Virus record (IMG/VR): IMGVR_UViG_3300047499_000113
Span: 62,001-126,000 of that record
DNA: 64,000 nt
Reading direction: 5' to 3' (one strand)
This document shows, one piece after another, positions 1-64,000 of the stretch. The translations under genes were made by a program, and so were the position numbers. A model generated the notes under the pieces. It did no database searches. It was not told the DNA's origin and was given only the letters and a program-made list of their open reading frames with translations. How positions within the stretch are numbered: position 1 is the stretch's first letter; the number at the start of each line of letters is the position of its first letter.

Positions 1-1884
1 GGACAGCTGCGTTCCGGTCGTCGAAGTAGACCCGGGAACCTTATGCTGCTGATTCTGGTTGGGCGCTGACTGCGTAGATCCGAACGATTGGATAATCTTC
101 TGCAGGTTGTCGCCGTTGAGCTGCGACCGGAACACCATCACCACATTCGGGAACCCGAGCAACTGACCGCTCTTCGGGTCACGAATGGCAACGGGTTGCC
201 CTGCGGTAACCTGGTTTCCTTGCGTCTGTGCGAGACCAGAACTCGCCCCAGCCTGGTCGGGGAACGTGATGGAGTACGTGTTCTCCGTTCCTTGGACGGT
301 CTTGTTCGGGCTCGTCGTATTGAAATTCTTGACCGTGACCGACTTCGTGCCCGATTGCTTGATGACGCCGATGTTGTTCGGCGCAATGAACGGTTGGCGC
401 CTCGCGATGAGGGTCAGAGTGGTCGTAGCTTGGCCACCAACCGAGAACTGGTGCGCGATTCCCTGGATGTAAAAGAACGAGTTGTAGTAGGGAACCCAAA
501 CAGGGAATCCCAGGCGCAGTTCCGGGCGCATCGGGATGGTGATGGTCCCGTTCTGACGTTTGGCGTTGGTCCGGTCGAGATAGTCCATCAAGTGGAAGAA
601 GAGCTTGCGAGGGTCGCCAGCCCACTCAGTGGAGTAGTCGAGACGTCGGAAACCATAACGCCTCAGCAGGTGGAAATCGAAGACGCCGGTGCGCGGAGTC
701 GTGATTTCGTCGTTCAGACCCCAATCCATCACGCCACCGAACGCATTGCCGCTCGAGGTGATGTGCGTGTAGACTTCTTGCTCGGTGTCAGTCAGGCTGT
801 CGTCGATGATCTCGAAGTCGTTGATCCACGACACCGGCTTGTTCGGGATGACGTTCAGATTGTAGAACGGCGGCTTGAAGACGATGTCGCCACACGGGTC
901 GCAGAAGAACTCGTAAGCGATCTGGTCGCGAGCCTGGAGAGCGACGGAGAGTTTCGTCTGGATCTCGTTTTGGAACAACTCGACGTCGCCGGCTTTCACG
1001 AGTTCCTTCTTGAACGTCGCGATTTCTGACGGCTGAATGGTGAAAAGCTGCGTCTCCTGGTTTTGGTTGGCCAGCTTCTGCTCGTTCTGGAGCATCGGCT
1101 CAAAGAGTTGGACCGGGGAGACCGTGCCGCCGCCACCCGTGAACTGATACGATTGTCCCGAGGACCCGTAAAGGACGAGACTGTTCCAGATATTCGAGAA
1201 TTTGTACTGCCAATAGGTCATGATGTCTTTAGCGTAGGAGCCAATGACACCCTTCTCCGGACCTTTCTCGGGCAGGAATGAAGTGAAGGAGCCCGTACTG
1301 AGCGAGAAGTCGCCCATCGCCTCCTTCGCGAGCTGGATGATGGTCGTATAGGGGTTGAGCCCGGCGAACTGGTTTTGCCAGAGCTGGTAACCGCCGGCGC
1401 TCGATCCGAAGCTCTCGAGGAATGCAGGGTTGATGGTGACGTTGGTGACTTCCCACCAACGCAGAATATCCTTGCATTGGATCTGGATAGTCGTGCTTCC
1501 GCCCGACCAGTCCTTCGTCACGCTCGAGACGACACCCCAAAAGATGCGGTAATATTGGGGAAATCCGCCAATGAGGTAGTAGCCCTTGGCGTAGATTTCG
1601 ACCTCCATCATCGGAATGACGACGAACTGTCCGTTGACGTAGAACGTGTTGACGTCGTTGTCCGGGATGGTCAACGTGATGGTGGCCGAACCTGGCGGCG
1701 AATCGACGCTGGCCTCTGTGGAGATGCCCGTGATGTAGTCGTTGAAGTTGATCGGTTGTTGGCATTCGCCGCACGCGATGATGGACGTCTCGCCCTGGAG
1801 GGCGACATACACGTCCGGCGCGATCGTCACATACGGACGAGTATTGGGTGCCCACGTACCGCGGAAGCCAGAGATCCTAGGCAT
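1..1884 (-). CDS. Baseplate hub-like tail protein (gp27/gpD-like), 3' end runs off the window
   Basis: Not in the ORF track because there is no stop in the window. Manual translation from ATG at 1884 (ATGA overlap with the upstream stop) stays open to base 1: MPRISGFRGTWAPNTRPYVTIAPDVYV...FWGVVSSVTKDWSGGSTTIQIQCKDILRWW...PMRPELRLGFPVW. Position after TMP and tube-initiator genes fits a hub. Confidence 0.7.
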   Translation of the reverse strand, partial: MPRISGFRGTWAPNTRPYVTIAPDVYVALQGETSIIACGECQQPINFNDYITGISTEASVDSPPGSATITLTIPDNDVNTFYVNGQFVVIPMMEVEIYAKGYYLIGGFPQYYRIFWGVVSSVTKDWSGGSTTIQIQCKDILRWWEVTNVTINPAFLESFGSSAGGYQLWQNQFAGLNPYTTIIQLAKEAMGDFSLSTGSFTSFLPEKGPEKGVIGSYAKDIMTYWQYKFSNIWNSLVLYGSSGQSYQFTGGGGTVSPVQLFEPMLQNEQKLANQNQETQLFTIQPSEIATFKKELVKAGDVELFQNEIQTKLSVALQARDQIAYEFFCDPCGDIVFKPPFYNLNVIPNKPVSWINDFEIIDDSLTDTEQEVYTHITSSGNAFGGVMDWGLNDEITTPRTGVFDFHLLRRYGFRRLDYSTEWAGDPRKLFFHLMDYLDRTNAKRQNGTITIPMRPELRLGFPVWVPYYNSFFYIQGIAHQFSVGGQATTTLTLIARRQPFIAPNNIGVIKQSGTKSVTVKNFNTTSPNKTVQGTENTYSITFPDQAGASSGLAQTQGNQVTAGQPVAIRDPKSGQLLGFPNVVMVFRSQLNGDNLQKIIQSFGSTQSAPNQNQQHKVPGSTSTTGTQLS

Positions 1885-3479
1885 CAGAACCCCGGCCCAA
1901 AATTACCGCTGTTGGGGCTGTTGATGCCCGGCGGAACAGCTCCAGCCGGAGTGAACCCAGAGCCCGGTTGGCCGTACGTCGAGATGAAGGTGTCCGACAC
2001 CTGCGTCGTATCGACGTCGTAGCGCACGGTGAACTTCCACGTGTACGACAGGTTGTACGGCTTGTTGCCGTCATCGGTGACTTCGAACTCATCGAAGGAC
2101 CCGATGTACAGGTGGTTGTCGTAATAGATGTAGAGGCTGAGCGCGATGAGCGGTATGCCTTGATTGCCCTGTCCGAACGAATCGTCCGTGAAAACGTAGC
2201 CGTTGTTCTTGAAAATCGACACAAGCGACATCAAGTTCTGGTACGAGACGGTCTGGATGCGGTTGTATGCGACGAGTCCTCCACCAGCTCCGGGCTGGAA
2301 GGCATATTGGCCAGCAGTCACGCCCTTGGACTGGATGGTCATAGGCTTCTCGAGCCACATGTTCACGATGAAGCCGGAGCGCGTCTTGACCGGGTCCGTA
2401 GTCTGCTCGTAATTGCGAGTGAACTCTTGCGGGTTGACTAGCATCATCAGCGCGGGAGTCTGCTGAATGAGCGAGATCTGCGCGTTCAAGTAATTCGTCT
2501 GCGCTTGAACTGCGGCAACACGCTGTTGGTTGGCTATTTGGATGTTGCGACCAAGCTGGCCAGCCAACGGATCCTGCGTCGGATCCGTGACGTTCCCGTT
2601 GGTCATGATGGAGGTCGACGAAGTCAGGCTCCCCGGTGTGCCTCCGTCAGGGTTGTTGTTGGGAAGAGTCTGCGTGAGCGAGCCTTCCGGAGGAGCTTCC
2701 GGAGTGATCTTGCTCATGGACCCGGCAATCTGACCGATCGTGTTGGCGTACACGTCGTACTGCTCTTGCGTCACCGGGGTTCCGTTGGCATCCGTACGAC
2801 CGATGACGCCAAGGTAGCCGGCATTGATCAATGCCTGCTTGTACGTGTCAATTCCTCCTGCCGCAGCAGTCAGCGCACCGCTGTTCCGAAGGAACCCGGC
2901 CATCGCGTTGGCGCCCGACTGAGGATCCGAGTACACGGCGAAAGGGATCTTGTTGCCGCCCTGGATCATGTAGGGCTGCGTCGTGGTGTTCGGCTGGGTG
3001 ATATTGCCGAAGTTGTAGCCGTTGAACCCGCCGCCCTTGCCGCCAGAGCCCCAATAGTTGGTTTCGGTGGCACTCTGCGCGGCCACGATGTAGAGCGCAG
3101 GAGGCTGAACGCCGGCCTGCTGCAAGTAGTACAGAGCTTGCGCCGGCGTGAGCTTGGTCGGAACAGTCGGAACCTGACCGACTGATTTCGTTGGGCCGGA
3201 CCCCGAGCCGCCAGCTCCGTTGTTGACGGTGACAGTCGTGAGAGTCGTTCCCACCTGCTGAATTGGGACGAAATTCACCGACACATCAGGCGGGATGAAA
3301 CCCACGATGAAGGGTTTGGCCGGAGTGCGCGCCGCTGCGAGCGTCGCCAGGATGTCGCCCGACACCGAACTCAGATCCCAGCTACGCTCTCGAGTGAGAG
3401 CCGCCAGAGCGTCCATGATGTTGAACGCCGGAAATGAGATCTTCGAATAGACCTGGCTCGGAGTGAAGGGCTGCGTCAT
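1884..3479 (-). CDS. Baseplate/tube-initiator-like protein with internal GH73 (FlgJ-like) peptidoglycan hydrolase domain
   Basis: AAQSATETNYWG...YNFGNI...FAVYSDPQSGANAMAGFL...YKQALINAGY parallels GH73 motifs (AQAALESGWG, NNLFGIK, FRAYxS, ALQKAGYAT). The C-terminal domain (VNPQEF...YIGSFDEFEVTDD...YTWKFTV) parallels the neighbouring 250-aa ORF. Confidence 0.68.
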   Translation of the reverse strand: MTQPFTPSQVYSKISFPAFNIMDALAALTRERSWDLSSVSGDILATLAAARTPAKPFIVGFIPPDVSVNFVPIQQVGTTLTTVTVNNGAGGSGSGPTKSVGQVPTVPTKLTPAQALYYLQQAGVQPPALYIVAAQSATETNYWGSGGKGGGFNGYNFGNITQPNTTTQPYMIQGGNKIPFAVYSDPQSGANAMAGFLRNSGALTAAAGGIDTYKQALINAGYLGVIGRTDANGTPVTQEQYDVYANTIGQIAGSMSKITPEAPPEGSLTQTLPNNNPDGGTPGSLTSSTSIMTNGNVTDPTQDPLAGQLGRNIQIANQQRVAAVQAQTNYLNAQISLIQQTPALMMLVNPQEFTRNYEQTTDPVKTRSGFIVNMWLEKPMTIQSKGVTAGQYAFQPGAGGGLVAYNRIQTVSYQNLMSLVSIFKNNGYVFTDDSFGQGNQGIPLIALSLYIYYDNHLYIGSFDEFEVTDDGNKPYNLSYTWKFTVRYDVDTTQVSDTFISTYGQPGSGFTPAGAVPPGINSPNSGNFGPGF

Positions 3480-4228
3480 GTCGGCTTCAACAGCTCCGCT
3501 ATGGCGGCGTCAGTGGGGTTGTTGGATGGGTTGAAGGCTTGGTTCGAATTCGGCGAGCCGGCCGCCGGCGTGGCCGTGCCAGGGAAAAGTGGGGCTGGTG
3601 CTCCGACGTTGACTCCGCTCGAGCCAACAGCGGTCGGGAATCTGTAGAGCGTCTTCTCCACCATGAATTCCCAGTCCAGGCGAAACGACCAGGCGTGTTC
3701 ATCGTCTTCGGTCACTTCAAACGTGGTGAAGTAGCCAAGATAGATGCCGCGATCGTAGATGAGCATGATGCGCCCACGAATAGCGGGCTGCCCAGTGCCA
3801 TCGAACACCATGCCGTTGTTGTGGAAGAGGTCGAGCAGATCTTCCTGGCGTTCCCAGGCCATCGTTCCTTGACGTCCACGGGCCTTTCCGCCGACCTGTG
3901 TCGCATCGCTGCCGGCGCTCAATCCCGAAGACGGAGAATAGAAAGCGCCCGTTGTGTTACCACCCGAAAGCGAAGTCAATTCATTCGGCCAGCGGAATTC
4001 GATCCATCCGCCTCGAGTCGGAACGACCGTCTTGGACGCCCCCATTCGTTCCTCGAGTTGCTCGGGGTTCACGTGCAGCGCGAGCAGGTACGAGTAGAGC
4101 GGCTGGTTAGTTCCAGGCGCCACGACCTGAAAGAGAAACGGTCGTCCGCGTTTCGGGCTATATGCCTCCGGATCTGCATCCGAGGAACTCGGATTCGGAA
4201 CTTGGGGGAGACTAACCCGCGCAGGCAT
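3476..4228 (-). CDS. Tail tube initiator / baseplate protein (tube-fold)
   Basis: LHVNPEQLEE...YLGYFTTFEVTEDDEHAWSFRLDWEFMVE; directly follows the tape measure; paralogous to the C-terminal domain of 1884..3479. Confidence 0.6.
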   Translation of the reverse strand: MPARVSLPQVPNPSSSDADPEAYSPKRGRPFLFQVVAPGTNQPLYSYLLALHVNPEQLEERMGASKTVVPTRGGWIEFRWPNELTSLSGGNTTGAFYSPSSGLSAGSDATQVGGKARGRQGTMAWERQEDLLDLFHNNGMVFDGTGQPAIRGRIMLIYDRGIYLGYFTTFEVTEDDEHAWSFRLDWEFMVEKTLYRFPTAVGSSGVNVGAPAPLFPGTATPAAGSPNSNQAFNPSNNPTDAAIAELLKPT

Positions 4229-7200
4229 CAGTCACTCCGTTGGAGGTTGGAGATGTGGTGAGCGATCTGGCTCGCAGGAACGCCTTGGGCGTAGATGGTG
4301 ACGTTGACGATCTTGCCTCCCACGCCGCCAGCGTTGGCCTTGGACACGACTTGCTCTCCAGCGTGGAGTTGAGCCATCATATCGTGAGGCACGTGGGTGA
4401 CGCCCGTGGCATACTGCTTCTCGCCACCGACGTTGAAGCCAACGAGATCGCTGAGCTTCCTGCCACCCTCCTGTCCTGCGAGCAGCAGTGCGTTGAGTCC
4501 TTGGGCGCCCGTCTGAGCGATATTCCATCCGCTGCCAGCCACAGCTTTGCGGAAGTCCGAGTCATCCCAAATCTTGGCATACCCGACGAGCTGCTCAAGC
4601 AAAGCGGGTCGTAGAGCGTCCAGAGATGCTTCCTTCAGGACGTTCCTGAATTTCGTGGTCATCCAGGATTGCTCGAAACGAATGCCCTTCTTGAGAAGAG
4701 ACAGCGTATCTGTCGCGGCTTCATACTGCTTGTCGGCCTGCTCGATGGCATCTTCCTGATTTTTGACCTGCTGGTCTGAGTTGTCGGCCTGCGTCTGTTG
4801 AGCCTCCGGCACAGCTTCCGCGGCCGGGGTCGCGCCCGAAGCAGCTGCCGCAGGCGGCACTCCGGGCGGAGCCTTGTTGCCTTCCGATACCTCATCAACC
4901 AATTGGCCCGCGAGCTTCTCCGCCCGATCGTCATGATCGGACTGAAGTTTGGCCATTTGTTCTTGCTTCTTCGCCGCACGCTCGGCCACTTTGCTAGGAG
5001 CATTCGGGACGTTGCCGCGACCGGCAGAGAATTTGGCAGTTTTGGCTTGATCCTTGGCGAGCCTAGCCAAAAGCTGGGCCGCCTTGTCTGGATCCAAGCC
5101 CTTGAGCATCTTGCTCGTGGTGACGCTGTCGTTTTCCTTCATCGCCTTGATGAAGTCACTCTCTTTCCCTCCAAACACTCCGGCGATGTCTTGGCTGACT
5201 TTCTTGTAGTAGTCAGCTTGAGCAGGGCTGTCCTTGACAGTGTGCAGCTGCTGCATGAGCAGGTCAGAGTTCGAATTCAAGAGGTCATTTGTCGTCGCAC
5301 CACGAGCGCCCGCGGCCTTCAACTCGGAGGCCATCTTGTTGTAGTAATCGAGCGCTTCCTTGTTGCCCGCCAATTCCTTTTTGGCGTTGTCATTCTCCTT
5401 GTCGACCGCCTTGCCGATCTCTTTCGAGTAAGTCCCACTCATCCATCCGGGCAGAGCGTCGTAGAGGCTGTTGAGCACTCCAAAGACGTCGTCCATGACA
5501 AAGTAGAGCTTCTCGAGAAGGTAGCCGAGAACGTTCTCGGTTTTGTCGCCAAGTGACTGAGTTGCGTCGATTAGATCAGCTGTGAGACCTTCAATCGACT
5601 CCTGCGCAGCCGCGGCGTCCTTCGCGTTCTGCTGCTGCTCCTCTATCTGCATCGTGGCAGCAGTCATGAGCGCTTTCTTGAGCTTCTCCGGGTTCTTCTT
5701 CTGCATCTCCTTGGTGGCCATCTCGAACTTATTCGAGTCGGTGAAAGGATCTGGCAGATTCAGGATCTTGGCCAAGTTGGCGTTGATGGACTTGCTGGAA
5801 GTACGACCAGACTCTTCTATGGCCGACTGATAGTCACCAAGAGAGTCCTGCATTCCGAGGATCGCCTTGTACTCCTCCTCAGATATGCCGAGTTGCTTGG
5901 CGACGTGCTCGCCTAGACCCGAGATGTCGCCACCGGTGAAGCGACCCGCGAGCTTTTGGAGAGCCTCCATGCGACCCATCAGACCCATCTCACGCATTCC
6001 AGAGGCTTGCTTGAGGACGCCGCCTCCCTGGAGCTGCTGATAGCGACCAAGACGATTCAGCTCTGAGATCTGAGTGCCGGTCGCGCCGCGGGCCATGGCC
6101 TTCGCGGCGAGATTTCGGAAAGCCTTGATGCTGTTCGGGCTCTTGAGCGCGGCGTCAATTTCTTTCGGAGAAAGAATATCTTTCAGACTGTCCTTCACTG
6201 CAGCGGACGCACGGCCGATGTCCTCGCGCATGATCTTGCCCATCTCGCCAGGACCGATGACGAGCGCCATCTTCAAGCGCTGCTTGAAGTCCATCTGATC
6301 GAAGCCCTTGCCCATCGCTGACATGAACCCCTTGACGGCACGGGGGTCCATCGTCTTGCTGAGCATCTTCATCACGCCGGTCAATTCCTCGATCCTGTTG
6401 GTGAACAGATCGAGGTTGGGAATGGCCTGATGGAAGATGTCCATAAACTTCTGTGTAGCCATGCCCGACTGGGAAGCTTGTTTGACGATGTCACCCATCG
6501 TCTTCTGAACGTCATCGGCGTTGACACCTACTTCGCTGACGAACTGACCCATCATGCCGGCAACGTCTTTGGCCTCCATCCCAAGAGCTTTGCCATAAAC
6601 TTGAGCATTTATCGCGAATTCGCTTAGACCCATACCTCGGAGTTGTACATCCATTTGGGCCAAAGACATTCCGGATTGCTTCGCAAAGGCGTTAACTGAC
6701 TCTAGGGCATCCTTGGAATTGAGCCCATACTTGAGCATCGCACCTGCCGCGTTGATAGCAGCGTTGCGAAGATTTTTGATTGCTTTCGAATACGTGCCAA
6801 TACTGCCGCCCATTTCTTGCGCCAGGCCAATGCCATCGGTAAGGCCCTTGTTAAGGTCCGCCATGTGCTGGCTGGCTGCAAGAATGAGCTTCACAAACGC
6901 CGTAAGTGCTGCTGCAGCAGCAGAAACCATAACCATGGATTCGCCAGCGGCAGCCATTTGAGAGGCGCCTGCCTCACCGCCAACGGATTCGGCCTTCGCA
7001 ATCCTGCCGCGAGCCATGGCTCCGCCGATGCCCTGAGCGAGAGTCGAAGCCATTCCCTTGAAATCGCCGCCCTTTACCTTCTTCAACATGTCGATCAGGG
7101 CGTCTTTGGGACTGTAGGAAGCCGCCTGCTTCAGATAAGCAGTGTTCTTCTGTTGCGCCTTGAGCCCTCGCTCAAGTTCATGGTTGTACTTCTTGGTTTT

Positions 7201-7608
7201 GTTCTTCTGGACCTCGATCTGCTTGTTCAGATCGGTGATCACCTTCATTTGCTTGGCGATCTGCTTGCCAATATCTTCTTTGGCTCCGCCCTTCGCCCCA
7301 CCGTACTGCTTGGCGAGCGTCTTGGCCTTCTTCTTCGCCTCTTCCAGTTCCTTGCCGAGGCCCCCGAGTTCCTTGTATGCCGACTTGGCTGCACTGGAGA
7401 GATTCTTGCCGAGAGAAGCCGCGCCGGAGGAGATCTTCTGCAGTTCTTTGACGTTGAGGCTGGCCGTTTTGGCGATACTCTTCCACGAGACGTCGAGCTT
7501 GCCGAGGTCATGCTCGAGCCGCTTGATGTCCTTGAGTAGGTTAGAGGTCCCCCTCTTGTCGAGTTCCGGTACTACTGGGACCCTGATTTTTATCTCTTCT
7601 TTGGCCAC
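4228..7608 (-). CDS. Tail tape measure protein
   Basis: 1126 aa, Ala/Gly/Lys-rich and helical; C-terminal YATGVTHVPHDMMAQLHAGEQVV is a typical TMP-terminal motif; follows the tube and chaperone genes. Confidence 0.85.
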   Translation of the reverse strand: MAKEEIKIRVPVVPELDKRGTSNLLKDIKRLEHDLGKLDVSWKSIAKTASLNVKELQKISSGAASLGKNLSSAAKSAYKELGGLGKELEEAKKKAKTLAKQYGGAKGGAKEDIGKQIAKQMKVITDLNKQIEVQKNKTKKYNHELERGLKAQQKNTAYLKQAASYSPKDALIDMLKKVKGGDFKGMASTLAQGIGGAMARGRIAKAESVGGEAGASQMAAAGESMVMVSAAAAALTAFVKLILAASQHMADLNKGLTDGIGLAQEMGGSIGTYSKAIKNLRNAAINAAGAMLKYGLNSKDALESVNAFAKQSGMSLAQMDVQLRGMGLSEFAINAQVYGKALGMEAKDVAGMMGQFVSEVGVNADDVQKTMGDIVKQASQSGMATQKFMDIFHQAIPNLDLFTNRIEELTGVMKMLSKTMDPRAVKGFMSAMGKGFDQMDFKQRLKMALVIGPGEMGKIMREDIGRASAAVKDSLKDILSPKEIDAALKSPNSIKAFRNLAAKAMARGATGTQISELNRLGRYQQLQGGGVLKQASGMREMGLMGRMEALQKLAGRFTGGDISGLGEHVAKQLGISEEEYKAILGMQDSLGDYQSAIEESGRTSSKSINANLAKILNLPDPFTDSNKFEMATKEMQKKNPEKLKKALMTAATMQIEEQQQNAKDAAAAQESIEGLTADLIDATQSLGDKTENVLGYLLEKLYFVMDDVFGVLNSLYDALPGWMSGTYSKEIGKAVDKENDNAKKELAGNKEALDYYNKMASELKAAGARGATTNDLLNSNSDLLMQQLHTVKDSPAQADYYKKVSQDIAGVFGGKESDFIKAMKENDSVTTSKMLKGLDPDKAAQLLARLAKDQAKTAKFSAGRGNVPNAPSKVAERAAKKQEQMAKLQSDHDDRAEKLAGQLVDEVSEGNKAPPGVPPAAAASGATPAAEAVPEAQQTQADNSDQQVKNQEDAIEQADKQYEAATDTLSLLKKGIRFEQSWMTTKFRNVLKEASLDALRPALLEQLVGYAKIWDDSDFRKAVAGSGWNIAQTGAQGLNALLLAGQEGGRKLSDLVGFNVGGEKQYATGVTHVPHDMMAQLHAGEQVVSKANAGGVGGKIVNVTIYAQGVPASQIAHHISNLQRSD

Positions 7609-7618
7609 CGGCTAGACC

Positions 7619-8809
7619 TCACTTCTCAGGGTCATTGGAATTTTGTCTATCGGGCCGATGCTCCCGGGACGCCTTTTGGATCTGCTCCCATTGGAGCTGC
7701 TTCATGCGAGCGACGTAGGCATCTGCCTCCGCCTTACCTCCTAGGATGCGTGCACCACCGCCCGACGCGCCGGCGGTCTGGAATACTGAAGCGCGAGCCA
7801 TCAGGGACTTCTGGAACTGCTCCCGCTCGTCGCGCTGTTGCTGGACCTGGGCGAGCTTGGAGTTGATAACAAGGTCGTGGTAGTCCAGCTCGCCCGAAAG
7901 CGCGGCCGAGAGCTGCTGGGCCAGTTCCTCGGCAGTCTCCGCACGGAACCTCTTGGCTACATGTGCCATACGGCCGTCCGGGAGTTTCACCGGTGCGGGC
8001 TCTTCCGTCTCGTCAACATCCTTGCCGACTTTGCGGTTGAGGTAGGTGTAAAGGACCTTCATCTTGAGGTCCTCGCGGTCAGTACGCTCCCTCTCGCGCC
8101 GGATCTTGTCCTTCTCTTCGATGGCTCGAACACCCTTGCCGGCGAAGCAAGACCCGATGAACTTGGCGTTTTGCCAGTCCCGTTCCATCTCCTCGTTGCG
8201 GTCAATGATGTTGTTGAGCGCGATCCAAGTCTGCTGGCAGACATTCATCCCAAGTTCTTCAGTTCCGGGAATGCCGGTGCTGATTGGGTGATGAATTGGA
8301 TTGTCGCGAAGTTGAAACCAGCGGTATCGCGAACGATTCTCGTGGACGTACGCCTCCACGAGTGGCATCAGCAGCTGGGACTTCTCGTTGAGCGCCGTCA
8401 GGTTGGAAACTATTTCGTCCTGGACTTTCGCAGGGAGCTTGCTGATTGTTTTGATCAGCCGGTTGATGTGGCGCGGCCTCTGATAGATGGCGTTCTGCGC
8501 ATCGATCATGAAGATGCTGTATGCGATAAAACACGCGCGGAAGAAAGCGCGCTCCTCGTGCAGACCAGTCATGGACCGCATGAGCTGGATGTTGCGCAGC
8601 TCGTAGTGATTGAGCGTCTTGAAGACGAACGACTTTCCGGAAATAGCAGCCGGGCTCACCAGAAACCCGGTATAGAGGAAGGTCTCCAGTTCCTGCCAAA
8701 CCGATTCATCTACTTGCTTGTAGATCTCGGGTACTTTTATCTCAACGCGCTGATTCCCATGCCCGTTCGTCTGCCCGTTCTGCTGCGTGGGCTGGTCGGT
8801 CATGTTCAC
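7619..8809 (-). CDS. Probable tail assembly chaperone (second)
   Basis: 396-aa ORF immediately upstream of the TMP, GTGA-coupled to the previous gene (start may be ATG at 8803). Function assigned from synteny only. Confidence 0.5.
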   Translation of the reverse strand: MNMTDQPTQQNGQTNGHGNQRVEIKVPEIYKQVDESVWQELETFLYTGFLVSPAAISGKSFVFKTLNHYELRNIQLMRSMTGLHEERAFFRACFIAYSIFMIDAQNAIYQRPRHINRLIKTISKLPAKVQDEIVSNLTALNEKSQLLMPLVEAYVHENRSRYRWFQLRDNPIHHPISTGIPGTEELGMNVCQQTWIALNNIIDRNEEMERDWQNAKFIGSCFAGKGVRAIEEKDKIRRERERTDREDLKMKVLYTYLNRKVGKDVDETEEPAPVKLPDGRMAHVAKRFRAETAEELAQQLSAALSGELDYHDLVINSKLAQVQQQRDEREQFQKSLMARASVFQTAGASGGGARILGGKAEADAYVARMKQLQWEQIQKASREHRPDRQNSNDPEK

Positions 8810-9816
8810 CTACGCTGTTGCGAAAATCTCGGATTGGTATTGCCTTGGGGCTGGTCAATCTTGGGTCGAACAGGAGGTTCGCGGACTGCCGGGCGCTCGA
8901 TGACCTCGTTCTGCACGGACGGAGAAGCCACGTGTGGATTCTCTGGACTGCTCTCTCGCGGTCCCTGTCCCGGAGGCATTGGCCGTCGCAAATTGGCCGG
9001 CAGGGCCGCAGGCATACCCATCGTGGGCTGAGGAGGCGGTGAAGGAGGTGGGGGTTGGCGCGGGCCGCCCGGTTGCGGACCTTGGTGCACAGGAGCCGCC
9101 TGCATCGAAGGAGGTGCCGCGGCCTGCTGCTCCGGGGAGAGCGGCTTGAAAGGATCGAAGTCCTCTTGCTTGCCTTTGGTGCGGTTCTCTTCCGTGCCTT
9201 CGTCCTGAAGCCGCTCTTCTTCATCGAGCGCGCGAGCGATGTCCTCCGGCGTAGGCTCGATACCATCCTGCTCGGTGGCATGCTCTCCGGTCTTTTCCAC
9301 CATCTGCGGGAGGCCAAGTTGGGCTCGAAGCGTGGCCGCCTTGCGCTCCAGTTCGATGAGTTCGAGTCGCGGGTCCTTGGTGTTTTCGAACTTGACCTCT
9401 TTGAGACTCTCGCGCTGGAACGTCTCCATCAAGTCGGCGTAGACCTCGAACACGCTGTCGAGGTAGTCCGTGCTCCAGCCGCGCATCTTCTCGTAGAGAT
9501 ACTTCTCGAGCGCTACGTTCGTTGTCTTGCCATCACGCCCCTTGATTGGGAAGACTGGCTGGTTGGTTCCTCGGTGGTCGCGGAAGTCCAAGCCATTGAC
9601 ACCGACAATCGTGTTCGAGAGCGTGATTTTCTTGCTCTCTCCGACGATGTTGAGGCCGGGAGTGGCCTTCTCGAGCGTGGCCGTGACTTTCTCCTGTCCA
9701 TCGACGGACAATGGGGACAGCCAGATCTCGAGCTGGCCGATCTTGCGCTTCCAGAAGACGTCAGTGCCCACGTTCGTGAGCGTCCTGTCCAATTCGGCAA
9801 TGAACTCAGGTTCCAT
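8806..9816 (-). CDS. Probable tail assembly chaperone (first), acidic/Pro-rich C-terminus
   Basis: 336 aa between tube and TMP, GGAGAG RBS upstream. Function from synteny only. Confidence 0.5.
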   Translation of the reverse strand: MEPEFIAELDRTLTNVGTDVFWKRKIGQLEIWLSPLSVDGQEKVTATLEKATPGLNIVGESKKITLSNTIVGVNGLDFRDHRGTNQPVFPIKGRDGKTTNVALEKYLYEKMRGWSTDYLDSVFEVYADLMETFQRESLKEVKFENTKDPRLELIELERKAATLRAQLGLPQMVEKTGEHATEQDGIEPTPEDIARALDEEERLQDEGTEENRTKGKQEDFDPFKPLSPEQQAAAPPSMQAAPVHQGPQPGGPRQPPPPSPPPQPTMGMPAALPANLRRPMPPGQGPRESSPENPHVASPSVQNEVIERPAVREPPVRPKIDQPQGNTNPRFSQQRR

Positions 9817-9900
9817 GCGCTCTCCAGCGTCACACTACCGCTTAGACGCCCGCGCAAGCGGAGCGGAGAGATATGCAAGGATAGATACCCTAAATAGGCG

Positions 9901-9933
9901 GAAGCCCGGGAAGTGGCGAAACTCCCGGGCTTC
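9901..9933. terminator. Stem-loop downstream of the tail tube gene (terminator or mRNA-processing hairpin)
   Basis: GAAGCCCGGG-A-AGT-GGCGAA-ACT-CCCGGGCTTC: perfect 10-bp outer stem. No strong U-tract on the minus strand, so termination is uncertain. Confidence 0.5.
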
Positions 9934-9957
9934 GAGGTGAACTTGAAAAGCGACGAC

Positions 9958-10647
9958 TTAGAAGCCGAACGCCTGGCCGCCCTGCGCCGTGAAGAGGCGC
10001 GAGCCCTGACCGAGCAGCGGGTTGTTACCCGAGTCGAGCAGGTCGCCGTACGTGTCGGCGGACGTGCCGTAGAGCGTCGTTCCGTCAGTCACGTCCGTGC
10101 ACGTGGCCGATGCGTCCTCGATGACGATGGCCGAGTCGCTCGGGTACGAGGCCGACATGCTGTTGAGCCAGCACGCCTCGTAGTACGTGATGACGCAGAG
10201 CGTGCCCGGGTCGGTGCCCGGGGTCACGACGAGGATCTGGCTCTGGTCGAAGTTCGTGACCAGCTCGGAGAACACCAGCTCTTGGCGGATGTCGAATGGC
10301 CACTTGTGCTGACGAAGCGAACGGACCATGCCGTCGACGCCGCCCTTGTACCCCAGCTCCTGCACGATGCCCGCGGTGTAGAGGAGCGTGCGGTTCAGGG
10401 TGAGCGTCATCGGCTCGGTCACGTTCGGCACCAGCTCGGCGATCTTGTCACCGAAGCCAACGCCACGCACCGGATCGATACCGCGGCTTTCCGACCAGTC
10501 GAAGGTCGCCAGCACGCCGACTTGCTTCTGCGTCGGGGTACCGGTGGTGTACGGAGTCGACCACACACGGTTCTTCTGCGAGATGGCCACCCGGGTGTTG
10601 GGCGAACTACCTCGGCGGTAGATATATGTGTCGGAATTGCCGCGCAT
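9958..10647 (-). CDS. Tail tube protein
   Basis: 229 aa: QVGVLATFDWSESRGIDPVRGVGFGDKIAELVP...LTLNRTLLY...YYEACWLNSMSASY...IVIEDASATCTDV resembles tube proteins; strong GGAGG/GAGGT RBS; upstream of chaperones and TMP. Confidence 0.8.
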   Translation of the reverse strand: MRGNSDTYIYRRGSSPNTRVAISQKNRVWSTPYTTGTPTQKQVGVLATFDWSESRGIDPVRGVGFGDKIAELVPNVTEPMTLTLNRTLLYTAGIVQELGYKGGVDGMVRSLRQHKWPFDIRQELVFSELVTNFDQSQILVVTPGTDPGTLCVITYYEACWLNSMSASYPSDSAIVIEDASATCTDVTDGTTLYGTSADTYGDLLDSGNNPLLGQGSRLFTAQGGQAFGF

Positions 10648-10707
10648 CTGCTTACCTCAGTCCTCCCTCGTCATAAACTCCTCATTGTTTATCTCAGAGG
10701 AAATATA

Positions 10708-11007
10708 ATGACTCCCCGTGAAGAGAACGCCCGGAAAGCGGCGCGGCGCCGATTTGAAGCCAGGAATCTTATCTTCCGCTTCAAGAAGAAGCACCCCAAT
10801 TGCAAAGACTGCGGCAATTCTTGGCATCCGTGTCAATTGGACTTTTACAGGCCAGAGGGCGGCCCGTCGCGAGCGATCTCCAGGCGTCTCTTACGCTCTC
10901 TCGAAGTCATTCAGCGCGACATGGAAGCGTGCGACTTGGTCTGTGCCAATTGTGGCCGCCTGCGCACGTGGCACGCGCAGAGGGCCAAGCGGGCAGGCCC
11001 GACGTAG
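10708..11007 (+). CDS. Degenerate HNH endonuclease-like protein
   Basis: ATG 10708 after AGAGG. CKDC...LDFYRP...CDLVCANCGRLRT aligns with the intact HNHs at 12456 and 13484 but lacks both His residues. The 5' part of the track ORF 9913..11007 is an antisense shadow of the tube gene. Confidence 0.6.
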   Translation: MTPREENARKAARRRFEARNLIFRFKKKHPNCKDCGNSWHPCQLDFYRPEGGPSRAISRRLLRSLEVIQRDMEACDLVCANCGRLRTWHAQRAKRAGPT

Positions 11008-11038
11008 GTCGCTTCGGGAGCGTTGTAAGATATTCCCC

Positions 11039-11425
11039 ATGCGACAAGGATACGAAACTGCACCCGAGTGGCTCGAAAGAGTCTCCACCTCCGCCGAAAG
11101 CTCACAGACGCGTCAGCTCGCGCGTTTCGCCCTCGACCAGTGGAACAGTCTGCTGCAGTCGTGGGAAGTGCGCGGCGTCAAGACGCGCAGGTCTCTCTAC
11201 GACCTGCTGTCCGGCATCCTGCAGATCGCCCGCACGCTCAAGCACCACCAGTATATGACGCCCGTCATCTCTGGCAAGGATACCTTCTATTTCCCGGTGT
11301 TCGCAGAAGCGTGCGATTACCGCGGCAAGAATCGCCCGCACGACGCGGTAGTGACTGGACTACCGGTCCTGTCGCATCGTCGGCCCCAAACCAAGAAGTG
11401 GGGCAACACGATCCTCAAGACCTAG
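11039..11425 (+). CDS. Hypothetical protein
   Basis: 128-aa ORF from ATG 11039 (MRQGYETAPEWL...) filling the gap; no motif recognised. Confidence 0.5.
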   Translation: MRQGYETAPEWLERVSTSAESSQTRQLARFALDQWNSLLQSWEVRGVKTRRSLYDLLSGILQIARTLKHHQYMTPVISGKDTFYFPVFAEACDYRGKNRPHDAVVTGLPVLSHRRPQTKKWGNTILKT

Positions 11426-12463
11426 TCACTCGACGACGTTGGCTTCCGCTTCGTAGCGGTCCAGCTCCACAGTCAGGCCGCGCATGAGCTGCTTGCGCAT
11501 GTCTTCCAGCTCGCGATGCTTTTGTGCCAGCTCTTGGAGAAAGAGCTGGACGTAGCGGTCCTGTACCTTGGGGTGCCTGTGCTCGATCTTCTCGCGCGTC
11601 TTGAGTAGGACGTCAGCAGCCTTCTCGAGCGCCTTGTCGATGGGAGGTAGCTTTCCGCGCGTCTTCTCGACAAAATCGACAATCGCCTTGTCGTATTCTT
11701 TGTCGTCGCCGTCGCGCTCGAGCTTCTCTTTCACCTGAGTCGTGATGTCCTGCTGGGCTTGCAGCCAACGCGCTGCGATGCGCGACGCCACCGACTTGTG
11801 AATCTGTCCGTCGTAGACGCCTATCGACTTCAGTAACTTCTCGTCGATGTCATTGCCGTGCATCCATTCGACGTTGTCCCCGTCACCATCCATCCAAACC
11901 GAAACGTCGACTCCACCGAGCGCCCCATGAAGAGCGTCGAGTACCTGCAGTCCCGTCATGACGGATGACGAAGTCAGTTTGGCCAGATCCTCTACAACGT
12001 CCTCGGTGAAAGGCACCAGAACGTAGGCGTCTCGACCCACACGGATCAGGTATTTCTGCGGATCGAGAGGATCTGGCGAAGGGCTGAATTTGCCGGCAGC
12101 CTCGGCTTCCTCGGCTCGGAGCCATCGGCTCGCGATGCGCGACGCCAATGTCACGCGGGTGGTAACGAGCGAACTCATGCTGTCCGTCCGAGGGTAACGC
12201 GCCCCGTGTCCTTGGAGCCAGGCGTCAGCAATCTTCGAGGCGGTGGTAGGCTCGGCCGGAGTACCCGTGCTCTTCTGTGCCCACTGGGTTTTGTCAGGCA
12301 TCTCGAACACGGTGCACCTGTATCCCTGAATAGTCAGATAGCCTGAGAATTTCGCCTCCTTCACTACTTCGGGAGGGAGCTTCTCAGGCTTCCAGGAGCC
12401 ATCAGGCTGCAGGCGAAATGCCACTCCCGGTTGCAGTCTGGGTTCTGAAGTCCCTTCAACCAT
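11426..12463 (-). CDS. Hypothetical modular protein with three ASxIAxxWL motifs (possible internal virion protein)
   Basis: 345 aa; ASKIADAWL, ASRIASRWL and ASRIAARWL separate apparent modules. Confidence 0.7.
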   Translation of the reverse strand: MVEGTSEPRLQPGVAFRLQPDGSWKPEKLPPEVVKEAKFSGYLTIQGYRCTVFEMPDKTQWAQKSTGTPAEPTTASKIADAWLQGHGARYPRTDSMSSLVTTRVTLASRIASRWLRAEEAEAAGKFSPSPDPLDPQKYLIRVGRDAYVLVPFTEDVVEDLAKLTSSSVMTGLQVLDALHGALGGVDVSVWMDGDGDNVEWMHGNDIDEKLLKSIGVYDGQIHKSVASRIAARWLQAQQDITTQVKEKLERDGDDKEYDKAIVDFVEKTRGKLPPIDKALEKAADVLLKTREKIEHRHPKVQDRYVQLFLQELAQKHRELEDMRKQLMRGLTVELDRYEAEANVVE

Positions 12464-12896
12464 TAGAGACCTCTGAGGTCAGATGCTGCCCTCGCCCATA
12501 GCTCCGAATGCGATGACAGTTTGCGCAAACAATATCACACTTGACGACCTCTGCCAGGATCCGGTCTCTACCCCATCGCTTGACACGGGGATGGGATAGA
12601 TTGATGATTTTATCCCCTCTATGATCAAAATCCATCACATAATGAGGAAACTCATTCCTGCAATCCGCGCAGGGCTTAGACTTCAGACTGCGAATAAATT
12701 CCGCAACATCTAGCCGACGAGCCTCTGCCTGGGCAAAGTACACAACTTTGTTTGCTTCGTAGTGGGATCTGCCGCTTTTCTTTCGGCATTCCACACAACG
12801 AGCCGACAGTCCATCCCGCTCGGACCAGTCAAAATGCTCTCGGTCAGCCGGTTTCGGTAGACCGCACTTGGTGCAAGTCTTGGAACCGGCTTCCAT
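12456..12896 (-). CDS. HNH homing endonuclease with N-terminal Zn-finger
   Basis: CTKC...CVEC N-terminus; CADC...MDFDH...CDIVCANCHRIR; visibly lower GC than the flanks. Confidence 0.85.
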   Translation of the reverse strand: MEAGSKTCTKCGLPKPADREHFDWSERDGLSARCVECRKKSGRSHYEANKVVYFAQAEARRLDVAEFIRSLKSKPCADCRNEFPHYVMDFDHRGDKIINLSHPRVKRWGRDRILAEVVKCDIVCANCHRIRSYGRGQHLTSEVSNG

Positions 12897-12899
12897 AGA

Positions 12900-13448
12900 T
12901 CACTTGCCCGACTCGACGTTTGTTTTATCGGAATGATGGCCCTTGCCACGACGGTCAAAGTAGTACGTTTTGTTAGAAGACTGGTCGCCGTAAAGGCCGT
13001 GGACCGCCTTCTCGATCTGCTCGAGCGGCTTGTCGAGGTCCTCCACCGTATCGACGCACTCGAAGACGCCGGCGGTCTTCTGGACGATGGTGGCGATCTT
13101 CGGGCGGAGGGCAGCGAACTGCGGGCGCTTGGAGATCTCGATGGCGCGCTGCAACCCGGCGAGGATGGACACGATCCTCGTGTAGTTGCGAGCGGCCGGC
13201 TCCGCGGCGCTCTTGAGCTTCTTGACCTGCTCGCCGATGAAGGAGATGTCGTCCTTCAGGGAGTTGTCGCCGTAGCTGCCGAACTCGCCCTTGTTCTTGT
13301 AGCCGGTCGGCTTCTCGATCTGGCCGAGCCACTGGACTTGGGCTTGGAGTTCGTCGCAGACGCGCTGGACCGCTTCCGACTGCGGATCGGTCTCGGCCAG
13401 GCGCCGGGCGGTAGCTTGGATGTTTCGGAGGCCGGTCTCGAAGTCCAT
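12900..13448 (-). CDS. Hypothetical protein
   Basis: 182-aa helical ORF with GAGGAA RBS and host-like codon bias. Confidence 0.75.
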   Translation of the reverse strand: MDFETGLRNIQATARRLAETDPQSEAVQRVCDELQAQVQWLGQIEKPTGYKNKGEFGSYGDNSLKDDISFIGEQVKKLKSAAEPAARNYTRIVSILAGLQRAIEISKRPQFAALRPKIATIVQKTAGVFECVDTVEDLDKPLEQIEKAVHGLYGDQSSNKTYYFDRRGKGHHSDKTNVESGK

Positions 13449-13483
13449 TGAGTTCCTCGTTCTCTGTGGATCAATGAAAGTTT

Positions 13484-13969
13484 ATGAAGTTGCCGTCGCG
13501 GGTCATGAAGTCGGTACAGTTCTTCATGACCATCAAGCACTGCCCGAAATGCGATAAAGACAAGTCTTTGGAAGACGATTTTTACAAGAATCGGTCCAAG
13601 AAGGACGGGCATCAGGCCATATGCAAAGAGTGCGTGGGGAAGAATACGAATCGATACTATGTTCGAAATAGGTCCCGGTTGAAATCACAGATTGAGGAGA
13701 GTAGGCTCAAGCGGGCAAAAGAGAACAAAGAATATGTCCTATCTTACCTGCGTGAGCATTCGTGCGTCGATTGTGGTGAAGGAGACCCCGTAGTGCTCGA
13801 ATTCGACCACATAGGCAAGAAAACACGCAACATTGCAGCTATGATCACCCGAGGCAACTCCATTGAAACAATTCAGGCGGAGATAGCCCAGTGCCAGGTA
13901 CGATGCGCTAATTGCCACCGGCGGAAAACAGCCAAGGACAAAGGCTACTTCCGGCTATCAGCCGCGTAA
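13484..13969 (+). CDS. HNH homing endonuclease
   Basis: CPKC...CKEC; CVDC...VLEFDH...CQVRCANCHRRKT; low GC. The true start may be ATG 13526 (MTIKHC). Confidence 0.87.
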   Translation: MKLPSRVMKSVQFFMTIKHCPKCDKDKSLEDDFYKNRSKKDGHQAICKECVGKNTNRYYVRNRSRLKSQIEESRLKRAKENKEYVLSYLREHSCVDCGEGDPVVLEFDHIGKKTRNIAAMITRGNSIETIQAEIAQCQVRCANCHRRKTAKDKGYFRLSAA

Positions 13970-15502
13970 AGCCTTCTTTAGCGGGATTATGTCAGCAGAT
14001 TCTTCGGCAGCGGCAACTGCGTGAACCTCTGCCTCAATCGTGTGATGACGCTTTGCGCGTTTCCCAATAGCATAATTGCGCATGACCTGCTCGGCCGCTG
14101 CATTCAGGTTGTCCGAGCTGAACTGGCAGGCGGTCCCATTCGGGCCACACTTGCCCTCGGCGACCGCACGGATGACCGTGGTCTTGGCGAGCAGGCGGAT
14201 GTACGCGCCAGTCAAGCCTTCCGTCATGTTGATGACGGTGGACCAGGTGTCCTGCGACACTGACGGATCCGGCGTGGCGTGGTACTCCGACAGGAAGCAC
14301 TTGAGCATGTTCGAACGATCCTCGGCGTCGGGCAGAGGAATCTCGAACTTTACGTCGAAACGACCGGGACGGTTGACGAGCGCCTCGTCCATTGAGGCGA
14401 TGTCGTTGGTCGAAGCCATCACGACTACCCCGGCGTTCTCTTGAGCGCCGTCGAGGCAAGCCAAGAACTCGTTGAGGACGTGCGTGTCCGAGCCGTACAG
14501 ACCGCTGCTGCGGTCGCGACCGAAGAGGTCCATGTCCTCGATGAAGACGATGCATGGTGCCAGCAGTCGTGCGGCCTGAAAGAGCGAGGTGACGTCGCTC
14601 GAGCGCTCGATGCTCTTGCCCGTGCACCAGATAATCGTCATCTTGCCGACGACTTCGCAGGACACGGCACGGAAGATCTTGGTCTTCGCCATACCGGGCG
14701 GCGAAATGAGGATGACGTTGGAGTTGGGGCACATGCCGAGCCCCTGGAGCTGCTCGGAGTGCTGCAGGACTTCCACCGTGCTCTGACGGATTCCGTCCTT
14801 GAGCAGCGGCTTGAGGATGATGCCAGACCATGGAGTCGGCGTCACTTCCATGAAGTCCAGGTGGCCGCGCACGTACGAGAGGCACTGGCGGTGATAAATA
14901 TCGTTCGCCAGGAGCGACGCGTTCATGTCGGCAATGAACTGCTCGGCCGCACCCTGCTGAGTAGGCGCTGCCATGACCGAAATCGAGCAGCCCATGCTCT
15001 CGAAGCAGAAGTCTGCGGTCACTACCAGGTGCGCGCCCGTACCGATGTGCTCGACAAAGAAGTTGCCGAACACGGGCAGCGTGACTTTGGTGTTCGGAGC
15101 GATGGTGATCTGCTCCGACTGGATTCGATATTGGTAGCTGCCCTTGAGCATGTCCTTGAATTCGTACTGATCCAAGAACGGAACGACCTTGTAAGTCGCC
15201 TGCTCGCCCGCGAATAGCCTCGAGAACGCCCACGCATTCAGGTCCCGGAAAACGGGCGGGAATGCCTGATTGAGCGTGACAACGGTGTGCAGCTCGCAGC
15301 CGAGCCACAGCTCCCGGATGTGTGCGTGAGGGTCTGCCGGTGCCCAACGAATTGGCCGCCTGGCGGCCATGGCACGCTGGTCGAGCTTGGCGAAATACGA
15401 GTCGAGGAGATAGTTGACCGCACCCGACACGGGCCCGGGAACCGCGTAGTCCACTTCCGCCAGCCTTCCAAGATATGCGGCAGCGGATCTGAGGGTGCCC
15501 AT
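13958..15502 (-). CDS. AAA+ ATPase (classical clade, FtsH/CDC48-like ATPase module) with unknown N-terminal domain
   Basis: Walker A variant ISPPGMAKT, Walker B IVFIEDMD, SRH ASTN...DEALVNRPGRFD with Arg finger; no TM segment or protease domain. Confidence 0.9.
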   Translation of the reverse strand: MGTLRSAAAYLGRLAEVDYAVPGPVSGAVNYLLDSYFAKLDQRAMAARRPIRWAPADPHAHIRELWLGCELHTVVTLNQAFPPVFRDLNAWAFSRLFAGEQATYKVVPFLDQYEFKDMLKGSYQYRIQSEQITIAPNTKVTLPVFGNFFVEHIGTGAHLVVTADFCFESMGCSISVMAAPTQQGAAEQFIADMNASLLANDIYHRQCLSYVRGHLDFMEVTPTPWSGIILKPLLKDGIRQSTVEVLQHSEQLQGLGMCPNSNVILISPPGMAKTKIFRAVSCEVVGKMTIIWCTGKSIERSSDVTSLFQAARLLAPCIVFIEDMDLFGRDRSSGLYGSDTHVLNEFLACLDGAQENAGVVVMASTNDIASMDEALVNRPGRFDVKFEIPLPDAEDRSNMLKCFLSEYHATPDPSVSQDTWSTVINMTEGLTGAYIRLLAKTTVIRAVAEGKCGPNGTACQFSSDNLNAAAEQVMRNYAIGKRAKRHHTIEAEVHAVAAAEESADIIPLKKALRG

Positions 15503-15578
15503 ATCCCTATCCTACCAGAAGAAGCTTAGGAAGCGGTTCGGAAGTGGCCGAGGAAATCCCGTAGAAAGGTTCGAAGTA

Positions 15579-15896
15579 ATGGGCACATCATACGCGAAAG
15601 TGATCTCGAAGTTCTACCGGCTCCGGATGGCCGAACAGCTTCAGGACTTTCTCGACTCGTTGCCCGTGCGTGGCGTGCACGAATCGCACATGGGCGACAA
15701 CATCTACATGGCCAAGGGAGAACTGCGTGTAGGGCACACGTATTATCCAGTGGGCATACGGATCTGGCTCAAGGCCGGGCAAGTCGTTGCGCACATCGAG
15801 GCTCCGGATGTTCACCTGTCGGTCTTCGCCGAGCCGTTCGACCCGTTCAAAACGGCCGAGCTAGTGCGGCTCGCGGCAATGAAGGCTGCGTCCTAA
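15579..15896 (+). CDS. Hypothetical protein
   Basis: ATG 15579 after GAAAGG; 105 aa (MGTSYAKVISKFYRL...). Confidence 0.6.
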   Translation: MGTSYAKVISKFYRLRMAEQLQDFLDSLPVRGVHESHMGDNIYMAKGELRVGHTYYPVGIRIWLKAGQVVAHIEAPDVHLSVFAEPFDPFKTAELVRLAAMKAAS

Positions 15897-16150
15897 CTCT
15901 CCATCACGTGCGCAACCTGTACCTCTTCGCAGGAGTATCCTTCCGGAGAGTCTTCTTCGGAGTCTTCCTCGGGGACCAGGTCGCGGAGACGCCCGCTGTG
16001 GTCTAGGTCGTCGAGGAAGACCTTCTCCGCGGGGTCCAGTTGAAGCTTGCTTCCGAGCGCGGCGCCGCAGTTCCGACAGCCCCAAACGGGGAGTCCGCCA
16101 TCTGCAGGGCCCTCGGAGTAACCGCCGGACAAATACCAGTCGTGCATCAC
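15893..16150 (-). CDS. Small protein with CxxC and C-terminal VAHVMES
   Basis: 85 aa; HDW...CRNCG, acidic linker; GTGA-coupled to the upstream ORF. Confidence 0.6.
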   Translation of the reverse strand: MMHDWYLSGGYSEGPADGGLPVWGCRNCGAALGSKLQLDPAEKVFLDDLDHSGRLRDLVPEEDSEEDSPEGYSCEEVQVAHVMES

Positions 16151-16506
16151 GACTCCATTACGTGAGCAACTAGCTCGAGTTCGAAGATCTCCTTGATCTT
16201 CTCCTGCGAGAGGCCGCCACGTAGTGCCGCTCGAATGCCTTCGCGGAGCTGGACCTCCGGCCGTTCGAAGTTTTTCGGCGAAGAGGAGGCGTAGAAACTG
16301 TCAATTTTGACAGTCGGATTGGGCTCGACGAAGAAGTCGGGATTGCGGACGCGATCCTCCGCTGCCCAAGTACCCAAGTGCTCGTTCTTCCACTCCGGGC
16401 CAGTGGTAGGAATCTTCTTGGGCTCGGGCTTGATCGGAAACTCATGCCCACCGATTTTGACCTTCCCCTCGCGAGCTGCCTTACGAAGAATATCTCTATC
16501 GTCCAC
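16147..16506 (-). CDS. Small protein with C-terminal VAHVMES
   Basis: 119 aa; ends ELELVAHVMES. Confidence 0.65.
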   Translation of the reverse strand: MDDRDILRKAAREGKVKIGGHEFPIKPEPKKIPTTGPEWKNEHLGTWAAEDRVRNPDFFVEPNPTVKIDSFYASSSPKNFERPEVQLREGIRAALRGGLSQEKIKEIFELELVAHVMES

Positions 16507-16530
16507 TTCGAAACCGTACAGTCCCCTCGA

Positions 16531-16776
16531 TTGGAAAAGCCCTGGCTCGTCTACATCCTCAAGTGTTCCGATGGCTCTTACTACACGGGGATAACCAACG
16601 ACCTAGCCAAGAGAGTCGAAAAGCACAATTCGGGCAGAGGGGCTAAGTACACGCGGACTCGAACGCCCGTGATACTCATGTACGCCAAGCCCGTGGGCAC
16701 GATGGTTGATGCAATGAGAGAAGAGCGTCGCATCAAGAAGCTCACACGCGAGCAGAAAGAGAAGCTCTTCACCTGA
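16531..16776 (+). CDS. Stand-alone GIY-YIG nuclease (YhbQ/UPF0213-like)
   Basis: WLVYILKCSDGSYYTGITNDLAKRVEKHNSGRGAKYTRTR...EERRIKKLTREQKEKL. Start taken as TTG 16531 (uncertain). Confidence 0.87.
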   Translation: MEKPWLVYILKCSDGSYYTGITNDLAKRVEKHNSGRGAKYTRTRTPVILMYAKPVGTMVDAMREERRIKKLTREQKEKLFT

Positions 16777-16813
16777 CGGAAATTGTAGCCGCCAGGATGT
16801 AGTATCTGTCGCG

Positions 16814-18385
16814 ATGTCTCGCGAATTCGAGAACGCGATGTGCGGCTACGCTGCCAGGAGTATCTTGAACGCGGACCGCCCGCTCGCGAGGCATGAGATC
16901 TTTCCCAAAGAAGGTATCTTTGCCGGGAGCCTGAGCAAGTCCTGGCAGAACCGCATTCTCGAGTGGTTCGTCAAAGACGGTCACGTCACAGAGCGAAAGC
17001 GCAACGGGGTCTTGCTTTACGAGGCCCGTAACAAAGCCGCGCTCGCGGACACTGCACGGGCCTGTCCGCCCATCGAGGAAGAAGAAGAGGAAGCGCCTAT
17101 GCGGACTGCAGGCTACAACAAGCAAGAATGGGACAAGTGGGCGAGGGTCACGGTTGCACTGCGTGCCCTCAAGCGGCTCCTGGCATCCCATCAGAGCGAC
17201 GGCGATTCGGCCAAGTGGCAGCCGCGGACCACACTCTTCATCGCCAAGAAGGGTGATAAGTTCCAGCAGCGCGCGGTCATGGACCCGAGCTGGCAGAAGG
17301 CGTTCCTCAACGAGTGCGTTGACAACGGCGTGCTCAAGATCAAGGACGAAGTCGGGATCCCGCTCTACGGGATCAAAAGCTTTGCCCGAGTCACCGGCAT
17401 CATCGAACAAAACAGCGAGCTTTGCGTACACACGCTCCTGTGGCCAGACACACCTTGCACCATCGACCACACGCGACTCCAGAACGACGAGGAGGAAGAG
17501 GAGTCAGAGGAGGAGACGGAAGAGTCGGAAGAGGAAGCTGGCGAGGATGAGGACGACAAGCCCGACGAGGACAAGGTCGAGGAGAAGATCCCTGAGGCTG
17601 CTGCGCAGCCTCAATTTCCCGCGCAGGTCCCGACCGTCGAACCCCACAAACCTGAGACGGACGAAGAGTCCAACGACAAAATGGGCGAATCGAACGAGGC
17701 ACTCGCTGCAATTCTCGACCTGGTGACGAGTGTGGCCGATAATCAATCCGCCGTCACGCGCACGATCGAAGCGAATAACCAGCTCCAAAGACGCCTCCTC
17801 GGCGAACTCGAACACCTGCATTCCAAGCTCGACAAGATCCACGACGAGAACGTGCACCTGCGCAAGGAGCACGAGGAGATGGGAGAGACGCTCGAGTCGA
17901 TGCAGGAGCAACTCAGCAAGGTCGCCAAGGCCATTAGCCCCGAGGAGTCTTCCATCAACGCCATTCGCAAGCGCCTGGGCGAACTGGAGAAGCTCTCGAA
18001 GGACCACGCCGACGCTCTGCACAGCAGCAACCAGCTGATGAAGGGAAGCCTGGCCGAGGCTGCAACAGCCATGGTCAACGCAGCGGCAAAGGCGTTCATC
18101 CAGACGGACCACTCGGCGGTGCTGATCAAGATGGAGACTGTCGAAGGCCATCTTGTCGAGGAACAGAGCCGCACGCAGCAGGTGCTGCGCGAAGTCTTCG
18201 AAGCGCTCGAGCGGGTGCGCGCCGAGTATAGGAGCAACACGCGGACGCCGGCCATCCTCGATCGCATGAACGCGATTGCCGAGGAGTTGCAACGGCTCCA
18301 GGGCCTTCTGCCGGGACTCAGCACCGATAATAGCGGCCTCAATCTCGTGAGCGACAAACTCGCCCGTGCGCAGGGTCGCCCGTAA
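16814..18385 (+). CDS. Tandem winged-helix-like domains + acidic linker + long coiled coil
   Basis: Two repeats, SWQNRILEWFVKDGHV...GVLLYE and SWQKAFLNECVDNGVL...GIPLYG; poly-Glu/Asp linker; heptad-rich C-terminal half. Confidence 0.75.
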   Translation: MSREFENAMCGYAARSILNADRPLARHEIFPKEGIFAGSLSKSWQNRILEWFVKDGHVTERKRNGVLLYEARNKAALADTARACPPIEEEEEEAPMRTAGYNKQEWDKWARVTVALRALKRLLASHQSDGDSAKWQPRTTLFIAKKGDKFQQRAVMDPSWQKAFLNECVDNGVLKIKDEVGIPLYGIKSFARVTGIIEQNSELCVHTLLWPDTPCTIDHTRLQNDEEEEESEEETEESEEEAGEDEDDKPDEDKVEEKIPEAAAQPQFPAQVPTVEPHKPETDEESNDKMGESNEALAAILDLVTSVADNQSAVTRTIEANNQLQRRLLGELEHLHSKLDKIHDENVHLRKEHEEMGETLESMQEQLSKVAKAISPEESSINAIRKRLGELEKLSKDHADALHSSNQLMKGSLAEAATAMVNAAAKAFIQTDHSAVLIKMETVEGHLVEEQSRTQQVLREVFEALERVRAEYRSNTRTPAILDRMNAIAEELQRLQGLLPGLSTDNSGLNLVSDKLARAQGRP

Positions 18386-18428
18386 ATTGTAGCAGTTGGT
18401 GAGTACCCTCTCGAGGTGAGAGATCTCG

Positions 18429-18836
18429 ATGAATCTCCGTGAAGCCATCCGCACAATCGTTCAGGAAGTCGCCGGCGAGGAGATTCGTCGCATAGTGCGA
18501 GAGGTCCTCCTCGAAGAGCTGATGGCAGGAGAGAGCCCCAGGACCGTCGCGGCCAAGAAAGCGGCGGCCACCAGGCGAGCGAATCTGGCCAGCAGGTCCG
18601 CTCCGACCGCGAGTCCGACCAAGATCCCGCATCTGGCTCGCAAGCACGGCGTGTCAGTCGGCCAGAAGTACAAGGGCAAGCATTGGGACCCCAAGACGAA
18701 GGACAGGGTCATCGAGGTGGCCAGGCTCGAGGACAAGGGAATCGTGCCCAAGATCTTGCAGTCGTCCTCCAAGCGCACCGCGGCCAAGCGGATCTCGTAC
18801 GCCCGGCTCATGCACTCGTACGACCGGGTGGAGTAA
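18429..18836 (+). CDS. Small basic protein with N-terminal amphipathic (dimerisation-like) helix
   Basis: MNLREAIRTIVQEVAGEEIRRIVREVLLEEL, Lys/Ala/Arg-rich linker, possible SH3-like C-terminus; GAGGTG RBS. Confidence 0.7.
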   Translation: MNLREAIRTIVQEVAGEEIRRIVREVLLEELMAGESPRTVAAKKAAATRRANLASRSAPTASPTKIPHLARKHGVSVGQKYKGKHWDPKTKDRVIEVARLEDKGIVPKILQSSSKRTAAKRISYARLMHSYDRVE

Positions 18837-19726
18837 TGACACTCCGGGCTTTGCTCCGAGAGGTGGTGAGGGTCGAAATCCGGAACATCGCGCGCGATAC
18901 AGTTCGCGAGATGAAGCCAGTGGCGAGGCCCTCAGTCGAGACGCGCGACAGGACGCCGGCCTACAAGGGAGACTCTCACGCCAAGAAGTCCGCCCGACTC
19001 CGCGTGTGGGAGCTGGTCCTCAAGACCATCGGCACCAAGGCGTTTCGCAAGGGCCTGCACTTGTTCCTTGCCTCCCGCGAGGGCGGGGATGCGTCTACCC
19101 TCCGAGGACTTGGCGTGCCGGACCAAGCCATGCTGGCTGTGGACCTCGACGCCAAGGCGCTTTCGGAGTTCCGCCGGCATTATCCTGACGTGCCATGCCG
19201 CCATCAGGACGTGGGGGACGTCCTGGACGAGTATCACCGCAAGCTCGAGTCCGTGTGGCTCGACTTCTCGTCACAGGTGACCGAGAACACCCTCAAAAGG
19301 GTCGGGCGTGCTGTGCAGGCTATTCGCCCAGGAGGCGTGCTCGCCTGCACGTTCGCCATCGGTCGCGAGAAGTGGTGGTACGGCGCCAGGGAAGACGACA
19401 CGCCGGGCACCAGCGAAGACAGACTCAATGTGCTGCAGGGGTTCCTGGCCGACCAGCTGCCGTACAGCCCGCGAGTGCTCGCCAGATTCGAGTACCAGAG
19501 CGAATCGATACGCGGACCGGGCGCCCTCATGGCTGTCATGGTCGTGCAGATGCAGGCCGGCAGGGACGCCAAGAACTCCCGGCTACAGGCGCTCGACTAC
19601 CATGACTTGCAAAGGGACGCTTTGCGCTACGTCGGCGATCCGAATCTGTGCTGGCTGCTCAACCTCACCGAGGACAAGGCAGAGAAGCTCCGCGCTCGCG
19701 TTCGCGAATATCCGCCACCTCCGTAA
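18836..19726 (+). CDS. Class I SAM-dependent methyltransferase-like protein
   Basis: TAATG-coupled ATG at 18836; LAVDLD (acidic end of beta2), QDVGDVL, SVWLDF, IRPGGVL. Confidence 0.62.
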   Translation: MTLRALLREVVRVEIRNIARDTVREMKPVARPSVETRDRTPAYKGDSHAKKSARLRVWELVLKTIGTKAFRKGLHLFLASREGGDASTLRGLGVPDQAMLAVDLDAKALSEFRRHYPDVPCRHQDVGDVLDEYHRKLESVWLDFSSQVTENTLKRVGRAVQAIRPGGVLACTFAIGREKWWYGAREDDTPGTSEDRLNVLQGFLADQLPYSPRVLARFEYQSESIRGPGALMAVMVVQMQAGRDAKNSRLQALDYHDLQRDALRYVGDPNLCWLLNLTEDKAEKLRARVREYPPPP

Positions 19727-19759
19727 CTGGACGCGGCTCAGGTGTAAACGGGATAGCTC

Positions 19760-20749
19760 ATGGCGACACTAATCGACCGGCCGACCTTCGATGCTCGCAT
19801 TTGGCTGGTAGCCCGCGCGGTGCAAGCCGCTCTGCGAACGTCGAACGTCCCACAGAGGCTGGATTACTTCTTCCCCGTTCCTGGTGAGATGGGCTCGCTC
19901 TTCGACAAGGGCGCTCCGCAGCATATCATTCGGGAACTGAAGGACAAGAAGTGGCAGGGCAACTTCTTGCTGCTACTCTCCACTAGGGGAGCCGTGACAG
20001 TCAGCGGCAATTTCACCTCGGTCAAGAATAGGTATTTCTTCGAAAACCTCATCGAGGGCGTCAAAAAGCGTGGACCCGAGTACAACACTCTGTTGGACCT
20101 GGTCTGGCAAGCAAGCGGCGGCGAGGCTGGAGGGTGGAGAGCCTTGGTTGCAGAGAAGAACGAGACGACACCGAGTCCGCCGCCAGAGCCCGAGCCGGAA
20201 GTCGACACGGACAGGCCCGCCGAGATCGTCGTGGACGCACCTGCCACCATGGCAGAAGAGATCCCGACCAAAGCCCCGCGCACTACGGACCCGATGGAGG
20301 TCCTGCGTCACATCGAAGCGGTCGTCATGACCCTCCTCAACTACGAGGAGAAGATCGCCGACAACATCGTCTACGTGCGCGACGACGTCATCAAGCTGCA
20401 CTCGCGCAACGACAAGCTCAACGAGAAGATGCGCGCGCTCCACGAGCGTATCGCAGCGCTCGAGGAGAAACTGCAACTCCCCACGCCTCCCATGCCGCAG
20501 GAGGCCGCAGAGCCCGTGGTCGACCAGGAGCTGCGCGACCAGGTACAATCCGTAATTGTATCTGTAAATTCCATGAGCAGCGCGGTAAACACCATGAAGC
20601 AGGAAGTGCAGCAAGTGGTCGAATCCTCTCTCCACCAGTCGGCTTCGGACCGGGTCCAGCAGATCCAGTCGTCGCTGGCCCGCATTTCCAGCGAGTTCGG
20701 GGCACTGCGTGAGCTGGCGCTCGAGACCTTCTCGGAGGTCGGCCGATGA
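19760..20749 (+). CDS. Winged-helix-like + coiled-coil protein, paralogue of 16814..18385
   Basis: KWQGNFLLLLSTRGAV matches the WQxxFL/IL...G(V/H) repeat; coiled coil KLHSRNDKL versus HLHSKLDKI. Confidence 0.72.
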   Translation: MATLIDRPTFDARIWLVARAVQAALRTSNVPQRLDYFFPVPGEMGSLFDKGAPQHIIRELKDKKWQGNFLLLLSTRGAVTVSGNFTSVKNRYFFENLIEGVKKRGPEYNTLLDLVWQASGGEAGGWRALVAEKNETTPSPPPEPEPEVDTDRPAEIVVDAPATMAEEIPTKAPRTTDPMEVLRHIEAVVMTLLNYEEKIADNIVYVRDDVIKLHSRNDKLNEKMRALHERIAALEEKLQLPTPPMPQEAAEPVVDQELRDQVQSVIVSVNSMSSAVNTMKQEVQQVVESSLHQSASDRVQQIQSSLARISSEFGALRELALETFSEVGR

Positions 20750-21714
20750 GTGATGTGGAACTCAAAGAGCTTCTCGCGCAGTACAAGGGCAGCTCTGCTC
20801 AGATGAGCGAGAAGGCCAAGGCCATCGCCGAGAACAACATCTGGAACGTGTGGCAGAACACCGCCGGGATGCCCAAGTACAAGGACCGTCGCCATTGGGC
20901 GGCGGCCACCTTCGGGGGCGCACCCGCCGAGTACGAGATCCGGTCGCAGCTCTTGCAGGCAGGACCGTGGGTCGAGCCCCTGTGGGCGATGATCGACGAT
21001 GGGATCTCCCGCAGCTCGGTGCGCAACCTCTTCCGGCAGGCCCGTACGTCGGCTATCAAGAAGAAGCTGCCTCCTGCCGAGGCTCTGAGCCTGGCCATCG
21101 ACGAGTACAACAAGACTGGCCATCAGGCGCACACGCCCGATGGCAGAGTCTACCGGCGCATGAGCCCGCTCGAGAAGCAGCGCTCGCAACCTCCGCCCTC
21201 CATGTCGGACGTCCCTACCGAGATGGATATGGACAGCTCGCAGAATCGGCGGTCCAAGCAGTTCCTGTCGCGCCTGACTGCGCTGGCCGACGAGTTCCTG
21301 CGAACTAGTGTCCCCGGTCTTTCAGGCATCGACGAGATGGGTGCCAAGATCGCGAAGGAAGAATTCGTGTCCTTCGTCCGGGAGGCGGCCGAAGACCTGC
21401 GCCGGCGCGTGTACGTTCTGCGTTCACAGATGAAGCGTGATCGCACCGCGGCATCGCGCGTGTCCCGAGAGGAGCTGCGGTATGCCTCGGAAATCCTGGG
21501 GATACCCATCGTATGGGGTCGTGACCTCGACCTGCGTAAGGCCAAGAAGATCATGCTCCAACGCTGCGCTCAGCTCCATCCCGACAAGGGAGCCACTACC
21601 GAGCAGCAGAAAGCCGAGTACAGCGCAGTCGTGGAGGCGTACAAGACCTGCGAACGCTACATGGAAGGACGCAAATCCCATGAGGATGGAGACCGAAGTC
21701 ATGAAGGCCAGTAG
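20746..21714 (+). CDS. Protein with C-terminal J-domain (HPD) and possible ParB-type HTH region
   Basis: YASEILGI...KAKKIMLQRCAQLHPDKG...EYSAVVEAYKTC is a DnaJ-domain pattern. N-terminal AATFGG...LWAMIDDGISRSSVRNL loosely resembles the ParB HTH region. Confidence 0.75.
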   Translation: MSDVELKELLAQYKGSSAQMSEKAKAIAENNIWNVWQNTAGMPKYKDRRHWAAATFGGAPAEYEIRSQLLQAGPWVEPLWAMIDDGISRSSVRNLFRQARTSAIKKKLPPAEALSLAIDEYNKTGHQAHTPDGRVYRRMSPLEKQRSQPPPSMSDVPTEMDMDSSQNRRSKQFLSRLTALADEFLRTSVPGLSGIDEMGAKIAKEEFVSFVREAAEDLRRRVYVLRSQMKRDRTAASRVSREELRYASEILGIPIVWGRDLDLRKAKKIMLQRCAQLHPDKGATTEQQKAEYSAVVEAYKTCERYMEGRKSHEDGDRSHEGQ

Positions 21715-22279
21715 TCCGAAACTTCCCGCCGCCGGAGGGCCCCGTTCTTCCAGGACGAAGCCTCTCAGCTTCGACGACTTCACTCCCGACACGGAGATGA
21801 GCGAGAACCAACGAGCCGCCCAATTTCTCGACTGGTGCGCCCGCAATTTGCCGGGTCGGTACGTGCCGTACGTGTGGATCACCAAACACGCGTACGTCAA
21901 GTCGAAGGTTCCTCGGCTCGACAACATCGACGTGGAAGCTTTGCGCCGCAAGCGCATGGACTCCATCAAGAAGATCCTCTGGAGCGAGTATCACCGCCGC
22001 ACGGTGTCCGCTCCGCGTGATCAGGAGCCGGGCGTGCGGGCCACGACCGATTCGGATGACCTCGCCGGCACCGACTATTTGCGCCGCACGCGCCGCATCG
22101 CCAACGGCGTGAAGGCCGCGCAGGAGACGCGCGAGAAGATCGACGTCACCGAGATGCGCAACAAGGACCTGAAGGCGATGGTCGAGCGCACGGACCCGAT
22201 CATGAAGCAGCTCGGCAAGGCCGACTTGCTGAAGCGCCTGGAGCTGCCGCCCCGCCGGCCGGACGACGACGAGGACTGA
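21701..22279 (+). CDS. Hypothetical basic protein
   Basis: ATG 21701 after GGAG; strong GC3 codon bias; no motif recognised. Confidence 0.7.
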   Translation: MKASSPKLPAAGGPRSSRTKPLSFDDFTPDTEMSENQRAAQFLDWCARNLPGRYVPYVWITKHAYVKSKVPRLDNIDVEALRRKRMDSIKKILWSEYHRRTVSAPRDQEPGVRATTDSDDLAGTDYLRRTRRIANGVKAAQETREKIDVTEMRNKDLKAMVERTDPIMKQLGKADLLKRLELPPRRPDDDED

Positions 22280-22282
22280 TCC

Positions 22283-22654
22283 GTGCCGTCTGACAGGGTG
22301 ATCCGCTGGAAGCGGAAAGGGCGCCGGCCCTCCAAGACTGACGTCCACACCATCCTGCTCGACTTTCTCGGTGGAGCGGGGACTGTGGAGGTAGGCAAGG
22401 ACAGGTTCTACGTGCGACTCGAGGGTTCATGGTCGCACCCTCTGAGGCGGTTCCCGGAGTTCCTAACAAAGGCCATGCACGCGGTGGCTTCCAAGCCCGA
22501 CCCGCGCTTTCTCGAGCGCATCATTGAAGTGTGGAAGGACCGTAGTAGCCTGTACGTGATGACCCGCCAGCAAGACGATTTCACGAACGGGGTCGCCGAG
22601 CGCATCGTAGATGTCTTCGCCCGCGCGTACGAAGCCGAGAGGGAACCTCTCTGA
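22283..22654 (+). CDS. Hypothetical protein
   Basis: 123 aa, GAGGA RBS, TGATG-coupled to the next ORF. Confidence 0.65.
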   Translation: MPSDRVIRWKRKGRRPSKTDVHTILLDFLGGAGTVEVGKDRFYVRLEGSWSHPLRRFPEFLTKAMHAVASKPDPRFLERIIEVWKDRSSLYVMTRQQDDFTNGVAERIVDVFARAYEAEREPL

Positions 22655-22902
22655 TGAACACCATCCAGCTTCTGCAGATGTTCGCGCGGACAATGAAGGG
22701 GCGCGTTATCGCAAGCGGCAACAACTCCGTGGGATTCTCCATGGAGGGCGTTCTCTACAAGCTCACAGTAGATGGCGACAAGGTCATCCTGCACCAGCTC
22801 TCGGGCAAGGAGCGCGGCAAGCAGGCCGAAGTCTCTACGCTCAGCGAACTCGCTTCCAGTCAGTCCAACCTCGAGGAGAACTCCCATGCCCACATGTTCT
22901 GA
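22654..22902 (+). CDS. Hypothetical protein
   Basis: 82 aa, last gene of the plus-strand cassette. Confidence 0.6.
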   Translation: MNTIQLLQMFARTMKGRVIASGNNSVGFSMEGVLYKLTVDGDKVILHQLSGKERGKQAEVSTLSELASSQSNLEENSHAHMF

Positions 22903-23105
22903 TCCCGGATGCAGCTGCAACCGTCGTGACCGCTCCCGTCGCACCAACAGGAAGACCGACGCCTTCTTGTGAGGTCAGGCCGACACCCTTCGCCGGCTCG
23001 CTAAGATCCCTGATCTTTCCGTTACTTTCGAAGATGGGTTTCATTGGTTCGAGATTGGTGGCTACAAGGCGCCCGGAGTCGTACTGCATGGTTGCGTGAG
23101 TATTC

Positions 23106-23145
23106 GCACCAGAGTTCAGAAGTGGAAACACCCGAACTCTGGTGC
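23106..23145. repeat. Perfect 12-bp inverted repeat with GAAA-capped inner hairpin
   Basis: GCACCAGAGTTC-AGAA-GTG-GAAA-CAC-CC-GAACTCTGGTGC in an intergenic region. Confidence 0.7.
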
Positions 23146-23209
23146 CAATTCACAAGCGTCGTCCTGAGTAGTCGAAGAGCCCGAGTTCTATACGTTCCGC
23201 GAGGGACGC

Positions 23210-23416
23210 ATGTGGATCTGCGCCTGGCGTCGGTTTGATGTGGTGTCGCAAGGTCGCACCGAAAAGATCGCGTGCGAGCGAATGCTTCGAACCGTGGCAG
23301 CCTACACCATCGATTGCGCGAAGGATGGAACGCTCAAGCTCGGCACTGTCAAGAAACCCACCAAGGCACTTCTAGAGCGCCGGCGCCGCGCCCACCTGGC
23401 GACACACGGAAACTAA
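23210..23416 (+). CDS. Small hypothetical protein
   Basis: 68 aa, GAGGGA RBS before ATG. Confidence 0.45.
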   Translation: MWICAWRRFDVVSQGRTEKIACERMLRTVAAYTIDCAKDGTLKLGTVKKPTKALLERRRRAHLATHGN

Positions 23417-23436
23417 AGTGTGACGAAGACCTAGGG

Positions 23437-24135
23437 CTAGGCCAGATTAGCTACGGCGCCGCCCTTGAACAAAACCCATTCACCCTTTTCGTCCAAGACA
23501 TGGAGCCGTCCGTCGTTGAACGGTGGTTCGCCTTTGTAGTAGAACTGGATTCGGAACCCTCGGAGAGTGTCATAACCTTCTGGATGACCGGCTTTCTTTG
23601 AGTGGAACTTGCGAATGGCAATCGCACGCTTCAGCACAGGCCAACGGTTTGGAGCTGAAGAGCGCCAATTACCAACGAACAAGTCTTGGGCTCGGATGAG
23701 CAACACATTGCCAGGCTCATTGTTGCAGCATTTGGGGTCTTTGCAAGTACCCCAATTCGATCCGTCTTGGCGTTCGAGACGGATTTCAATGGATCGATCT
23801 AAATCGGGCTCGCCATTCTTGAGTGCGGACTGGATGACCGTACGCAGTTTGGCGATGATCGGGTCTCCTGGCACATAGCAAATCTCACTCGCTTGGATCC
23901 ATGAGTCATCCAAGTCTTCGGGCTGCACCGCGAAGCTGATGTTCATGAGAATCCATTGGTCAGGCTGGAACTCGGCCGTGTAACCTTCTGGCGCTAGGAT
24001 CGAATTGATCTTGCGCGATTCTGAAAACGTAACGATGTTATCCCAGTTATCCGCAACCGGCGCGGCTTTCGCCTTGCGGCTGAAGAGCACGAGAGGGAGA
24101 GCCAGGAGAGACCGAAGGAGACTGCGCCTGCGCAT
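23437..24135 (-). CDS. Hypothetical protein with twin-arginine (Tat)-like signal peptide
   Basis: MRRRSLLRSLLALPLVLFSRKAKA-AP: RR motif, hydrophobic stretch, basic residues before an AxA site. Confidence 0.62.
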   Translation of the reverse strand: MRRRSLLRSLLALPLVLFSRKAKAAPVADNWDNIVTFSESRKINSILAPEGYTAEFQPDQWILMNISFAVQPEDLDDSWIQASEICYVPGDPIIAKLRTVIQSALKNGEPDLDRSIEIRLERQDGSNWGTCKDPKCCNNEPGNVLLIRAQDLFVGNWRSSAPNRWPVLKRAIAIRKFHSKKAGHPEGYDTLRGFRIQFYYKGEPPFNDGRLHVLDEKGEWVLFKGGAVANLA

Positions 24136-24267
24136 ACAGATACGTTACGCATTCATTAGATATTTGGAGTACAAAAAACCACCTTCGTGAGGATACTCAC
24201 AGCCAAGCGGATAGTAGTATCATCAAACTCCAGCATTTGGATATACCAGCCAAATGTACTCTTGCAT

Positions 24268-24825
24268 ATGGAAACTCGAGTCTGTCGTCTGTGTGGTGGT
24301 GATCCGAAGCCTCTTACAGAATTCTACGAGAACCGCGTAACTCGTGGTGACAAAGTCTATGTCACACATAGAACCGAATGCAGAGGGTGCACAGATGAGC
24401 GCACTCGCGAATACCACCAGAAGAATCGCGACCGCGTGATCCTGAACAACTGCCGTAAGGCAGACAAACTTCTCGGACTGAAAACCACAATCACACGTGA
24501 AGAAATCAGAGAGCTTATCTCTAAGCCATGTGAATACTGCGAGACTCCGGAAGAAAAGATGGGCGTTGATCGTAAGGATAACTCACGAGGTCATATGCCG
24601 GACAACACAGTTCCATGTTGCTTGAGATGCAACGCACTCAAGCGAGACATGCCGTGGGAAGCATGGATATTCCTCGTTCCAAAGATCCGAGAAGCCATGC
24701 AGTTAGGATTGTTCGGTGACTGGATCGGTCACAATCGCGGAAGTAACGAGATCGGCAAGCGCAAAGCCGCCAGTCCGGCATTCCGTGATATGCGGCTCCG
24801 GGAAAATCGCGATGGACGGTCCTAA
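24268..24825 (+). CDS. HNH-family (beta-beta-alpha-Me) endonuclease with N-terminal Zn-finger
   Basis: CRLC...CRGC; CEYC...GVDRKDNSRGHMPDNTVPCCLRCNALK; low GC; convergent with the sheath gene. Confidence 0.82.
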   Translation: METRVCRLCGGDPKPLTEFYENRVTRGDKVYVTHRTECRGCTDERTREYHQKNRDRVILNNCRKADKLLGLKTTITREEIRELISKPCEYCETPEEKMGVDRKDNSRGHMPDNTVPCCLRCNALKRDMPWEAWIFLVPKIREAMQLGLFGDWIGHNRGSNEIGKRKAASPAFRDMRLRENRDGRS

Positions 24826-24829
24826 ATCA

Positions 24830-27800
24830 CTATTGGCTAACGCGGATCTGCAAGGTTGCCACTATATACTCTAGTGGGAACACCGGCACGTAGATCGCGT
24901 CGACCAGAACGATCGTCGGATCGTTCGGCGAGGTGGCCACCGAGATTCCGGAGACCGACTGCACGATCTGCTTGTCGATGAGCTGCCCGAACATACCAAC
25001 CACCTGGTTGTTGATGTTCGTCAGCGTCGCGTTGGTCAGCTTGTTCCCGATGAAGGGATCAAGCGTGTTGCGCATCGTCTGCTGCACGTACTGGATGGTC
25101 AGCGTGACAGACGGGGTCCGCGTGATGACCGTATCCAGGCGCGTGGTCAGACCTTGGCGGATTCGCAGGCCGGACAGCACCTGCTCGATGATGGTGACGC
25201 CTGCGACGGCGACTTGGTTGGCAACCGTGGGGTCGAGCACCGTGCCGAGCGACGTGAAGCCCTGGATCTGGCGCCGCGTGAGCGGAGTCGCCACGTCGAT
25301 CGCCGGGTTGCACGTGGAGCCCGAGACGGCCGCTGCCATGAACGAACCGTCGATGAGCTGCTCGAGCGAGTTGCCGTTCGTGTCGGTCACCGTCACGACG
25401 AACGAGTCGGGGTAGACCACGATCATCAGCTCCGAGGAGAGCCCCTGAGCGATGGCCTGGACACCGAGCGCCGTCGTGCCGACTGCGACACCCACCACGC
25501 CCATGCGCTCGCCCTCTTGACGGGGGCTGCTCATGAAGACGCAGTGCTGGTTGAGGTACGTCATCACCGAGGGATCGGTCGTCAGCGGCGTGATGACGTC
25601 CGCCTTGACCTGACCCGAGATGGGCTTGCGCAGAGTGTCGATTGCCGCCGTGTAGGTGGCATCCGAAGCCTGCGACTGGCCCGGTGCACGCAGCACCTGC
25701 TCGAGTCCGACGATGACCGCGCCGTTGAGCAGCGCGAGCGAAGCCGCCAGCGACAGCGGGTTGTCCGGCGTCGGCGTTCCGAAGTTCATCTGAATCGTCT
25801 TCAGGTCTCGGAACAGTGCCGGCGCCAGATCCGTCTTGCCGTACTGATACGAGATGTAGTAGACGTCTCCGATGGACGGCTGGAAACCCTTGTGCGGGTA
25901 CGTCGACACGATGCCGGTGGTGCCCGGCGCCATGTTGATCGTGTTGTACACGAAGAGTTCGACGCCGGGGATTGCCTTGGTCGAGATGGCAGCGTCGCAC
26001 GTGAAGATGGAGTTAACCACCAGCGTGAAGCTGCCGCCGTTGTCGTAGTCGCCAGCGGAGGCCGGCAGCACCGTGAAGCGCAGACCGGTCGTCGCGTCCG
26101 TGTACGTCTGGCCGGGGAAGCCGTAGCCGTGAGAGCCGCTGCTTCCGGCCGAGGACGAGACCTGGAAGCCCGCCATCGAGTTCTCGCCGATGCCGCCGCT
26201 CATGCCCGGGACGATGCCGAGGCCAGCATCCGGGACGAATGCCGAGTTGGCGATGTTCGTGAAGGCGATGGTCGAGGCCGAGCCCACAGATCGGGAATCG
26301 ATCTCGAGGTAGTTGCCGAGACCCTGGACATTCAGGAAGTAGGCAACTGCCAGAGCACCGAATCCGGTGTTGTTGTTGAGCGCCGTGGAGATGAGGGCTG
26401 CCGTGGGCTGCGTACGGGCTGCCGAGACACCCGACGTGAAGCCGAGCGGCATGTTGCCCGTGCTCGCCTGCAGAACCGCAAGCTGCGACTGAACCGTGTT
26501 GATCCTCGAGGTGAGGACCAGCTCTCCCACGTACTGACCCACGCCCGCCGACGCCACGAGATTCGCCAGGACCGTGTTGGACGAGTCGACACCGTCATTG
26601 GTGCCGTGGACGCTGTAGAGGCCCGCCGTCTGGTTGCGGTGCAGGTTGAATGCACCGGAAGTGGTCGAGTACGCGATGGCGCTGACCAGCGGAGCGAGGG
26701 TCCCGAAGGCCGCCGTCGCATTGGCTTGCGTGATCGTGTTGACCGTGTCGTTGACGACGTGGACACCGGACGCGATGAAGTGCGCGTTGAGCGTCGTCTT
26801 CAGGGCGTTGGCGAGGTTTGCACCGGTCGTGTACGGACCGCCGACAGGATCCGAATCCACAGGCACTGCGTTGAGTGCCGTGTAGTTCGTGATGTCGTTG
26901 ATCTCGTGGTGGACCGCGACACCGCCGTTGTTGTAGTGGGCCAGAACCTCGGTGCGGATCTGGTTGAGCAGCGTCGAAACCGTCGTGTCGTCCACCACCG
27001 ATCCGCCGCCGGCGTAGGGGCCACCAGCCGCAGAGGCGTAGTTGACGGTGAAGGTTCCGGACCCGCCAGTCGTGATGAGCCACGCCTGGTTGTTGATGGC
27101 CGGGTATGTCGAGCCAGTGATGTAGACGTACGAGCCCGTTGCGAAGGCGTAGGCCGACGTCGTGGTCACGGTGAAGGAGACGCCCGCCACCACCGTGATG
27201 CCGGTGATCGGACCACCCGCCTCGTTGGCGTCGGTCACGACGTTCACGTAGTCGGGGTAGCCGTGCACTCCCTGCTGCGAGAGGTGGCGGTTGTACGCCT
27301 CCTGGAGAGCGTGAGCCAGCGTGATTGCCGTCTGCAGATTGGTCGCAGTCGGCGTGGTCACGACGTTCGTCGCATCCGACAGCTGGTGGGTCTGCACCGA
27401 GATGGCGCCGCCGCTCACGTAGCCAGTCTGGTAGGCCGAGAACTGGAGCGTGAAGTGCGTGCCGTCGACGACAGTGACGAGCCAGATGTCGTTGAGCGCC
27501 TGAACTCCCACCGCGCCCGTGATCTTGATCAGAGCGTTGGTCGTCAGGCCGTGCGCCGTGTTGGTCTGGATTTCGAAGAGACCGCCACTGTTCGTGACGG
27601 CCGCGATGCCGCCGCCGACTGGGTTGTTCTCTCCGAGGTGGACGTTGTAATGGGTCGCCAGGTCGTTGACCAGGGCGATGGCGGTCGGAAGATCGACTGC
27701 CGCAGCCAGGGGCTCGTAAGCCGCCGTGACATCACCACCGCTCGTGTACGCGCCGGTGAACACCGACCCGTTGAGCGTGAAGTGGGTCGCGTCGAGCATC

Positions 27801-30649
27801 GTCACGGTCCACGACTGGTTGATCGCCGCGGTCATGCCACCCGTGCCGGTGACACCCGTGATGGCGACCACAGTGCCGGTGCCGAAGGGGCACGGCGTCG
27901 TGGTCTGCACCTCGAAGAGACCGCCATTGTTCGTGACGGTCGTGACCGCGAGCGCAGTCGGGCCGTCCGCGTACAGGTGGTAACCCGTCGGGTATACCGA
28001 CCCAACGTGCGCGTTGTACTGCGTGCGGATGTTGTTGACGACCGTGATGAGGCTGGCCGTCATCGCCGCCACGTCAGTCGGAGACGCGACCGAGAGGAAC
28101 GCGTCGTTGATGGCCGTGACCACGTCGTTCAGAGGAACGGCGGGGCCGGACGGCAGAGTGACGCCGAACTGCTGGCCGTCGACCGACAGCTGGAGGCTGT
28201 CGTTGACGCCTTGCGAGATGTTGTAGGGCGCGATGGCCGTACCGACGAGCTGGGCCGGCTGGTTCAAAGCGTTGTACGAGCCCACCGAGGTGTTGTTGCT
28301 CTGCAGGCCGACCTTCGGAGCGCCGTTGGACTGTCCCGCGCCGACCGGCGTGATGACAGTGGCGTTCGAGATGAGGCCGGAGAGCGCCGAGCTGTTGACG
28401 TTGCGGCCCTTGATCTGCAGGATCGCCTCGGTGCCGCCCGCGAATGAGGTGGCCGACACGAGGTTGTTCGGTGCCGTGCTGAAGAAGGTGCCGGTTCCGT
28501 CCTTGTGAGTCTGGACGTCAGCATCGATCGCCGTGTTGAGCGCGGACACCACGCCGGCCATCGTCGTGATCCCGACCATGGGGACCGCAGCGATGTTGAT
28601 GCCGTCGATGTTGAGCGCGATGTAGTCGGTCGATGCGAAGACCAACGCGTTGGGGTTGGCGACGGGCTGACCGAGGAGCAGAGCCGGGAAGGCAGTGCCC
28701 AGGTTGACCGTGACCGGCGCGTTGCCGTCGATGACCACCCCGCCGAAGTTCTGGCTGAAGGTGTACAGGTCGTACGGCTCGGGATTGGCGTTGGTGAACG
28801 AGGCGCCGTACGCGGGGTCCAGCGAGTCGAGGAACTGGACGGTCACCGTCTCCGGGACCGGGCTTCCTGCGCCCGTGAGGAACGCATCCGGGTTGTTCTG
28901 CACGCCGCTCGGCCACTGGACCTGCTTGGACAGACCCGAGACCGTGCCGAACGTCACGTTGAAGAGGTTGCCGCCGGTTGCCGCCGACGACACGGTGTAC
29001 TGGCCCACTCCGCTCGGACCCACGGTCTGCACCGAGAAGGTGAAGACGTCCTCGCCGATGCGGTTGTACCAGAAGGTCGCGAACGCCTGGTAGTCGGCCG
29101 GGACCGGATTGGCCAGGGTCACGATGTTGGTCGAAGAATCGACCGCGTTGACCTGAACCGGAGGATGCGCCTGCGCGTCACGCCAGCTCTTGCCGACGTA
29201 GACGATGACGAGATCCGGACGGTTGGTCGGAAGGTCGATGCGGCCGTTGGTGATCGTCTGGTAGAGCGACTGACCCAGCGGCGTGTCGCGGCCGTTGCCA
29301 GTCGTCGGCGACAGCGGCATCACGAACTTGGTAGTGCTGACCTGGTTGGTCGTCGGGTCGGTGTAGCGGGCGAGCGGAGCCGCGAAGATGCGGTTGTCGA
29401 CCAGAAGGCCCGTGATGACCGTCGAGTCGAAGTTCGCCGTGCCCGTCGTGTTGCCAGCCGCCACCGTGAAGGCGGTGCCCCACTGGATGGTGGACTGCTC
29501 GCCGTTGTTGACGATGACGAAGTCCGGGCCGTTCACGAAGTCGGTGCGGCCGGGGCCAATACCGCAGTTGGTGACCGACAGGACGTTGCTGTTGGGCAGG
29601 TAGTCGAACGTGTCCTGCCACGTGTTGAAGTAGTACGTGATGGCGACGATCGACCCAGGCTTCGGGGCGAAGGGCAGCGTCACGGTCTGGTGCTGTCCGT
29701 CGACAGCTGCGGCGAGAACCTGCTGGTTGTTGACCAGCACGGTGACCTTCGAGGGGTCGGTGGTCGTGATGCCGCCGCCCGAACCATCGACGATCGGTCC
29801 GTTGTAGACGCGGAACGCATTGTTGCGGCCCGTGGTTTGTCCCGGGTTGAAGCCGAGGGCGCCGTTGGCGTTGCCCGAGCCCACCAGGATGTTGCCCTGC
29901 GACACCAGCTGAACGTGGTTCAGGCCCTGGTTGTCGACGTGCACCGACGCCGTGAGGTCCGTGACGTTTGCCGCGTTGATGTCGTTGGCGATGTCCGAGG
30001 CGGCGCGCGTGGCGCCGGCCGTCAGCTTGATGGCGACGGTGTTCGTGTCATCGACCGTCAGTTGCAGCGTGTCGTTGACGCCGAGGATGATGTTGTAGGT
30101 CTCGGCCTTGGGCGCCACGAGGATGCCCGGAGTCGGCGTGACTTGCGGCGAGACGTTGTCGGTGATCCGAGTGTCGCCACGGTGGAAGTAGTAGTTGACC
30201 GCGACGATGTCAGTCGGCTGCGGCGGGATGAGCAGCTGGATGATGCCGTTCTGTCCGTCGACGGCCGAAACCACTGCTTGGCTGCCGTTGACCGTGACCG
30301 ACACCTTCGTGGTGTCGTAGGTGACCTTGCCCACGCCCGATCCATCGACGATCGGGTAGTTGCGCACCTTGAACTTCGTGATCGTCCCGTTGGCGTTGCC
30401 GAGCACGGGCTGCGCGTTCGTTCCGCTGACCACGAAACGGCCAGTGGGATCCTCGCCGTACACCGGCGTGTCAGCGACGCTGCTGGAGCCGCGAATCAGC
30501 TCGAAGTTCGTCTGCGTCAGGCTCTCCTGCGCGACTCCGATCAGAACTGGGACCCGCAACCCGCCGAGGATCTGGTTCAGCACCGGCTCGGCCAGCGTTT
30601 GCACGTAAACGCCGGGGGGCGCGTAGGTCGAGAAAGGTCCGATGCCCAT
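24830..30649 (-). CDS. Contractile tail sheath protein with large repeat insertions
   Basis: N-terminal YAPPGVYVQT; C-terminal sheath core (GVTIIEQ...LRIRQGLTT...FIGNKLTN...YVPVFPLEYIVAT); 1939 aa; GGGAG RBS. Confidence 0.92.
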   Translation of the reverse strand: MGIGPFSTYAPPGVYVQTLAEPVLNQILGGLRVPVLIGVAQESLTQTNFELIRGSSSVADTPVYGEDPTGRFVVSGTNAQPVLGNANGTITKFKVRNYPIVDGSGVGKVTYDTTKVSVTVNGSQAVVSAVDGQNGIIQLLIPPQPTDIVAVNYYFHRGDTRITDNVSPQVTPTPGILVAPKAETYNIILGVNDTLQLTVDDTNTVAIKLTAGATRAASDIANDINAANVTDLTASVHVDNQGLNHVQLVSQGNILVGSGNANGALGFNPGQTTGRNNAFRVYNGPIVDGSGGGITTTDPSKVTVLVNNQQVLAAAVDGQHQTVTLPFAPKPGSIVAITYYFNTWQDTFDYLPNSNVLSVTNCGIGPGRTDFVNGPDFVIVNNGEQSTIQWGTAFTVAAGNTTGTANFDSTVITGLLVDNRIFAAPLARYTDPTTNQVSTTKFVMPLSPTTGNGRDTPLGQSLYQTITNGRIDLPTNRPDLVIVYVGKSWRDAQAHPPVQVNAVDSSTNIVTLANPVPADYQAFATFWYNRIGEDVFTFSVQTVGPSGVGQYTVSSAATGGNLFNVTFGTVSGLSKQVQWPSGVQNNPDAFLTGAGSPVPETVTVQFLDSLDPAYGASFTNANPEPYDLYTFSQNFGGVVIDGNAPVTVNLGTAFPALLLGQPVANPNALVFASTDYIALNIDGINIAAVPMVGITTMAGVVSALNTAIDADVQTHKDGTGTFFSTAPNNLVSATSFAGGTEAILQIKGRNVNSSALSGLISNATVITPVGAGQSNGAPKVGLQSNNTSVGSYNALNQPAQLVGTAIAPYNISQGVNDSLQLSVDGQQFGVTLPSGPAVPLNDVVTAINDAFLSVASPTDVAAMTASLITVVNNIRTQYNAHVGSVYPTGYHLYADGPTALAVTTVTNNGGLFEVQTTTPCPFGTGTVVAITGVTGTGGMTAAINQSWTVTMLDATHFTLNGSVFTGAYTSGGDVTAAYEPLAAAVDLPTAIALVNDLATHYNVHLGENNPVGGGIAAVTNSGGLFEIQTNTAHGLTTNALIKITGAVGVQALNDIWLVTVVDGTHFTLQFSAYQTGYVSGGAISVQTHQLSDATNVVTTPTATNLQTAITLAHALQEAYNRHLSQQGVHGYPDYVNVVTDANEAGGPITGITVVAGVSFTVTTTSAYAFATGSYVYITGSTYPAINNQAWLITTGGSGTFTVNYASAAGGPYAGGGSVVDDTTVSTLLNQIRTEVLAHYNNGGVAVHHEINDITNYTALNAVPVDSDPVGGPYTTGANLANALKTTLNAHFIASGVHVVNDTVNTITQANATAAFGTLAPLVSAIAYSTTSGAFNLHRNQTAGLYSVHGTNDGVDSSNTVLANLVASAGVGQYVGELVLTSRINTVQSQLAVLQASTGNMPLGFTSGVSAARTQPTAALISTALNNNTGFGALAVAYFLNVQGLGNYLEIDSRSVGSASTIAFTNIANSAFVPDAGLGIVPGMSGGIGENSMAGFQVSSSAGSSGSHGYGFPGQTYTDATTGLRFTVLPASAGDYDNGGSFTLVVNSIFTCDAAISTKAIPGVELFVYNTINMAPGTTGIVSTYPHKGFQPSIGDVYYISYQYGKTDLAPALFRDLKTIQMNFGTPTPDNPLSLAASLALLNGAVIVGLEQVLRAPGQSQASDATYTAAIDTLRKPISGQVKADVITPLTTDPSVMTYLNQHCVFMSSPRQEGERMGVVGVAVGTTALGVQAIAQGLSSELMIVVYPDSFVVTVTDTNGNSLEQLIDGSFMAAAVSGSTCNPAIDVATPLTRRQIQGFTSLGTVLDPTVANQVAVAGVTIIEQVLSGLRIRQGLTTRLDTVITRTPSVTLTIQYVQQTMRNTLDPFIGNKLTNATLTNINNQVVGMFGQLIDKQIVQSVSGISVATSPNDPTIVLVDAIYVPVFPLEYIVATLQIRVSQ

Positions 30650-30682
30650 CTTAGCTCCCTTGGTCGAGCAGAAGTCTAAATA

Positions 30683-30762
30683 TGCGTATTGGTATCGGCG
30701 GGCGACGTGGTCTGCGTATCGAGATTGGTATGCGTATCCGAGCTGGGCTCCAAACGTCGCCC
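30683..30762. promoter_or_regulatory. Repeat-rich, hairpin-forming leader upstream of the sheath gene
   Basis: TGCGTAT x3 (30683, 30713, 30731), ATTGGTAT x2 (30688, 30724), 9-bp inverted repeat GGGCGACGT (30700) / ACGTCGCCC (30754). Confidence 0.45.
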
Positions 30763-30794
30763 ATCATGAAAGCTCGAATATCAAAATTTCGTGA

Positions 30795-31244
30795 TCAGTC
30801 GCCAGCTTTACGCTTTTCGACCAAGTAGCGGGCGACTCCCATCTCACGGACCTTGAGACTCTCACCATCCGCAGGCCGGAAGGTGTTCTTGTCTTTGCCA
30901 GGCTCCTTCGCGATGGCAGCGGCGCCAGTCTCGCGCCGCACCTTGTCACGTTCCGCCTGTTCTCCGTTGATTCGGTTCCAGCGCTTGGCTGCACTCCGGC
31001 CAACAGCTTTATCTAGGGAGGGGTAGTCGAGATCATGCACGCCCGACTGGCCGTGCACTCCACTCTCTCCTCTCACACCACCCTTGAAGCTAAAGTTGGT
31101 GAGAGAGACTCCAGCCCGCGGTGCCAATTGGCCACATCCGGGACATGGATGGGCATTCTCGTACTGCTTGATATCGTCCTGGTTGACGAGGGTCTCCTCG
31201 AACTCCGCGTTGCAGGGCTCGCAGCGATACTCAAAAATCGGCAC
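30795..31244 (-). CDS. FmdB-family zinc-ribbon protein
   Basis: MPIFEYRCEPCNAEFE...HPCPGCG...SFKGG. Confidence 0.8.
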   Translation of the reverse strand: MPIFEYRCEPCNAEFEETLVNQDDIKQYENAHPCPGCGQLAPRAGVSLTNFSFKGGVRGESGVHGQSGVHDLDYPSLDKAVGRSAAKRWNRINGEQAERDKVRRETGAAAIAKEPGKDKNTFRPADGESLKVREMGVARYLVEKRKAGD

Positions 31245-31247
31245 AGT

Positions 31248-32097
31248 TCACAATACCTTATGAGAGTCTCGTCGCTGTTTGTTGCGTGCGTCAACGCAAA
31301 GCTTGCACTCAATTCTCGGAGCGTCTAAATGAGTCCTGCCAACATAGCACTCATTGAGTGGAATTAAGCCATGTTTCTTACAAATCTTTTGAGTGGATGT
31401 GTAACTTATTTTCTTCGCACGAAATTCGGGGTCTTTCCATTTATCAAGCAGCGCTGATGAGATGTTAGCCGTCACTTTGGTGCGGTAGTTAGCATCGTTC
31501 CAGTTTTTCCTGCTCGATTCCGAAAGTAATGTTTGCATGTCAGGATGCAACATTTTTTCTATAATTTTCGGCAAAGCTTTCGCAATCGCTATGGGACTCA
31601 GGGGCTTTCCAAGCCTTGATCGAGCAATCGCTGCACAATGTTCTGGACTAAGTTTCACACCCTTGTGTGACGCAGACACTTTGGCTCGCCAAGCAGGATC
31701 TCGAGCGCGCTTCCTGGAAGCGGAAGTACATTTATCACGAAAATCGGGATCATCCCACGGGTTCTTCGTTGGGTGTGGAACATGAAGACCCCCACGCATG
31801 ATGTTGAATCCAATCTCTGGATTCCGAGTGTTAAAAAAATTCGATCCAACATTCTTCTGCTAGATTCGCAACTTCGATATTTTGACAAGTCTCTAGGACT
31901 TCGTGGGAGAAGGCGTCCGGTCCATATTTGCGAATAGCATTCGGAAAGTGCCAACGTCCGCCCTTACTTCTCAGGGCAGTCGAGACATGGTCTTTCCATC
32001 GCTTCTCCATTGTCCGAGAAGTGATACCAATGTAACGACGACCAGAGTCAGTATGTGTATGACAGTAAATTGTCCAGACGGATTTTGATGATGCCAT
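31248..32097 (-). pseudogene. GIY-YIG/NUMOD3 homing endonuclease split by a +1 frameshift in a T7 run
   Basis: 5' ORF 31831..32097 (IYCHTHTDSGRRYIGIT...RWKDH...AIRKYG...EECWIEFF-stop). Removing one T of the T7 run at 31833-31839 gives FFNTRNPEIGFNIMRGG, in frame with 31248..31799 (NUMOD3-like KVSASHKGVKLSPEH plus a C-terminal Cys/His finger). Confidence 0.85.
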
Positions 32098-33353
32098 TGA
32101 ATAACACTACCAATTAGTAGCGTTATAAACGGACTCAAAACACGCTCGTAGGTCAGCTTCTTGCCAATCTTGACCGGCACCCCATTGATCCCAAGCTCGG
32201 TGGCCAACTGGAGCAAATCGTAGGAGGCTGCGCCCGAGAGGAAACCAAGGGTGTTGGCCTGCGATTCGGACGTGAGGTCCGTGCGGTTGATGACGATCGG
32301 CAACGGGACCCAGGTCTCCCAGTCCACGCGCAGCGAAAGGGTGACCGCGCTCTCGTAGTAGTAGTCGTCGATCTCGGCGTTGTAGACCTCTTCACTCTCG
32401 CCGCCGGGAGTGATGTCGAGAAGCTCAAGTCCCTCGAACCCGAGGACGTTCTGCCGCTCGAGGAACTTCTCGACCACGTAGTCACTCATGCGCTCTCTGT
32501 CGGTCGCATCACGAGCGAACACGATGAGGCTGAAAGTGACCTCGAACTTGCCACCGTAAACTTCGGCCACCTCGCCGCGAGTTCCGGTGACGACGATGGC
32601 CATTTGGTCGCCCTTCTGCACGCGGTCTCCGAACGCCAGAACAGCGCCGGGGATAGACTGAATATCCGTCCAATCGCGGTAGAAGTCGTAGGGACCCTGC
32701 TGAGGCAGCTGGTACCTGTAGTTGGCGAAAATGGAATCGCCGGCGGGAGTCGGCTGCAGGAACGTAACGACGGTGGTGTTATCCTCGGCCTCGTAGTTGA
32801 CCGAGTAGTCGACCCCAGGAACGAGGACGCGTCTGTTGTTGAGCGACAGACGCAGCGAGCCCGGATACACGTTCTCGTGAGAAAGCTGAGCGTATTGATC
32901 CGCCGAGTTCGTGAAGTAGATGAGCGGCTCGTTTAGGACCGTGATGATCGGGTCTACGATGAACTTTCCCGGCTTCTGGCGAGCGTCGTCTGGAAGCTCC
33001 TGCACCGTGACGATGTAGACGCCAGGCGGAGTCGGGAAGACACTTCTGTCCGGGTTGACTTCCTCGAGAATGGTGAAATTCTCGCGGGTCCACTCGAGTG
33101 AAGTGCCCGGGAAGTTCTTGACTGGCGCGAGCATCACGAATGACGACAGACGGCCGACGTAGTTGTCCGCGCTCAGGCGAACACGGTCAGCCGTCGTGTT
33201 ATCAACGATAATGCCGCGCTGGGGCCGCTGCTCAAACGAGAACTTGTTCTGGACGTTCTCGGAGTCCTCTCGATACCTCGGGTGATCGTAGAGGATCTGC
33301 TTGAGTTCGTGGATGACCCGCTCTTTCGTGGCGTTGGTGAGCCAATTCTTCAC
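31971..33353 (-). CDS. Probable tail terminator / tail completion protein
   Basis: 460 aa between neck genes and sheath; C-terminal FEVTFSLIVFARDATDRERMSDYV...YYESAVTLSLRVDWE resembles terminator-type folds. The last ~55 aa overlap the endonuclease and look non-homologous. Confidence 0.55.
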   Translation of the reverse strand: MKNWLTNATKERVIHELKQILYDHPRYREDSENVQNKFSFEQRPQRGIIVDNTTADRVRLSADNYVGRLSSFVMLAPVKNFPGTSLEWTRENFTILEEVNPDRSVFPTPPGVYIVTVQELPDDARQKPGKFIVDPIITVLNEPLIYFTNSADQYAQLSHENVYPGSLRLSLNNRRVLVPGVDYSVNYEAEDNTTVVTFLQPTPAGDSIFANYRYQLPQQGPYDFYRDWTDIQSIPGAVLAFGDRVQKGDQMAIVVTGTRGEVAEVYGGKFEVTFSLIVFARDATDRERMSDYVVEKFLERQNVLGFEGLELLDITPGGESEEVYNAEIDDYYYESAVTLSLRVDWETWVPLPIVINRTDLTSESQANTLGFLSGAASYDLLQLATELGINGVPVKIGKKLTYERVLSPFITLLIGSVIQWHHQNPSGQFTVIHILTLVVVTLVSLLGQWRSDGKTMSRLP

Positions 33354-33377
33354 AGCGGGCCTCCACCCGAGCCCAGG

Positions 33378-33629
33378 TCAGACTCCTTTGAACGGATCCG
33401 GTTCCGTTGCAGGCTCGGGAGCCGGGAGAGTCGTGCGCTCGGAATCGTCGACTTCGACCTTTGCCTTCTTCGCTTTGGACTTCGGCGTAGCGGCCGGGGT
33501 GGGAGGGGGAGGAGGTGCAGCGCCCTTGTCCGCCTTCTGGGCCTTGTGCAGGTCCGGATAGCAGAATTCGATGACGTCGGCTTCGGTCAACAACGTCCGC
33601 GGGAACATCGCGCCTTTGATGTGTGCCAT
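33378..33629 (-). CDS. Small hypothetical protein, Pro/Lys-rich
   Basis: 83 aa, AGGAGAG RBS. Confidence 0.65.
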   Translation of the reverse strand: MAHIKGAMFPRTLLTEADVIEFCYPDLHKAQKADKGAAPPPPPTPAATPKSKAKKAKVEVDDSERTTLPAPEPATEPDPFKGV

Positions 33630-33653
33630 GCGCTCTCCTATGCCATAAAGGTC

Positions 33654-34661
33654 TCAGTCGTCCATCTGAGACAGCATCAGGAGACCAGTCGCGACGGCCG
33701 TCATCGGGTCGATCGCGCCACGCACCTCCGAGATCTGGATGGGGAACTTGGCGCGATGAAGCTCGAAGCGCTCCTTGAACTTGTCGAGGAAGCCGCCGGC
33801 GAGCGAGGTCCCGCCCGACACGATGATGGGGATGGGCTTCGGGACGAGAAGCTCGTTCTTGGCCTTCGCGAAGCGCTTGCTGAACTCGTCGATGGTGTAA
33901 TCGATGAGTGTCTGGACGAAGAGCGCGATGGCCTCTTCCTCGCGCGTCTTGGGCTTGGTGATGTCGATGCCGCCTTCCTTGACGGCGCACATCTTGGCCG
34001 CCGTCGAGTTGACAGCTTTGGCCGCACCACCATCGATCCAGTCACCACCCTTGCCGAGAGAAAACTCGAGGGCGCTCATGGCGTTGTACGCCAGACACAC
34101 GTTTGTCATGCCCGAGCCATACGAGATGCCGAGTCCGGAGAAGCTCTCCTTCGTGCAATCCGCATAGATGATGGCGAGCGCTTCGTTGACGGGCTCTGCC
34201 TGATACCCGAGTTCGCCCAGGATCTTGCCGAGGATTGCCCGGTGGTAGGTCACGTCCGACCCCACGACGTCGACCGCCGGCGCCGGGATGGAGTAGCAGC
34301 ACTTCTCCTTGGGCATGCGAGGCTCGCCCAAGATCTGCTTCATCATCAGACCGATGACCTGCTGCGCGTCGATTTCGCCCGAGGCGATCACGCCCTGGGA
34401 CATGGGACGACGAGCCTCCCTGTTGAACAGGTTGGCCGTCTCGAGGGCTTTGTCACCGATGACTAGGAGCTTGCCGTCGACCTCCACGTAGTCGGTGTTG
34501 GAGATCTTGAGCATCCGCTTGGTGTCGAGCGGAAGGTCCAAGAAGGCGTCGCGGACCCGGGAGTGCACGATCTTCTTGGCACTGCGCCGCGCGGCCACGA
34601 AATTCATCGTGCCGCAGTCGAGTCCTACCCCCGCGTCTTCAGGCTTCTTGGTGTCGGTCAT
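33654..34661 (-). CDS. Actin-family ATPase (volactin/MamK-like group)
   Basis: Phosphate-1 GLDCGTMN, connect-1 EPVNEALA, phosphate-2 GISYGSGMTNVC, adenosine VSGGTS, connect-2 DPMTAVATG; start taken as ATG 34661. Confidence 0.9.
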   Translation of the reverse strand: MTDTKKPEDAGVGLDCGTMNFVAARRSAKKIVHSRVRDAFLDLPLDTKRMLKISNTDYVEVDGKLLVIGDKALETANLFNREARRPMSQGVIASGEIDAQQVIGLMMKQILGEPRMPKEKCCYSIPAPAVDVVGSDVTYHRAILGKILGELGYQAEPVNEALAIIYADCTKESFSGLGISYGSGMTNVCLAYNAMSALEFSLGKGGDWIDGGAAKAVNSTAAKMCAVKEGGIDITKPKTREEEAIALFVQTLIDYTIDEFSKRFAKAKNELLVPKPIPIIVSGGTSLAGGFLDKFKERFELHRAKFPIQISEVRGAIDPMTAVATGLLMLSQMDD

Positions 34662-34694
34662 GGGTCTGCGTCTCCGTATCCAGGACAATACAGC

Positions 34695-35048
34695 TCAGTA
34701 CCACCTGGGCAGTATATCTTTGGATTCCGGAACAGGAGCAGAATCCTGTCGTTCACGCAAGTCGTCGAAGGTAGCCAGGAGCTGCTCGAGGACGACTATC
34801 TCCGCGCGCAGCCGCTTGTTCACGAACTCGTCGAAGTGAGCCAGTGCCTCCGGGTGGTTCAGAAGGTCGACACCACCGCGGCCGGAGTATAGGTCACCCT
34901 TCGCATACTGCTCGAGACGGCCCAGGGCGGTCAGCACCAGGGCCGCCACCCGCTGAGCAAGAGCGTCCCCACTATCCACCAGGTCCTGCCTGCCGCACTC
35001 CAGCAGGAAGTCCCTTGCTTCGTTGGACCAGAAGGATTGGCGGGGCAT
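34695..35048 (-). CDS. Hypothetical protein
   Basis: 117 aa, TAATG-coupled to the upstream gene. Confidence 0.65.
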   Translation of the reverse strand: MPRQSFWSNEARDFLLECGRQDLVDSGDALAQRVAALVLTALGRLEQYAKGDLYSGRGGVDLLNHPEALAHFDEFVNKRLRAEIVVLEQLLATFDDLRERQDSAPVPESKDILPRWY

Positions 35049-35596
35049 TACTTCTTGCGCGCTTTCTTGAGGGCCTCGAGTCCGGCGTCGAAGTCTTCCG
35101 TGTCAGCTTCCGAGGTTTGGACGTTGAGTTTGACCTCGGCGGATTCTGGCACTATCTGCTTCGGTATGAACATCGGCTCATCAGAAGGCTTGCTGACTGC
35201 CTGCGCGGCTTGACCGGGAAGAGCAGAGGCCGTCTGATAGATGACTTGCGGGGTAGGCGCCCGTTGAAGAGCGGCAGCCATACTATCGAGTTTCGCCATG
35301 ATGCTTTGGAGCATGGCGGATTCCACGGGCGGCGCCGGCGGAGGAATTGTGGGGTGCGAGGGAGCAGCCGAGAAAGGCCACACTGGGATGGGCGGTTTCG
35401 GCGGAACTGGGGCGGGAGCGCGCTGCTCTATGGTTATCCACTTCTTGCGTTCGTACTCTCGAACCTGGCGCGACGACATGAAGGTCTGCTCGGGCAAGAG
35501 CTTCGAGCTGGATGCACCGCCAGCACCATCGAGCCGCACACCAATGTCCTCGATGGTCAGGCTCGAAGGCAATCGGTTCGTCACCAAGTACATCAT
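35048..35596 (-). CDS. Hypothetical protein (structural region), Pro-rich linker
   Basis: 182 aa, in-operon overlaps at both ends. Confidence 0.7.
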   Translation of the reverse strand: MMYLVTNRLPSSLTIEDIGVRLDGAGGASSSKLLPEQTFMSSRQVREYERKKWITIEQRAPAPVPPKPPIPVWPFSAAPSHPTIPPPAPPVESAMLQSIMAKLDSMAAALQRAPTPQVIYQTASALPGQAAQAVSKPSDEPMFIPKQIVPESAEVKLNVQTSEADTEDFDAGLEALKKARKK

Positions 35597-36291
35597 GTGG
35601 ATATGTAGTTCTTGAGAATCTTCTCTATCTGCGGTGCGAACTTCTCCAACACTACTTGCCGCAGCTCATCCATGAACCTCTTCATGATGCCCTGGAACTT
35701 GCCCTGCGGAAAGTGGATGTCGCCCGATTTGGCCACCCGAGTCTGGCGTTCGAAAGTGACCGAGAGCCGACCCTCTCGGTTGATGTTCATGTCGCGCGGC
35801 GCGCTCATGGCGAGCCTATGGTTCATCTTGCGCTCTTCAGGACCTTTGAACGCGTTGCGCGGTCCATATTTGCTACTGTTGGGACCCCACTGGCGCAAGT
35901 TGGACCGGGTCCGATTGGGCCTGTTGAGCGCACTTGGAACAGGCCGCCTCTTATCCTTCATCCGCGCGACGCGGTTGAAGCCTCCGCGGGCGATAACCTG
36001 GTAGGTCCTGTCGGCCGCTTCTTCGTACGCTTCGGCGGCTCGAGCTGCCGATTCCTCGAGCTTCTTGACGTCGATGTCGACCGCCTCGAGCTGAAGAAGG
36101 ATTTCGAACACGATGCCCTCGGCGCCAACGTGCGAGAACACCTCGTAGTCCTTGAGCATCGGCTTTTGCGGGAAGCCAGCCTCGTCGAGCACTTTCTTCA
36201 GTGCCATCAGGCCGTCTTTGGCAATCTCGTCCTTGACTGCCTCAGTGGCCCTCTCGAGTTGTGCCACCAGGCTGGTCGCGATGCTGGCCAC
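35593..36291 (-). CDS. Hypothetical protein (possible neck/tail-completion protein)
   Basis: 232 aa with basic central region; position among head-tail joining genes. Confidence 0.65.
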   Translation of the reverse strand: MASIATSLVAQLERATEAVKDEIAKDGLMALKKVLDEAGFPQKPMLKDYEVFSHVGAEGIVFEILLQLEAVDIDVKKLEESAARAAEAYEEAADRTYQVIARGGFNRVARMKDKRRPVPSALNRPNRTRSNLRQWGPNSSKYGPRNAFKGPEERKMNHRLAMSAPRDMNINREGRLSVTFERQTRVAKSGDIHFPQGKFQGIMKRFMDELRQVVLEKFAPQIEKILKNYIST

Positions 36292-36293
36292 GA

Positions 36294-37625
36294 TTACCTA
36301 CGGTTCGTGTTCTCTGCAGTCGGCGAGTTACCGCGATACTGACGCTCGGCCGGAATGGTCTCGCGGTCAGTGAGCATCGGGAATGCTTTACCCTTGCCCG
36401 GAACGATGTACCGAGTCTGCGGTGCGACGAGGAGTTCCGTCTGAATGACGGGAACTTTGTACCGAATATCGGCTGTGTCGAGGTGCGACGTCGTGAAGAA
36501 CTGCTGGAGCTGCATGCCACGAATGCTCGGCATGCGCACCGGGCCGATTCCGTACCTGTCGCCGTTGAGCTTCACGAAGAAATCGCGCTGGGTCAGCAGC
36601 GGGCTCGGACCAGTCCACGTGTCGTACGGGTGCTGGACCGTGCGACCTCGATTGCCCTGCGAAATGGAGCGTTCCCCATCTTCCGGAGCGATGAGGATGT
36701 CGTACGGACCGTCGTATCCTCCGATGATGCTCGTGCCGTAGCACGTGAGGCAGGAAGCGTCGGGCTGCTTGCGAGAATAGTCGTAGCAGCCGCACTTCGG
36801 GCCGACCAGCTTCATCTTGAAGAGTTTGACCGGCTCGCCACCGTTGCCCAGCATCCAGCGGTTACGGCGGATGGCTTCACGCCAAATCCAGTCCAGGCTC
36901 TCTATCTGACGATTGTTGGCCTCGGCCGCGCGGTCCAGCGAGGTCTCGATGAGCGCGCCGGTGTTCCTGTCGACGGCGACCGTCGTGATCCGGTAATAAG
37001 TCTTCTGGTCCAGCTCCGAGGGGACCTCACGCTCGAGGTAGTAGCGGTACGTCGCCAGGACGAGGTCAGTCGGATTCTGAGGCAGGACGGGCGGAGACTG
37101 CACCTGCGAAGCCACGTCGAAGGTCACGGTCCGGCGAAGCTCGACCTCTCCCATCTTGGCGTTGATGCTCTCGACGAACGCCGGGATGCCGTTGACTGTG
37201 ACGTAGACGTTGAGGTTCGTACAATTCGGGCTGTGAGCCGACGTCGTGTCGAGGATTATCGGCTTGTTCTCCGTTTGGAAGATCCAGCGGCCATCCGGGT
37301 CCGTGTCACCGCGCGCGATGAAGCGCTGGGTGACATTCTCGTTCATGGCGACCCGGATGAGGAGTCGGTCGCGATAGAAGTCCCCGCCAATGGGCAAGGC
37401 ATTGAGCCGGACGTAGGGCCCATACTCGGAGTCGAAGCTCCGGTAGACGTTGACGCCCACGATGTCGAACTGCGTGTTGGCTGGAATCTCTGTCGGACTC
37501 GTCCACCTCAAGTCCGTGACATGCAGTTCGAACCCGCTTGAACACATGATGTTCAGCGGTGGCAGAGGCAGCGCCGGATACTGAAGCTCGAGCGTGCCTA
37601 TTGGGCGATCGGGCGGGAAGGGCAT
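36294..37625 (-). CDS. Head closure / neck (stopper-like) protein with Cys cluster
   Basis: GGEPVKLF...GPKCGC...QPDASCLTCYGTSIIGGY resembles the CxC...CxxCxG motif of Herelleviridae-type neck proteins; N-terminal beta-rich domain. Confidence 0.65.
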   Translation of the reverse strand: MPFPPDRPIGTLELQYPALPLPPLNIMCSSGFELHVTDLRWTSPTEIPANTQFDIVGVNVYRSFDSEYGPYVRLNALPIGGDFYRDRLLIRVAMNENVTQRFIARGDTDPDGRWIFQTENKPIILDTTSAHSPNCTNLNVYVTVNGIPAFVESINAKMGEVELRRTVTFDVASQVQSPPVLPQNPTDLVLATYRYYLEREVPSELDQKTYYRITTVAVDRNTGALIETSLDRAAEANNRQIESLDWIWREAIRRNRWMLGNGGEPVKLFKMKLVGPKCGCYDYSRKQPDASCLTCYGTSIIGGYDGPYDILIAPEDGERSISQGNRGRTVQHPYDTWTGPSPLLTQRDFFVKLNGDRYGIGPVRMPSIRGMQLQQFFTTSHLDTADIRYKVPVIQTELLVAPQTRYIVPGKGKAFPMLTDRETIPAERQYRGNSPTAENTNRR

Positions 37626-37646
37626 GTCCCTTCCTTCGATACCCGA

Positions 37647-38012
37647 TTAGGAGGTTGGCGACTCGCCAGCCGGGGGCGCAGGAGCAGCTTGCGGGACGGG
37701 CGGCGGAGGGGCTCCGTTCGCCGGCGGAGCCATCGGGTTGGGCACGCAGACGATGTCCACCAGGCCCTCCTTGGTCTCCTTGTTCATGCTAATGCGGATG
37801 TCCTGGATGGTGTTCTCGTCGACACCCGCTTCCTTGTACGCCTTGCTCAGGAGCTGATTGCGGGCCGTTGTGATGGCCTCGAACTGTGCCATGGCTTGCT
37901 TGTGCTGCATTTCCAGGTTGCAAGCCTGGATGGCCCAATGCTGGGCGGACGACTCGAGCTTGGCGAGACTCTGAAGCTCTTCGGCCGAGAGCTTCGCTTG
38001 GCGGTGGATCAT
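37647..38012 (-). CDS. Hypothetical coiled-coil protein with Pro-rich tail
   Basis: Probable start ATG 38012 (MIHRQAKLSAEEL). Confidence 0.6.
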   Translation of the reverse strand: MIHRQAKLSAEELQSLAKLESSAQHWAIQACNLEMQHKQAMAQFEAITTARNQLLSKAYKEAGVDENTIQDIRISMNKETKEGLVDIVCVPNPMAPPANGAPPPPVPQAAPAPPAGESPTS

Positions 38013-38031
38013 GCCGCACAGTACCGAGCGA

Positions 38032-38343
38032 CTATTCTTCCTGTTCGCCCTGCTCGTCTTCGCCGAAGTCACCCTGGTCGTTGATGGCTACCTCGAGCTT
38101 CAGAGGCTTGACAAGCACGCGGCCCGGTTCCAAGCGCAGTTCCCGGGATACCACCTTGATGGCCGCCTCGAGCGCGCTCATGACCTCGGACTCGAGCTTT
38201 TTGACCAGAACATCCTTGGCGACCTGTCCCTCGAACTCTGCGCTGAAGGCTATCTCCGTCCGGACGCTGTACTCGGTCGCCGGGTGCTCCAGGCTCTCGT
38301 GGGTAGAGGCCGCAACGCGAGCAGCGATGGACTCGAGTCTCAT
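38032..38343 (-). CDS. Hypothetical protein with N-terminal SIAARVAA motif
   Basis: Probable start ATG 38343 (MRLESIAARVAAST); the longer track ORF is an upstream extension through the divergent gene. Confidence 0.65.
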   Translation of the reverse strand: MRLESIAARVAASTHESLEHPATEYSVRTEIAFSAEFEGQVAKDVLVKKLESEVMSALEAAIKVVSRELRLEPGRVLVKPLKLEVAINDQGDFGEDEQGEQEE

Positions 38344-38390
38344 ATTCTGGGCACGCATGAAAATTCTGGAGGCTTGGTTGTAACCTGGGT

Positions 38391-38957
38391 GTGGGTCGGG
38401 CCCGGTTTCCTCATCCCTGCGTCTGCAAGGTCTGCGACAAGGAAGTTCCATACAAGGAACGCAAACGCTGTCACAAGTGCGGCGATTGGGTCCACAACTT
38501 TTGCGGCAACGTGGACAGCCGTCATCCCGAAAAGCGGACTCTTTGCTTCGGCTGCCTGCCTCCATGTTCGAACATGGAACTCATCGATGCGCAGATGCAG
38601 GATCTCGACACCAATTGGGAGCCCGAGGCGTACAAGTCCGGGGCTATCTTCCTTGCGTCGCTGCACTGCGGGCCAGACGAGCAGAAAATCGCCGAGCTGA
38701 CTGGCTACCTGCCGGACGAAGTCCGACTCCGAGGCGACAGACTTCGAGCGAACAAGCTCTGGTTCGACGACAAGGTTGCCATTCCAGGACCAGTCCCGGA
38801 AGGTGACGGTCGAGCCGCGAGCATCGCGCTTCTCATGGCCGTCCTGTGCGCGGACGGGATGATTCAGCGCTCAGATACCGAGGAAGCGGCGGGGAGTAAG
38901 GGCGCCGCGGCCGACGCTGGGACCAAACGAGCTGCGGATGCCGACACCGAAGCGTGA
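38391..38957 (+). CDS. PHD-finger-like (C4HC3) + HTH-like protein
   Basis: CKVC-x11-CHKC-GDWV-H-NF-C-x13-CFGC, then EQKIAELTGYLPDEVRLRGDRLRANKLW. GTG start with weak RBS; 3' end overlaps the adaptor gene by 87 nt. Confidence 0.62.
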   Translation: MGRARFPHPCVCKVCDKEVPYKERKRCHKCGDWVHNFCGNVDSRHPEKRTLCFGCLPPCSNMELIDAQMQDLDTNWEPEAYKSGAIFLASLHCGPDEQKIAELTGYLPDEVRLRGDRLRANKLWFDDKVAIPGPVPEGDGRAASIALLMAVLCADGMIQRSDTEEAAGSKGAAADAGTKRAADADTEA

Positions 38958-39770
38958 CTGACGCAAACCGCGAATGATCTTCACGGTCTCCTTCGCGGCT
39001 GTCACGAAGTCGGTGAAACGCTGCTGGGCGTCGTTGGCCATGCCCTGGTACTTGGCGCTCTTCTCCAAGTCGAGCGACACACCGCCGATGGTGTATCCGA
39101 ACTCGTCGAGGATCCAGTTCAAGGACACGGCGTTGACCGCGTGCACCATAGCGCCTGTGAAGAGCAGAGTGCGCCAGTCGCGGTGCTCCGAGATGAGCTG
39201 GTCGAGCGTCTGGTAGAACGTCTGCGGCGGGTACATGTTGATGGAGTCGTTGGACATCCGCAGGAACTCGAGCAGTTCCGCGTCCTCCCAAATGTAGCCG
39301 AACACACGCGTGAACTCGTTGACCGATTCTTCGCCCGCCGGCGGCACGAAGTGGTAGTTGCGCGCCGGGTTGTTGTCGCGGAGCATGATGCGCATGCCGC
39401 GAATGAGGTCGTACTCGATGGGCGTGATCCCAGGAAGGGTCACGACCTGCGTCGCGTTATCGACGATCGAGAACTCCTGGACCGTCTGGACTTGAGGCGA
39501 GTTGACGAACTGCCTGAAGTACCAGCGAATGCGATAGTTGCCGATATTGGCGTCGAGCGGGATGACGAAACAAGCGAAGTATTCACCCGTTGCCGGATTG
39601 CGCGGATGACGATTCGCTGGCGGGAGGATGACCTCGAGTCCCGTCGTGAAATCGTAGACGCTGTAGGTGATCTCGGCCGCGTTGGTGGGCGAGCCGTCCT
39701 TCGACTTCAGGAAGATGTTGAGGCCATTCGCGCGCCCCAACTCCTGACCCCGCCGGAATGTGGTCGCCAT
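38871..39770 (-). CDS. Head-tail adaptor/neck protein with N-terminal Ig-like domain
   Basis: GEYFACFVIP...GNYRIRWYF (Ig-like), then LIRGMRIMLRDNNP...WEDAELLEFL...GGVSLDLEKSAKY (adaptor-like helical domain). Confidence 0.65.
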   Translation of the reverse strand: MATTFRRGQELGRANGLNIFLKSKDGSPTNAAEITYSVYDFTTGLEVILPPANRHPRNPATGEYFACFVIPLDANIGNYRIRWYFRQFVNSPQVQTVQEFSIVDNATQVVTLPGITPIEYDLIRGMRIMLRDNNPARNYHFVPPAGEESVNEFTRVFGYIWEDAELLEFLRMSNDSINMYPPQTFYQTLDQLISEHRDWRTLLFTGAMVHAVNAVSLNWILDEFGYTIGGVSLDLEKSAKYQGMANDAQQRFTDFVTAAKETVKIIRGLRQSRFGVGIRSSFGPSVGRGALTPRRFLGI

Positions 39771-39779
39771 GAAGGCACC

Positions 39780-40448
39780 TTACTCTTTGACGTGCGGCGT
39801 ATGGCCTTCGTTGTATTGGTTCCAGCTGAGTGCCTCGGCCCGCTCCTTCGAGAAGCCGTGGTCCTTGACCATCTTCTCGACGACGCCACCCCAGCCCGGA
39901 GGAGACTTGGCCGTCTCCTGCTGCTGACCCTGGTGTTCGCCCTCGTTCAGATGGACCTCGGGAATGGGCTCGTCGCCCTCCGCGTCCTCGAGGGTCATCT
40001 TCCAGTCAGCTTGCTGCTGACCCTGCTGCTCTTGCTGCCCAGTGGTCTCCATCGCAGCGATGATGGACTGCAGGTCGGACAGTACGACCTCGAGCTGAGG
40101 TTTCGTCGAGTTGGCAAGACGCGCGGCGACGAGCCGGATGTCGTGTGCGATGTCGTTGGGCGTAACTGCGCCCTTCTTCATGTGCTTGAACTTCTCGACC
40201 TGCTTGAGGCGCTCCTCGGCCTTGCCGTGCGAGGGATAGCAACCACCACTCCAGTCCGGGTTTTTCTCGGACTTGACGCAGTAGCCCTTGCCCTTCTCGT
40301 GCTTGATGTAGCCAACCTGCTCCTGCTGGCCCTGCTGTTCCTGCTGCGAAACAACCGCGGGCGGAGCATCCGCGGGCAGACCTTCAGATTGCTGCTGAGC
40401 GCAGACGGAACGCGATGCTACCCGGGCGGCCAGAGAGAGCAGACTCAT
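39780..40448 (-). CDS. Modular Gln-rich hypothetical protein with N-terminal SLAARVAS motif
   Basis: Probable start ATG 40448 (MSLLSLAARVASRS); modules GYCVKSEK...GCYPSHGKAEERLKQVEKFKH and SPPGWGGVVEKM...AEALSWNQYN joined by QQEQQGQQ repeats. Confidence 0.7.
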   Translation of the reverse strand: MSLLSLAARVASRSVCAQQQSEGLPADAPPAVVSQQEQQGQQEQVGYIKHEKGKGYCVKSEKNPDWSGGCYPSHGKAEERLKQVEKFKHMKKGAVTPNDIAHDIRLVAARLANSTKPQLEVVLSDLQSIIAAMETTGQQEQQGQQQADWKMTLEDAEGDEPIPEVHLNEGEHQGQQQETAKSPPGWGGVVEKMVKDHGFSKERAEALSWNQYNEGHTPHVKE

Positions 40449-40649
40449 ATCTCTGGTCGACATAAAAGGTATAGTCGAGAGGCCATGCTCAGAGGACTGC
40501 GCAAGCTCGCCATTTCCTTCCGCTGGATGAGCGAGAACTCGGACCGGATACAAGTGCAGCCGCAGATTGTATGGACCAGGCGCTCTGCAGTCACAGAGAA
40601 GCCGAAAGCACGGCCCGTAAGTCCGAGGCCACATCGTGTAGCCCGGTCT

Positions 40650-41294
40650 ATGACGATGACCGCGCAGCTGCCCTGGAAGTTTCCGTTCAAGCCAGTGCGG
40701 GCGCCATGGTCAGTCTTCCAGACGTTGACACTCTCCAACTACTTCATGGAGAAGAAGTTCGACGGCTGGCGAGCCATCGTGCAGGTCGGCGCGAACAACA
40801 TCGTGACGCTCTGGACCCGCGAGAAGCGGCTGATCACGATGCCGGACAACTTGAACAAGCAGCTCGCATTGCTCCAGATGCCGGAAGGCACTCTTCTGGA
40901 CGGCGAGATTTGGAACATGTCCAAGCGCGGCGCCTGGAAGCACAATCGCTCGGCCGTGTGCGCCCTGACGCTTTGGGACGCCATCCGGGTCGACACGCGA
41001 GACTTCTCAGGCGAGCCCATCGAGAAGCGGCGGGAGGCCCTGGAGAAGCTGCTCGAGGGCAAGGACACGCCCGACATCAAGGCGACGGAGCTTCTGGCGG
41101 CCGACGAGACTATCGCGCGTCAGATCGACGCGGAAGCCCGGTCATTTCGCGAGGGCTCGCAGGCTCGATCCGGTTTCATTCACGGCGTGGTTTTGAAGCG
41201 GCGTGGGTCGCCGCGACGAGACAACGCCGTTCGGTGTGTCGAGCACGCCGATTGGATCAAGATTGTCTTCGACGGCATGCAGAGCGGCCTCTGA
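40650..41294 (+). CDS. ATP-dependent ligase-like nucleotidyltransferase domain, no OB-fold
   Basis: Motif I EKKFDGWR, III LLDGEI, IIIa LTLWDAI, RREALEKL, IV variant IHGVVLK, V WIKI. The start could be upstream at ATG 40485. Confidence 0.8.
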   Translation: MTMTAQLPWKFPFKPVRAPWSVFQTLTLSNYFMEKKFDGWRAIVQVGANNIVTLWTREKRLITMPDNLNKQLALLQMPEGTLLDGEIWNMSKRGAWKHNRSAVCALTLWDAIRVDTRDFSGEPIEKRREALEKLLEGKDTPDIKATELLAADETIARQIDAEARSFREGSQARSGFIHGVVLKRRGSPRRDNAVRCVEHADWIKIVFDGMQSGL

Positions 41295-42608
41295 TTCTGG
41301 CTGATACTTCCGGACGATCCCGAACAGCTTGACGCCGGCTGCGTCAAAATCGCGCTCGTCCCAAACGTTGCGGCCATCGAAGGCCACCAGGTCCCGGGAT
41401 AGGCGCTTGAGATGCTGCACGTCAGGATTGCGATACTGACGCCACTCGGTGCAAAGGACGATGGCGTCCGCACCAAGGACAGACTCGTACATTTCGCTCG
41501 CGATGCTCACGCGATTGCCGTATCTCTCGTGCACCCGCTGCAAAGCTTGCGGGTCATGCACGATGACGTCGGCTCCGGCCGCGAGCATATCGTCGATGAA
41601 ATCGACAGCAGGAGACTCGCGGATGTCGTCGGTCTCCGCTTTGAACGCGGCACCCCACACGCAGATCTTCTTGCCATGCAGATTGCCGTAGAACTTGGAC
41701 ACGAGCTGGCCGAGCAGGTGTCGCTGGACGTTGTTGGCGTTGTTCGCTGCGTTGACCACGAGAAGATCCTGCCCGACCATCTCCGCCATGTGACGCAGAG
41801 CCATCACATCTTTGGGAAGACAGGAGCCGCCGTACCCGGGCCCGGGGTACAGGTACTGGTGTCCGATACGGGGATCGGCGCCCATCCCGCGACGCACGAA
41901 GTCGATGTCCGCCCCAAGAGCGGTAGCGAGTCTGGCCAGCTCGTTTATGTACGAAATGCGCGTCGCAAGAAACGCATTCGAGGCGTACTTCACGAGTTCG
42001 GAGGACGCCGGATCCATGACGAGCGTCTTGCCCGAGGCCATCGGCCGATAGAGCCGCATGAGGGCGTCTCTTGCGCCGGCGCAGGTGGTTCCAATGACCA
42101 CTCGGTCGGGCCGCATGAAGTCTTCGACCGCCGTACCCTCGCGGAGGAACTCCGGATTGGAGGCCACGCAGCAGTGCTTGTCGAAGTACGACGAGATGAT
42201 CTTGCCGACTGCGTGCGTCGTCCCGACCGGCACTGTGCTCTTGACCACGACAACCTTGTGGGGCTGCTTGGTCTCGCGCAAGACTTCTCCGATCGTGCGC
42301 GCCGTGGCCATCACACTCGATAGGTCGGCCGACCCGTCCGAAGCCTGCGGCGTGCCGACAGTGATGAAGACGACGTCGGCCTGAACGATCGATTGATGAA
42401 CATCAGTCGTGAAGGACAGCCGACCCTCGCCCATGTTGCTGGCGAGCAGGTCGTCCAGGCCGGGCTCGTAGATCGGCGACTTGATGCGGTTGAGCTGGGA
42501 GATCTTGGTCGCGTCGGTGTCCGCGCAAACCACTTCGTTCCCGAACTGCGCGAATCCCGTGCCCGAAACCAAACCAACGTATCCCGCCCCGATCATCGCC
42601 AGCTTCAT
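41142..42608 (-). CDS. ugd: UDP-glucose 6-dehydrogenase
   Basis: IGAGYVGL, FITVGTP, KSTVPVGT, NPEFLREG, KYASNAFLA, GYGGSCLPKD, AFKAETDDIRESP, DGRN; C-terminal extension overlaps the convergent ligase gene. Confidence 0.96.
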   Translation of the reverse strand: MKLAMIGAGYVGLVSGTGFAQFGNEVVCADTDATKISQLNRIKSPIYEPGLDDLLASNMGEGRLSFTTDVHQSIVQADVVFITVGTPQASDGSADLSSVMATARTIGEVLRETKQPHKVVVVKSTVPVGTTHAVGKIISSYFDKHCCVASNPEFLREGTAVEDFMRPDRVVIGTTCAGARDALMRLYRPMASGKTLVMDPASSELVKYASNAFLATRISYINELARLATALGADIDFVRRGMGADPRIGHQYLYPGPGYGGSCLPKDVMALRHMAEMVGQDLLVVNAANNANNVQRHLLGQLVSKFYGNLHGKKICVWGAAFKAETDDIRESPAVDFIDDMLAAGADVIVHDPQALQRVHERYGNRVSIASEMYESVLGADAIVLCTEWRQYRNPDVQHLKRLSRDLVAFDGRNVWDERDFDAAGVKLFGIVRKYQPESEAALHAVEDNLDPIGVLDTPNGVVSSRRPTPLQNHAVNETGSSLRALAK

Positions 42609-42627
42609 CTGCCACCTGTCTGCAACG

Positions 42628-44184
42628 TTACTCGGCGACGGCCTCGGCCATTGGGGGGCTCCTTCTCAGGATAAAATGAGGAAGGTCGCTCTGGCCCATG
42701 GAGTGCTCGTAACGCATGGCCGCCTTGCCTGGATTGAACGGAATACCGAGCTTCTCGCGCACGGAGTTCTCGACCCAATTGCGCATCTTCACCAGCTCTT
42801 CACCGCTCAGGTGATCGGTGAAGACGTACGAGTGGTACCCGCCGTTGGGGTCGCCCTTGTAATATTCGGCCACTTTCGTGAAGTCCACGTCGTAGGCATG
42901 CAGCCTATCACCGGACTTCTTACATGTGTACGTCCAAACGTCCTCGAGCGTCGGGTGCTCGATGGCCTCGTCGTAATACGGGGTGCCGGGGTAGGTCGTG
43001 ATGACCGTGCAGTCGAAATCGTCTGGCTTGACCTGCAAGAGCCAATCATGTACCGCGGTGATCGTTTCCTCGGACTCTCCGGGATGACCCACCGACATCA
43101 GGGCCTTGACCTTGAGCCCATGGCGGCGAGCGATTTCGAGGACGCGCGTGTTGTCGTCGATAGTCGCTTTCTTGTTGATGTTCTGCAGGATGCGCGGAGA
43201 AGCCGCCTCGAATCCGCAGAGAAGCCAGCGGAAGCCAGCGCGGTACATGGCCGCAGCCTGTTCGTCCGTGAAAAGCTCCGACTTAACAAACCCGCGGAGT
43301 CGAAACTCGGCGCCTACTTCGGACTGCAAATCCGACAGTGCATTCATCAGCTCGACGATGCTCGGGTTGACGTTCAGTTCGTCATCGTAGAACATGAACC
43401 CGCGGAATCCGTAGTTGCGATGAAGCATCGCCACTTCGCGCACGATAGACTGCGTCGTGCGAGTGCGGATCATGCGCAGGGACTTGGAATTGCGGCCACC
43501 GCAGAACCCGCATCCGAATGGGCAGCCGAGCTGCGCGATGAGACTCGTGGCCTTCTCGCCATCGATGGTGTAATTGTATGAGCTGACGTCGACGAGATGC
43601 CGTGCCGGGTAGGGCGATGCATCGTAGGAAACGTCCGTCATGAACAGCCCGCTTCGAGGGTCGTCACCGTCGATGATGCGAGGAGCGTCGGGTTTGAGAG
43701 CAGCGAATACGGCAGCCTCACCATCACCCGAGACAAGAACGTCGAAATTCTGCAGCAAGCGGTCGAGTGCGGCGTGGGCACGGCCAGTGCGACCTGCCTT
43801 CTTCTCGAGCTTGACGGCCGAATGCACAAGTGTGACGTGCGGGCCGCCGATGATGATCTTCATGTCCGGTCGGACGGCTCGGATGCGCTCAGCCACCTTC
43901 ACCGCGGCCGGCAATTGCGGTGTGGTCGTAGTCAGGGCTGCGACCCGAGCCCGGGATTTCTTGGCGTACTCGTCGACGACATCGAGATAGTTCTCGATGC
44001 CCGACAAATCGAGGAGTTCGACCTCGTGACCCGCACGCTCAAGAACAGCGGCCACCTTGAGGATGCCGAGACTCATGAATACCCGCTCGTCGAGCAAAAA
44101 CACCGAGGGCGGTGTGATCATCAGGACCGGCTCCGGCGATCCCCTATCCTTGCCGACAAGCCTCCCGAGCGGAATGATATTCAC
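42628..44184 (-). CDS. Cobalamin-binding radical SAM enzyme (class B methyltransferase-like)
   Basis: N-terminal B12-binding domain (LGILKVAAVLERAGHEV...IIIGGPHVT), CPFGCGFC, FYDDELN, GFEAAS, GHPGESEET, TYPGTPYY. Confidence 0.92.
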   Translation of the reverse strand: MNIIPLGRLVGKDRGSPEPVLMITPPSVFLLDERVFMSLGILKVAAVLERAGHEVELLDLSGIENYLDVVDEYAKKSRARVAALTTTTPQLPAAVKVAERIRAVRPDMKIIIGGPHVTLVHSAVKLEKKAGRTGRAHAALDRLLQNFDVLVSGDGEAAVFAALKPDAPRIIDGDDPRSGLFMTDVSYDASPYPARHLVDVSSYNYTIDGEKATSLIAQLGCPFGCGFCGGRNSKSLRMIRTRTTQSIVREVAMLHRNYGFRGFMFYDDELNVNPSIVELMNALSDLQSEVGAEFRLRGFVKSELFTDEQAAAMYRAGFRWLLCGFEAASPRILQNINKKATIDDNTRVLEIARRHGLKVKALMSVGHPGESEETITAVHDWLLQVKPDDFDCTVITTYPGTPYYDEAIEHPTLEDVWTYTCKKSGDRLHAYDVDFTKVAEYYKGDPNGGYHSYVFTDHLSGEELVKMRNWVENSVREKLGIPFNPGKAAMRYEHSMGQSDLPHFILRRSPPMAEAVAE

Positions 44185-44221
44185 CCCGAAAAAGCCTGAT
44201 TAGAACTCTGTATAGTCCTCC

Positions 44222-44923
44222 ATGATCGGGACAGAGATTCGACGTGGGTCTTTTGCCGGTAAAGAGTTCAGCTTCGTGTACTGGAGCGAGCAGACAGGAC
44301 TCGACCCGGACAGGTCCAATGACACATGGTGGGTGTTCGAGGACGAAAAAGAGGTCCGCGAACGTCACTGGCATTTCCAGCCGGGTGACGTTGTCATAGA
44401 CGTGGGTTCGAACTGCGGAGGATATACCCTGACTGCAGCCGTCCAGGGCGCGGAGGTATGGGCTTTCGAGCCCTACAAGCTCTGCTCGAATTGCCTCGCA
44501 GCCAACGTCGCCATCAACCCCGATTTCAACATTCACATCATGCGGGTCGGAGCCTCAGACAAAGAAGAGGAGATCACGGGAATCGATGTATTCGGTCCTC
44601 GACTTGCCGGTTCGAATTCTTTCCCTGGGTATCACGAGCCGCTCAAGCTAGTCCCGCTCGACAGCGTCTTGGGGAATCTGGACAAGGTCGACATGATCAA
44701 GGTCGACATCGAGGGGCACGAGGCTAAGATGTTGCGAGGGGCGGCCGAGCTGATAAAGCGGTGCAAGCCCCGGATGCTCATCGAGGAGCACATCTTCCGC
44801 GACCCATCACTCAGCCAGCAATGTCAGGAGATCATCGAATCATGGAATCTCGGCTACAAAGTCGAGCGGGTTCCACGCGGAGCGGTGATCCACGCGTTCT
44901 GGACTACCGCGGGCCCCTTGTGA
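44222..44923 (+). CDS. FkbM-family methyltransferase
   Basis: VIDVGSNCGGYT, VWAFEP, MIKVDIEGHEAKMLRGA. Confidence 0.9.
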   Translation: MIGTEIRRGSFAGKEFSFVYWSEQTGLDPDRSNDTWWVFEDEKEVRERHWHFQPGDVVIDVGSNCGGYTLTAAVQGAEVWAFEPYKLCSNCLAANVAINPDFNIHIMRVGASDKEEEITGIDVFGPRLAGSNSFPGYHEPLKLVPLDSVLGNLDKVDMIKVDIEGHEAKMLRGAAELIKRCKPRMLIEEHIFRDPSLSQQCQEIIESWNLGYKVERVPRGAVIHAFWTTAGPL

Positions 44924-45062
44924 TCGGATTACCGCATTCCTCACAGCATCCTTCGAGACCGTCGTCGTCTTCGTCGTCTTGAGACACGATCTCGACCAGA
45001 ACCGGATTGCATCGATCCGCTGACGGTCCGTCGATCGGTCGCAGGCATACTGTCTTGTTCAT
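44904..45062 (-). CDS. Small Cys-rich acidic protein (52 aa, below the ORF-track cutoff)
   Basis: ATGA-coupled to the GT stop: MNKTVCLRPIDGPSADRCNPVLVEIVSQDDEDDDGLEGCCEECGNPITRGPR. Confidence 0.45.
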   Translation of the reverse strand: MNKTVCLRPIDGPSADRCNPVLVEIVSQDDEDDDGLEGCCEECGNPITRGPR

Positions 45063-46192
45063 TGGCTAGCCTTCTTGGCTTTGACGTCCTGAATGATGCG
45101 CTCGAGTTCGACGCAGAGAACTCGATAGTCGTACTTCTTGGCGCGTTCACGGCCAAGATCCCACCACTTCTTGTGCTCTTGCTCGTCCTTCAAGAGCTTG
45201 ATGACCAAGTCGGCCCACTCGTGACCGTGATGGCTCGCCGGCGCATTGACCATCGGGCATGCACCCTCATAGATTTCTGGAAGCGCATCCGCTCGAGAGA
45301 TGACCGGCACTGCGCCTGAAGCGCAGCCCTCGATGATGGCTACTCCATACCCTTCCGTGTATTGGAAGGGATCGCACGGATAGGCCAGAACCATTGCCTC
45401 GCTGTACTCGAGCGCGAGCTGGTCCCGGGAAATGGATCCGATGTGAATGACACCCGGCAAGTCGAGCCTGTCGCGCACGAACATTGCTCGACGACCGTGC
45501 TCACGCAGATTGGCCTGAGGCGCACTAATCAGCCCGGGGATGCTCTCGAACCAATGGGCCATCGAGTGATAAAACACTCGAAGCTCGGCATGGGGAACAG
45601 CCTCGCGAATGCGTGGCCACTGGTCAAGGACCAGGTGGAGTCCGCGATCGGGCGACGATGTGTAAATGCAACGACCCGGCACCTTCGGAGCCATATCGTA
45701 GACGGTGGGGTCGCACCCGTTGTACATGGTGTACCACGGGATGTGGGCCGGCGGGCCCATCGTCTTCAATCGCTCACCGAGCGACGTCGAAGCCGGGCCG
45801 AACGCATCCACCCAAGCATACTCGTGCCCTTTGACATACGAAAAGTCGTTGAACTGCATGTCACAGATTCGTACGACTTTCGGGCTGACAATACCGAGCG
45901 CCGCGGGCTCGTTCCAAGTCAACGCAGCATCCCAGGTCTCGTCGATGCATCCGCGCTCAGGATATGGGCGGACTTTGACCTGGCCCCACATCATCGTTTG
46001 GGGATTTTCCGCACAGAAGACAGTCACGTCATGGCCTCGAGCAGCCATGAATTTCGCGTACGACAGGAACGAGCCATCCGTGCCCGTCAGGCCGCGGGGG
46101 TCCTGATTGATACGCGTGAAGTCGAAGGGCCGAGGACCCTGAGGCGACGTTGTGCCTGCGCTGATGGGGCCGAAAAGGAACCCGAGTTTCAT
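45059..46192 (-). CDS. GT-B (GT4-like) glycosyltransferase
   Basis: MYNGCD, YTSSPDRGL, EX7E motif EGYGVAIIE, SGAVPV. Confidence 0.9.
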   Translation of the reverse strand: MKLGFLFGPISAGTTSPQGPRPFDFTRINQDPRGLTGTDGSFLSYAKFMAARGHDVTVFCAENPQTMMWGQVKVRPYPERGCIDETWDAALTWNEPAALGIVSPKVVRICDMQFNDFSYVKGHEYAWVDAFGPASTSLGERLKTMGPPAHIPWYTMYNGCDPTVYDMAPKVPGRCIYTSSPDRGLHLVLDQWPRIREAVPHAELRVFYHSMAHWFESIPGLISAPQANLREHGRRAMFVRDRLDLPGVIHIGSISRDQLALEYSEAMVLAYPCDPFQYTEGYGVAIIEGCASGAVPVISRADALPEIYEGACPMVNAPASHHGHEWADLVIKLLKDEQEHKKWWDLGRERAKKYDYRVLCVELERIIQDVKAKKASQ

Positions 46193-48459
46193 GTGAGCCC
46201 CATGAGCAAGCGGACCTGCTTCGAGATCTCTGCCCAGTTGTGGGTCTTGCCCATCTCTCGCCCCCTGGCCTGAGCCACTTTGTAGACTTCGTTATCAGTC
46301 AAGAACCTGAGCAGGTTGTCGAAGTAGTGGTCCTTATTCTTCGCGTACGGTGCCGGAGTCGTCGGCACGAAGTTCCCGTAGATCTCGCCCAGCGCATCCG
46401 AACCACAGATTACCGGGAGGCATCCGGACACGGCGCCTTCGAGAGTTGTGCAAGAGAACCCTTCGGTAAACCGCACCGGGTCGCATGTGTAAGCGAGGAT
46501 TCGTGATTCGGACAGAACCTTCACCATTTGGCAGCGAGACACGCTCTTGTGATGGAAGAGCCCACGGCCCTGGAGCTGGCTGACCGCCATGTTGATGTAT
46601 TTGTACCTGTTGGCCAGTTCCTTCTCACCCAGCTGTTCGTAGATCTGAACGGCGTTGTCCTGGATGTGATAATAGACGTGGCATTCCACGTCGGGGACAC
46701 GCTTCTTCAGGCGCGGGAAAAGTTCCAGGAGCCAGTGAAGACCACGATCAGGACTTGAGGCATACACCAGCTTGTGGTTATTCCTCGGGAACTCGTAGTA
46801 AACTGATGGGTCGCATCCATTGGGTAGAATCCGCCAGTCCTTGAACTGGCTGAACTGCGACAGATGCTTCTGGTGCGCGTGCGACAGGGCGGTCACGATG
46901 TCCGTATACTGCTCCCATCCATGGCAGTATCCGAAATCGTTGACTTGCTGATTGAAAATACGCAGCGGCCCCTTATTCATATGTTGGAAGCCACCGGGGT
47001 GAATGGTCGCGAAGGCCGCGTACCAATCCTGTTTCGCTTCCTGCTGCCAGCGGTCCCACCTGGCGAACTGAATGCCATGAGCCGAGAAGTTCTGGCTGAA
47101 GTTCGAGTACATGGTCACATCGTGACCCTGTCTCCCCATTTCAATGGCCTGCATCAAGTTCGTGATCTCGGAACCTGTCAGTCCCCGAGGGTCTGTGAAC
47201 AGGACTTCTGGATTGATTGGTCGAACCGCCGCCCACGGGTCGAGCAAGAAAGCGATCTTCTTGCGTGACGATGACGTGGGAGCTGGCTTTGGGTCCGGTG
47301 CATCGCTCGGCTGGTAGCCAGGGACATCATTCGAGGGCTGGGGCGGGGGCTCGGGCGGTGGCGTAGTCGTGACAATCGGGACGAATCCGGTGTTCTGGCA
47401 GATGATGTCGCTCAGGACCTTTCCGGCTTTTTCGTACGTATATTGCTTGGCCAGTTCTCGGCCGAGCGCCGAGTAATGCTTGGACACATCACTGTCTTGC
47501 AGGACTTTCACTACCGCATCGGTAAACGGAGCCAGGCTCTTCTCAGCCGGACCGGGGACCATGTAGACATGGTCCTTGTAGATGGATTCCAGTGCATCCT
47601 GCGGGGTCAGGACGACGGGAATACCGATCTTGCAGCATTCCATGATGCTGACGGAAAATGTCTCGCACGGGGAAACGACCGAGCAGGGAAAGGCGAATAC
47701 ACTGGCTGCCGACAGCTCCTTCAGAACCTCGGTGCGAGGAAGGTTGGCCATCAGGGTGACGCCACCAGCCTTCTGAGCAAGTTCCAGGTTCTGCTTGAGA
47801 GCGCGGACTCGCCTGCTGATCTCGGAGTTCTCGATGCCGCGACGGTCCACGTGTGCGTAGAGCTTATCGAGGTCGCTGATCACGTGGAGAGTGGCGTGCG
47901 GGACTCGAGCCTTGATTTCTGGCCACATCTGCGCAAGAAGATGCAGGCCGCGCCCTGCTGACGTGTGATAGACGACGCGCCCAGAGACTGGGTTCCAATC
48001 CGGGACAGCCTCTACCGCGTTCGGAAGGACACGCCAATCCGCCCATGGAGCCCAGAATGCCTTCAGAGTCTCCAATGCTGCCTGGCTCGGCGCGGTATTG
48101 ACATCCGTGTGTTCGAATGCAGCCAGACCCTCAATGAGGTAGCTGTGGTGAGATGCAATCCGGAGACAGCCCCACCTGCCGCGAAGAGGCCGGGCGTCAT
48201 ACTGCGCCCACATGACGTTCGGGTGCCCATGCTTGTCTAGTTGATCAAGCGGAAAGTATTGGACGTTGTTGATCGAAGCGGGTGTCCGAAAGAGCGAAAA
48301 CGCCCGAACCTGGTGCCCGTACTTCGGCAGCTCTTTGACCAAATTGAGGAACGCAGCGCGACACCCACCACCCACGCTGTCAGACAGCGGGTTCAGCACG
48401 TCCATCGTGTATCCGCTGGCAGCGTCGGGTGACAGAATTGCGTGAACGATGGAGCCCAT
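46189..48459 (-). CDS. Tandem double GT-B (GT4-like) glycosyltransferase
   Basis: TGATG-coupled ATG 48459; two domains with SAGRGL/ETFSVSIME and SSPDRGL/EGFSCTTLE, joined by a Pro-rich linker. Confidence 0.9.
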   Translation of the reverse strand: MGSIVHAILSPDAASGYTMDVLNPLSDSVGGGCRAAFLNLVKELPKYGHQVRAFSLFRTPASINNVQYFPLDQLDKHGHPNVMWAQYDARPLRGRWGCLRIASHHSYLIEGLAAFEHTDVNTAPSQAALETLKAFWAPWADWRVLPNAVEAVPDWNPVSGRVVYHTSAGRGLHLLAQMWPEIKARVPHATLHVISDLDKLYAHVDRRGIENSEISRRVRALKQNLELAQKAGGVTLMANLPRTEVLKELSAASVFAFPCSVVSPCETFSVSIMECCKIGIPVVLTPQDALESIYKDHVYMVPGPAEKSLAPFTDAVVKVLQDSDVSKHYSALGRELAKQYTYEKAGKVLSDIICQNTGFVPIVTTTPPPEPPPQPSNDVPGYQPSDAPDPKPAPTSSSRKKIAFLLDPWAAVRPINPEVLFTDPRGLTGSEITNLMQAIEMGRQGHDVTMYSNFSQNFSAHGIQFARWDRWQQEAKQDWYAAFATIHPGGFQHMNKGPLRIFNQQVNDFGYCHGWEQYTDIVTALSHAHQKHLSQFSQFKDWRILPNGCDPSVYYEFPRNNHKLVYASSPDRGLHWLLELFPRLKKRVPDVECHVYYHIQDNAVQIYEQLGEKELANRYKYINMAVSQLQGRGLFHHKSVSRCQMVKVLSESRILAYTCDPVRFTEGFSCTTLEGAVSGCLPVICGSDALGEIYGNFVPTTPAPYAKNKDHYFDNLLRFLTDNEVYKVAQARGREMGKTHNWAEISKQVRLLMGLT

Positions 48460-49427
48460 CAGATTCCCCTCTTGAGATACCAGGCAATCGTCTTGGCGAT
48501 GCCCTGATCGTACGGCACTTTCGGTTCCCAGCCCAAGAATTTCTTGGCGAGCGCGATGTCCGGGCAACGCTGCTTCGGATCATCCGTGGGCAATGGCTTC
48601 ATGACGATGTCGCCCTCTCCGCCGAAAGCGGAGATGACATCCATGGCCACACTCTTGATGGTACGCTCGTCGGGGTTGCCGATGTTGACCACCGGGATGC
48701 GCTGATGGAGTGTGTCCACATCGACGTTCTTGATGGCTCGGAAGTTGACCTCCATGAGCTTCACGAGTGCATCGACGGTATCCGAGACGTAGCAGAAGCT
48801 CCTGGTCTGGCTTCCGTCGCCGTAGACCGTCAGCGGCTCTTTCTGCATGGCCTGCAGGATGAAGTTCGGAATGAGCCGGCCGTCACGGAAAGCCATCCGT
48901 GGACCGTAGGTGTTGAAGAGTCGCGCGATGCGAACGTCGGTGCCGTACTGGTTGGCCCAGGCGACCGCGAGACTCTCGCCGATGCGCTTGCCCTCGTCAT
49001 AGCAGGCACGCGGCCCGAGCGGATTGACGTGACCCCAGTAGCTCTCCTTCTGCGGATGCACCTCGGGGTCGCCGTAGACTTCGGAAGTCGACGTGATGAG
49101 GAGACGTGCCCGGGTGTTGCGCGCGCACTCGAGCGCGTTGCGCGTGCCCATCATCGCAGTCTCGATGGTCCGCACCGGGTTGCGTTGGTAGTGCACCGGG
49201 CTCGCAGGGCAGGCCAGATGGTAAATCTGGTCACACTCGATGTGCCACGGGTCGCAGACGTCGTGCCGGTAGAACTCGAAGTCCCGATGGTCGAACAGGT
49301 GAGCGATGTTCTCCCGGTGAGAGGTGAACATATTGTCGATGCAGACGACCTCGTGTTTCTGCGCGAGCAGAAATTCGCAGAGGTGACTTCCGATGAAACC
49401 CGCGCCTCCTGTGACAATTATGCGCAT
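48459..49427 (-). CDS. uxs: UDP-glucuronate decarboxylase (UDP-xylose synthase)
   Basis: TGGAGFIGSHL, YHLACPASPVHYQRNP, TSTSEVYGDP, YDEGKR, RLFNTYGPRM, GSQTRSFCYVSD, DDPKQRCPDI. Confidence 0.93.
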   Translation of the reverse strand: MRIIVTGGAGFIGSHLCEFLLAQKHEVVCIDNMFTSHRENIAHLFDHRDFEFYRHDVCDPWHIECDQIYHLACPASPVHYQRNPVRTIETAMMGTRNALECARNTRARLLITSTSEVYGDPEVHPQKESYWGHVNPLGPRACYDEGKRIGESLAVAWANQYGTDVRIARLFNTYGPRMAFRDGRLIPNFILQAMQKEPLTVYGDGSQTRSFCYVSDTVDALVKLMEVNFRAIKNVDVDTLHQRIPVVNIGNPDERTIKSVAMDVISAFGGEGDIVMKPLPTDDPKQRCPDIALAKKFLGWEPKVPYDQGIAKTIAWYLKRGI

Positions 49428-49912
49428 ATGAACTTCTCCAGATACCTAATAGCGGCTTTGAGAAGCTGGATGTTATCCAGAAAGCGCGCAAGTCCATTAT
49501 TGCATCTATCGCAGAGGAGACCTCGAATGATCTGAGTCAGATGATCATGATCCACGCTTAGACGCTTGAATTTCGTGCACTTTCGTTCGCAGATTGCACA
49601 TACACCATTCTGAGCTGCGAGCATCTGCTCATATTCTTCAACAGTGAGATTTCGACGCTGAAGGCTCCGAACTAACGGATAGTTAGGATGCTTCTCCTTC
49701 CAACGGAGATCTGCTTGTTTTTTATCCTCTGGGTCTCGAGCTGCTCTCCTAGCCTTCACTCTCTCAGGATGTCGTTTCTGATAATTCTCGACATTCACAC
49801 GTTGTTTGTCGAGATGGAACCCGCACTTCCAGGGAGTGAGACCTTTGGCTTTGCGATCGCGACAATCTTCGCATGGAGCATTTGTTGGTCTTGTAATTTC
49901 GAAAACGCTCAT
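49418..49912 (-). CDS. Endonuclease VII-family homing endonuclease
   Basis: ATGA-coupled ATG 49912; QNGVCAICE...LSVDHDH...IRGLLCDRCNNGL; low GC. Confidence 0.9.
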   Translation of the reverse strand: MSVFEITRPTNAPCEDCRDRKAKGLTPWKCGFHLDKQRVNVENYQKRHPERVKARRAARDPEDKKQADLRWKEKHPNYPLVRSLQRRNLTVEEYEQMLAAQNGVCAICERKCTKFKRLSVDHDHLTQIIRGLLCDRCNNGLARFLDNIQLLKAAIRYLEKFICA

Positions 49913-52347
49913 TGTGCAGCCGCCTGGTATTCGGGGAGTTCCAGATCTGAGTCCACGCCTTGGAGAAGCATTTCTTCCCAATCTTTGGCGAGGTCATCCC
50001 AGCCAAAGTGCTCGGTGGCGTAAAGCTGTAGCTCGAGCCTATCCGCGTCGCCATCCTTCAGCAGAGCCGCCACAGTCGCATCGAGGAACCGGTTTTGGAA
50101 GTCAGCGTTCTTCCAATCGCCATGGACCATGGTGCCGCGATCGCCGACCGTCTCGTTGAGTGCGGCGAGTGGAGTAGTCACCATGCGGAGACCGGCGGCC
50201 TGCGCCTCCATGGCTGTGATGCACGAGGTTTCGGAGAACCAAGTCGGGTAGGCCCAGACTCCGCTCTTGAGCATCTCGCGCGCAAGCTCTTCTTGCGACA
50301 CGCGACCGTGGTAGAAAACGCCCTGATTCTTGAATTTTTCGATTGAATTCTTTAGGCTGATGATGGTCAGGCGCTGCGCATTATCGGCGCAGGCTTCCCA
50401 AGTCTGGAAACCGTAGTAGATGTGCAGCTCAGCGTCGGGCACACGCTCACGCAGTCGCGGCCAGATGTCGAAGAGCGCGTCGAGCCCGCGATCTGGACTC
50501 GAGGAATAGACGATTCGATGCGGACTGCGCTCGTGCTTCTGATCGAAGCGCGACAAATCGATGCCGTTTCTCGTCTTCTGCACCTTCTGCGGAGGCAGCC
50601 AGTTGTACCTCGACAACAGATTCTGGCGGTGCCAGTCAGAGAGCGCGAGGATACGGTCGATCTTGCCAGCGCGCTCTTGGTTCAGAGAGTCGCCGCAGTG
50701 GATGTCGTGCACCCAAAGAACTGAGTGCTTCCATCTGACGTTGTGGTGGGCGTCGACAGCCTCAGGGCGCCGCGACGTGATGAGTACGTCGCACGACAGG
50801 TCCTTGTACTTGTTGACGTCGAGATACTGCACTCCGTCGAACGTGTACTCGAGCGTTTTGTTGCTATTGCGCGGGCTGCAGTCGCCGAAGACGCGCACGC
50901 GGTGGCCTCGCGCCGCAAGGCGACGACCCATTTCGATGACGGCGGTCTCGGATCCTCCGATGCCATTGAGCTTGGCCGTTTCCGGGTTCCAAGCCTCGAC
51001 GCCGCGGCCGACATAGAAGACGATGTCGAGCTTTCCGTCCGGTGCTTGCGATTGTTCGACAGGCTTCGGGCCCTGAGGCGCCGGGATCTTGTTCTCCCGC
51101 TGCGTGGCTTCGAGAAAGTCGCGGACTTCCTTCGTAATCTTGCCGAGTTCGACAAGTCGATTGAGCTTCTGCTTGTATTCCTCGACCGCGTCGTACTCTT
51201 CGAAGACGCGCTTGTTGAGATTGAGCTGCTCGTCGTTCGGAAAGACTTGGAGAGCCTTCTTGATGCTCTCGACTGCACCCTTCGTGTCGCCTATCTTGCT
51301 CAGCGCCAGGTTGTAATACCTGTGGATCTCGAAGTTGCGCTCGAGCGGGTTCACGAAGAGAGTCGTTGCAGTCGGAGGCTTGTCCAGGCCCATGCGCGCG
51401 TAATGCACGCACCGCTGCCACCAGCGATGAGCGTTGTTGCCTCGCTGGGCCATGAAGTAGCAACCCTTGGCGACGGTGAAGTAGCCTTCACCCCAGTCCT
51501 CGCGAATGAGGATAGCCTTGAATCCCCACTCAATCGCTTTCTCGTATTCGGCTCGGTTCATGTAGTGGTTGGCGACGAGCTGCGCTGCCTGCCAGCGCTC
51601 GTCGTCCCAACCGGACTTGTCCATGTACAGAGCCAGCCACTTGATGGCCTCGTCGATGAGGCCGTTGTTGCCGCACTCCATCCCGAGGTAGTAGAGGTGC
51701 CGAGCGTCCTTGTCTCCACAAACCTCGTACTGCTTGCGGAGAATGCGCAGATTCCGGCCCGGCTCCATCTTCTTGTGGGCCGCGTTCCGGTGGTGGACGA
51801 TCTTCACCCGGTTGGTGTGCTGGCGGACGTCTGCGCCGAGCGGGCAAAGGACTTCGTGCACCCACCCGCGCCACTCGAAATGCTGCCGCGGGGTCACGAG
51901 CCTCTCGCGCTCGTGGACCATGTTCACGTTTCCCGCGTGGTCCCGGCTGTACTCGTACGGCATCATGACCAGCGACGGCTGGCCGTTGCGCGCCCGGTCA
52001 TATTCCTCGACGAGACTCCCTAGATTCTCGGCGCCGACCACCTCGTCGTCGCCGTCTATCCACATCACCCAAGGCTGCTTGGCGTGGCTGAAAGCACGGT
52101 TCCGGGCCTGATCGAAACGTAGAATCAGACCATTCGGATTCTCGGGCGTCCTCGTTGCCGGGGCATTGCACTCCGTATACGTCTCGACAAAATCCGCGTA
52201 CTTGCGCGCGATTTCGACCGAGTTGTCTTCGGAGCCCGTGTCGACGACGATCAGCTCGGCGACGTGCGGGCGGATTGACTTGAGGCAGTTCTCGAGTTGG
52301 CCGTGCTCATCGCGAACGATGAGGCACACGGAGATGGGAGCCACCAT
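49909..52347 (-). CDS. GT2 (GT-A) + TPR + GT-B multidomain glycosyltransferase
   Basis: ISVCLIVRDE, VVDTGSEDNS, ARNRAF, WIDGDD, WRGWVHE (SunS/SgtA-like GT2); helical TPR-like repeats; C-terminal GIGGSE, SSSPDRGL, ETSCITAME. Start taken as ATG 52347. Confidence 0.92.
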   Translation of the reverse strand: MVAPISVCLIVRDEHGQLENCLKSIRPHVAELIVVDTGSEDNSVEIARKYADFVETYTECNAPATRTPENPNGLILRFDQARNRAFSHAKQPWVMWIDGDDEVVGAENLGSLVEEYDRARNGQPSLVMMPYEYSRDHAGNVNMVHERERLVTPRQHFEWRGWVHEVLCPLGADVRQHTNRVKIVHHRNAAHKKMEPGRNLRILRKQYEVCGDKDARHLYYLGMECGNNGLIDEAIKWLALYMDKSGWDDERWQAAQLVANHYMNRAEYEKAIEWGFKAILIREDWGEGYFTVAKGCYFMAQRGNNAHRWWQRCVHYARMGLDKPPTATTLFVNPLERNFEIHRYYNLALSKIGDTKGAVESIKKALQVFPNDEQLNLNKRVFEEYDAVEEYKQKLNRLVELGKITKEVRDFLEATQRENKIPAPQGPKPVEQSQAPDGKLDIVFYVGRGVEAWNPETAKLNGIGGSETAVIEMGRRLAARGHRVRVFGDCSPRNSNKTLEYTFDGVQYLDVNKYKDLSCDVLITSRRPEAVDAHHNVRWKHSVLWVHDIHCGDSLNQERAGKIDRILALSDWHRQNLLSRYNWLPPQKVQKTRNGIDLSRFDQKHERSPHRIVYSSSPDRGLDALFDIWPRLRERVPDAELHIYYGFQTWEACADNAQRLTIISLKNSIEKFKNQGVFYHGRVSQEELAREMLKSGVWAYPTWFSETSCITAMEAQAAGLRMVTTPLAALNETVGDRGTMVHGDWKNADFQNRFLDATVAALLKDGDADRLELQLYATEHFGWDDLAKDWEEMLLQGVDSDLELPEYQAAAQ

Positions 52348-52410
52348 GCGGTCTTGGTCTCTGTATGCGTGTGGACCGGCGAACCTGCCGGTCAATCACA
52401 CGTTACCGAG

Positions 52411-52737
52411 TTAGACTAGCGTGGCGAAAAACTCCATGTCCGAAATCGCCCGGTTGATGGTCATGATGGGAGCAGATTGGTCGAAGACCTTCAGTTGCGC
52501 CTTGTGAGGCGAATGGCTGTTGTGGGCTTCGACCCATTTCTGCATACCATCCATGGTCCCGTGCGTGAAGACGTGCACGCGATTCTGCTGATCCGGGATT
52601 CGGCACCAAGCGACGACGACCTGCTCAGACGAATGGGTAAGTTCCGAGACGGTCTGTTTCTCACCCTTCTCGTCCGTCTTGTCGACGTCGTTGAAGAGAT
52701 GGAACTTTCCGCCTTCTTGCTTGTAGAACGAACCCAT
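52411..52737 (-). CDS. Hypothetical protein
   Basis: 108-aa ORF co-oriented in the operon. Confidence 0.65.
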   Translation of the reverse strand: MGSFYKQEGGKFHLFNDVDKTDEKGEKQTVSELTHSSEQVVVAWCRIPDQQNRVHVFTHGTMDGMQKWVEAHNSHSPHKAQLKVFDQSAPIMTINRAISDMEFFATLV

Positions 52738-52749
52738 TCGCCACCCTAC

Positions 52750-53673
52750 TCAGGTCATCTGGGAATACGAGGCGTACGCGTCGATGCACTGGCCGCGGAA
52801 GCTCATGTTGGTCCACGGCGTGGTTTGCGACGTGTACGCGTTGGAGATTGCCGTGTGAGCGGTCTCCATCGTCGCGAGAGCGCCTGGAGCTCCAGTCCAG
52901 TAGGACTCGTTACCAAGGCCCGAATCAGTCTCTGATCCGCAGAACAGGCCAAAATCACGCGCCGAGGCCGTCACGCTCGCGTAGTTGTACCAGAACGCGA
53001 ACTCATTGATCTGCGTTGTCGAGTTGTTGGAGTAACACCCGACCGCAACGAAGTCCGCGTTATCAATGAGGTTCAGACCCTCGAGCTGGCTCGCCTTGCC
53101 GTTGTAGGAGAAAGAGAGCGCTGCAGAGGACGGATCTGCGAGCCACTCGGTGGCGAAACATCCGACCGGGATGTGAAGCACGCGACGAGCAGCCTGCATC
53201 AGGTCACACAGACCGATCGGGTCCGCAGTCGTGTACCCGGTGACCGAGTAGTATTCGACGTCGAAAATGAGCCCGTCGAAGCCACCAGCCTCGTTCGTGA
53301 TGGAGCCGGTCTGCGCAATGGCGTTGAACTGCGCGATGTTCTTGATGATGTTGGAAGCCACCCAGCCCTGCTGCTGACCCCACGTGGTGTCGCCGGCGAG
53401 GGCGTAGACGCGGATACCGGAAGCGTGGCACCAGTGAATGAACTTCGCCATTTGCTGCTGGTTGGCCACACTCCAGTTCGAGCCACCGATATACTCCCAC
53501 ATGTCGAGGAAGATGAGGTTGACCCCCTTCGACGAGCACCAGTTCAACACGCTCTGGATGTTGGCGTCGCTCCCGATGACGCCCGAGCTACCTGTAGCAG
53601 GAACCCACAGAAACATGGCTCGGTCCATGTTCGAATTCGGAGGTGTCGGGACTGTAACGGCGGTGATCGTCAT
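52750..53673 (-). CDS. Glycoside hydrolase-like TIM-barrel protein
   Basis: AGGAG RBS before ATG 53673; GVNLIFL...FIHWCHASGIRVYALAG...GFDGLIFDVEYY resembles GH18-like DGxxxDxE. Confidence 0.5.
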   Translation of the reverse strand: MTITAVTVPTPPNSNMDRAMFLWVPATGSSGVIGSDANIQSVLNWCSSKGVNLIFLDMWEYIGGSNWSVANQQQMAKFIHWCHASGIRVYALAGDTTWGQQQGWVASNIIKNIAQFNAIAQTGSITNEAGGFDGLIFDVEYYSVTGYTTADPIGLCDLMQAARRVLHIPVGCFATEWLADPSSAALSFSYNGKASQLEGLNLIDNADFVAVGCYSNNSTTQINEFAFWYNYASVTASARDFGLFCGSETDSGLGNESYWTGAPGALATMETAHTAISNAYTSQTTPWTNMSFRGQCIDAYASYSQMT

Positions 53674-53722
53674 ATGTTTCGTCTCCTGAATCATCTAGCA
53701 ATGATGGAAGATGATAGACGAT

Positions 53723-54481
53723 CTAGAATTGGACATATTCGAACGTCGCGTAGGCTGTTGATACCGTTGCCGCGCCAGGCTTCTCGTTGACGAAGATGAA
53801 GTCAGGGCCAAGCACCGGGATCGCCGTCCCGAAGGGCACAAGCACTTCGCCAGGACCCCCGTGCGGGAAAAAGCCGCCCATATTGAGCTGCGGGAGATTG
53901 GTCGCGAGTGGATTTTGCTGGTGCATCAAATTAGTCGCACCTCCAGCCGCCGTCGCTCCGGCGTAGATGTCGAGGATGTAACAGGTCACACCTGTTGGCA
54001 CATAGTGCTGTGCCCAGAATGTCTGGTTGTCGGTCGCCGCAATAGATCCCCAAGCGCCTCCGGTACCGCCCGTGTTAACATCGATGCTAATAGTGCCGAC
54101 GTTGCCACCAGTCGTCCCCGTCATTGTGACCAACATGGCCTCGATGAACGCGATGGTGGTGCTCACGGTATTCACGGCCGTCGTGCCATTCATCGTCACG
54201 ACTTCTTGATTGAGCGTAAAGGTTGTATCGAGGTAGCTGACCGTGACCTGTTGGGCTCCCGTCCCCGCCGAGGCATCGTTCACACTCGAAGAGACAAGGC
54301 TGCGTTGGGCGTTGGCCCCCTGAGGCGCGTATACCGTGGCGCGAACGACCTTCCCACCCGTACCGGACGTGCCGACGTAACCAACGGCAACACCTCGAGT
54401 CGCACTCGGGGGCAGTCCGCCAATCCTGGCAAGATCGAGAGTTGTGAGCGCTTGCGTGCCGTCGAGTAGTCCAAGACCCAT
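53723..54481 (-). CDS. Fibre/appendage-like beta-rich virion protein
   Basis: SSSVNDASAGTGAQQVTV...VTMNGTTAVNT...DNQTF..HYVPTGVTCYI; paralogue of the C-terminal half of 54484..55920. Confidence 0.6.
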   Translation of the reverse strand: MGLGLLDGTQALTTLDLARIGGLPPSATRGVAVGYVGTSGTGGKVVRATVYAPQGANAQRSLVSSSVNDASAGTGAQQVTVSYLDTTFTLNQEVVTMNGTTAVNTVSTTIAFIEAMLVTMTGTTGGNVGTISIDVNTGGTGGAWGSIAATDNQTFWAQHYVPTGVTCYILDIYAGATAAGGATNLMHQQNPLATNLPQLNMGGFFPHGGPGEVLVPFGTAIPVLGPDFIFVNEKPGAATVSTAYATFEYVQF

Positions 54482-54483
54482 GT

Positions 54484-55920
54484 TTAGAACTCCACCCAGT
54501 CGAAAGATGCATCAATTAGATTTCCCGAAGTGCTCGCCCTGTAGAACCGAATGCGCGCCGGACCCGCAATGACAGAAGTTGGTTCTGTCGAGCGAGCATA
54601 TCCTCCATAGCGAGCCCCTGGGCCAACATGAAGCGTGGTCTCGGCGGGTCCGGTTGCGATTGGATTGATGACGCGAAGGAGTGTCGTGAATGAACTCTCA
54701 ACTCCCGTGTTATCCCACTGAATGCCGACGATGTAGCAGGTCTTTCCGGTCTGAACGTAATGCATCCCCAAGAACGTCTGATTGTCACCACCTGCGATGA
54801 TCGAGCCAGTGCCGATAGTCGTGATCGTCCCGCCGCCACCCGCGTTGTTCACGTAGAGCGTGATGACCCCTGCGTTCACCCCACCGCTACCAGCCCTCGT
54901 CACTATAAGGCTCTCGATGAATCGGTAGCTGTTCACCGTTGCCACTGCTGTCGTGCCGTTCATGGACACAACTTCAGTGAGTCGGTTCATGTTTCCGTCG
55001 AATCCGACTACCGTGACTTGCTGAGCGCCCGTGCCCGCTGAGGCATCACTCGCACTCGCCGATTTGAGGGATCGAATTGCAGCGGAAGTCTGCTCTGTAT
55101 ATGCAGTCGCAGACAATTGTCCCGCAGAACCCGAAGAATTGAAACCAACCGTGTGGCCGACGTATGCACCAGAAATCCTTGCGACTGCCGCCGCGTAGGC
55201 AAAATTTCCAGTTAGAGCGAGACCATTAACGTCGGTAATAATAGAGCGCAGAGTGTTGGAAGCGTCGATACCTCCAACCATGGCGGCTGTAGGTGGCATG
55301 GCGCCAGTAACGCCAATTGGACCATCGAACAGAGTGGATGGATCTCTAACTTGGCTCGCCCGCATCGCACAGTTCGCCGAGCCTGAAGTGAACGCAGAAA
55401 CTCTGACGCGAGCGTGCGATGCGCCACCTGCACCGACGATCGTTTTACCTGTAGTTCCATTCGCCGAAGAGAATACGATAGTCGAAGCTTTGGAACCTGT
55501 CGCCGGATCGTCAAAAAATGACGTGTTCCAAGTAGTTCCACCATCAAAGGAGATTTCGGGAACGATCGTGCCGATGAGTGTACCTGAAAGAAGCTGGAAT
55601 CCAACGCTCTGCGATCCCGCGAGTGCCACCTGAACCGCTGCATTCAACGCATTCAGAAGCCCAGAGCCTGTTGTATCAGGAATTTGAGTGGAAAGAACTC
55701 CACCTGTGGGGCCGCCAGCGGCACCAAGTCCGACCACGGTCGCATTGAGGTTCGCTGCGGTCGGCTGCGTGACTTGAATGGGTCCCGTCACGCCAACTGG
55801 CATCATGCCGTTTTGGCCCTGCACAGTCATCACCCCGCCCGTGGGCGAGGGGAATCCGGGGGTCCCCTGGCTCGTATCGACGAAGATCGGGGCGGGAGCA
55901 GCTACTATCACCGCGGGCAC
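54484..55920 (-). CDS. Fibre/appendage-like beta-rich virion protein
   Basis: Gly/Ala/Thr-rich; SASASDASAGTGAQQVTV...VSMNGTTAVAT...DNQTF..HYVQTGKTCYI. Confidence 0.62.
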   Translation of the reverse strand: MPAVIVAAPAPIFVDTSQGTPGFPSPTGGVMTVQGQNGMMPVGVTGPIQVTQPTAANLNATVVGLGAAGGPTGGVLSTQIPDTTGSGLLNALNAAVQVALAGSQSVGFQLLSGTLIGTIVPEISFDGGTTWNTSFFDDPATGSKASTIVFSSANGTTGKTIVGAGGASHARVRVSAFTSGSANCAMRASQVRDPSTLFDGPIGVTGAMPPTAAMVGGIDASNTLRSIITDVNGLALTGNFAYAAAVARISGAYVGHTVGFNSSGSAGQLSATAYTEQTSAAIRSLKSASASDASAGTGAQQVTVVGFDGNMNRLTEVVSMNGTTAVATVNSYRFIESLIVTRAGSGGVNAGVITLYVNNAGGGGTITTIGTGSIIAGGDNQTFLGMHYVQTGKTCYIVGIQWDNTGVESSFTTLLRVINPIATGPAETTLHVGPGARYGGYARSTEPTSVIAGPARIRFYRASTSGNLIDASFDWVEF

Positions 55921-56345
55921 TTTGACTTCTCCAGATACTCGGCGGCCATCCGCAACTGAATGGAACTGTCTTTCATCAGCTCAAGAGCCCTATTGCAATC
56001 TGTGCATAGAAGACCACGGATCACGTTTGTCTTGTGATCGCGGTCCACGGAAAGACGGATGACTTTGCCGTTTATCGTGCGCACTTCCTTCTCGCGACAT
56101 ATGGCACAGACTCCATTCTGTTCAACGAGAATTTGATCATAGTCTTCAGGAGGGATGCCGTAATCGTTCTTGAGGTTTCGTCGACGGACGCTCTCAGAGT
56201 GGAGAGGATCTAACCCATCGCGTTCGCGCCGAGTCGCAACACTTCTTTTTTTGCTGGCGGCATACGCTTCTGGATTCAGTTCACGGCTTTTCTTACTCCG
56301 TTCTATAGATGCTGCCTTCCTTTTCTGGGGGTCTTTGTACGGCAT
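55908..56345 (-). CDS. Endonuclease VII-family protein with His-to-Arg change in the DHDH motif
   Basis: TAATG-coupled; QNGVCAICR...LSVDRDH...IRGLLCTDCNRAL; low GC. Confidence 0.85.
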   Translation of the reverse strand: MPYKDPQKRKAASIERSKKSRELNPEAYAASKKRSVATRRERDGLDPLHSESVRRRNLKNDYGIPPEDYDQILVEQNGVCAICREKEVRTINGKVIRLSVDRDHKTNVIRGLLCTDCNRALELMKDSSIQLRMAAEYLEKSKCPR

Positions 56346-59300
56346 TAGATATTCCTGACTTCGGTGTACGAAATGAGCGTGTTACCTGAGTAGGTATATG
56401 TGATCGTCACTTGTCCAATGACGGTGACGCCATCAGAAGCATAGGTTTTGCGAACTTCCTGCGTGACTCGAGAACCCGAGTAGGTGTAGTCGATGGATTT
56501 GAGGAGGGTGCTCGTAGCGTGATTCGTCCAAGTCTCTCGATAGACCTTGCTCCCAGAGTAAGTCGCTGCGTAATCGTTGGTGACCTCGACGGGATCGTTG
56601 CAAGCGAGCAGGAAGTCATTGTAGCTAGGACCGGTGACTGACGGACCGGTTGCTCCTTGCGGTCCAGTTGCACCGGTGCTTCCAACAGGACCCGTTGCTC
56701 CCTGGGGGCCAGTTTGCCCTTGTGGCCCTGTTGCTCCTTGAGGCCCCGTAGCGCCAGTGCGACCAGCGGCTCCAGTTGGTCCTGTCGCGCCTTGCGGTCC
56801 CGTCGACCCGGTGACACCTGGTGAACCTTGAGCACCTTGCGGACCGGTCGATCCGGTAACACCTGGCGAGCCTTGAGTCCCCTGCGGACCGGTAGCTCCA
56901 GTTGATCCGGCGGGGCCGGTGGCGCCTTGTGGTCCTGTGGCACCCGTCGGTCCAATTTGGCCAGTAGGTCCTTGCGATCCGACCGGTCCCGTAGCACCTT
57001 GAGGACCTGTTGCTCCAGGAGATCCTTGCTGCCCTTGTGGACCTGTAGCGCCTGGAGATCCCTGTGCACCCTGGGGCCCTATCGGTCCTGTCGGCCCAGT
57101 GGCCCCGGTAACTCCGGGAGAACCCTGCAGCCCTTGTGGTCCTGTAGCGCCGGTAACACCAGGTGAACCCTGAGGGCCTTGCGGCCCGGTAGATCCTGTA
57201 CTTCCGACAGGGCCTGTCTGTCCTTGAGGCCCGGTTGCTCCCGTAGCGCCAATTGGTCCGGTCGGACCTTGTGGCCCAGTAGCCCCCGTGATTCCAGGTG
57301 AACCCTGCTGCCCTTGTGGACCTGTAGCGCCAGTGCGACCAGCGGCTCCAGTTGGTCCTGTCGCGCCTTGCGGTCCGGTCGCTCCTGTAGCTCCAATGGG
57401 GCCGGTCGCACCCTGAGGACCAATGGGACCAGTCGATCCTTGAGGACCCGTGGCTCCGGTGCTACCAATAGGACCAGTGGAACCCGTGACTCCGGGGCTC
57501 CCTTGGGATCCTTGAGGTCCGGTGGCGCCGGTAGATCCAATGGGCCCAGTTGCACCTTGTGGTCCTGTAGCGCCGGTAACACCAGGTGAACCCTGAGGAC
57601 CTTGCGGCCCAGTCGACCCAGTGACTCCGGGTGAACCTTGAGGTCCCTGTGGACCTGTAGCGCCGGTGCTCCCGATAGGACCAGTCGCTCCTTGCGGACC
57701 GGTGGGTCCAGTCGCACCGATCTGTCCAGTTGGACCATGCGGACCGGTCGCGCCAGTGCTTCCAATCGGGCCAGTCGACCCAGTTACTCCAGGCGAACCT
57801 TGTGCGCCTTGAGGACCGGTGGCACCAGTTGAACCAACCGGGCCCGTAGCACCCTGCGGTCCGGTGCTTCCCGTTACCCCTGGACTACCCTGCTGACCTT
57901 GCGGACCGGTGGGGCCAGTGGCACCAGTAGAACCGACCGGACCCGTGGCACCCTGCGGTCCAGTGGAACCCGTACTACCGATTTGTCCAGTTGGGCCCTG
58001 GGGTCCTGTAGTTCCGGTTACCCCCGGGGATCCCTGAGGACCAATAGGACCGGTTGGGCCCGTATTTCCTGTGACTCCGGGTGAACCCTGCGGGCCTTGG
58101 GGTCCAGTTGCTCCTGTGGATCCTATGGGGCCAGTTGAACCTTGCGGTCCTGTGGCTCCGGTGCTCCCAATTGGGCCAGTCGATCCTTGTGGTCCAGTTG
58201 CTCCTGTGACTCCCGGCGACCCCTGCGAACCTTGAGGGCCAGTGGCACCCGTGACCCCTGGGCTGCCCTGTTGACCTTGGGGGCCTGTAGCGCCAGTGCT
58301 GCCAATCGGACCAGTTTGTCCCTGAGGACCGGTAGGACCGGTAGGACCCGTAACTCCTGGCGATCCCTGCGAACCTTGCGGGCCCGTTGAACCAGTGACC
58401 CCGGTGACTCCAGGAGATCCTTGCTGACCCTGAGGTCCAATGGCGCCAGTGCTGCCTACAGGACCAGTCGGACCGGTTGCACCCGTCGAACCGATCGGGC
58501 CGGTTTGCCCCTGTGGACCGGTGGCGCCCGTAGACCCTATCGGGCCAGTTGAGCCCTGAGGCCCTGTGGCGCCCTTTACGCCAGGGGACCCTTGGGGGCC
58601 TGTACTTCCGGTTGAGCCTTGCGGTCCAGTCGACCCAGTAACTCCCGGACTTCCTTGTTGTCCTTGAGGTCCGGTTGACCCCGTGACGCCAGGAGAGCCC
58701 TGCTGACCTTGCGGGCCGGTCGCACCGGTAGACCCGATCGGGCCGGTTGGACCTTGGGGACCGGTTGCGCCAGTGCTACCCACAGGACCGGTCGAGCCCT
58801 GAGCACCTGTCGCTCCTGTGACTCCTGGCGATCCTTGTGTTCCCTGAGGTCCGGTAGCACCGGTCGGTCCGACATCGCCAGTCGGTCCCTGAGGTCCTGT
58901 GGAACCTGTGACTCCCGGTGATCCTTGAGGTCCTTGCGGTCCTGTCGATCCGGTTGGGCCCTGTGGACCAGTCGATCCAGTTTGGCCCTGAGGACCTGTG
59001 CTGCCAGTGACACCAGGCGATCCCTGAGCGCCTTGGGGGCCCGTTGGACCCGTGACGCCTGGCGATCCTTGAGTTCCTTGCGGACCAGTTGCACCTGTGG
59101 AACCGATCTGGCCGGTTGGTCCTTGCGGGCCGGTCGACCCCGTAGACCCTATTGGTCCGGTCGCTCCCGTGATGCCTGGTGAGCCTTGAGGTCCTGTGGC
59201 GCCAGTGACCCCGTCAGCACCAGTAGCACCCTGCGGTCCGGTCGCTCCTATAACGCCAGGAGATCCCTGCGGTCCAATAGAACCAGTCGCACCTGTGACA

Positions 59301-61048
59301 CCCGGTGAACCTTGGGAGCCTTGCGGGCCTGTGCTTCCGGTCGGTCCAACATCTCCGGTCGCACCTTGGGGCCCAGTCGCTCCCGTCGATCCAACAGGCC
59401 CGGTCTCTCCCTGTGGGCCAGTTGAACCTGTAGGTCCGATGTTTCCCGTAGGTCCTTGGGGCCCGGTGCTACCGGTGACACCGGGAGATCCCTGGGGGCC
59501 AGTCGCGCCAATCGGACCGGTCTGGCCCTGGGGACCAGTTGCGCCAGTAACACCCGGAGACCCTTGCGGGCCAGTAGACCCCGTAATCCCAGGGCTTCCC
59601 TGCGGGCCAGTGGCACCTGTAACCCCGGGAGATCCCTGACTACCCTGCGGGCCTGTAGCGCCGGTGGCCCCGTCCGGCCCTGTAGCTCCAGTGGAACCAA
59701 TTGGCCCGGTAGAACCCTGAGGGCCAGTGCTGCCGGTAACTCCTGGTGACCCTTGAGTGCCCTGCGGGCCAGTGGCACCTGTAACCCCGGGAGATCCCTG
59801 TTCACCTTGCGGGCCGGTCGCTCCCGTGGCTCCGACGTCACCCGTAGGACCCTGAGGTCCAGTTGCGCCAGTCGATCCTTGCTGTCCAGTCGGCCCTTGG
59901 GGACCTGTAGACCCCGTTACTCCGGGAGAACCTTGATCCCCTTGAGGGCCAGTTGCTCCCGTTGGTCCGATGCTGCCAGTCGATCCCTGGGGGCCAGTTG
60001 CTCCCGTGACTCCTGGGCTGCCCTGATCGCCCTGAGGACCTGTAGAACCGGTCGGTCCAATAGAGCCCGTTGATCCTTGCGGACCCGTGGCTCCAGTTGC
60101 TCCTTGGGGCCCAGTTGCACCGGTAGAACCAACAGGTCCCGTGGACCCGGTGACTCCTGGAGAGCCTTGGCTGCCTTGCGGTCCTGTAGCTCCAGTGGCA
60201 CCATCTACGCCAGTTGCGCCTTGAGGGCCCGTGGTACCTTGAGGACCGGTCGAGCCCGTGACACCAGGGGAACCCTGCTGGCCCTGAGGACCCGTGGACC
60301 CCGTGACACCCGGCGAGCCTTGATCTCCCTGTGGACCGGTTGCCCCTGTAGCACCTTGGGGACCTTGCGGGCCTGTAGCGCCAGTGGAACCGACTTCTCC
60401 AGTCGGCCCTTGCGCTCCGGTTGAGCCAGTTACGCCTGGCGATCCTTGCTGTCCTTGCGGTCCTGTGGCGCCCGTAGCCCCGTCGACACCCGTCGCACCC
60501 TGGGGACCCGTTGCGCCTGTGGAGCCGACTGGTCCGGTTTCTCCTTGCGGGCCAGTAGAACCGGTGACGCCAGGGGTCCCCTGATCACCCTGAGGTCCCG
60601 TCGCGCCTGGAGAACCCTGCTGCCCTTGCGGACCGGTCGGACCAGTAACTCCATCATTGCCTTGAGGCCCGGTCGGACCAGTAACTCCCGGAGAACCCTG
60701 CGGGCCTTGGGGACCGGTCGGTCCAGTCGCGCTGAGAGGCCCTGTAACTCCAGAGGGGCTGAGTGAATAAATCTGACCGGTGTCAGTGATGTAGAGGTCC
60801 CAAGGCAGACCGCTCGGAGTGAGGATTTGGAGAGGCGGAGCTAGTCCGGTCGGCGACAAACCCGTGTACGGCACGAAACCGACATAGCTCATCGCCAGAT
60901 CGAGATCTGGCTTCAGCGAGTCATCGTCGAGATAGATATCGACGTAGATCGTCGCATTCGAGACACCAGTGATCACCGCGCCCGCGTCGATGACATTCTC
61001 GAGCGCAGTCTGATTGATCGGGTTGGACTGGTATCTATAGATGCCCAT
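56345..61048 (-). CDS. Giant Thr-rich collagen-like fibre protein (1567 aa)
   Basis: ~105-aa N-terminal domain, roughly 455 Gly-X-Y triplets ([18 protein letters not shown]) with no interruption that I could see, and a ~95-aa beta-rich C-terminal domain. Confidence 0.92.
56748..57376. repeat. Exact 53-nt direct repeat within the collagen gene
   Basis: GTAGCGCCAGTGCGACCAGCGGCTCCAGTTGGTCCTGTCGCGCCTTGCGGTCC at 56748-56800 and 57324-57376. Confidence 0.8.
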
Positions 61049-64000
61049 TACACGAGCTCAACGGTCACAACGACCTGGCTAACAGCAGGGGAAACGCTGG
61101 CTGTTTTTGTGGCCTGAATCGTCACTTGATCGCCGGCGTTGACGTTGACGGTGTGAAGCGTGTCCTGGCCAGTCGTCACGTTGCCGGCAACAGTCGCGGA
61201 GAGACTCGTGGTTGTGCCATTGACCTCCACCGTGTAAGTGATGGTGTTTGTAGAAGTGCTCGGCGAATTCTGCATCACGTAGAGATGCTGCAGAGTGCCG
61301 CTCCTCGTCACGCGCAAGCGATAGATATCTGAAGTTGCAGCGAGGCTCGAGACGTAGCCTGGATAGAGCCAGCGCGTTGCAGTCGTCGTCGCCATGCTGT
61401 CGGCGGCGAAGACGAGAATGGTGCCCGCGCCCGGACCTCGAGGTCCGGTGGGTCCGGTTACACCCGTGGGACCAGCCGGGCCAGTTGGACCAGTTGCACC
61501 TTGAGGCCCGGTCGGTCCCGTGGCTCCGATCGGTCCCGTGGCTCCTGTAGTGCCGAATGGTCCGGTGGGCCCAGTGAAGCCCGTAACGCCTGGCGATCCT
61601 TGCGGACCGATCGGACCTGTGGGCCCGGTGACACCGGTCACTCCGGGGCTGCCCTGCGGCCCAATCGGTCCAGTTGGACCAGTTGCACCCTGAGGTCCTG
61701 TTGCGCCGGTGACCCCCGGCGATCCTTGCGGACCGACAGGACCAGTCGGACCAGTGAATCCAGTTACTCCCGGGCTGCCATGCGGCCCGATCGGACCGGT
61801 GGGTCCAGTGACACCCGTTGCTCCCTGAGGCCCGGTGGGTCCAGTTGCGCCTTGCGGGCCAGTTGCACCCGTGACACCATTGGCCCCGGTCGGTCCTTGC
61901 GGGCCAGTGAATCCAGTGACGCCCGGCGATCCTTGAGGCCCGGTCGCGCCAGTGGGGCCAATGTCGCCGGTCGGGCCCTGAGGACCCGTAGCCCCCGTGA
62001 CTCCCGGAGAGCCTTGTGGTCCGATCGGACCCGTAGGTCCGGTTGCACCCGTGACCCCAGGAGAGCCTTGCGACCCGACCGGGCCGGTAGCACCTGTTGG
62101 TCCTATGTCACCAGTCGGTCCTTGAGGACCCGTGGCCCCTGTGACGCCAGGTGAGCCCTGCTCACCTTGGGGTCCAGTTGGACCCGTGGCTCCAGTGACT
62201 CCATCAGCACCGGTAGCCCCTTGCGGACCGGTTGCACCCGTCGGCCCGATATCGCCAGTCGGACCTTGAGGACCTGTAGCGCCAGTAACTCCAGGAGATC
62301 CCTGATCGCCTTGCGGACCGGTTGCACCCGTGACGCCGGGAGAACCTTGCGGCCCGATGGGGCCTGTAGCACCGGTGACGCCAGGTGAGCCCTGCGGTCC
62401 TGTGGCGCCGGTTGCTCCGTCAGCTCCCGTTGCTCCTTGCGGCCCAGTTGCCCCGGTAACACCCGGTGAGCCTTGAGGACCTGTTGCTCCTGTAACGCCA
62501 TCTACTCCGGTGGCTCCTTGAGGCCCGGTAGCACCGGTTGGGCCAATTTCTCCAGTTGGACCCTGCGGCCCAGTGGCGCCAGTCACCCCCGGTGAGCCCT
62601 GATCGCCTTGCGGACCTGTCGGTCCAGTGGTGCCTGTCACACCATCGGCGCCAGTGGCTCCTTGTGGTCCGGTAGCGCCCGTGACTCCAGGAGACCCTTG
62701 TTCACCTTGCGGGCCGGTCGCGCCCGTAGCACCGTCCGCTCCGGTCGCTCCTCGAGGACCGGTGGCGCCAGTCACACCATCAAAGCCAGTAGCACCCTGC
62801 GGACCAGTCGCTCCGGTAACTCCCGGGCTGCCCTGATCGCCTTGCGTACCAGTTGCTCCCGTGGGCCCAATGTCTCCCGTGGGCCCTTGCGGTCCAGTCG
62901 CTCCTGTAACGCCCGGCGAACCCTGCGGACCGAAGTCTCCAGTCGGGCCCTGAGGCCCGGTGGCTCCAGTTACACCATCTGCACCGGTCGGGCCCTGCGG
63001 ACCTGTGGCGCCCGTGGGACCGATATCGCCAGTTGGACCTTGTGGGCCGGTGGCTCCAGTGACTCCGGGTGACCCCTGCTCCCCTTGAGGCCCTGTCGCG
63101 CCCGTGACTCCATCAGCGCCCGTAGGACCCTGAGGACCAGTTGCTCCAGTCGGTCCAACATCACCAGTAGGACCCTGGGGACCTGTCGCGCCCGTAACTC
63201 CGGGTGAACCCTGATCACCTTGTGGACCCGTAGCACCCGTGACGCCATCAACTCCGGTAGCCCCTTGAGGTCCGGTGGCGCCGGTAACTCCATCGACACC
63301 TGTCGCGCCCTGAGGGCCTGTCGCCCCGGTAACGCCCGGCGAGCCTTGGTCTCCTTGCGGGCCGGTGGCTCCAGTAACTCCTGGGCTACCTTGATCGCCC
63401 TGCGGGCCCGTGGGACCGGTCGCGCCTGTGACACCGTCATTGCCCTGTGGTCCAGTGGCGCCCGTGGGTCCGATGTCACCAGTAGGCCCTTGAGGTCCTG
63501 TCGCGCCCGTAACTCCAGGAGATCCCTGGTCTCCCTGAGGACCCGTAGCGCCGGTCGCGCCATCAGGTCCAGTTGCACCCGTAAAGCCATCGGCACCAGT
63601 CGGTCCCTGTGGGCCAGTAGCTCCGGTGACTCCATCGGCACCCGTAGCCCCTTGTGGGCCGGTGGCTCCGGTGATACCCGGCGAGCCTTGATCACCTTGA
63701 GGCCCAGTTGGACCGGTGGCACCCGTGGCTCCGTCTGGACCCGTGGCTCCTGTGACTCCTGGAGATCCTTGATCGCCCTGGGGTCCAGTCGCTCCCGTAA
63801 CTCCGGGGGAACCCTGCGGTCCAGTCGCTCCTGTGGGACCAATATCACCAGTTGGTCCTTGGGGTCCTGTGGAGCCAGTAACCCCATCAGCTCCCGTCGC
63901 ACCTTGCGGTCCAGTTGCTCCGGTGACTCCGGGTGAACCTTGATCGCCTTGCGGACCTGTCGGACCGGTTGCCCCATCAGGTCCTGTGGCTCCCGTCACT
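61048..64000 (-). CDS. Second Thr-rich collagen-like fibre protein, 5' end outside the window
   Basis: More than 850 aa of Gly-X-Y, then a ~125-aa beta-sandwich C-terminal domain (C1q/BclA-CTD-like); TAATG-coupled to the next collagen gene. The Met in the ORF track is an edge artefact. Confidence 0.92.

What the first reader, a model, noticed from the sequence alone, without database searches (positions are those of the whole stretch)
38391..38957. PHD-finger-like C4HC3 domain fused to an HTH-like region
Seen: CKVC-x11-CHKC-GDWV-H-NF-C-x13-CFGC has the C4HC3 spacing and the hallmark CxxCxxW(F/V)HxxC of PHD fingers, followed by IAELTGYLPDEVRLRGDRLRANKLW (winged-HTH-like). It is an isolated plus-strand gene among minus-strand neck genes. 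Established: PHD fingers are mainly eukaryotic peptide/methyl-lysine readers and are rarely reported in prokaryotes or phages. Inference: a regulator that reads a protein N-terminus or modification (the genome encodes several methyltransferases) and couples it to DNA binding.
Basis: partly seen in the sequence, partly recalled or inferred. Interest (0 to 1): 0.74.

Follow-up and report, generated by a model that had tools for sequence, protein, structure and literature searches.

The report
Phage PHD-like finger, winged-helix protein
A real, conserved gene of a very large phage from moss metagenomes encodes a small protein that joins a two-zinc finger of the PHD/FYVE type (best known from eukaryotic chromatin readers) to a winged-helix domain. 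It belongs to an uncatalogued phage family, gene callers usually cut the finger off, and its function, probably regulatory, is untested.

Summary
ORF 38391-38957 (+) carries an exact C4HC3 pattern with CxxCxxWxHxxC. The pattern occurs once in the window's six frames and never in 50 shuffles.

The ORF is a real gene. Codon-position variability among relatives is 14/15/39 in the finger and 29/18/72 in the second domain. The last 28 codons are constrained only by the antisense 299-aa gene.

About 60 metagenomic relatives exist. Those with an N-terminus keep the ligands plus Tyr21, Arg24 and Trp33. Gene callers often start at an internal Met and lose the finger, including in this genome.

The family profile matches solved PHD fingers best (MLL1 PHD3, E 2e-5 to 9e-5). 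AlphaFold models match FYVE and PHD fingers (TM 0.55-0.60, Z 5-6). Residues 62-158 match winged-helix regulators (Z 5-6.6).

The Pfam PHD score is below threshold. Only two of the four MLL1 methyl-lysine cage positions are kept. No SET-type methyltransferase was found, and the host is probably bacterial.

So: a PHD/FYVE-superfamily finger fused to a winged helix, most likely a small phage regulator or adaptor. The "methyl-mark reader" idea is unsupported. New variant of a known kind, moderate interest.

The parts
38391..38957 (+). Whole ORF, 188 aa, GTG start, TGA stop. The functional part is about residues 1-160.
   Evidence: Homologues. Purifying selection in this frame.
38368..38372 (+). 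GGAGG, the only Shine-Dalgarno-like motif upstream. It lies 18 nt before the GTG, and 12 nt before the CTG that aligns with the ATG start of relative L004.
   Evidence: Other genes of the window have GGAG-like motifs 6-9 nt upstream.
38357..38370 (.). ATGAAAATTCTGGA, a 14-nt block in the 32-nt divergent gap. It spans the start codon (CAT on the + strand) of the minus-strand 108-aa gene. It is invariant in four close relatives and unique in the window.
38418..38567 (+). Binuclear zinc finger, residues 10-59. The C4HC3 core runs from C12 to C55 (38424-38555). By analogy with PHD fingers, Zn1 would be held by C12, C15, H35 and C38, and Zn2 by C27, C30, C52 and C55. The conserved surface residues are Y21, R24 and W33.
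38574..38870 (+). Winged helix-turn-helix domain, residues 62-160. Helices are at 62-72, 78-93, 97-104 and 108-120 (the putative recognition helix, with R114, R117 and R119). The wing is W124-V129, followed by helix 140-155 carrying the LCAxG...R motif. The public gene call for this genome starts here, at Met62.
   Evidence: Model. Fold matches. Conservation. The truncated 127-aa call is P0004.
38871..38954 (+). Low-complexity tail, residues 161-188, encoded opposite the 3' end of the 299-aa gene. It is not under selection in its own frame.
   Evidence: Codon-position variability is 14/0/1 and dS is near 0. pLDDT is about 60. The tail is absent from distant relatives.
38871..39770 (-). Convergent 299-aa gene of unknown function. 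It overlaps the finger gene by 87 nt, and this overlap is conserved in relatives.
38032..38358 (-). Divergent 108-aa gene of unknown function. Its start codon lies 32 nt from the start of the finger gene.

Best explanation
The ORF is a genuine gene of a very large tailed phage: a 240-kb record, estimated 56% complete, from moss metagenomes.

Its product has about 160 functional residues in two domains. The first is a basic, two-zinc, cross-braced finger of the FYVE/PHD superfamily with the PHD ligand order C4HC3. The second is an acidic winged helix-turn-helix domain followed by one more conserved helix. The protein belongs to an uncatalogued, phage-only family.

Most likely it is a small regulator or adaptor made outside the late structural programme. 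In this view the winged helix, with recognition helix 108-120 and wing 124-129, places it on DNA. The finger, through the conserved Y21/R24/W33 face and its basic surface, either holds a protein partner in the peptide-binding manner of PHD, FYVE and Rab-effector fingers, or adds contacts to the nucleic-acid backbone.

In this lineage the gene lies antisense inside a minus-strand gene block (late/structural status inferred) and converges on the next gene with an 87-nt overlap. Its transcription and that of the late operon should therefore interfere with each other.

Shown: gene reality, family, ligand pattern, predicted folds and synteny. Inferred: zinc binding, cross-brace assignment, DNA binding, partner binding and timing of expression.
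For: Gene reality:
- Variable sites at codon positions 1/2/3 are 14/15/39 in the finger and 29/18/72 in the winged helix. Nei-Gojobori dN/dS is about 0.06-0.24 wherever dS could be estimated.

Family:
- There are 60 representatives at E<=1e-3 among 1.8 billion cluster representatives. All come from metagenomes.
- The family was not found in the phage GenBank collection, in the patterned scan (two short motifs, tblastn-confirmed) of genome contigs (one genome per 185,579 species) or in 401 genomes of one phylum.
- It has no PHROG or NCBIfam model.

Finger:
- Ligands are invariant and Y21, R24 and W33 are near-invariant.
- The family profile matches MLL1 PHD3 (E 2.4e-5 and 9e-5), KMT2D, KMT2C, EBS, BPTF and PHF2.
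- The finger-only model has pLDDT 83.8. Its best matches are FYVE, rabphilin, EEA1, MLL3 PHD6 and MLL1 PHD3, with TM 0.53-0.60 and Z 5-6.
- The nearest ESM Atlas clusters by sequence features are PHD proteins.

Winged helix:
- Residues 74-158 match IscR, ROK, IclR, MarR and NsrR DNA-binding domains at Z 5-6.6.
- R114, R117, L118, R119 and W124 are conserved.

Fusion:
- Two relatives called as C-terminal-only proteins have the complete finger in frame upstream.

Context:
- The synteny and the 87-nt overlap are kept down to 45% identity.
- Distant members lie co-directionally in runs of small ORFs next to DNA ligase, HNH, PLD, RtcB and PAPS-reductase genes.
Against: - No experiment or expression data exist: no RNA run was listed.
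- The start codon context is weak.
- The winged-helix domain is strongly acidic (median net charge -8). Its profile has no significant sequence match to any solved HTH protein and only sporadic sub-threshold Pfam HTH hits, so DNA binding rests on fold alone.
- Z scores of 5-7 are in the range the tool's own notes call common.
- In relative L002 (88% identical) the start codon is lost (GTG to GCG) and a -1/-2 pair of indels replaces Cys38 and the loop. The finger may therefore be dispensable there, or that assembly carries errors.
- No promoter-like site was found.
Confidence: 0.55

Rival explanations
1. It is a true PHD-type reader. The finger would recognise a methylated lysine or a free N-terminus of a host or phage protein and couple that mark to DNA through the winged helix.
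For: - The best sequence matches are the H3K4me3-reading PHD fingers.
- The family's near-invariant Y21 and W33 align with Y1581 and W1594 of the MLL1 PHD3 cage (alignments; cage residues from PMC8022399).
- W at position -2 from the His ligand is typical of methyl-lysine-reading PHD fingers (my own knowledge, not tested here).
Against: - Only 2 of the 4 cage positions are kept. The M1585 position is a near-invariant Arg and the Y1576 position is unconserved (D16 here).
- No SET or other searched methyltransferase family is present in the 240-kb record. The nearby FkbM and radical-SAM genes belong to a glycan island.
- The nearest cellular homologues of the phage's UDP-glucose dehydrogenase are all bacterial, so the host probably has no histone tails.
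- The Pfam PHD score is below threshold.
Confidence: 0.1
2. It does not bind DNA. The winged helix would be a protein-protein module, and the protein a host-takeover factor, an assembly factor or a virion-associated protein of the structural gene block in which it lies.
For: - The winged-helix domain is acidic across the whole family.
- The gene sits in a block downstream of the tail-sheath gene.
- The top structural match of residues 58-157 is a chain of the PhiKZ capsid model (8y6v_D, Z 7.0).
Against: - The gene is on the opposite strand to the structural genes.
- Distant relatives lie among small non-structural ORFs.
- Z 7.0 is within the range the tool calls common, and the PhiKZ paper gave no functional clue.
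- Conserved arginines line the putative recognition helix.
Confidence: 0.17
3. The Cys-rich domain is a sensor rather than a docking module. It would respond to zinc or redox state, or hold an iron-sulfur cluster, and switch the winged helix on or off, as the Cys ligands do in Rrf2 regulators.
For: - The winged helix resembles the Rrf2 regulators IscR and NsrR (Z 6.6 and 5.1).
- Close relatives carry 9 Cys and 1 His in about 50 residues, two Cys more than the eight ligands need (C10 and C59).
Against: - The ligand order, spacing and predicted fold are those of structural two-zinc fingers.
- The two extra Cys are not conserved in distant members.
Confidence: 0.08
4. The N-terminal finger is not translated, so the real product would be the 127-aa winged-helix protein from Met62 as annotated. 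Alternatively the ORF is an antisense artefact of a GC-rich genome.
For: - Gene callers start at Met62 in this genome and in L003.
- The start is GTG with GGAGG 18 nt upstream.
- L002 lacks a start codon before the finger.
- The antisense frame is also open across 38391-38870.
Against: - Third-position variability and low dN/dS hold in the finger codons themselves.
- All ligands are conserved at 25-30% identity.
- L004 has an ATG start, and L013 has an in-frame ATG, before the finger.
- No SD-like motif precedes Met62.
Confidence: 0.05

Closest known systems
PHD fingers (Pfam PF00628), especially MLL1/KMT2A PHD3, KMT2C/D PHD6, BPTF and PHF2
   Same: It has the C4HC3 ligand order and the same spacings (x2, x11, x2, x4, x2, x13, x2), plus the CxxCxxWxHxxC motif. 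The family profile's best matches among solved structures are PHD fingers (E 2e-5 to 1e-3). The Tyr and Trp align with two cage residues of MLL1 PHD3. The predicted fold superposes at TM about 0.53-0.58.
   Different: It is below Pfam's gathering score. It has half a cage, with an Arg in place of M1585. It comes from phages whose host is probably bacterial, and it is fused to a winged helix rather than to chromatin domains. Cys38 is displaced in a few members.
FYVE and FYVE-like Rab-effector fingers (RUFY, EEA1, Hrs, rabphilin-3A, Slp4, melanophilin, RIM)
   Same: These are the best structural matches of the predicted finger (Foldseek E 7.8e-3, TM 0.59-0.60; VIA Z 5-6). Basic residues sit just before the third Cys.
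   Different: The fifth ligand is His, not Cys. The defining WxxD, R(R/K)HHCR and RVC motifs are absent. No phosphoinositide target is expected in a bacterial host.
Winged-helix DNA-binding domains of Rrf2/IscR, MarR, IclR and ROK regulators
   Same: The predicted three-helix bundle, beta wing and following helix superpose over 55-75 residues (Z 5-6.6). The '...RLRxxGxW.DGKV' pattern is typical of the recognition helix plus wing.
   Different: There is no significant sequence similarity. The domain is strongly acidic. Dimerisation was not supported or refuted, and DNA binding is untested.
Zinc finger plus winged-helix architectures: archaeal TFE / eukaryotic TFIIE-alpha (winged helix + zinc ribbon), PHF1/MTF2 (PHD + winged helix), and AlphaFold DB entries named 'B box-type' or 'MarR family'
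   Same: They share the two-module logic of a small zinc module next to a winged helix. TFE-alpha appears among the fold matches (Z 4.7). AlphaFold DB clusters with a zinc finger followed by a MarR-like domain align over residues 9-167.
   Different: The domain order and finger type differ: TFE has a single-zinc ribbon after the winged helix. Whole-chain TM scores are only 0.2-0.28. No homology is shown.

Membership tests
PHD finger (PF00628) | Cys4-His-Cys3 ligand order with canonical spacing | tested here: met
   The pattern is C12-x2-C15-x11-C27-x2-C30-x4-H35-x2-C38-x13-C52-x2-C55. The ligands are conserved in 22-24 relatives. Cys38 is shifted in 3 members.
PHD finger (PF00628) | Score at or above Pfam's gathering threshold | tested here: not met
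   15.6 bits (E 0.017) against a cut-off of 24, although the match spans the full profile 1-47. Only 5 of 24 members match at E<0.1.
PHD finger (PF00628) | Profile-level sequence similarity to solved PHD fingers, ranked above other treble-clef families | tested here: met
   The family profile's top matches are MLL1 PHD3 (E 2.4e-5 and 9e-5), KMT2D, KMT2C, EBS, BPTF, PHF2 and TAF3. FYVE, RING and C1 domains rank lower.
PHD finger (PF00628) | Cross-braced binuclear treble-clef fold | tested here: met
   The AlphaFold finger model (pLDDT 83.8) aligns over 45-60 residues with solved FYVE and PHD fingers (TM 0.53-0.60; Z up to 6.0). The ligand-to-zinc assignment is by analogy, because model coordinates could not be inspected.
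PHD finger, methyl-lysine-reading subclass | Complete aromatic cage (MLL1 PHD3: Y1576, Y1581, M1585, W1594) | tested here: not met
   In the HMM alignments, Y21 aligns with Y1581 and W33 with W1594. R24 takes the place of M1585, and the Y1576 position is unconserved (D16). Cage residues are from PMC8022399.
PHD finger | Binds two Zn ions and a peptide ligand | not testable with these tools
   This needs metal analysis and binding assays.
FYVE domain (PF01363) | WxxD, R(R/K)HHCR and RVC signature motifs, and eight Cys ligands | tested here: not met
   The sequence has RKRCHKCG and RTLCFGC, with His at the fifth ligand position. Pfam FYVE matches 1 of 24 members, at E 0.031.
FYVE/PHD structural superfamily | Overall fold similarity to members | tested here: met
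   Most of the top 50 Foldseek matches and the top 19 VIA matches are FYVE or PHD fingers, with LIM, C1 and others filling the rest.
RING finger | C3HC4 (or C3H2C3) ligand order | tested here: not met
   His is the fifth ligand, not the fourth. RING entries appear only at E>=0.018 in the profile search.
Winged helix-turn-helix DNA-binding domain | Three-helix bundle plus beta-hairpin wing | tested here: met
   The model has pLDDT 92-98 over residues 61-130 and 95-97 over 141-160 (89 at 131-140). It matches IscR, ROK, IclR, MarR and Z-alpha domains (Z 4.7-6.6).
Winged helix-turn-helix DNA-binding domain | Significant sequence match to a curated HTH family | tested here: not met
   Pfam gives only sporadic sub-threshold hits (HTH_Cmi2_C in 2 of 43 members, HTH_Crp_2, HTH_24). 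The profile search against solved structures gave nothing real.
Winged helix-turn-helix DNA-binding domain | Binds DNA | not testable with these tools
   The domain is acidic but has conserved Arg residues on the putative recognition helix. EMSA or ChIP is needed.

The most novel reading that the evidence does not exclude
Phages of bacteria carry a genuine homologue of the eukaryotic PHD finger. It would use the conserved Tyr/Arg/Trp pocket to read a specific peptide feature of a host or phage protein, such as a modified lysine or an N-terminus, and tether it to DNA through the winged helix. This family would then be a prokaryotic-virus relative, or even a source, of a reader module thought to be a eukaryotic invention.
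Probability: 0.1. Interest if true: 0.85.

Novelty: new variant of a known kind. Interest (0 to 1): 0.52.

Why it matters
PHD fingers are treated as a hallmark of eukaryotic chromatin biology. I found no report of a PHD-like finger family in bacteriophages in four full-text searches, and no model for this family in Pfam, PHROGs or NCBIfam.

A conserved phage family would matter in two ways. Its finger is closest in sequence to H3K4me3-reading PHD fingers and closest in shape to FYVE-type fingers, and it is wired to a winged helix. That gives a tractable prokaryotic system for asking what such fingers bind outside chromatin, and it bears on where the FYVE/PHD fold came from.

There is also a practical point. 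The finger is systematically lost from annotations because gene callers prefer an internal ATG. Similar N-terminal zinc modules may be under-counted in GC-rich phage genomes.

Tried and rejected
- Homodimer prediction for residues 1-165, two copies: 'no answer' (score 0.08, mark 0.42). This is not evidence either way.
- Expression: no RNA run was listed. The DNA runs are moss metagenomes. Laying four of them gave only identical contig fragments, so no population variation was available.
- tblastn against 50,697 deposited phage genomes: no match. A blastn search of the neighbourhood gave only a 109-bp hit.
- Close-relative scan of 185,579 species genomes: none. A profile search of 401 genomes of one phylum gave three marginal hits, and the two inspected were unrelated zinc ribbons.
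- PHROGs and NCBIfam: nothing.
- BFVD viral structures: no analogue of the two-domain architecture; only small zinc-finger proteins matched.
- ESM Atlas shape search: TM <= 0.40.
- The Pfam 'Siva' hit (E 0.0057) and the C1, DZR and zinc-ribbon hits were judged generic Cys-rich similarity.
- The PhiKZ capsid chain match (8y6v_D, Z 7.0) was followed into the paper without result.
- The designed repeat proteins at the top of the winged-helix profile search were judged spurious.
- Promoter and terminator scan: no sigma-70-like site, and terminator-like hits were at the chance level.
- Repeats in the region: nothing that suggests an operator.
- The Burroughs et al. 2011 paper on prokaryotic binuclear treble clefs could not be read.

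Full report
**1. The observation**

The ORF at 38391-38957 on the plus strand is present as described: GTG start, 188 codons, TGA stop.

- Its product contains C12-x2-C15-x11-C27-x2-C30-x4-H35-x2-C38-x13-C52-x2-C55, including CHKCGDWVHNFC.
- IAELTGYLPDEVRLRGDRLRANKLW lies at residues 100-124.
- A loose C4HC3 regular expression finds this one place in the six-frame translation of the 64-kb window and nothing in 50 shuffles.
- The gene is flanked by minus-strand genes on both sides.
- The window is bases 62001-126000 of a 240-kb IMG/VR virus record estimated to be 56% complete. Identical sequence occurs in several moss metagenome runs.

**2. Is it a gene, and is the finger part of it?**

Public gene calls for this genome and for one relative start at Met62 and give a 127-aa product without the cysteines. 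The cysteine-rich stretch is nevertheless in frame and conserved:

- in L003, which has a GTG at the same position as here;
- in L004, which has an ATG two codons upstream;
- in L006, at 45% identity.

Among the window, L003 and L004, the numbers of variable sites at codon positions 1/2/3 are as follows:

| Region | Positions 1/2/3 |
|---|---|
| Finger, residues 9-60 | 14/15/39 |
| Residues 62-160 | 29/18/72 |
| Last 28 codons | 14/0/1 |

Nei-Gojobori dN/dS is about 0.06-0.24 wherever dS can be estimated, and dS is otherwise saturated. The finger is therefore translated and under purifying selection.

The last 28 codons lie opposite the 3' end of the convergent 299-aa gene, and dS there is near zero. 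That tail is shaped by the other strand. It is absent from distant relatives and is predicted to be disordered.

The base composition by codon position fits the plus frame (GC 0.65, 0.44 and 0.71 at positions 1, 2 and 3).

The start context is poor. GGAGG lies 18 nt before the GTG, whereas other genes of the window have such motifs 6-9 nt upstream. No such motif precedes Met62.

One relative, L002 (88% identical), has GCG in place of the start codon. It also has a -1 and a -2 deletion that put 16 codons, including Cys38, out of frame before the frame is restored. In that lineage the finger is either decaying or mis-assembled.

**3. The family**

An exhaustive phmmer search of 1.8 billion cluster representatives found 60 proteins at E<=1e-3.

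- All traced members come from metagenomes, several on contigs of 180-430 kb.
- None was found in deposited phage genomes, in the patterned scan of one genome per species or in 401 genomes of one bacterial phylum.
- There is no PHROG, NCBIfam or above-threshold Pfam model.
- In 24 members with an N-terminus, C27, C30, H35, C52, C55, W124 and G156 are invariant. C15, Y21, R24, W33 and A154 are at least 90% conserved.
- Two members called as C-terminal-only proteins have the whole finger in frame upstream of the called start. The two-domain fusion is therefore the rule, and the truncation is an annotation artefact.

**4. The finger**

*Sequence.* Pfam PHD matches over its whole length but below threshold (15.6 bits against 24). 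Profiles of the family do better. The best matches among 177,635 solved-chain sequences are MLL1 PHD3 (E 2.4e-5 for the whole-protein profile, 9e-5 for the finger-only profile). These are followed by KMT2D, KMT2C, EBS, SHL, BPTF, PHF2, TAF3 and Pygopus. FYVE, C1 and RING domains rank lower.

*Structure.* AlphaFold models are confident: pLDDT 87.6 for the whole protein and 83.8 for the finger alone.

- By Foldseek the finger model is nearest to a RUFY FYVE domain (E 7.8e-3, TM 0.59), rabphilin-3A, EEA1, MLL3 PHD6 and MLL1 PHD3.
- By an exhaustive aligner it is nearest to the Slp4, melanophilin and RIM fingers and to FYVE domains (Z 5-6), with PHD fingers at Z 3-4.
- The nearest ESM Atlas clusters by sequence features are PHD proteins, at a score that is only a lead.

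*Assignment.* The domain belongs to the FYVE/PHD binuclear treble-clef group. Its ligand order and sequence are PHD-like, and its predicted shape is slightly closer to FYVE-type fingers. The FYVE signature motifs and the RING ligand order are not met.

However, the assignment of ligands to the two zinc sites is by analogy, since I could not inspect coordinates.

**5. Is it a methyl-lysine reader?**

In the HMM alignments to MLL1 PHD3, the cage residues listed in PMC8022399 map as follows:

| MLL1 PHD3 cage residue | This family |
|---|---|
| Y1576 | unconserved (D16 here) |
| Y1581 | Y21 (near-invariant) |
| M1585 | R24 (near-invariant Arg) |
| W1594 | W33 (near-invariant) |

Two walls of the cage are therefore kept, and the pocket carries a positive charge. 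That fits a conserved functional surface but not an obvious methyl-ammonium cage.

Other points bear on this.

- The 240-kb record has no SET, Methyltransf_25, N6/N4 or C5 methyltransferase match.
- The methyltransferase-like genes near the finding are an FkbM-type enzyme and a B12 radical-SAM enzyme. They sit in an island with UDP-glucose dehydrogenase and glycosyltransferases.
- The nearest cellular homologues of that dehydrogenase are all bacterial, at 43-50% identity. A Sigma70_r4_2 match (a model that also hits archaeal genomes) and a weak sigma-70 region-2 match exist elsewhere in the genome. The host is therefore probably a bacterium, without histone tails.

**6. The second domain**

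Residues 62-158 are modelled at pLDDT mostly 92-98 (89 at 131-140) as a helix, a three-helix bundle, a beta wing and a further helix.

- They superpose on the DNA-binding domains of IscR, ROK, IclR, MarR and NsrR at Z 5-6.6.
- Sequence methods give only sporadic sub-threshold HTH hits.
- Conserved positions include R114, R117, L118 and R119 on the putative recognition helix, W124 and the DGKV wing, and an LCAxG...R motif in the last helix.
- The domain is acidic throughout the family (median pI 4.65, net charge -8). The finger is basic (median pI 8.9, net charge +5).

DNA binding is therefore plausible but not secure.

**7. Context**

The neighbours have no informative family match.

- A 1939-aa sheath-like protein lies 8 kb upstream, so a structural block is plausible, but 'neck' is unverified.
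- The arrangement is conserved in L002, L003, L004 and L006, down to 45% identity. It consists of a 443-aa gene, two small genes, the finger gene on the opposite strand, an 87-nt convergent overlap with a 299-aa gene, and then a ligase-like gene.
- A variant of this arrangement occurs in L012.
- The divergent gap to the 108-aa gene is only 32 nt. It contains a 14-nt block that is invariant in the four close relatives.
- More distant members lie co-directionally within runs of small ORFs, beside DNA ligase, HNH, PLD, RtcB and PAPS-reductase genes. That is the look of early or middle phage regions.

**8. Most likely mechanism**

A low-abundance regulator or adaptor. The winged helix would bind DNA. 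The basic finger would either dock a protein partner on its Tyr/Arg/Trp face or add backbone contacts.

In this lineage the gene's antisense position inside the minus-strand gene block would make its expression and late transcription mutually exclusive.

The fold assignments, the family and the synteny are shown. Zinc binding, DNA binding, the partner and the timing are inferred. I give the whole statement 0.55.

Rivals:

| Rival | Confidence |
|---|---|
| Non-DNA-binding protein module or virion-associated factor | 0.17 |
| True methyl or N-terminus reader | 0.10 |
| Metal or redox sensor | 0.08 |
| Untranslated finger or spurious ORF | 0.05 |

**9. Novelty and verdict**

Both domains belong to known fold groups, and zinc module plus winged-helix pairings exist elsewhere (TFE/TFIIE-alpha, PHF1/MTF2; AlphaFold DB clusters).

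What is new is a conserved, phage-restricted family whose finger is PHD-like in sequence. It is not catalogued in any family database, it is usually truncated by gene callers, and it was not found in four full-text literature searches.

I rate it a new variant of a known kind, with interest about 0.5. Its functional inference is unsupported.

Noticed in passing
window 33654-34688 (-): A 344-aa protein matches Pfam Volactin, an actin-like family named after a Haloferax protein, at E 2.6e-73 over the full profile. The gene is kept in relatives L002 and L006. A phage-encoded actin homologue next to the structural block deserves its own look.
   Followed up: partly
window 24830-30649 (-): A giant 1939-aa protein has a phage tail-sheath C-terminal domain at its end and an E1_FCCH-like segment in the middle. 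It looks like an unusually large sheath-like protein.
   Followed up: no
window 56345-61048 (-) and 61048-63999 (-): Two adjacent very large collagen-triple-helix repeat proteins, of 1567 and at least 983 aa (Pfam Collagen E 4e-204 and 3e-130).
   Followed up: no
window 41142-52395: A glycan-synthesis island inside the phage. It contains UDP-glucose dehydrogenase, a B12-binding radical-SAM enzyme, an FkbM-type methyltransferase (plus strand) and three glycosyltransferase genes.
   Followed up: partly
L002 10195-12447 (relative of window 42628-44184): In the 88%-identical relative, the B12 radical-SAM gene product is annotated with an intein and a LAGLIDADG endonuclease (at least 918 aa). The window's copy is 518 aa with no intein hit.
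   Followed up: no
L002 5881-6060 (aligned to window 38391-38570): The relative has GCG instead of the GTG start. It also has a -1 and a -2 deletion, both in T runs, that shift 16 codons of the finger, including Cys38, and then restore the frame. A new ATG in the shifted stretch is what the gene caller used.
   Followed up: partly
window 38574; L003 258; L012 3001; L013 789: Gene callers start this family at an internal ATG and drop the zinc finger, which begins at GTG or at a weak-context start. At least four of the inspected loci are affected.
   Followed up: yes
window 38357-38370: The 14-nt block ATGAAAATTCTGGA in the 32-nt divergent gap is invariant in four relatives whose flanks vary. 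It is unique in the window. It may be a shared control element or simply the two start regions.
   Followed up: partly
window 40571-41294 (+); L002 8207-8860; L006 8149-8814: A second plus-strand gene 1.6 kb downstream is annotated in relatives with weak DNA-ligase and mRNA-capping nucleotidyltransferase hits. The tested frame, 40571-41294, gave no Pfam hit here. That frame differs from the ligase-like reading, which lies in the overlapping 39141-41294 ORF.
   Followed up: partly

What the first reader, a model, noticed from the sequence alone, without database searches (positions are those of the whole stretch)
41142..64000. Candidate phage-encoded virion glycosylation system: sugar synthesis, five GT domains and two methyltransferases next to giant Thr-rich collagen fibres
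Seen: in the run of structural genes, between the collagen/fibre genes and the head-tail joining genes, lie Ugd, Uxs, a GT2-TPR-GT4 fusion, a double GT4, a single GT4, a B12 radical SAM enzyme and an FkbM methyltransferase. All but FkbM are co-oriented, and several are translationally coupled. Thr dominates the Y position of the collagens. Established: Ugd then Uxs converts UDP-Glc to UDP-GlcA to UDP-xylose. GT2-TPR enzymes glycosylate proteins (SunS; the GT2 gene sgtA beside bclA3 in C. difficile). GPT-rich BclA of the Bacillus exosporium is O-glycosylated. Some mycobacteriophages glycosylate virions with their own GTs. Inference: this phage builds a methylated, xylose/GlcA-containing O-glycan on very long collagen fibres, giving a glycan coat for shielding, adhesion or triple-helix stabilisation in place of hydroxyproline. 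I do not know a described phage with this full combination.
Basis: partly seen in the sequence, partly recalled or inferred. Interest (0 to 1): 0.92.

Follow-up and report, generated by a model that had tools for sequence, protein, structure and literature searches.

The report
Huge-phage collagen fibre glycosylation gene cluster
A very large soil-type bacteriophage carries, directly after genes for two collagen-like fibre proteins about 0.4 and over 0.6 micrometres long, its own sugar-making and sugar-attaching enzymes, which most likely coat those fibres with sugars; this has not been described for phages and can be tested.

Summary
The gene content holds up. On the minus strand from 64000 to 41142 lie two giant Thr-rich collagens, four fibre-associated unknowns, a GT2-TPR-GT4 fusion, Uxs, a double GT4, a single GT4, an inverted FkbM methyltransferase, a B12-radical SAM enzyme and Ugd. 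The window belongs to a 240-kb IMG/VR contig of a huge-phage lineage.

Evidence for protein, and specifically collagen, glycosylation:
- The GT2-TPR half resembles GmaR and SunS in sequence. The fold model resembles SunS/ThuS and OGT/SPY. All of these glycosylate proteins or peptides.
- Where 8 kb of upstream sequence is available and the fusion is at least 40% identical, 24 of 32 loci have co-oriented collagen genes upstream.
- Among 32 large contigs of the lineage, the fusion and the collagens are both present or both absent.
- In an unrelated phage family, a stand-alone GT2-TPR gene follows a Thr-rich collagen gene in 33 of 55 loci, like sgtA beside bclA3 in C. difficile.
- The collagens have no stabilising salt-bridge triplets.

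Caveats: Thr at Y is common in phage collagens that lack this cluster. Distant fusion homologues occur without collagens. The radical SAM chemistry is undecided. "Head-tail joining" neighbours were not verified. No glycan has been observed.

Verdict: new variant of a known kind, interest 0.75.

The parts
61048..64000 (-). Collagen B. This is the C-terminal 983 aa of a gene that continues past the window end. It is at least 2220 aa with at least 693 GXY triplets (predicted helix at least ~595 nm) and ends in a ~125-aa non-collagen C-terminal domain.
   Evidence: Pfam Collagen E 3e-130. Thr at Y in 153 of 285 triplets. Extension read through L203. No KGD/KGE triplets.
56345..61048 (-). Collagen A, 1567 aa. 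It has a 108-aa N-terminal domain, 454 uninterrupted GXY triplets (~390 nm) and a ~97-aa C-terminal domain.
   Evidence: Pfam Collagen E 4e-204. Thr at Y in 229 of 454; X position is mostly P, S or A. TGP 28% and TGA 12% of triplets, KGD/KGE 0.
55908..56345 (-). Free-standing Endonuclease VII/HNH-type homing endonuclease gene. It is an insertion, not part of the pathway.
   Evidence: Pfam Endonuclease_7 E 1e-18. Paralogous to 49418-49912. Found in no other phage among the 76 GT loci searched; the only other copy is in L004, a 100%-identical contig of the same phage.
54484..55920 (-). o478, a low-charge, Thr/Ala/Gly/Ser-rich fibre-associated protein. Its C-terminal domain is shared with o252.
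   Evidence: phrog_8198, E 8e-10. Homologues lie between the collagen and the GT fusion in L035, L029, L005 and L006. No PDB hit.
53723..54481 (-). o252, a small fibre-associated protein with the same domain as the o478 C-terminus.
   Evidence: phrog_8198, E 6e-6. Homologues in L029, L035, L005 and L006.
52750..53694 (-). o314, a conserved protein of unknown function that lies close upstream of the GT fusion in relatives.
   Evidence: 54-64% identical homologues at the same position in L035, L029 and L239. No Pfam, PHROG or PDB hit.
52411..52737 (-). o108, a small conserved protein directly upstream of the GT fusion.
   Evidence: A very similar 109-aa protein occupies the same position in L239. 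No family hit.
49909..52395 (-). GT2(GT-A)-TPR-GT4(GT-B) fusion, proposed as the initiating protein O-glycosyltransferase plus the first elongating glycosyltransferase. The probable true start is M13, about 52359.
   Evidence: Pfam GT2, TPR and GT4. DTGS, DGDD and EX7E motifs invariant in 25 homologues. PDB sequence hits GmaR 5e-16 and SunS 5e-5. AlphaFold model pLDDT 86 with GT-A 19-201, helical repeats 214-434 and GT-B 457-811. Foldseek hits SPY/OGT and ThuS/SunS.
49418..49912 (-). Second free-standing Endonuclease VII/HNH-type homing endonuclease gene, inserted between the fusion and Uxs.
   Evidence: Pfam Endonuclease_7 E 2e-21. In L001 and L239 the fusion is followed directly by Uxs.
48459..49427 (-). 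Uxs, UDP-glucuronate decarboxylase (UDP-xylose synthase).
   Evidence: Human UXS1 matches at E 2e-110 over the full length, against 9e-36 for the next class. The GxxGxxG, TSEVYG and YDEGK motifs and the Arg are conserved. It is up to 82% identical in relatives that have it, though no homologue was detected in a number of fusion-bearing loci.
46189..48459 (-). Double GT4: two paralogous GT-B glycosyltransferase domains joined by a Pro-rich linker.
   Evidence: Pfam GT4/GT1. N-terminal against C-terminal half: 27% identity, E 5e-29. Each half has EX7E.
45059..46192 (-). Single GT4 glycosyltransferase.
   Evidence: Pfam Glyco_trans_1_4 and Glycos_transf_1. 31% identical to the C-terminal half of the double GT4. 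EX7E and SSPDRGL motifs present.
44222..44923 (+). FkbM-family SAM-dependent methyltransferase, proposed to O-methylate a sugar. It is inverted relative to the rest of the cluster.
   Evidence: Pfam Methyltransf_21 E 6e-16. TIGR01444 scores 81.8 bits against a cut-off of 37.7. In L001 the homologue is co-oriented with the cluster.
42628..44184 (-). B12-binding-domain radical SAM enzyme. Its chemistry is undecided: C-methylation or an AprD4-like sugar deoxygenation.
   Evidence: Pfam B12-binding and Radical_SAM. CPFGCGFC motif present. No NCBIfam equivalog reached. Best PDB hits are AprD4 at 3e-15 and TsrM at 4e-4. Homologues 65-70% identical occur in other GT clusters.
41142..42608 (-). Ugd, nucleotide-sugar 6-dehydrogenase, most likely UDP-glucose 6-dehydrogenase.
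   Evidence: Three Pfam domains. TIGR03026 scores 430 bits against a cut-off of 190, with TuaD and AglM as best equivalogs, both below their cut-offs. The catalytic Cys lies in GGSCLPKD.

Best explanation
This is a phage-encoded, cytoplasmic protein O-glycosylation system for virion fibre proteins. Its main target is most likely the giant Thr-rich collagen-like fibres encoded directly upstream in the same transcription direction.

Proposed steps:
1. Ugd oxidises host UDP-glucose to UDP-glucuronate, and Uxs decarboxylates that to UDP-xylose. The family assignments are shown; the enzyme activities are inferred.
2. The GT-A domain of the fusion is held on its protein substrate by the TPR region and puts the first sugar on Thr (or Ser) hydroxyls of the GXT repeats. 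This would work as SgtA does on BclA3 and GmaR on flagellin. This step is inferred from homology and synteny.
3. The four paralogous GT4 domains extend the glycan, with UDP-Xyl and/or UDP-GlcA among the donors (inferred).
4. FkbM O-methylates a sugar, and the B12-radical SAM enzyme C-methylates or deoxygenates one (inferred; the chemistry is open).

The glycan coat would stabilise and solubilise triple helices that have neither hydroxyproline nor salt bridges. It may also shield the fibres or make them adhesive. The two homing-endonuclease genes are later insertions with no role in the pathway.
For: Enzyme identities are supported.

None of the enzymes has a predicted membrane helix, and no flippase, polymerase or initiating phosphoglycosyltransferase was seen among the ORFs of the window that were scanned against Pfam.

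The GT2-TPR half matches GmaR (flagellin O-GlcNAc transferase, GT + TPR; PMC9638930) at 5e-16, and SunS. The fold model (pLDDT 86) matches the protein O-glycosyltransferases SPY and OGT and the peptide glycosyltransferases ThuS and SunS at E about 1e-14.

Synteny: collagen ORFs lie upstream and co-oriented in 24 of 32 loci where the fusion is at least 40% identical and at least 8 kb upstream is available (6 of 6 at 60% or more). Three of the eight exceptions carry collagens elsewhere on the same contig. The same holds in L001, L239 and L240 from other assemblies.

Within the lineage defined by the core gene at 38871-39770, 10 of 32 contigs of at least 150 kb have both the fusion and collagens, 22 have neither and none is discordant. 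A tree of 32 such loci (9 labelled positive) suggests one gain and two joint losses.

Independent replicate: a stand-alone GT2-TPR family of about 360 aa, with at least 543 hits in IMG/VR, has a same-strand Thr-rich collagen ORF upstream in 33 of 55 loci, at a median distance of 1.6 kb. This mirrors sgtA beside bclA3, where SgtA (GT-A + 4 TPR) adds O-GlcNAc to Thr of GPT repeats (PMC7157674).

The collagens have 0 KGD/KGE among about 1140 triplets, whereas KGD makes up 13% of triplets in viral collagen-like proteins. (Gly-Pro-Thr)10 folds only when its Thr residues are glycosylated (PMC11923368).

In a complete podovirus, the fusion homologue and further GT and methyltransferase genes directly follow the major capsid gene, so the family sits in structural modules.
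Against: No glycan, glycoprotein or enzyme activity has been observed; everything rests on sequence and comparison.

Thr at Y is common in phage collagens that lack this fusion, so it is not a specific signal.

Fusion homologues at 40% identity or less mostly lack nearby collagens (2 of 24; MAG loci). The family is therefore not restricted to collagen acceptors.

Five loci with 40-47% identity showed no collagen in the sequence available.

Co-occurrence is confounded by shared ancestry. The well-supported branches of the tree do not force more than one gain or loss event. Absences were scored with pattern-based scans.

The other Thr-rich proteins nearby (o478, o252 and the 1939-aa sheath) are equally possible acceptors.

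The donor sugar of the initiating GT is unknown. Ugd substrate specificity is below the equivalog cut-offs.
Confidence: 0.55

Rival explanations
1. The cluster glycosylates virion proteins other than the collagens. Candidates are the non-collagen fibre proteins between the collagens and the fusion, the decorated 1939-aa tail sheath, or the capsid. Under this view the collagens are merely neighbours in the structural module.
For: Mycobacteriophage glycans sit on capsid and tail-tube subunits (as summarised in PMC12619734). In podovirus MW202524.1 the fusion homologue directly follows the major capsid gene and no collagen is present. Distant homologues lack collagens. o478, o252 and the sheath are Thr-rich and low in charge.
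Against: The directional adjacency of collagen followed by GT2-TPR recurs in an unrelated phage family and in C. difficile (PMC7157674). The collagen and the fusion are gained and lost together in the lineage. The collagens offer by far the most acceptor Thr residues (262 and at least 409).
Confidence: 0.2
2. The cluster makes or remodels a polysaccharide of the infected cell, such as capsule, LPS or a wall polymer. The purpose would be superinfection exclusion or keeping progeny from sticking to debris, not virion modification.
For: This is the default reading of phage GT and Ugd genes in the literature (PMC7029224, PMC10202952). Ugd, Uxs, GT2 and GT4 are typical of polysaccharide clusters.
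Against: No membrane segments occur in any of the enzymes. No flippase, polymerase, initiating phosphoglycosyltransferase or export gene was seen among the ORFs of the window that were scanned against Pfam. The cluster lies inside the late structural gene run. The GT-A + TPR and TPR + GT-B architecture matches protein glycosyltransferases.
Confidence: 0.1
3. The glycosyltransferases hypermodify phage DNA bases to evade restriction.
For: Phage GTs are known to glycosylate DNA with diverse glycans (cited in PMC12619734).
Against: No hydroxymethylase or other base-modification gene was seen among the scanned ORFs of the window. TPR-bearing GT-A and GT-B enzymes of the SunS/GmaR/OGT type act on proteins. 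The cluster sits among structural genes and co-varies with the collagens.
Confidence: 0.03

Closest known systems
SgtA/BclA3 of Clostridioides difficile, and the glycosylated BclA of the Bacillus exosporium
   Same: A GT-A domain followed by TPRs is encoded next to a GPT-rich collagen-like surface-filament gene. SgtA puts O-GlcNAc on Thr of the collagen repeats (PMC7157674). BclA carries methylated oligosaccharides on its collagen region (PMC6222408). The stand-alone phage GT2-TPR genes (about 360 aa) have the same size and architecture as SgtA (358 aa).
   Different: Here the system is viral. The GT-A-TPR is fused to a GT-B and accompanied by three more GT4 domains, nucleotide-sugar synthesis (Ugd, Uxs), FkbM and a radical SAM enzyme. 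The collagens are 5 to more than 10 times longer.
Mycobacteriophage virion glycosylation (Freeman et al. 2023, known here through PMC12619734)
   Same: Phage-encoded glycosyltransferases in the structural gene region modify virion proteins.
   Different: The acceptors there are the C-termini of capsid and tail-tube subunits, not collagen fibres. No phage-encoded nucleotide-sugar synthesis or TPR-bearing fusion is known to me in that system. Homology between the GTs was not tested.
Giant-virus glycosylation machineries: Mimivirus L230 and its collagen-like proteins; chlorovirus A064R (PMC9614988)
   Same: Virus-encoded, host-independent glycan synthesis. There are multi-domain transferases that combine GT and methyltransferase domains (A064R), and a viral enzyme that glycosylates viral collagen-like proteins (L230).
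   Different: L230 hydroxylates Lys and then adds Glc, which is different chemistry, and the hosts are eukaryotes. The chlorovirus glycans are N-linked to the capsid protein. The enzymes here are bacterial-type GT2 and GT4.
GmaR (Listeria), SunS/ThuS (Bacillus) and OGT/SPY protein glycosyltransferases
   Same: These are the best sequence matches (GmaR 5e-16, SunS) and fold matches (SPY, OGT, ThuS, SunS) for the fusion. Like it, they use helical-repeat domains next to the catalytic domain.
   Different: None of them combines GT-A, TPR and GT-B in one chain. Their acceptors are flagellin, glycocin peptides and nuclear or cytoplasmic proteins.
Riftia cuticle collagen (Mann et al. 1996, cited in PMC11923368)
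   Same: Glycosylated Thr at the Y position takes the stabilising role of hydroxyproline. (GPT)10 folds only when galactosylated.
   Different: It is an animal extracellular collagen. It is an analogy for the physical role only.

Membership tests
UDP-glucuronate decarboxylase (UXS, extended SDR) | N-terminal GxxGxxG NAD-binding motif and the extended SDR fold | tested here: met
   GGAGFIG at residues 7-13; Pfam Epimerase and GDP_Man_Dehyd match over the full length.
UDP-glucuronate decarboxylase (UXS, extended SDR) | Closer to characterised UXS than to other SDR sugar enzymes, with the catalytic Thr/Ser-Glu, Tyr-x3-Lys and Arg conserved | tested here: met
   Human UXS1 matches at E 2e-110 against 9e-36 for the next class. 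TSEVYG, YDEGK and the aligned Arg are conserved.
UDP-glucuronate decarboxylase (UXS, extended SDR) | Converts UDP-GlcA to UDP-Xyl | not testable with these tools
   Needs an enzyme assay.
UDP-glucose 6-dehydrogenase | Three-domain architecture with the catalytic Cys in GGxCxxKD | tested here: met
   Three Pfam domains; GGSCLPKD at residue 260.
UDP-glucose 6-dehydrogenase | Specific for UDP-glucose rather than UDP-ManNAc, UDP-GlcNAc or GDP-Man | tested here: inconclusive
   The best NCBIfam equivalogs are the UDP-Glc dehydrogenases TuaD (430 bits) and AglM, far above the ManNAc and GlcNAc models but below their own cut-offs of 700 and 670.
GT-A + TPR protein glycosyltransferases (SgtA/GmaR/SunS type) | GT2 (GT-A) domain with a DXD motif, followed by TPR or helical repeats | tested here: met
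   DTGS and DGDD are invariant in 25 homologues. Pfam TPR hits occur in 18 of 25 members. The model shows helical repeats at 214-434.
GT-A + TPR protein glycosyltransferases (SgtA/GmaR/SunS type) | Detectable sequence and fold relationship to characterised members | tested here: met
   GmaR 5e-16 and SunS 5e-5. ThuS and SunS by Foldseek at 6e-14, TM-score on the target 0.55-0.65. NCBIfam SunS is only 23 bits against a cut-off of 350, so this is not an equivalog. SgtA itself was not compared.
GT-A + TPR protein glycosyltransferases (SgtA/GmaR/SunS type) | Encoded next to the gene of its acceptor protein | tested here: met
   Collagen genes lie upstream and co-oriented in 24 of 32 related loci and in 33 of 55 loci of the stand-alone family. 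That the neighbour is the acceptor is inference.
GT-A + TPR protein glycosylating enzymes (SgtA/GmaR/SunS type) | Transfers a sugar to Ser, Thr or Cys of a protein | not testable with these tools
   Needs an in vitro assay or glycoproteomics.
GT4 (GT-B, retaining) glycosyltransferases | Pfam GT4/GT1 domains and an EX7E motif | tested here: met
   Pfam hits for all three proteins. EX7E is present in all four domains. The GT-B fold appears in the model at 457-811.
Cobalamin-dependent (class B) radical SAM methyltransferases | N-terminal B12-binding domain plus a radical SAM core with CxxxCxxC | tested here: met
   Pfam B12-binding 8e-15 and Radical_SAM 4e-26; CPFGCGFC.
Cobalamin-dependent (class B) radical SAM methyltransferases | Methyl-transfer chemistry | tested here: inconclusive
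   No NCBIfam equivalog is reached (about 100 bits at best against cut-offs above 480). The closest solved relative is the diol-dehydratase AprD4 (3e-15), ahead of the methyltransferase TsrM (4e-4).
FkbM-family methyltransferases | Match to the family model above its curated cut-off | tested here: met
   TIGR01444 scores 81.8 bits against 37.7; Pfam Methyltransf_21 scores 59.4 against 22.7. The substrate is unknown.
Collagen-like triple-helix proteins | Long uninterrupted Gly-X-Y repeats flanked by non-collagen domains | tested here: met
   454 uninterrupted triplets in collagen A; runs of 537, 73, 66 and 17 in collagen B; N- and C-terminal non-collagen domains.
Collagen-like triple-helix proteins | BclA-type C1q/TNF-like C-terminal trimerisation domain | tested here: inconclusive
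   A sequence search of the collagen B C-terminal domain against the PDB gave no significant hit. No fold model was made.
Mycobacteriophage-type virion glycosylation | Phage-encoded GTs within the structural gene region | tested here: met
   The cluster lies between fibre genes and conserved core genes upstream of the tail sheath gene. In the podovirus it lies next to the capsid gene.
Mycobacteriophage-type virion glycosylation | Glycans on the C-termini of capsid and tail-tube subunits | not tested
   The capsid and tube genes are not identified in the window. No experimental data exist.

The most novel reading that the evidence does not exclude
GT2-TPR enzymes would be a widespread, previously unrecognised class of phage-encoded collagen-threonine O-glycosyltransferases that functionally replace prolyl hydroxylase. 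In small phages a single enzyme would serve short collagen-like tail-fibre segments. In one lineage of huge phages the enzyme fused to a GT-B and recruited Ugd/Uxs, three more GT4 domains, a methyltransferase and a radical SAM enzyme. Together these would build a complex xylose/GlcA-containing, methylated glycan that allows charge-free triple helices of 0.4 to over 0.6 micrometres, the longest predicted for any virus.
Probability: 0.4. Interest if true: 0.85.

Novelty: new variant of a known kind. Interest (0 to 1): 0.75.

Why it matters
Phage glycosyltransferases are usually read as DNA-modifying or host-surface-modifying enzymes (PMC7029224, PMC10202952). Virion glycosylation by phage enzymes is known only from mycobacteriophages.

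If this reading is right, four things follow.
- Collagen-like fibres of many phages are glycoproteins, which bears on host recognition, on adhesion to mucus or biofilm, and on how phage particles are recognised by antibodies.
- It would explain how prokaryotic and viral collagens without hydroxyproline or salt bridges fold and stay folded over hundreds of nanometres.
- It would supply a compact, soluble enzyme set for making glycosylated recombinant collagens.
- It would show huge phages carrying a complete glycan pathway from nucleotide sugar to finished glycan, so far a hallmark of giant eukaryotic viruses.

The claim is directly testable by co-expression in E. coli.

Tried and rejected
Searches that found nothing useful:
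- Megablast of the cluster against GenBank phages gave no match.
- A protein search of the fusion in GenBank phages gave only distant hits, at most 31% identity.
- The scan of genome contigs returned only MAG contigs of many phyla, so it gave neither a host nor a cultured bacterial homologue. Collagens were rarely nearby in those loci.
- PHROGs and Pfam gave nothing for the flanking genes 35593-41080 or for o108 and o314.
- PDB sequence searches with the collagen B C-terminal domain, o478 and an o314 profile gave nothing.
- No tRNA genes are present in the window.
- Literature searches for phage + collagen + glycosyltransferase or UDP-xylose found no description of this system. Freeman et al. 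2023 is not held.

Analyses that failed or were limited:
- The AlphaFold model of the conserved core protein at 38871-39770, built from an 8-sequence alignment, had pLDDT 47, so no fold search was run and \"head-tail joining\" stays unverified.
- tblastn of a collagen segment against phages was mostly masked as low complexity. It returned only short (about 65 aa) collagen stretches in tail-fibre proteins.

Ideas considered and set aside:
- A haloarchaeal origin, suggested by the Volactin hit, was rejected because the proteome is not acidic.
- Thr at Y as a specific marker of glycosylation was rejected because it is common in phage collagens without this cluster.
- The TPR resemblance to the collagen prolyl 4-hydroxylase peptide-binding domain (PF23558) was seen in 4 of 25 fusion members and 3 of 7 stand-alone members, but below the gathering score and among many generic TPR hits. 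It is kept only as a lead.
- o108 as a glycocin-like peptide substrate: it is not Cys-rich and nothing supports the idea.

Full report
**What is in the window**

The window has about 60% G+C and its proteome is not acidic. It is identical to positions 62,004-126,003 of IMG/VR contig IMGVR_UViG_3300047499_000113, which is 240 kb long.

A 1939-aa tail sheath gene lies at 24830-30649. Its C-terminal part is closest to a 485-kb uncultured phage (40%), to the 309-kb Tunturiibacter phage Tunturi_5 and to Bacillus phage G. Relatives of the cluster lie on contigs of up to 473 kb. This is therefore a huge tailed phage, and no close relative exists among deposited phage genomes.

**The observation**

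Reading the minus strand from 64000 downwards, the genes are:
- collagen B, which runs off the window;
- collagen A;
- an Endonuclease_7 ORF;
- four proteins without family assignment: o478, o252, o314 and o108;
- the GT2-TPR-GT4 fusion;
- a second Endonuclease_7 ORF;
- Uxs;
- a double GT4;
- a single GT4;
- FkbM, on the plus strand;
- a B12-binding radical SAM enzyme;
- Ugd.

Uxs is secure. It aligns with human UXS1 over its whole length at E 2e-110, while every other SDR class scores 9e-36 or worse, and the catalytic motifs are conserved.

Ugd has the three domains and the catalytic cysteine. Its best equivalogs are UDP-glucose dehydrogenases, although below their cut-offs.

The 792-aa ORF is a true double GT4. 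All four GT4 domains are paralogues that share the EX7E and SSPDRGL motifs. The GT2 has its DXD motif.

Most of the minus-strand genes from collagen B to the single GT4 overlap their neighbour by 1-13 nt or are separated by fewer than 30 nt.

Collagen A has 454 uninterrupted triplets with Thr at Y in 50%. Collagen B continues beyond the window to at least 2220 aa and at least 693 triplets. At 0.286 nm per residue these are helices of about 390 nm and at least 595 nm.

The two Endonuclease_7 ORFs are paralogues (40-48% identical). They are found in no other phage among the GT loci searched, so they are recent insertions of mobile homing-endonuclease genes.

- "Two methyltransferases": the radical SAM enzyme reaches no equivalog, and its closest solved relative is the sugar diol-dehydratase AprD4.
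- "Head-tail joining genes": the neighbours have no family hits, and the one structure model was poor.

**Is it a protein glycosylation system?**

None of the enzymes has a membrane segment. None of the window ORFs scanned against Pfam encodes a flippase, polymerase, initiating phosphoglycosyltransferase or base-modification enzyme.

The N-terminal half of the fusion matches the glycosyltransferase domain of GmaR at E 5e-16, and SunS more weakly. GmaR is built as GT + TPR and puts GlcNAc on flagellin (PMC9638930).

A confident model of the fusion (pLDDT 86) shows a GT-A domain at 19-201, helical repeats at 214-434 and a GT-B domain at 457-811. Its best structural matches are the TPR + GT-B protein O-glycosyltransferases SPY and OGT, and the GT-A + helical peptide glycosyltransferases ThuS and SunS. 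Both halves therefore look like enzymes that act on proteins, not like polysaccharide synthases.

**Is the collagen the acceptor?**

Four comparative results bear on this.

1. Synteny. Seventy-three viral loci with a fusion homologue were fetched. In every locus with collagen ORFs they lie upstream on the same strand; L059 has an additional one downstream. Where at least 8 kb upstream is available, the counts by identity of the fusion are 6 of 6 (at least 60%), 11 of 16 (45-60%), 7 of 10 (40-45%), 2 of 15 (33-40%) and 0 of 9 (below 33%). Three of the exceptions (L009, L012, L019) have collagens further away on the same contig. Three loci from other assemblies show the same order: giant collagen, small fibre proteins, fusion, Uxs, then further cluster genes (GT4s in L001 and L239; Ugd in L239 and L240). 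Accessory genes vary between loci. These include Ugd, two kinds of radical SAM enzyme, FkbM, a TylF-type methyltransferase fused to a GT4, and a SAM methyltransferase domain inserted into the fusion. This is the pattern expected of a diversifying surface glycan.

2. Joint presence and absence. The conserved core gene at 38871-39770 defines a large huge-phage lineage with 138 hits, which also shares o443 and an actin-like gene. Among its 32 contigs of at least 150 kb, 10 have both the fusion and the lineage's collagen motif, 22 have neither and none is discordant. On the core-gene tree of 32 such loci, the 9 labelled positive fall in one clade supported at 100/98, with two nested groups that lack both features. 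In those groups the site upstream of the core gene holds unrelated genes. The well-supported branches do not force more than one event, and absences rest on pattern scans, so this evidence is moderate.

3. An independent replicate. Of 120 unrelated viral stretches found with a generic Thr-rich collagen motif, seven carry a stand-alone GT2-TPR gene of about 360 aa. It is 22-26% identical to residues 21-400 of the fusion and lies 0.3-2.8 kb downstream of the collagen ORF on the same strand. Searching with those seven found at least 543 relatives in IMG/VR. Of the best 80 loci, 33 of the 55 with enough upstream sequence have a same-strand collagen ORF upstream (median 52 triplets, Thr at Y 0.69), and only 4 have one elsewhere. 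This is the arrangement of sgtA and bclA3 in C. difficile. There SgtA (GT-A residues 1-260, four TPRs) adds O-GlcNAc to Thr of GPT repeats in vitro (PMC7157674).

4. Physical need. The two collagens contain no KGD or KGE among about 1140 triplets, and almost no Lys or Arg. In viral collagen-like proteins in general, KGD alone makes up 13% of triplets and is held to clamp the helix. (Gly-Pro-Thr)10 is a random coil unless its threonines are glycosylated (PMC11923368).

**Limits**

Thr at Y is not diagnostic. TGP and TGA triplets are frequent in viral and bacterial collagens, and the generic motif hit more than 120 stretches, none of whose listed contigs carries the fusion.

Distant fusion homologues occur without collagens. 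In the complete 42.6-kb podovirus MW202524.1 the fusion homologue, two more GTs, two methyltransferases and a HAS-like GT follow the major capsid gene. The family is thus best described as virion-protein glycosyltransferases whose acceptor is the structural protein encoded upstream. In the huge-phage lineage that protein is the collagen.

The other Thr-rich proteins nearby could also be modified. The identity of each sugar, the methylation and every biological role are inference.

**Comparison with what is known, and verdict**

The closest known systems are:
- SgtA/BclA3 and BclA, for the same enzyme architecture beside the same kind of acceptor;
- mycobacteriophage virion glycosylation, for the same idea with different acceptors;
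- the giant-virus glycosylation machineries, for their autonomy, their multi-domain GT-methyltransferase enzymes and Mimivirus L230 acting on viral collagen (PMC9614988).

The held literature that mentions phage GTs beside collagen-like proteins reads them as DNA or host-envelope modifiers (PMC10202952, PMC7029224). No paper found links them to collagens.

I rate this a new variant of a known kind. Confidence is 0.55 in the full mechanism and about 0.7 that it is a virion-protein glycosylation system of some sort. Interest is 0.75.

Noticed in passing
window 33654-34688 (-): A 344-aa actin-fold protein matches Pfam Volactin (PF25216) at E 2.6e-73. Homologues 44-79% identical sit a few kb downstream of the core gene in most loci of the huge-phage lineage that extend far enough. 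A phage-encoded volactin-like cytoskeletal protein may deserve its own study.
   Followed up: partly
window 24830-30649 (-): The tail sheath protein is 1939 aa. It has normal sheath N- and C-termini but about 1500 aa of inserted Thr/Val/Gly/Ala-rich domains, including an E1_FCCH-like stretch. It is probably a heavily decorated sheath and another possible glycosylation target.
   Followed up: partly
window 49418-49912 and 55908-56345 (-): Two paralogous Endonuclease_7/HNH ORFs are inserted between the fusion and Uxs and between collagen A and o478, each overlapping its neighbours. They are found in no other phage among the related loci, so they are mobile homing-endonuclease genes.
   Followed up: yes
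L322 (Synechococcus phage S-CAM7, KU686213.1 15887-19828): A 942-aa protein with 147 GXY triplets (Thr at Y 0.61) is directly followed by an annotated group 1 (GT4) glycosyltransferase. This is another independent collagen-GT adjacency, in a cultured cyanophage.
   Followed up: partly
homologues P0009, P0012, P0023 and others; P0044, P0056, P0099, P0108, P0116: Some fusion homologues have a class I SAM methyltransferase domain inserted between GT2 and GT4 (about 1100-1150 aa). Others carry intein or LAGLIDADG domains.
   Followed up: no
window 52750-53694 (-), and L035, L029, L239: o314 is a conserved 314-aa protein that lies close upstream of the fusion in relatives. By eye, one stretch recalls a glycoside-hydrolase catalytic motif, but no profile or PDB search supports this.
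   Followed up: partly
TPR region of the fusion family and of the stand-alone GT2-TPR proteins (e.g. L363:2994-4058, L420:9273-10355): Weak, sub-threshold Pfam matches to TPR_P4H and TPR_leprecan, the collagen-peptide-binding TPR domains of prolyl hydroxylases. They appear in 4 of 25 fusion members and 3 of 7 stand-alone members.
   Followed up: partly
IMG/VR contigs of the lineage, e.g. IMGVR_UViG_3300032782_000001 (L129, L160, L194, L222, L233, L237): Single huge-phage contigs carry collagen genes at several separate places tens of kb apart, not only next to the GT cluster.
   Followed up: no
window 18683-19726 (+) and 1884-3479 (-): Weak matches to a putative O-methyltransferase family (Methyltransf_35, E 2e-5) and to a glucosaminidase domain (E 2e-4), both below their cut-offs.
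   Followed up: no

Follow-up and report, generated by a model that had tools for sequence, protein, structure and literature searches.

Two long collagen-like genes of a huge phage as candidate virion-borne filaments of variable length, linked to a glycosyltransferase cluster

BclA, the protein of the exosporium nap in the Bacillus cereus group, has a short N-terminal domain, a collagen-like region that varies among strains and determines how long the filament is, and a trimerising C-terminal domain, and it is glycosylated (PMC10470788). F-BclA, the tip fibrillum of F-type endospore appendages, shares this three-part plan. The BclA knob is a trimeric, C1q/TNF-like domain of about 130 aa, while its N-terminal peptide docks on the BxpB/ExsFA trimer. 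In animals, C1q, C1q-like proteins, and cerebellins combine a collagen stalk with a trimeric, ligand-binding jelly-roll head, and collagens VIII and X and adiponectin are further C1q/TNF-domain collagens. Animal collagens use hydroxyproline machinery.

Viral counterparts include the collagen-like tail-fibre proteins of E. coli prophages (PMC3368898), P5 of PRD1, and the PHROG families “collagen like minor tail”, all of which join a Gly-X-Y segment to a trimeric distal domain. Phage collagens are described as very short (PMC8968730), and the known fibres run to tens of triplets. Agrobacterium phage 7-7-1 binds an extended host appendage and carries a tail fibre of solved structure (PDB 9rkv). 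Mimivirus, a eukaryotic virus, makes its own collagen-like proteins and glycosylation enzymes for a fibrous surface layer (PMC9546862, PMC8968730). Its sugars are hydroxylysine-linked, and it has a lysyl hydroxylase. Whisker-like tail fibres have been seen by EM on the “hairy” jumbo myoviruses CBB, phAPEC6, and Atu_ph07 (PMC5259590, PMC7247149, PMC6102473); the term “collagen-like” occurs nowhere in these three papers. Literature searches turned up no account of huge or jumbo phages with giant collagen fibres.

The window analysed here is a stretch of 64,000 nucleotides (positions 62,001 to 126,000) of IMG/VR record IMGVR_UViG_3300047499_000113, a sequence of 240,015 bp that is about 56% complete; complete relatives measure 393-436 kb. 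It contains two collagen-like ORFs, designated genes A and B (window coordinates):

56345..61048, minus strand: gene A, collagen-like fibre protein of 1567 aa (ORF translation, triplet count, Pfam Collagen)
60725..61048, minus strand: gene A N-terminal domain, residues 1-108, a putative virion anchor (alignment and HMM matches)
56639..60724, minus strand: gene A stalk, residues 109-1470, 454 Gly-X-Y triplets (1362 aa) with zero interruptions
56345..56638, minus strand: gene A C-terminal tip, 97 aa plus stop (homologues behind other collagen stalks)
61048..67935 (genome 123048..129935), minus strand: gene B, 2295 aa whole, of which the C-terminal 983 codons lie inside the window (61048..64000)
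61051..61428, minus strand: gene B C-terminal knob, 126 aa, a predicted C1q/TNF/BclA-like jelly roll of eight strands

The original prediction had estimated about 1365 Gly-X-Y residues in gene A and more than 850 in the truncated upstream gene, and exact counting agrees with both: 1362 residues in gene A and 285 triplets (855 aa) in 61048..63999 of gene B. At 0.286 nm per residue, the gene A stalk would be about 390 nm long when fully extended, as originally calculated. Whole gene B holds 716 triplets (2148 aa, about 614 nm fully extended) in runs of 24, 72, 17, 66, and 537; the four breaks between the runs are two residues each and lie within the first quarter of the stalk. The original arithmetic therefore holds and is conservative. 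Pfam Collagen (PF01391, gathering cut-off 27.2) matches gene A with E = 4e-204 (661 bits) and the window part of gene B with E = 3e-130 (425 bits). In contrast to the tens of triplets of known phage collagen fibres, the present genes have 454 and 716 and their relatives up to 1189. Compared with the stalk of BclA, that of gene B is roughly ten times longer.

Across the two stalks, Pro fills 35-38% of X positions and Thr 50-53% of Y positions (35% and 50% in gene A, which has a further 28% Gln at Y), and this composition of Pro at X and Thr at Y fits the prokaryotic collagen class (PMC8968730). Charged residues account for 2% of X plus Y in gene A and for 7.5% in gene B, where nearly all are Asp or Glu. 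Lys occurs once in the gene A stalk and not at all in that of gene B; because the stalks are virtually without Lys, the hydroxylysine sugar chemistry of animals cannot apply to them. The lack of Lys also separates the stalks from those of Mimivirus, a virus that no homology evidence links to this phage. Neither the prolyl hydroxylase family PF13640 nor another 2OG oxygenase was found in the 240-kb record, a further difference from both animal collagens and Mimivirus, although in a record about 56% complete a missing hydroxylase is no proof of absence.

Repeats are a classic source of misassembly, and an assembly artefact, through repeat expansion or chimeric joining in a short-read metagenome, could in principle account for the extreme repeat number. 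The contigs of four relatives (L007, L020, L024, and L025) do stop inside the collagen tract, and a second IMG/VR record, identical over 20.7 kb, is perhaps from the same assembly and not an independent one. However, adjacent 45-nt DNA units of the tracts are just 65-88% identical, the longest exact repeat across 11.6 kb is 50-59 bp, and the frames stay open through 1567 and 2295 codons. Furthermore, intact orthologues ranging from 1898 to about 3960 aa are present in independent samples, and two of these orthologues belong to complete genomes bounded by terminal repeats. An artefact is thus an unlikely source of the repeat number, and as an account of its extreme value we consider it hardly credible. 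At least ten other metagenome contigs carry intact orthologous ORFs, and the orthologues of genes A and B begin at the same residues, which confirms the two start codons. Relative to the close relative L007, all 22 of 22 indels are multiples of three residues, which suggests that the triplet register is under evolutionary constraint. The two collagen-like ORFs are confirmed as real and not chance reading frames.

Standard gene callers break collagen ORFs; an intact 590-aa frame in L007, for example, is called as four small genes. Because callers shred them, such ORFs are under-represented in protein databases and are missed by length-based homology searches.

Gene B lacks a globular N-terminal domain and begins with a 13-residue peptide bearing a conserved N-P-R-G motif. 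Its predicted plan is of the BclA/C1q type, consisting of a short N-terminal peptide, a stalk rich in Thr at Y, and a trimerising knob. Structure prediction of the terminal domains had been proposed as a check in the original prediction, and for the knob it yields a trimerising C1q/TNF-like head. The AlphaFold2 model, built from a 51-sequence alignment, has a pLDDT of 95.7 and supersedes a first model from four sequences (pLDDT 54). Foldseek returns as best matches the F-BclA C-terminal domain (9h38, ranked first), C1q-like proteins, TNF ligands, and ExsFA with TM scores of 0.46-0.58, and the animal C1q/TNF collagens resemble the knob in fold only (TM about 0.5-0.58). In VIA-align, the matches include 4-1BBL (Z 8.7), the 7-7-1 tail-fibre tip (Z 8.6), BclA (1wck, Z 7.3), and PRD1 P5 (Z 6.9). 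Taken together, the best matches of the structure searches are mostly BclA, C1q, TNF, and phage jelly rolls (VIA-align Z 7-8.7), a likeness of fold only. The 7-7-1 tip is the best phage match (rmsd 2.6 Å over 106 residues), but it shares 15% identity with the knob and the matched chain has no visible collagen stalk.

The knob is also predicted to form a homotrimer, with an ipSAE of 0.96 versus 0.00 for the best control, at least 95% contact agreement between runs, and a partner pLDDT of at least 94. Among proteins of solved structure, 20 of the 30 that are pairs of one chain attain the ipSAE mark, versus 1 of the 23 that are single chains. The prediction may nevertheless be a memory of solved C1q/TNF trimers. 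Identity to BclA in structural alignments is only 9-18%, with no Pfam match above threshold and no PDB sequence match to BclA. Without sequence membership in the BclA family, the knob is regarded as working like BclA and is not filed as a member. The two systems differ further in that the N-P-R-G motif differs from the N-terminal motif of BclA and in that BclA is a glycosylated protein of spores, whereas gene B belongs to a phage and its glycosylation is inferred.

The knob family comprises 4137 representatives at E ≤ 1e-3 and forms the C-terminal end of long phage proteins with matches to tail-fibre PHROGs. Knob homologues are located in the tail modules of L005 and of Brevundimonas phage Bajun.

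The ends of gene A differ from those of gene B. Its N-terminal domain, which opens with M-x-x-Y-R-Y, also occurs in other phage fibre-like proteins and aligns with P0023, P0096, and L007. An HMM of this domain matches two fibre genes of G001 (E = 1e-14) as well as G005, and the N-terminus is 53% identical to that of a 1293-aa protein on a 453-kb phage contig. The domain has no sequence match in Pfam, PHROG, or PDB, and a word search with it for full-length relatives returned none, likely because gene callers fragment the relatives' genes. The C-terminal tip is beta-rich and not related to the gene B knob; its homologues (56-73% identity) occur behind collagen stalks in other contigs or free-standing. 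The tip has no Pfam match and nothing credible in a PDB sequence search. Kinship of the tip to RHS repeats was rejected, as the Atlas score of 0.83 is below the meaningful level, and a comparison with the third-gene tip of G001 found the two unrelated. The terminal domains of both genes are without PHROG or Pfam matches.

Searches against phages by tblastn gave zero matches for the N-terminal domain and the tip of gene A. The stalk likewise drew none; the low-complexity filter makes this expected, and the null result therefore does not bear on how rare long collagens are among phages. A 24-kb part of the window, compared by Megablast with 50,697 phage genomes, was without a match.

At least ten further huge-phage contigs of IMG/VR share the fibre locus, and its order, with genes u10 to u1 followed by the collagen gene(s), a phrog_8198 gene, and the glycosyltransferase (GT) cluster, is kept in nine relatives. 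The gap between u1 and gene B is 4 nt, and the gene B stop is overlapped by 1 nt by the gene A start. On the other side of gene A lie:

55908..56345, minus strand: Endonuclease VII-like gene directly 3′ of gene A (Pfam Endonuclease_7, E = 1e-18)
53723..55920, minus strand: two paralogous phrog_8198 genes of 478 and 252 aa (PHROG matches)
49909..52395, minus strand: 828-aa glycosyltransferase with GT2, TPR, and GT4/GT1 domains, the conserved head of the sugar cluster (Pfam)
41142..49427, minus strand: rest of the sugar cluster (Pfam and PHROG matches; PHROG 9148, E = 7e-94), with the following members
48459..49427, minus strand: NAD-dependent epimerase/dehydratase
46189..48567, minus strand: GT4/GT1, 792 aa
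45059..46192, minus strand: GT1
42628..44184, minus strand: B12-binding radical SAM enzyme
41142..42608, minus strand: UDP-glucose dehydrogenase

The Endonuclease VII-like gene is missing at that position in the syntenic loci of relatives and is therefore a likely mobile insertion outside the fibre system. A phrog_8198 homologue directly follows the collagen gene(s) in L018, L019, L021, and L026. The phrog_8198 genes have no informative Pfam/NCBIfam match and no PDB match; their products are candidate partners of the fibre or factors in its assembly. The ten conserved upstream genes have no informative match in PHROG, Pfam, or NCBIfam, and a u1 profile has no PDB match. When the u1 profile was compared with the knob profile by hhalign, the probability was 3%, so a BxpB-like jelly roll of the knob family at the end of u1 is not supported.

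Orthologues of gene B span 148 to 1189 triplets, or from ~130 nm to ~1 µm, and nearly all keep the N-P-R-G peptide (8-13 residues; two variants). Tips differ among G000-G006 and are swapped between stalks, whereas the N-terminal domain of gene A and the N-P-R-G peptide of gene B are retained. Such a conserved N-terminal module with an exchangeable tip fits the pattern of fibre and receptor-binding proteins. The original prediction had read the different C-terminal domains as distinct ligands or anchor points; with a C1q/TNF-like knob on gene B, an unrelated tip on gene A, and tips shuffled among relatives, that reading is supported in spirit. The clade-wide variation in length and its linkage to the GT cluster lie beyond what could be seen from the first reading of the window. 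On a more distant 453-kb phage contig, a collagen fibre is again paired with an A-type N-terminal protein and a GT.

The proteins might also act away from the virion, as real collagen-like trimers that are made late and released at lysis or active inside the cell. They could then aggregate cells or debris as a matrix or net, serve as decoy or coat, or provide scaffolding in the infected cell. This would suit the absence of a globular N-terminal anchor in gene B, the ten upstream genes and phrog_8198 genes without assigned function, and the awkwardness of building a micron-long fibre on a particle of ~0.3 µm. Yet members of the knob family and of the gene A N-terminal family are found in tail-fibre-featured proteins and in tail modules, the gene B N-terminal peptide is clade-conserved as expected of an anchor motif, and the fixed N-terminal modules with shuffled tips follow a receptor-binding fibre pattern. 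The genes also sit among same-strand structural genes, and no signal peptide is present in either protein. An off-virion role is accordingly judged improbable. Association with the virion is instead suggested by domain kinship to tail-fibre-like proteins, the late structural region, and synteny. The locus lies between neck/tail genes and head genes on one strand with unannotated neighbours, and in L031 the major capsid gene is 3 kb away; attachment may be at the head, neck, or baseplate.

Homologues of the 828-aa GT (50-64% identity) lie on the same strand downstream of the fibre genes in relatives, a linkage that distinguishes these fibres from known phage collagens. The GT gene is adjacent in G001, about 4.5 kb away in G004 and G005, and about 11 kb away in G002, and it also occurs in L026, L031, and the contig carrying P0158; in G006, the GT lies 18 kb off. 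From this gene linkage, Thr residues of the stalk may be O-glycosylated.

The phage itself is huge and, by its tail sheath gene, contractile-tailed, and its sheath and putative tape-measure genes are as follows:

24830..30649, minus strand: tail sheath, 1939 aa (PHROG 2839 tail sheath, E = 2e-25)
4228..7608, minus strand: putative tail tape measure protein, 1126 aa (synteny and kept length)

The sheath shares 32-40% identity with its counterparts in LR745208.1, Tunturi_5, and phage G, and its match to Pfam Phage_sheath_1C is weak (E = 8e-5, 23.1 bits, under the 26.9-bit cut-off). In LR745208.1, a related 485-kb phage, the sheath, a tube homologue, two genes, an 1127-aa homologue, and baseplate-side genes are contiguous, and the gene order around the 1126-aa ORF is syntenic with this arrangement. 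The two tape-measure candidates are nearly equal in length (1127 versus 1126 aa) with just 21% identity, and the present ORF is rich in Ala, Lys, Gly, Met, and Gln. It has no tape-measure match in Pfam, PHROG, NCBIfam, or PDB, and its neighbourhood gave nothing informative in PHROGs, Pfam, or NCBIfam. On synteny and conserved length it is probably the tape measure, as originally proposed. At 0.15 nm per residue, 1126 aa would give a tail of about 170 nm, which stays an estimate because no curated family match supports the ORF. The fibres of about 390 and 614 nm would be several times this predicted tail length. No tRNA genes were found in the 240-kb record with Aragorn.

Contour length does not equal reach, since a triple helix of 400-600 nm would be flexible. 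Collagen triple helices are semi-flexible, and the stalks could double back on themselves, form supercoils or bundles, or enclose the capsid or tail in a coat of glycoprotein, in which case their reach would fall far under the contour length and the comparison with the tail would mislead. The four register breaks of gene B are possible hinges, and the few charges of both stalks would provide little electrostatic stiffening. On the other hand, 537 triplets in gene B and 454 in gene A run without interruption, and the very different lengths that selection keeps in relatives would make more sense if length were itself important. The filaments of BclA, moreover, point outward with a length that follows repeat number (PMC10470788). 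Non-extended virion fibres are thus judged rather unlikely.

The conspicuously hairy virion of the original prediction does not follow from these data, as a few very long filaments would fit equally well as a hairy coat. Phage-genome sequence searches found no kinship of CBB, phAPEC6, or Atu_ph07 to this clade. Tunturi_5, the nearest cultured relative, is an ordinary myovirus in published micrographs, and the knob family is absent from it.

Genes A and B probably encode trimeric, likely Thr-glycosylated, virion-borne adhesion filaments whose length changes through the gain and loss of triplets. They would be late structural genes of a huge contractile-tailed phage, and each encodes a protein with the sequence features of a homotrimeric collagen triple helix, in which Gly fills every third position, Pro is common at X, and Thr or Gln is common at Y. 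If C1q and BclA are a guide, the gene B knob would nucleate and register the helix and form the distal adhesive tip. Stalk length changes by whole triplets, and tips are traded between stalks. N-terminal modules may hold the fibres on the virion while C-terminal tips touch host or environmental surfaces, and long, flexible filaments could widen the capture radius of a particle that is large and diffuses slowly. The downstream GTs and sugar-nucleotide enzymes may O-glycosylate the abundant Y-position Thr, and these sugars could stabilise the helix without hydroxyproline, as in BclA.

A bolder extension, put forward tentatively, concerns the whole clade of 390-440-kb environmental phages. Its virion filaments would be single, hydroxyproline-free, Thr-glycosylated helices of 0.13 µm to about 1 µm, several times the particle length, that serve as long-range capture lines; triplet indels would tune their length, knob swaps their specificity, and the phages' own sugar set would stabilise them. 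To our knowledge, few triple helices outside animals would be as long as such filaments.

If virion filaments they are, the picture of how very large, slow phages find hosts in soil and sediment would change, with an adhesive reach several times the particle size that can be adjusted by repeat gain and loss. The clade also represents a natural experiment in which one orthologous stalk occurs at 148 to 1189 triplets with interchangeable heads. This length series may be useful for studying the folding, register, and stability of hydroxyproline-free collagen and whether Thr glycosylation stabilises it, and the joint encoding of stalk, knob, and GTs could interest those working on recombinant collagen materials.

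A smaller collagen ORF elsewhere in this genome and P0017 match tail-fibre PHROGs.

The record that contains the window (its bases 62001-126000) is a single virus record of 240,015 bp, linear according to IMG/VR and about 56% complete by CheckV estimate. Two adjoining genes on it encode giant collagen-like fibres:

Window 56345..61048, minus strand: gene A, an ORF of 1567 codons
Window 61048..63999, minus strand: part of gene B inside the window, which leaves the window edge; 285 triplets visible
Genome 123048..129935: whole of gene B, 2295 aa

Residues 109-1470 of gene A form 454 Gly-X-Y triplets with zero interruptions. Gene B begins with 13 N-terminal residues, continues with 716 triplets whose runs of 24, 72, 17, 66, and 537 are separated by four breaks of two residues each, and ends in a 126-residue C-terminal domain. 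The original prediction of about 1365 collagen residues in gene A and more than 850 in the visible part of gene B is correct, the exact counts being 454 and 285 triplets. Pfam Collagen matches gene A with E = 4e-204 and the window part of gene B with E = 3e-130. The gene B stop overlaps the gene A start by 1 base, while only 4 nt separate the start of gene B from the stop of u1 (427 aa), the nearest of ten conserved upstream genes (u1-u10). In both stalks, Pro occupies 35-38% of the X positions and Thr and Gln 50-53% and 23-28% of the Y positions, respectively; Lys is essentially absent, and the charge is low and acidic. This composition agrees with the Thr-rich class of prokaryotic collagens (PMC8968730).

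Two further features touch the locus. Opposite the collagen genes run long antisense ORFs, the longest of 703 aa (window 61501..63936 and genome 125940..129959, both plus strand); they were rejected as genes because they arise as a side effect of the Gly-X-Y repeat coded on the other strand. An Endonuclease VII-like gene (window 55908..56345, minus strand) lies directly 3′ of gene A and shares its last base; the position is empty in relatives, and the gene is probably a mobile homing-type insertion.

Repeats of this length could have been collapsed or expanded during assembly, an explanation that is largely excluded. Tandem Repeats Finder detects 45-nt DNA units in the collagen genes with identities of only 65-88%, and the longest exact repeat across 11.6 kb of collagen DNA is 50-59 bp, so that an error of this kind is unlikely. 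A second IMG/VR record is identical across 20.7 kb and may stem from the same data. Intact orthologues in relatives also speak against an artefact, and this comparison is the strongest evidence that the giant collagen ORFs are real. In the close relative L007, whose knob (the C-terminal domain after the stalk) is 92% and N-terminal domain 96% identical, 22 of 22 indels are multiples of three residues. The sequence features and this constraint on register fit a collagen triple helix.

Third-position GC is 0.47-0.49 in genes A and B (window 56345..64000, genome 123048..129935) versus about 0.75 in other genes. Codons for Gly, Pro, Thr, and Gln are shifted to A/T-ending forms in the collagen genes. 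The shift might reflect selection against exact DNA repeats or a different demand for tRNAs; the 240-kb record contains no tRNA genes. The GC shift is the probable reason for fragmented JGI gene calls: in L007 (1..3245) and the contigs carrying proteins P0005 and P0158, intact collagen ORFs are broken up into many small genes spread over several frames; an intact 590-aa frame in L007, for example, is called as four small genes. Protein databases consequently lack most giant collagen proteins, and searches that filter on protein length fail.

An IMG/VR search with u1 gathered eleven contigs, two of which (393 kb and 436 kb) are complete genomes bounded by terminal repeats. All eleven have a collagen ORF just 3′ of u1, and its length varies widely.

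Gene B orthologues, with lengths taken from stop-to-stop frames except for G000, which is counted from the ATG
G002: 3965 aa, 1189 triplets, about 1.0 µm
G003: 2966 aa, 953 triplets
G004: 2430 aa, 774 triplets, none interrupted
G000 (this record): 2295 aa, 716 triplets
L024: at least 1811 aa (cut by the contig end), 597 triplets
G005: 1898 aa, 537 triplets; plus an A-like gene of 1111 aa with 307 triplets
G006: 2063 aa, 419 triplets
L026: 855 aa, 223 triplets
G001: 582 aa, 148 triplets; plus two A-type genes of 86 triplets each

The peptide M-x-x-[D/E/Q/N]-N-P-R-G opens nearly all gene B orthologues, and collagen follows it directly; G005 and G006 carry variant forms of the N-P-R-G motif. The A-type tip occurs on N-P-R-G-type proteins in G003 (73% identity) and G004 (59%), and other tips are found in G002, G006, and the third gene of G001. 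The N-terminal modules are conserved clade-wide while the tips are variable and exchanged between stalks among relatives. The knob family is absent from the uncultured 485-kb phage LR745208.1 and from Tunturiibacter phage Tunturi_5, and the collagen locus thus marks a subclade. In the distant contig L031, 3 kb separate a collagen/A-type pair from the capsid gene.

Shorter collagen-like ORFs occur elsewhere, two of them in this record. One of 541 aa, whose 73 triplets fall into four runs (genome 40170..41795, minus strand; L002), sits among giant baseplate-side genes, and another of 350 aa with 40 triplets (genome 135124..136176, minus strand; L001:12077-13129) matches tail-fibre PHROGs with E = 4e-42. 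G001 has an additional paralogue of 1300 aa with 377 triplets, and Tunturi_5 encodes a 1469-aa protein with 110 triplets.

Two long proteins with fibre-like repeats and a B-type knob, P0023 and P0096, have N-termini that align with the N-terminal domain of gene A; P0023 matches tail-protein PHROGs and BppL_N. A profile of the gene A domain also recovers, at E = 1e-14, two G001 fibre genes; further matches are a G005 fibre gene and, at 53% identity, a protein of 1293 aa encoded on a 453-kb contig. Relatives of the gene A tip (56-73% identity) follow collagen stalks or stand alone, and the tip has no known fold assignment.

The gene B knob belongs to a large, unnamed family with 4137 representatives at E ≤ 1e-3 in an exhaustive profile search, whose members are found singly, in tandem, or as the C-terminal part of long phage proteins. 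A first structural model from a 4-sequence alignment was poor. Modeling of the terminal domains, suggested in the original prediction, yielded for this knob, with 51 sequences, an eight-stranded jelly roll with a pLDDT of 95.7. The best Foldseek matches are the F-BclA C-terminal domain, C1q-like proteins, cerebellins, TNF ligands, and ExsFA. A Foldseek-independent aligner gives Z values of 8.7 for 4-1BBL, 8.6 for the tail-fibre tip of Agrobacterium phage 7-7-1, 7.3-7.5 for BclA, and 6.9 for PRD1 P5; these lie near a commonly reached level, so that the family-wide consistency of the matches, and no single score, carries the argument. Three copies are predicted to form a trimer (ipSAE 0.96 versus 0.00 for the best control), with at least 95% of contacts in agreement between runs and pLDDT of at least 94. 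The ipSAE mark is reached by 20 of 30 proteins solved as one-chain pairs and by 1 of 23 solved as single chains, and memory of solved C1q/TNF trimers may lie behind the pass. The models thus assign the gene B C-terminal domain to the C1q/TNF/BclA-type jelly rolls and predict that it trimerises.

Knob relatives are found in tail modules of other phages. Brevundimonas phage Bajun (ON529858.1; L006 5857..8499) encodes, between its tail proteins and the baseplate spike, an 880-aa "hypothetical protein" made up of six knob-family domains in tandem. Among database members, many of about 400 aa contain the domain three times, and the jelly roll may also exist as single-chain pseudo-trimers.

The collagen genes are linked to sugar enzymes in a conserved order: u10 to u1, the collagen gene(s), a phrog_8198 gene, and a glycosyltransferase cluster. 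Homologues of the 828-aa GT2-TPR-GT4 enzyme lie downstream on the same strand, immediately adjacent in G001, about 4.5 kb away in G004 and G005, and about 11 kb away in G002. In G006 the distance is 18 kb, and other homologues occur in L026, the P0158-carrying contig, and L031. The cluster in the window also encodes a UDP-glucose dehydrogenase, an NAD-dependent epimerase/dehydratase, and two more glycosyltransferases. A 518-aa B12-binding radical SAM enzyme (window 42628..44184, minus strand), located between the UDP-glucose dehydrogenase and the glycosyltransferases, may modify sugars, for example by methylation or epimerisation.

The tail provides the scale for the fibres, and two genes bear on it:

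Window 24830..30649, minus strand: tail sheath, 1939 aa
Window 4228..7608: 1126-aa ORF, putative tape measure, assigned by synteny

The nearest sheath relatives are those of LR745208.1 (about 40% identity), Tunturi_5 (34%), and Bacillus phage G. Acidobacteriota are the hosts of the closest cultured relative, which points to soil hosts for the clade. By homology to Tunturi_5, the connector, terminator, and sheath genes lie at genome 86-102 kb and the major capsid and protease genes at 156-162 kb, with the collagen locus between them on the same strand. The 1126-aa ORF has no family match in Pfam, PHROG, NCBIfam, or PDB. LR745208.1 has the contiguous order sheath, homologue of a 229-aa protein (probably the tube), two genes, and a 1127-aa homologue, followed by homologues of the genes that follow here. 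A length kept within one residue (1126 versus 1127 aa) at 21% identity is the behaviour expected of a length ruler. Tape measures span about 0.15 nm per residue, which gives a tail of about 170 nm. The tail of Tunturi_5, whose ruler gene was not picked out here, measures 167 nm (PMC11924767).

At 0.286 nm per residue, the contour of the gene A fibre is about 390 nm, as originally predicted, and that of gene B about 614 nm, or 2.3 and 3.6 times the tail estimated from the putative ruler; these are contour lengths and not reach, because the helices are flexible and gene B has four breaks. The gene B fibre is likely longer than the whole particle. The fibres would be fixed to the virion, on its head, neck, or baseplate, by their N-termini, with the short N-terminal peptide perhaps docking on a basal trimer by analogy to BclA (PMC10470788), and the knobs would serve as distal adhesins. 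Release of the fibres instead of attachment to the virion is rather improbable, and it is unlikely that they are collapsed or wrapped. Stalk length would be functionally important, and the linked enzymes may O-glycosylate Thr at the Y positions. Collagen-like phage fibres and the BclA/C1q architecture are already known; what is new is their scale here, the series of stalk lengths across the clade together with the shuffling of tips, and the dedicated glycosyltransferase cluster. A literature search found no paper describing such giant fibres, length series, or glycosyltransferase linkage in phages.

The sheath is roughly three times as large as usual. At both ends it matches the Tunturi_5 and LR745208.1 sheaths, and its middle contains repeated inserted domains with an E1_FCCH match, pointing to a heavily decorated tail surface. 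A 514-aa AAA+ ATPase of the FtsH/CDC48/proteasome-activating type (window 13958..15502, minus strand) lies between tail genes, with a match of E = 9e-31 that is far below family cut-offs. A 344-aa protein (window 33654..34688, minus strand) matches Pfam Volactin, an archaeal actin homologue, with E = 2.6e-73 and has a 52%-identical homologue at the same place in LR745208.1, adjoining a tail-terminator-like gene; this actin-like protein, which is conserved in huge phages, may serve as a cytoskeletal element during infection.
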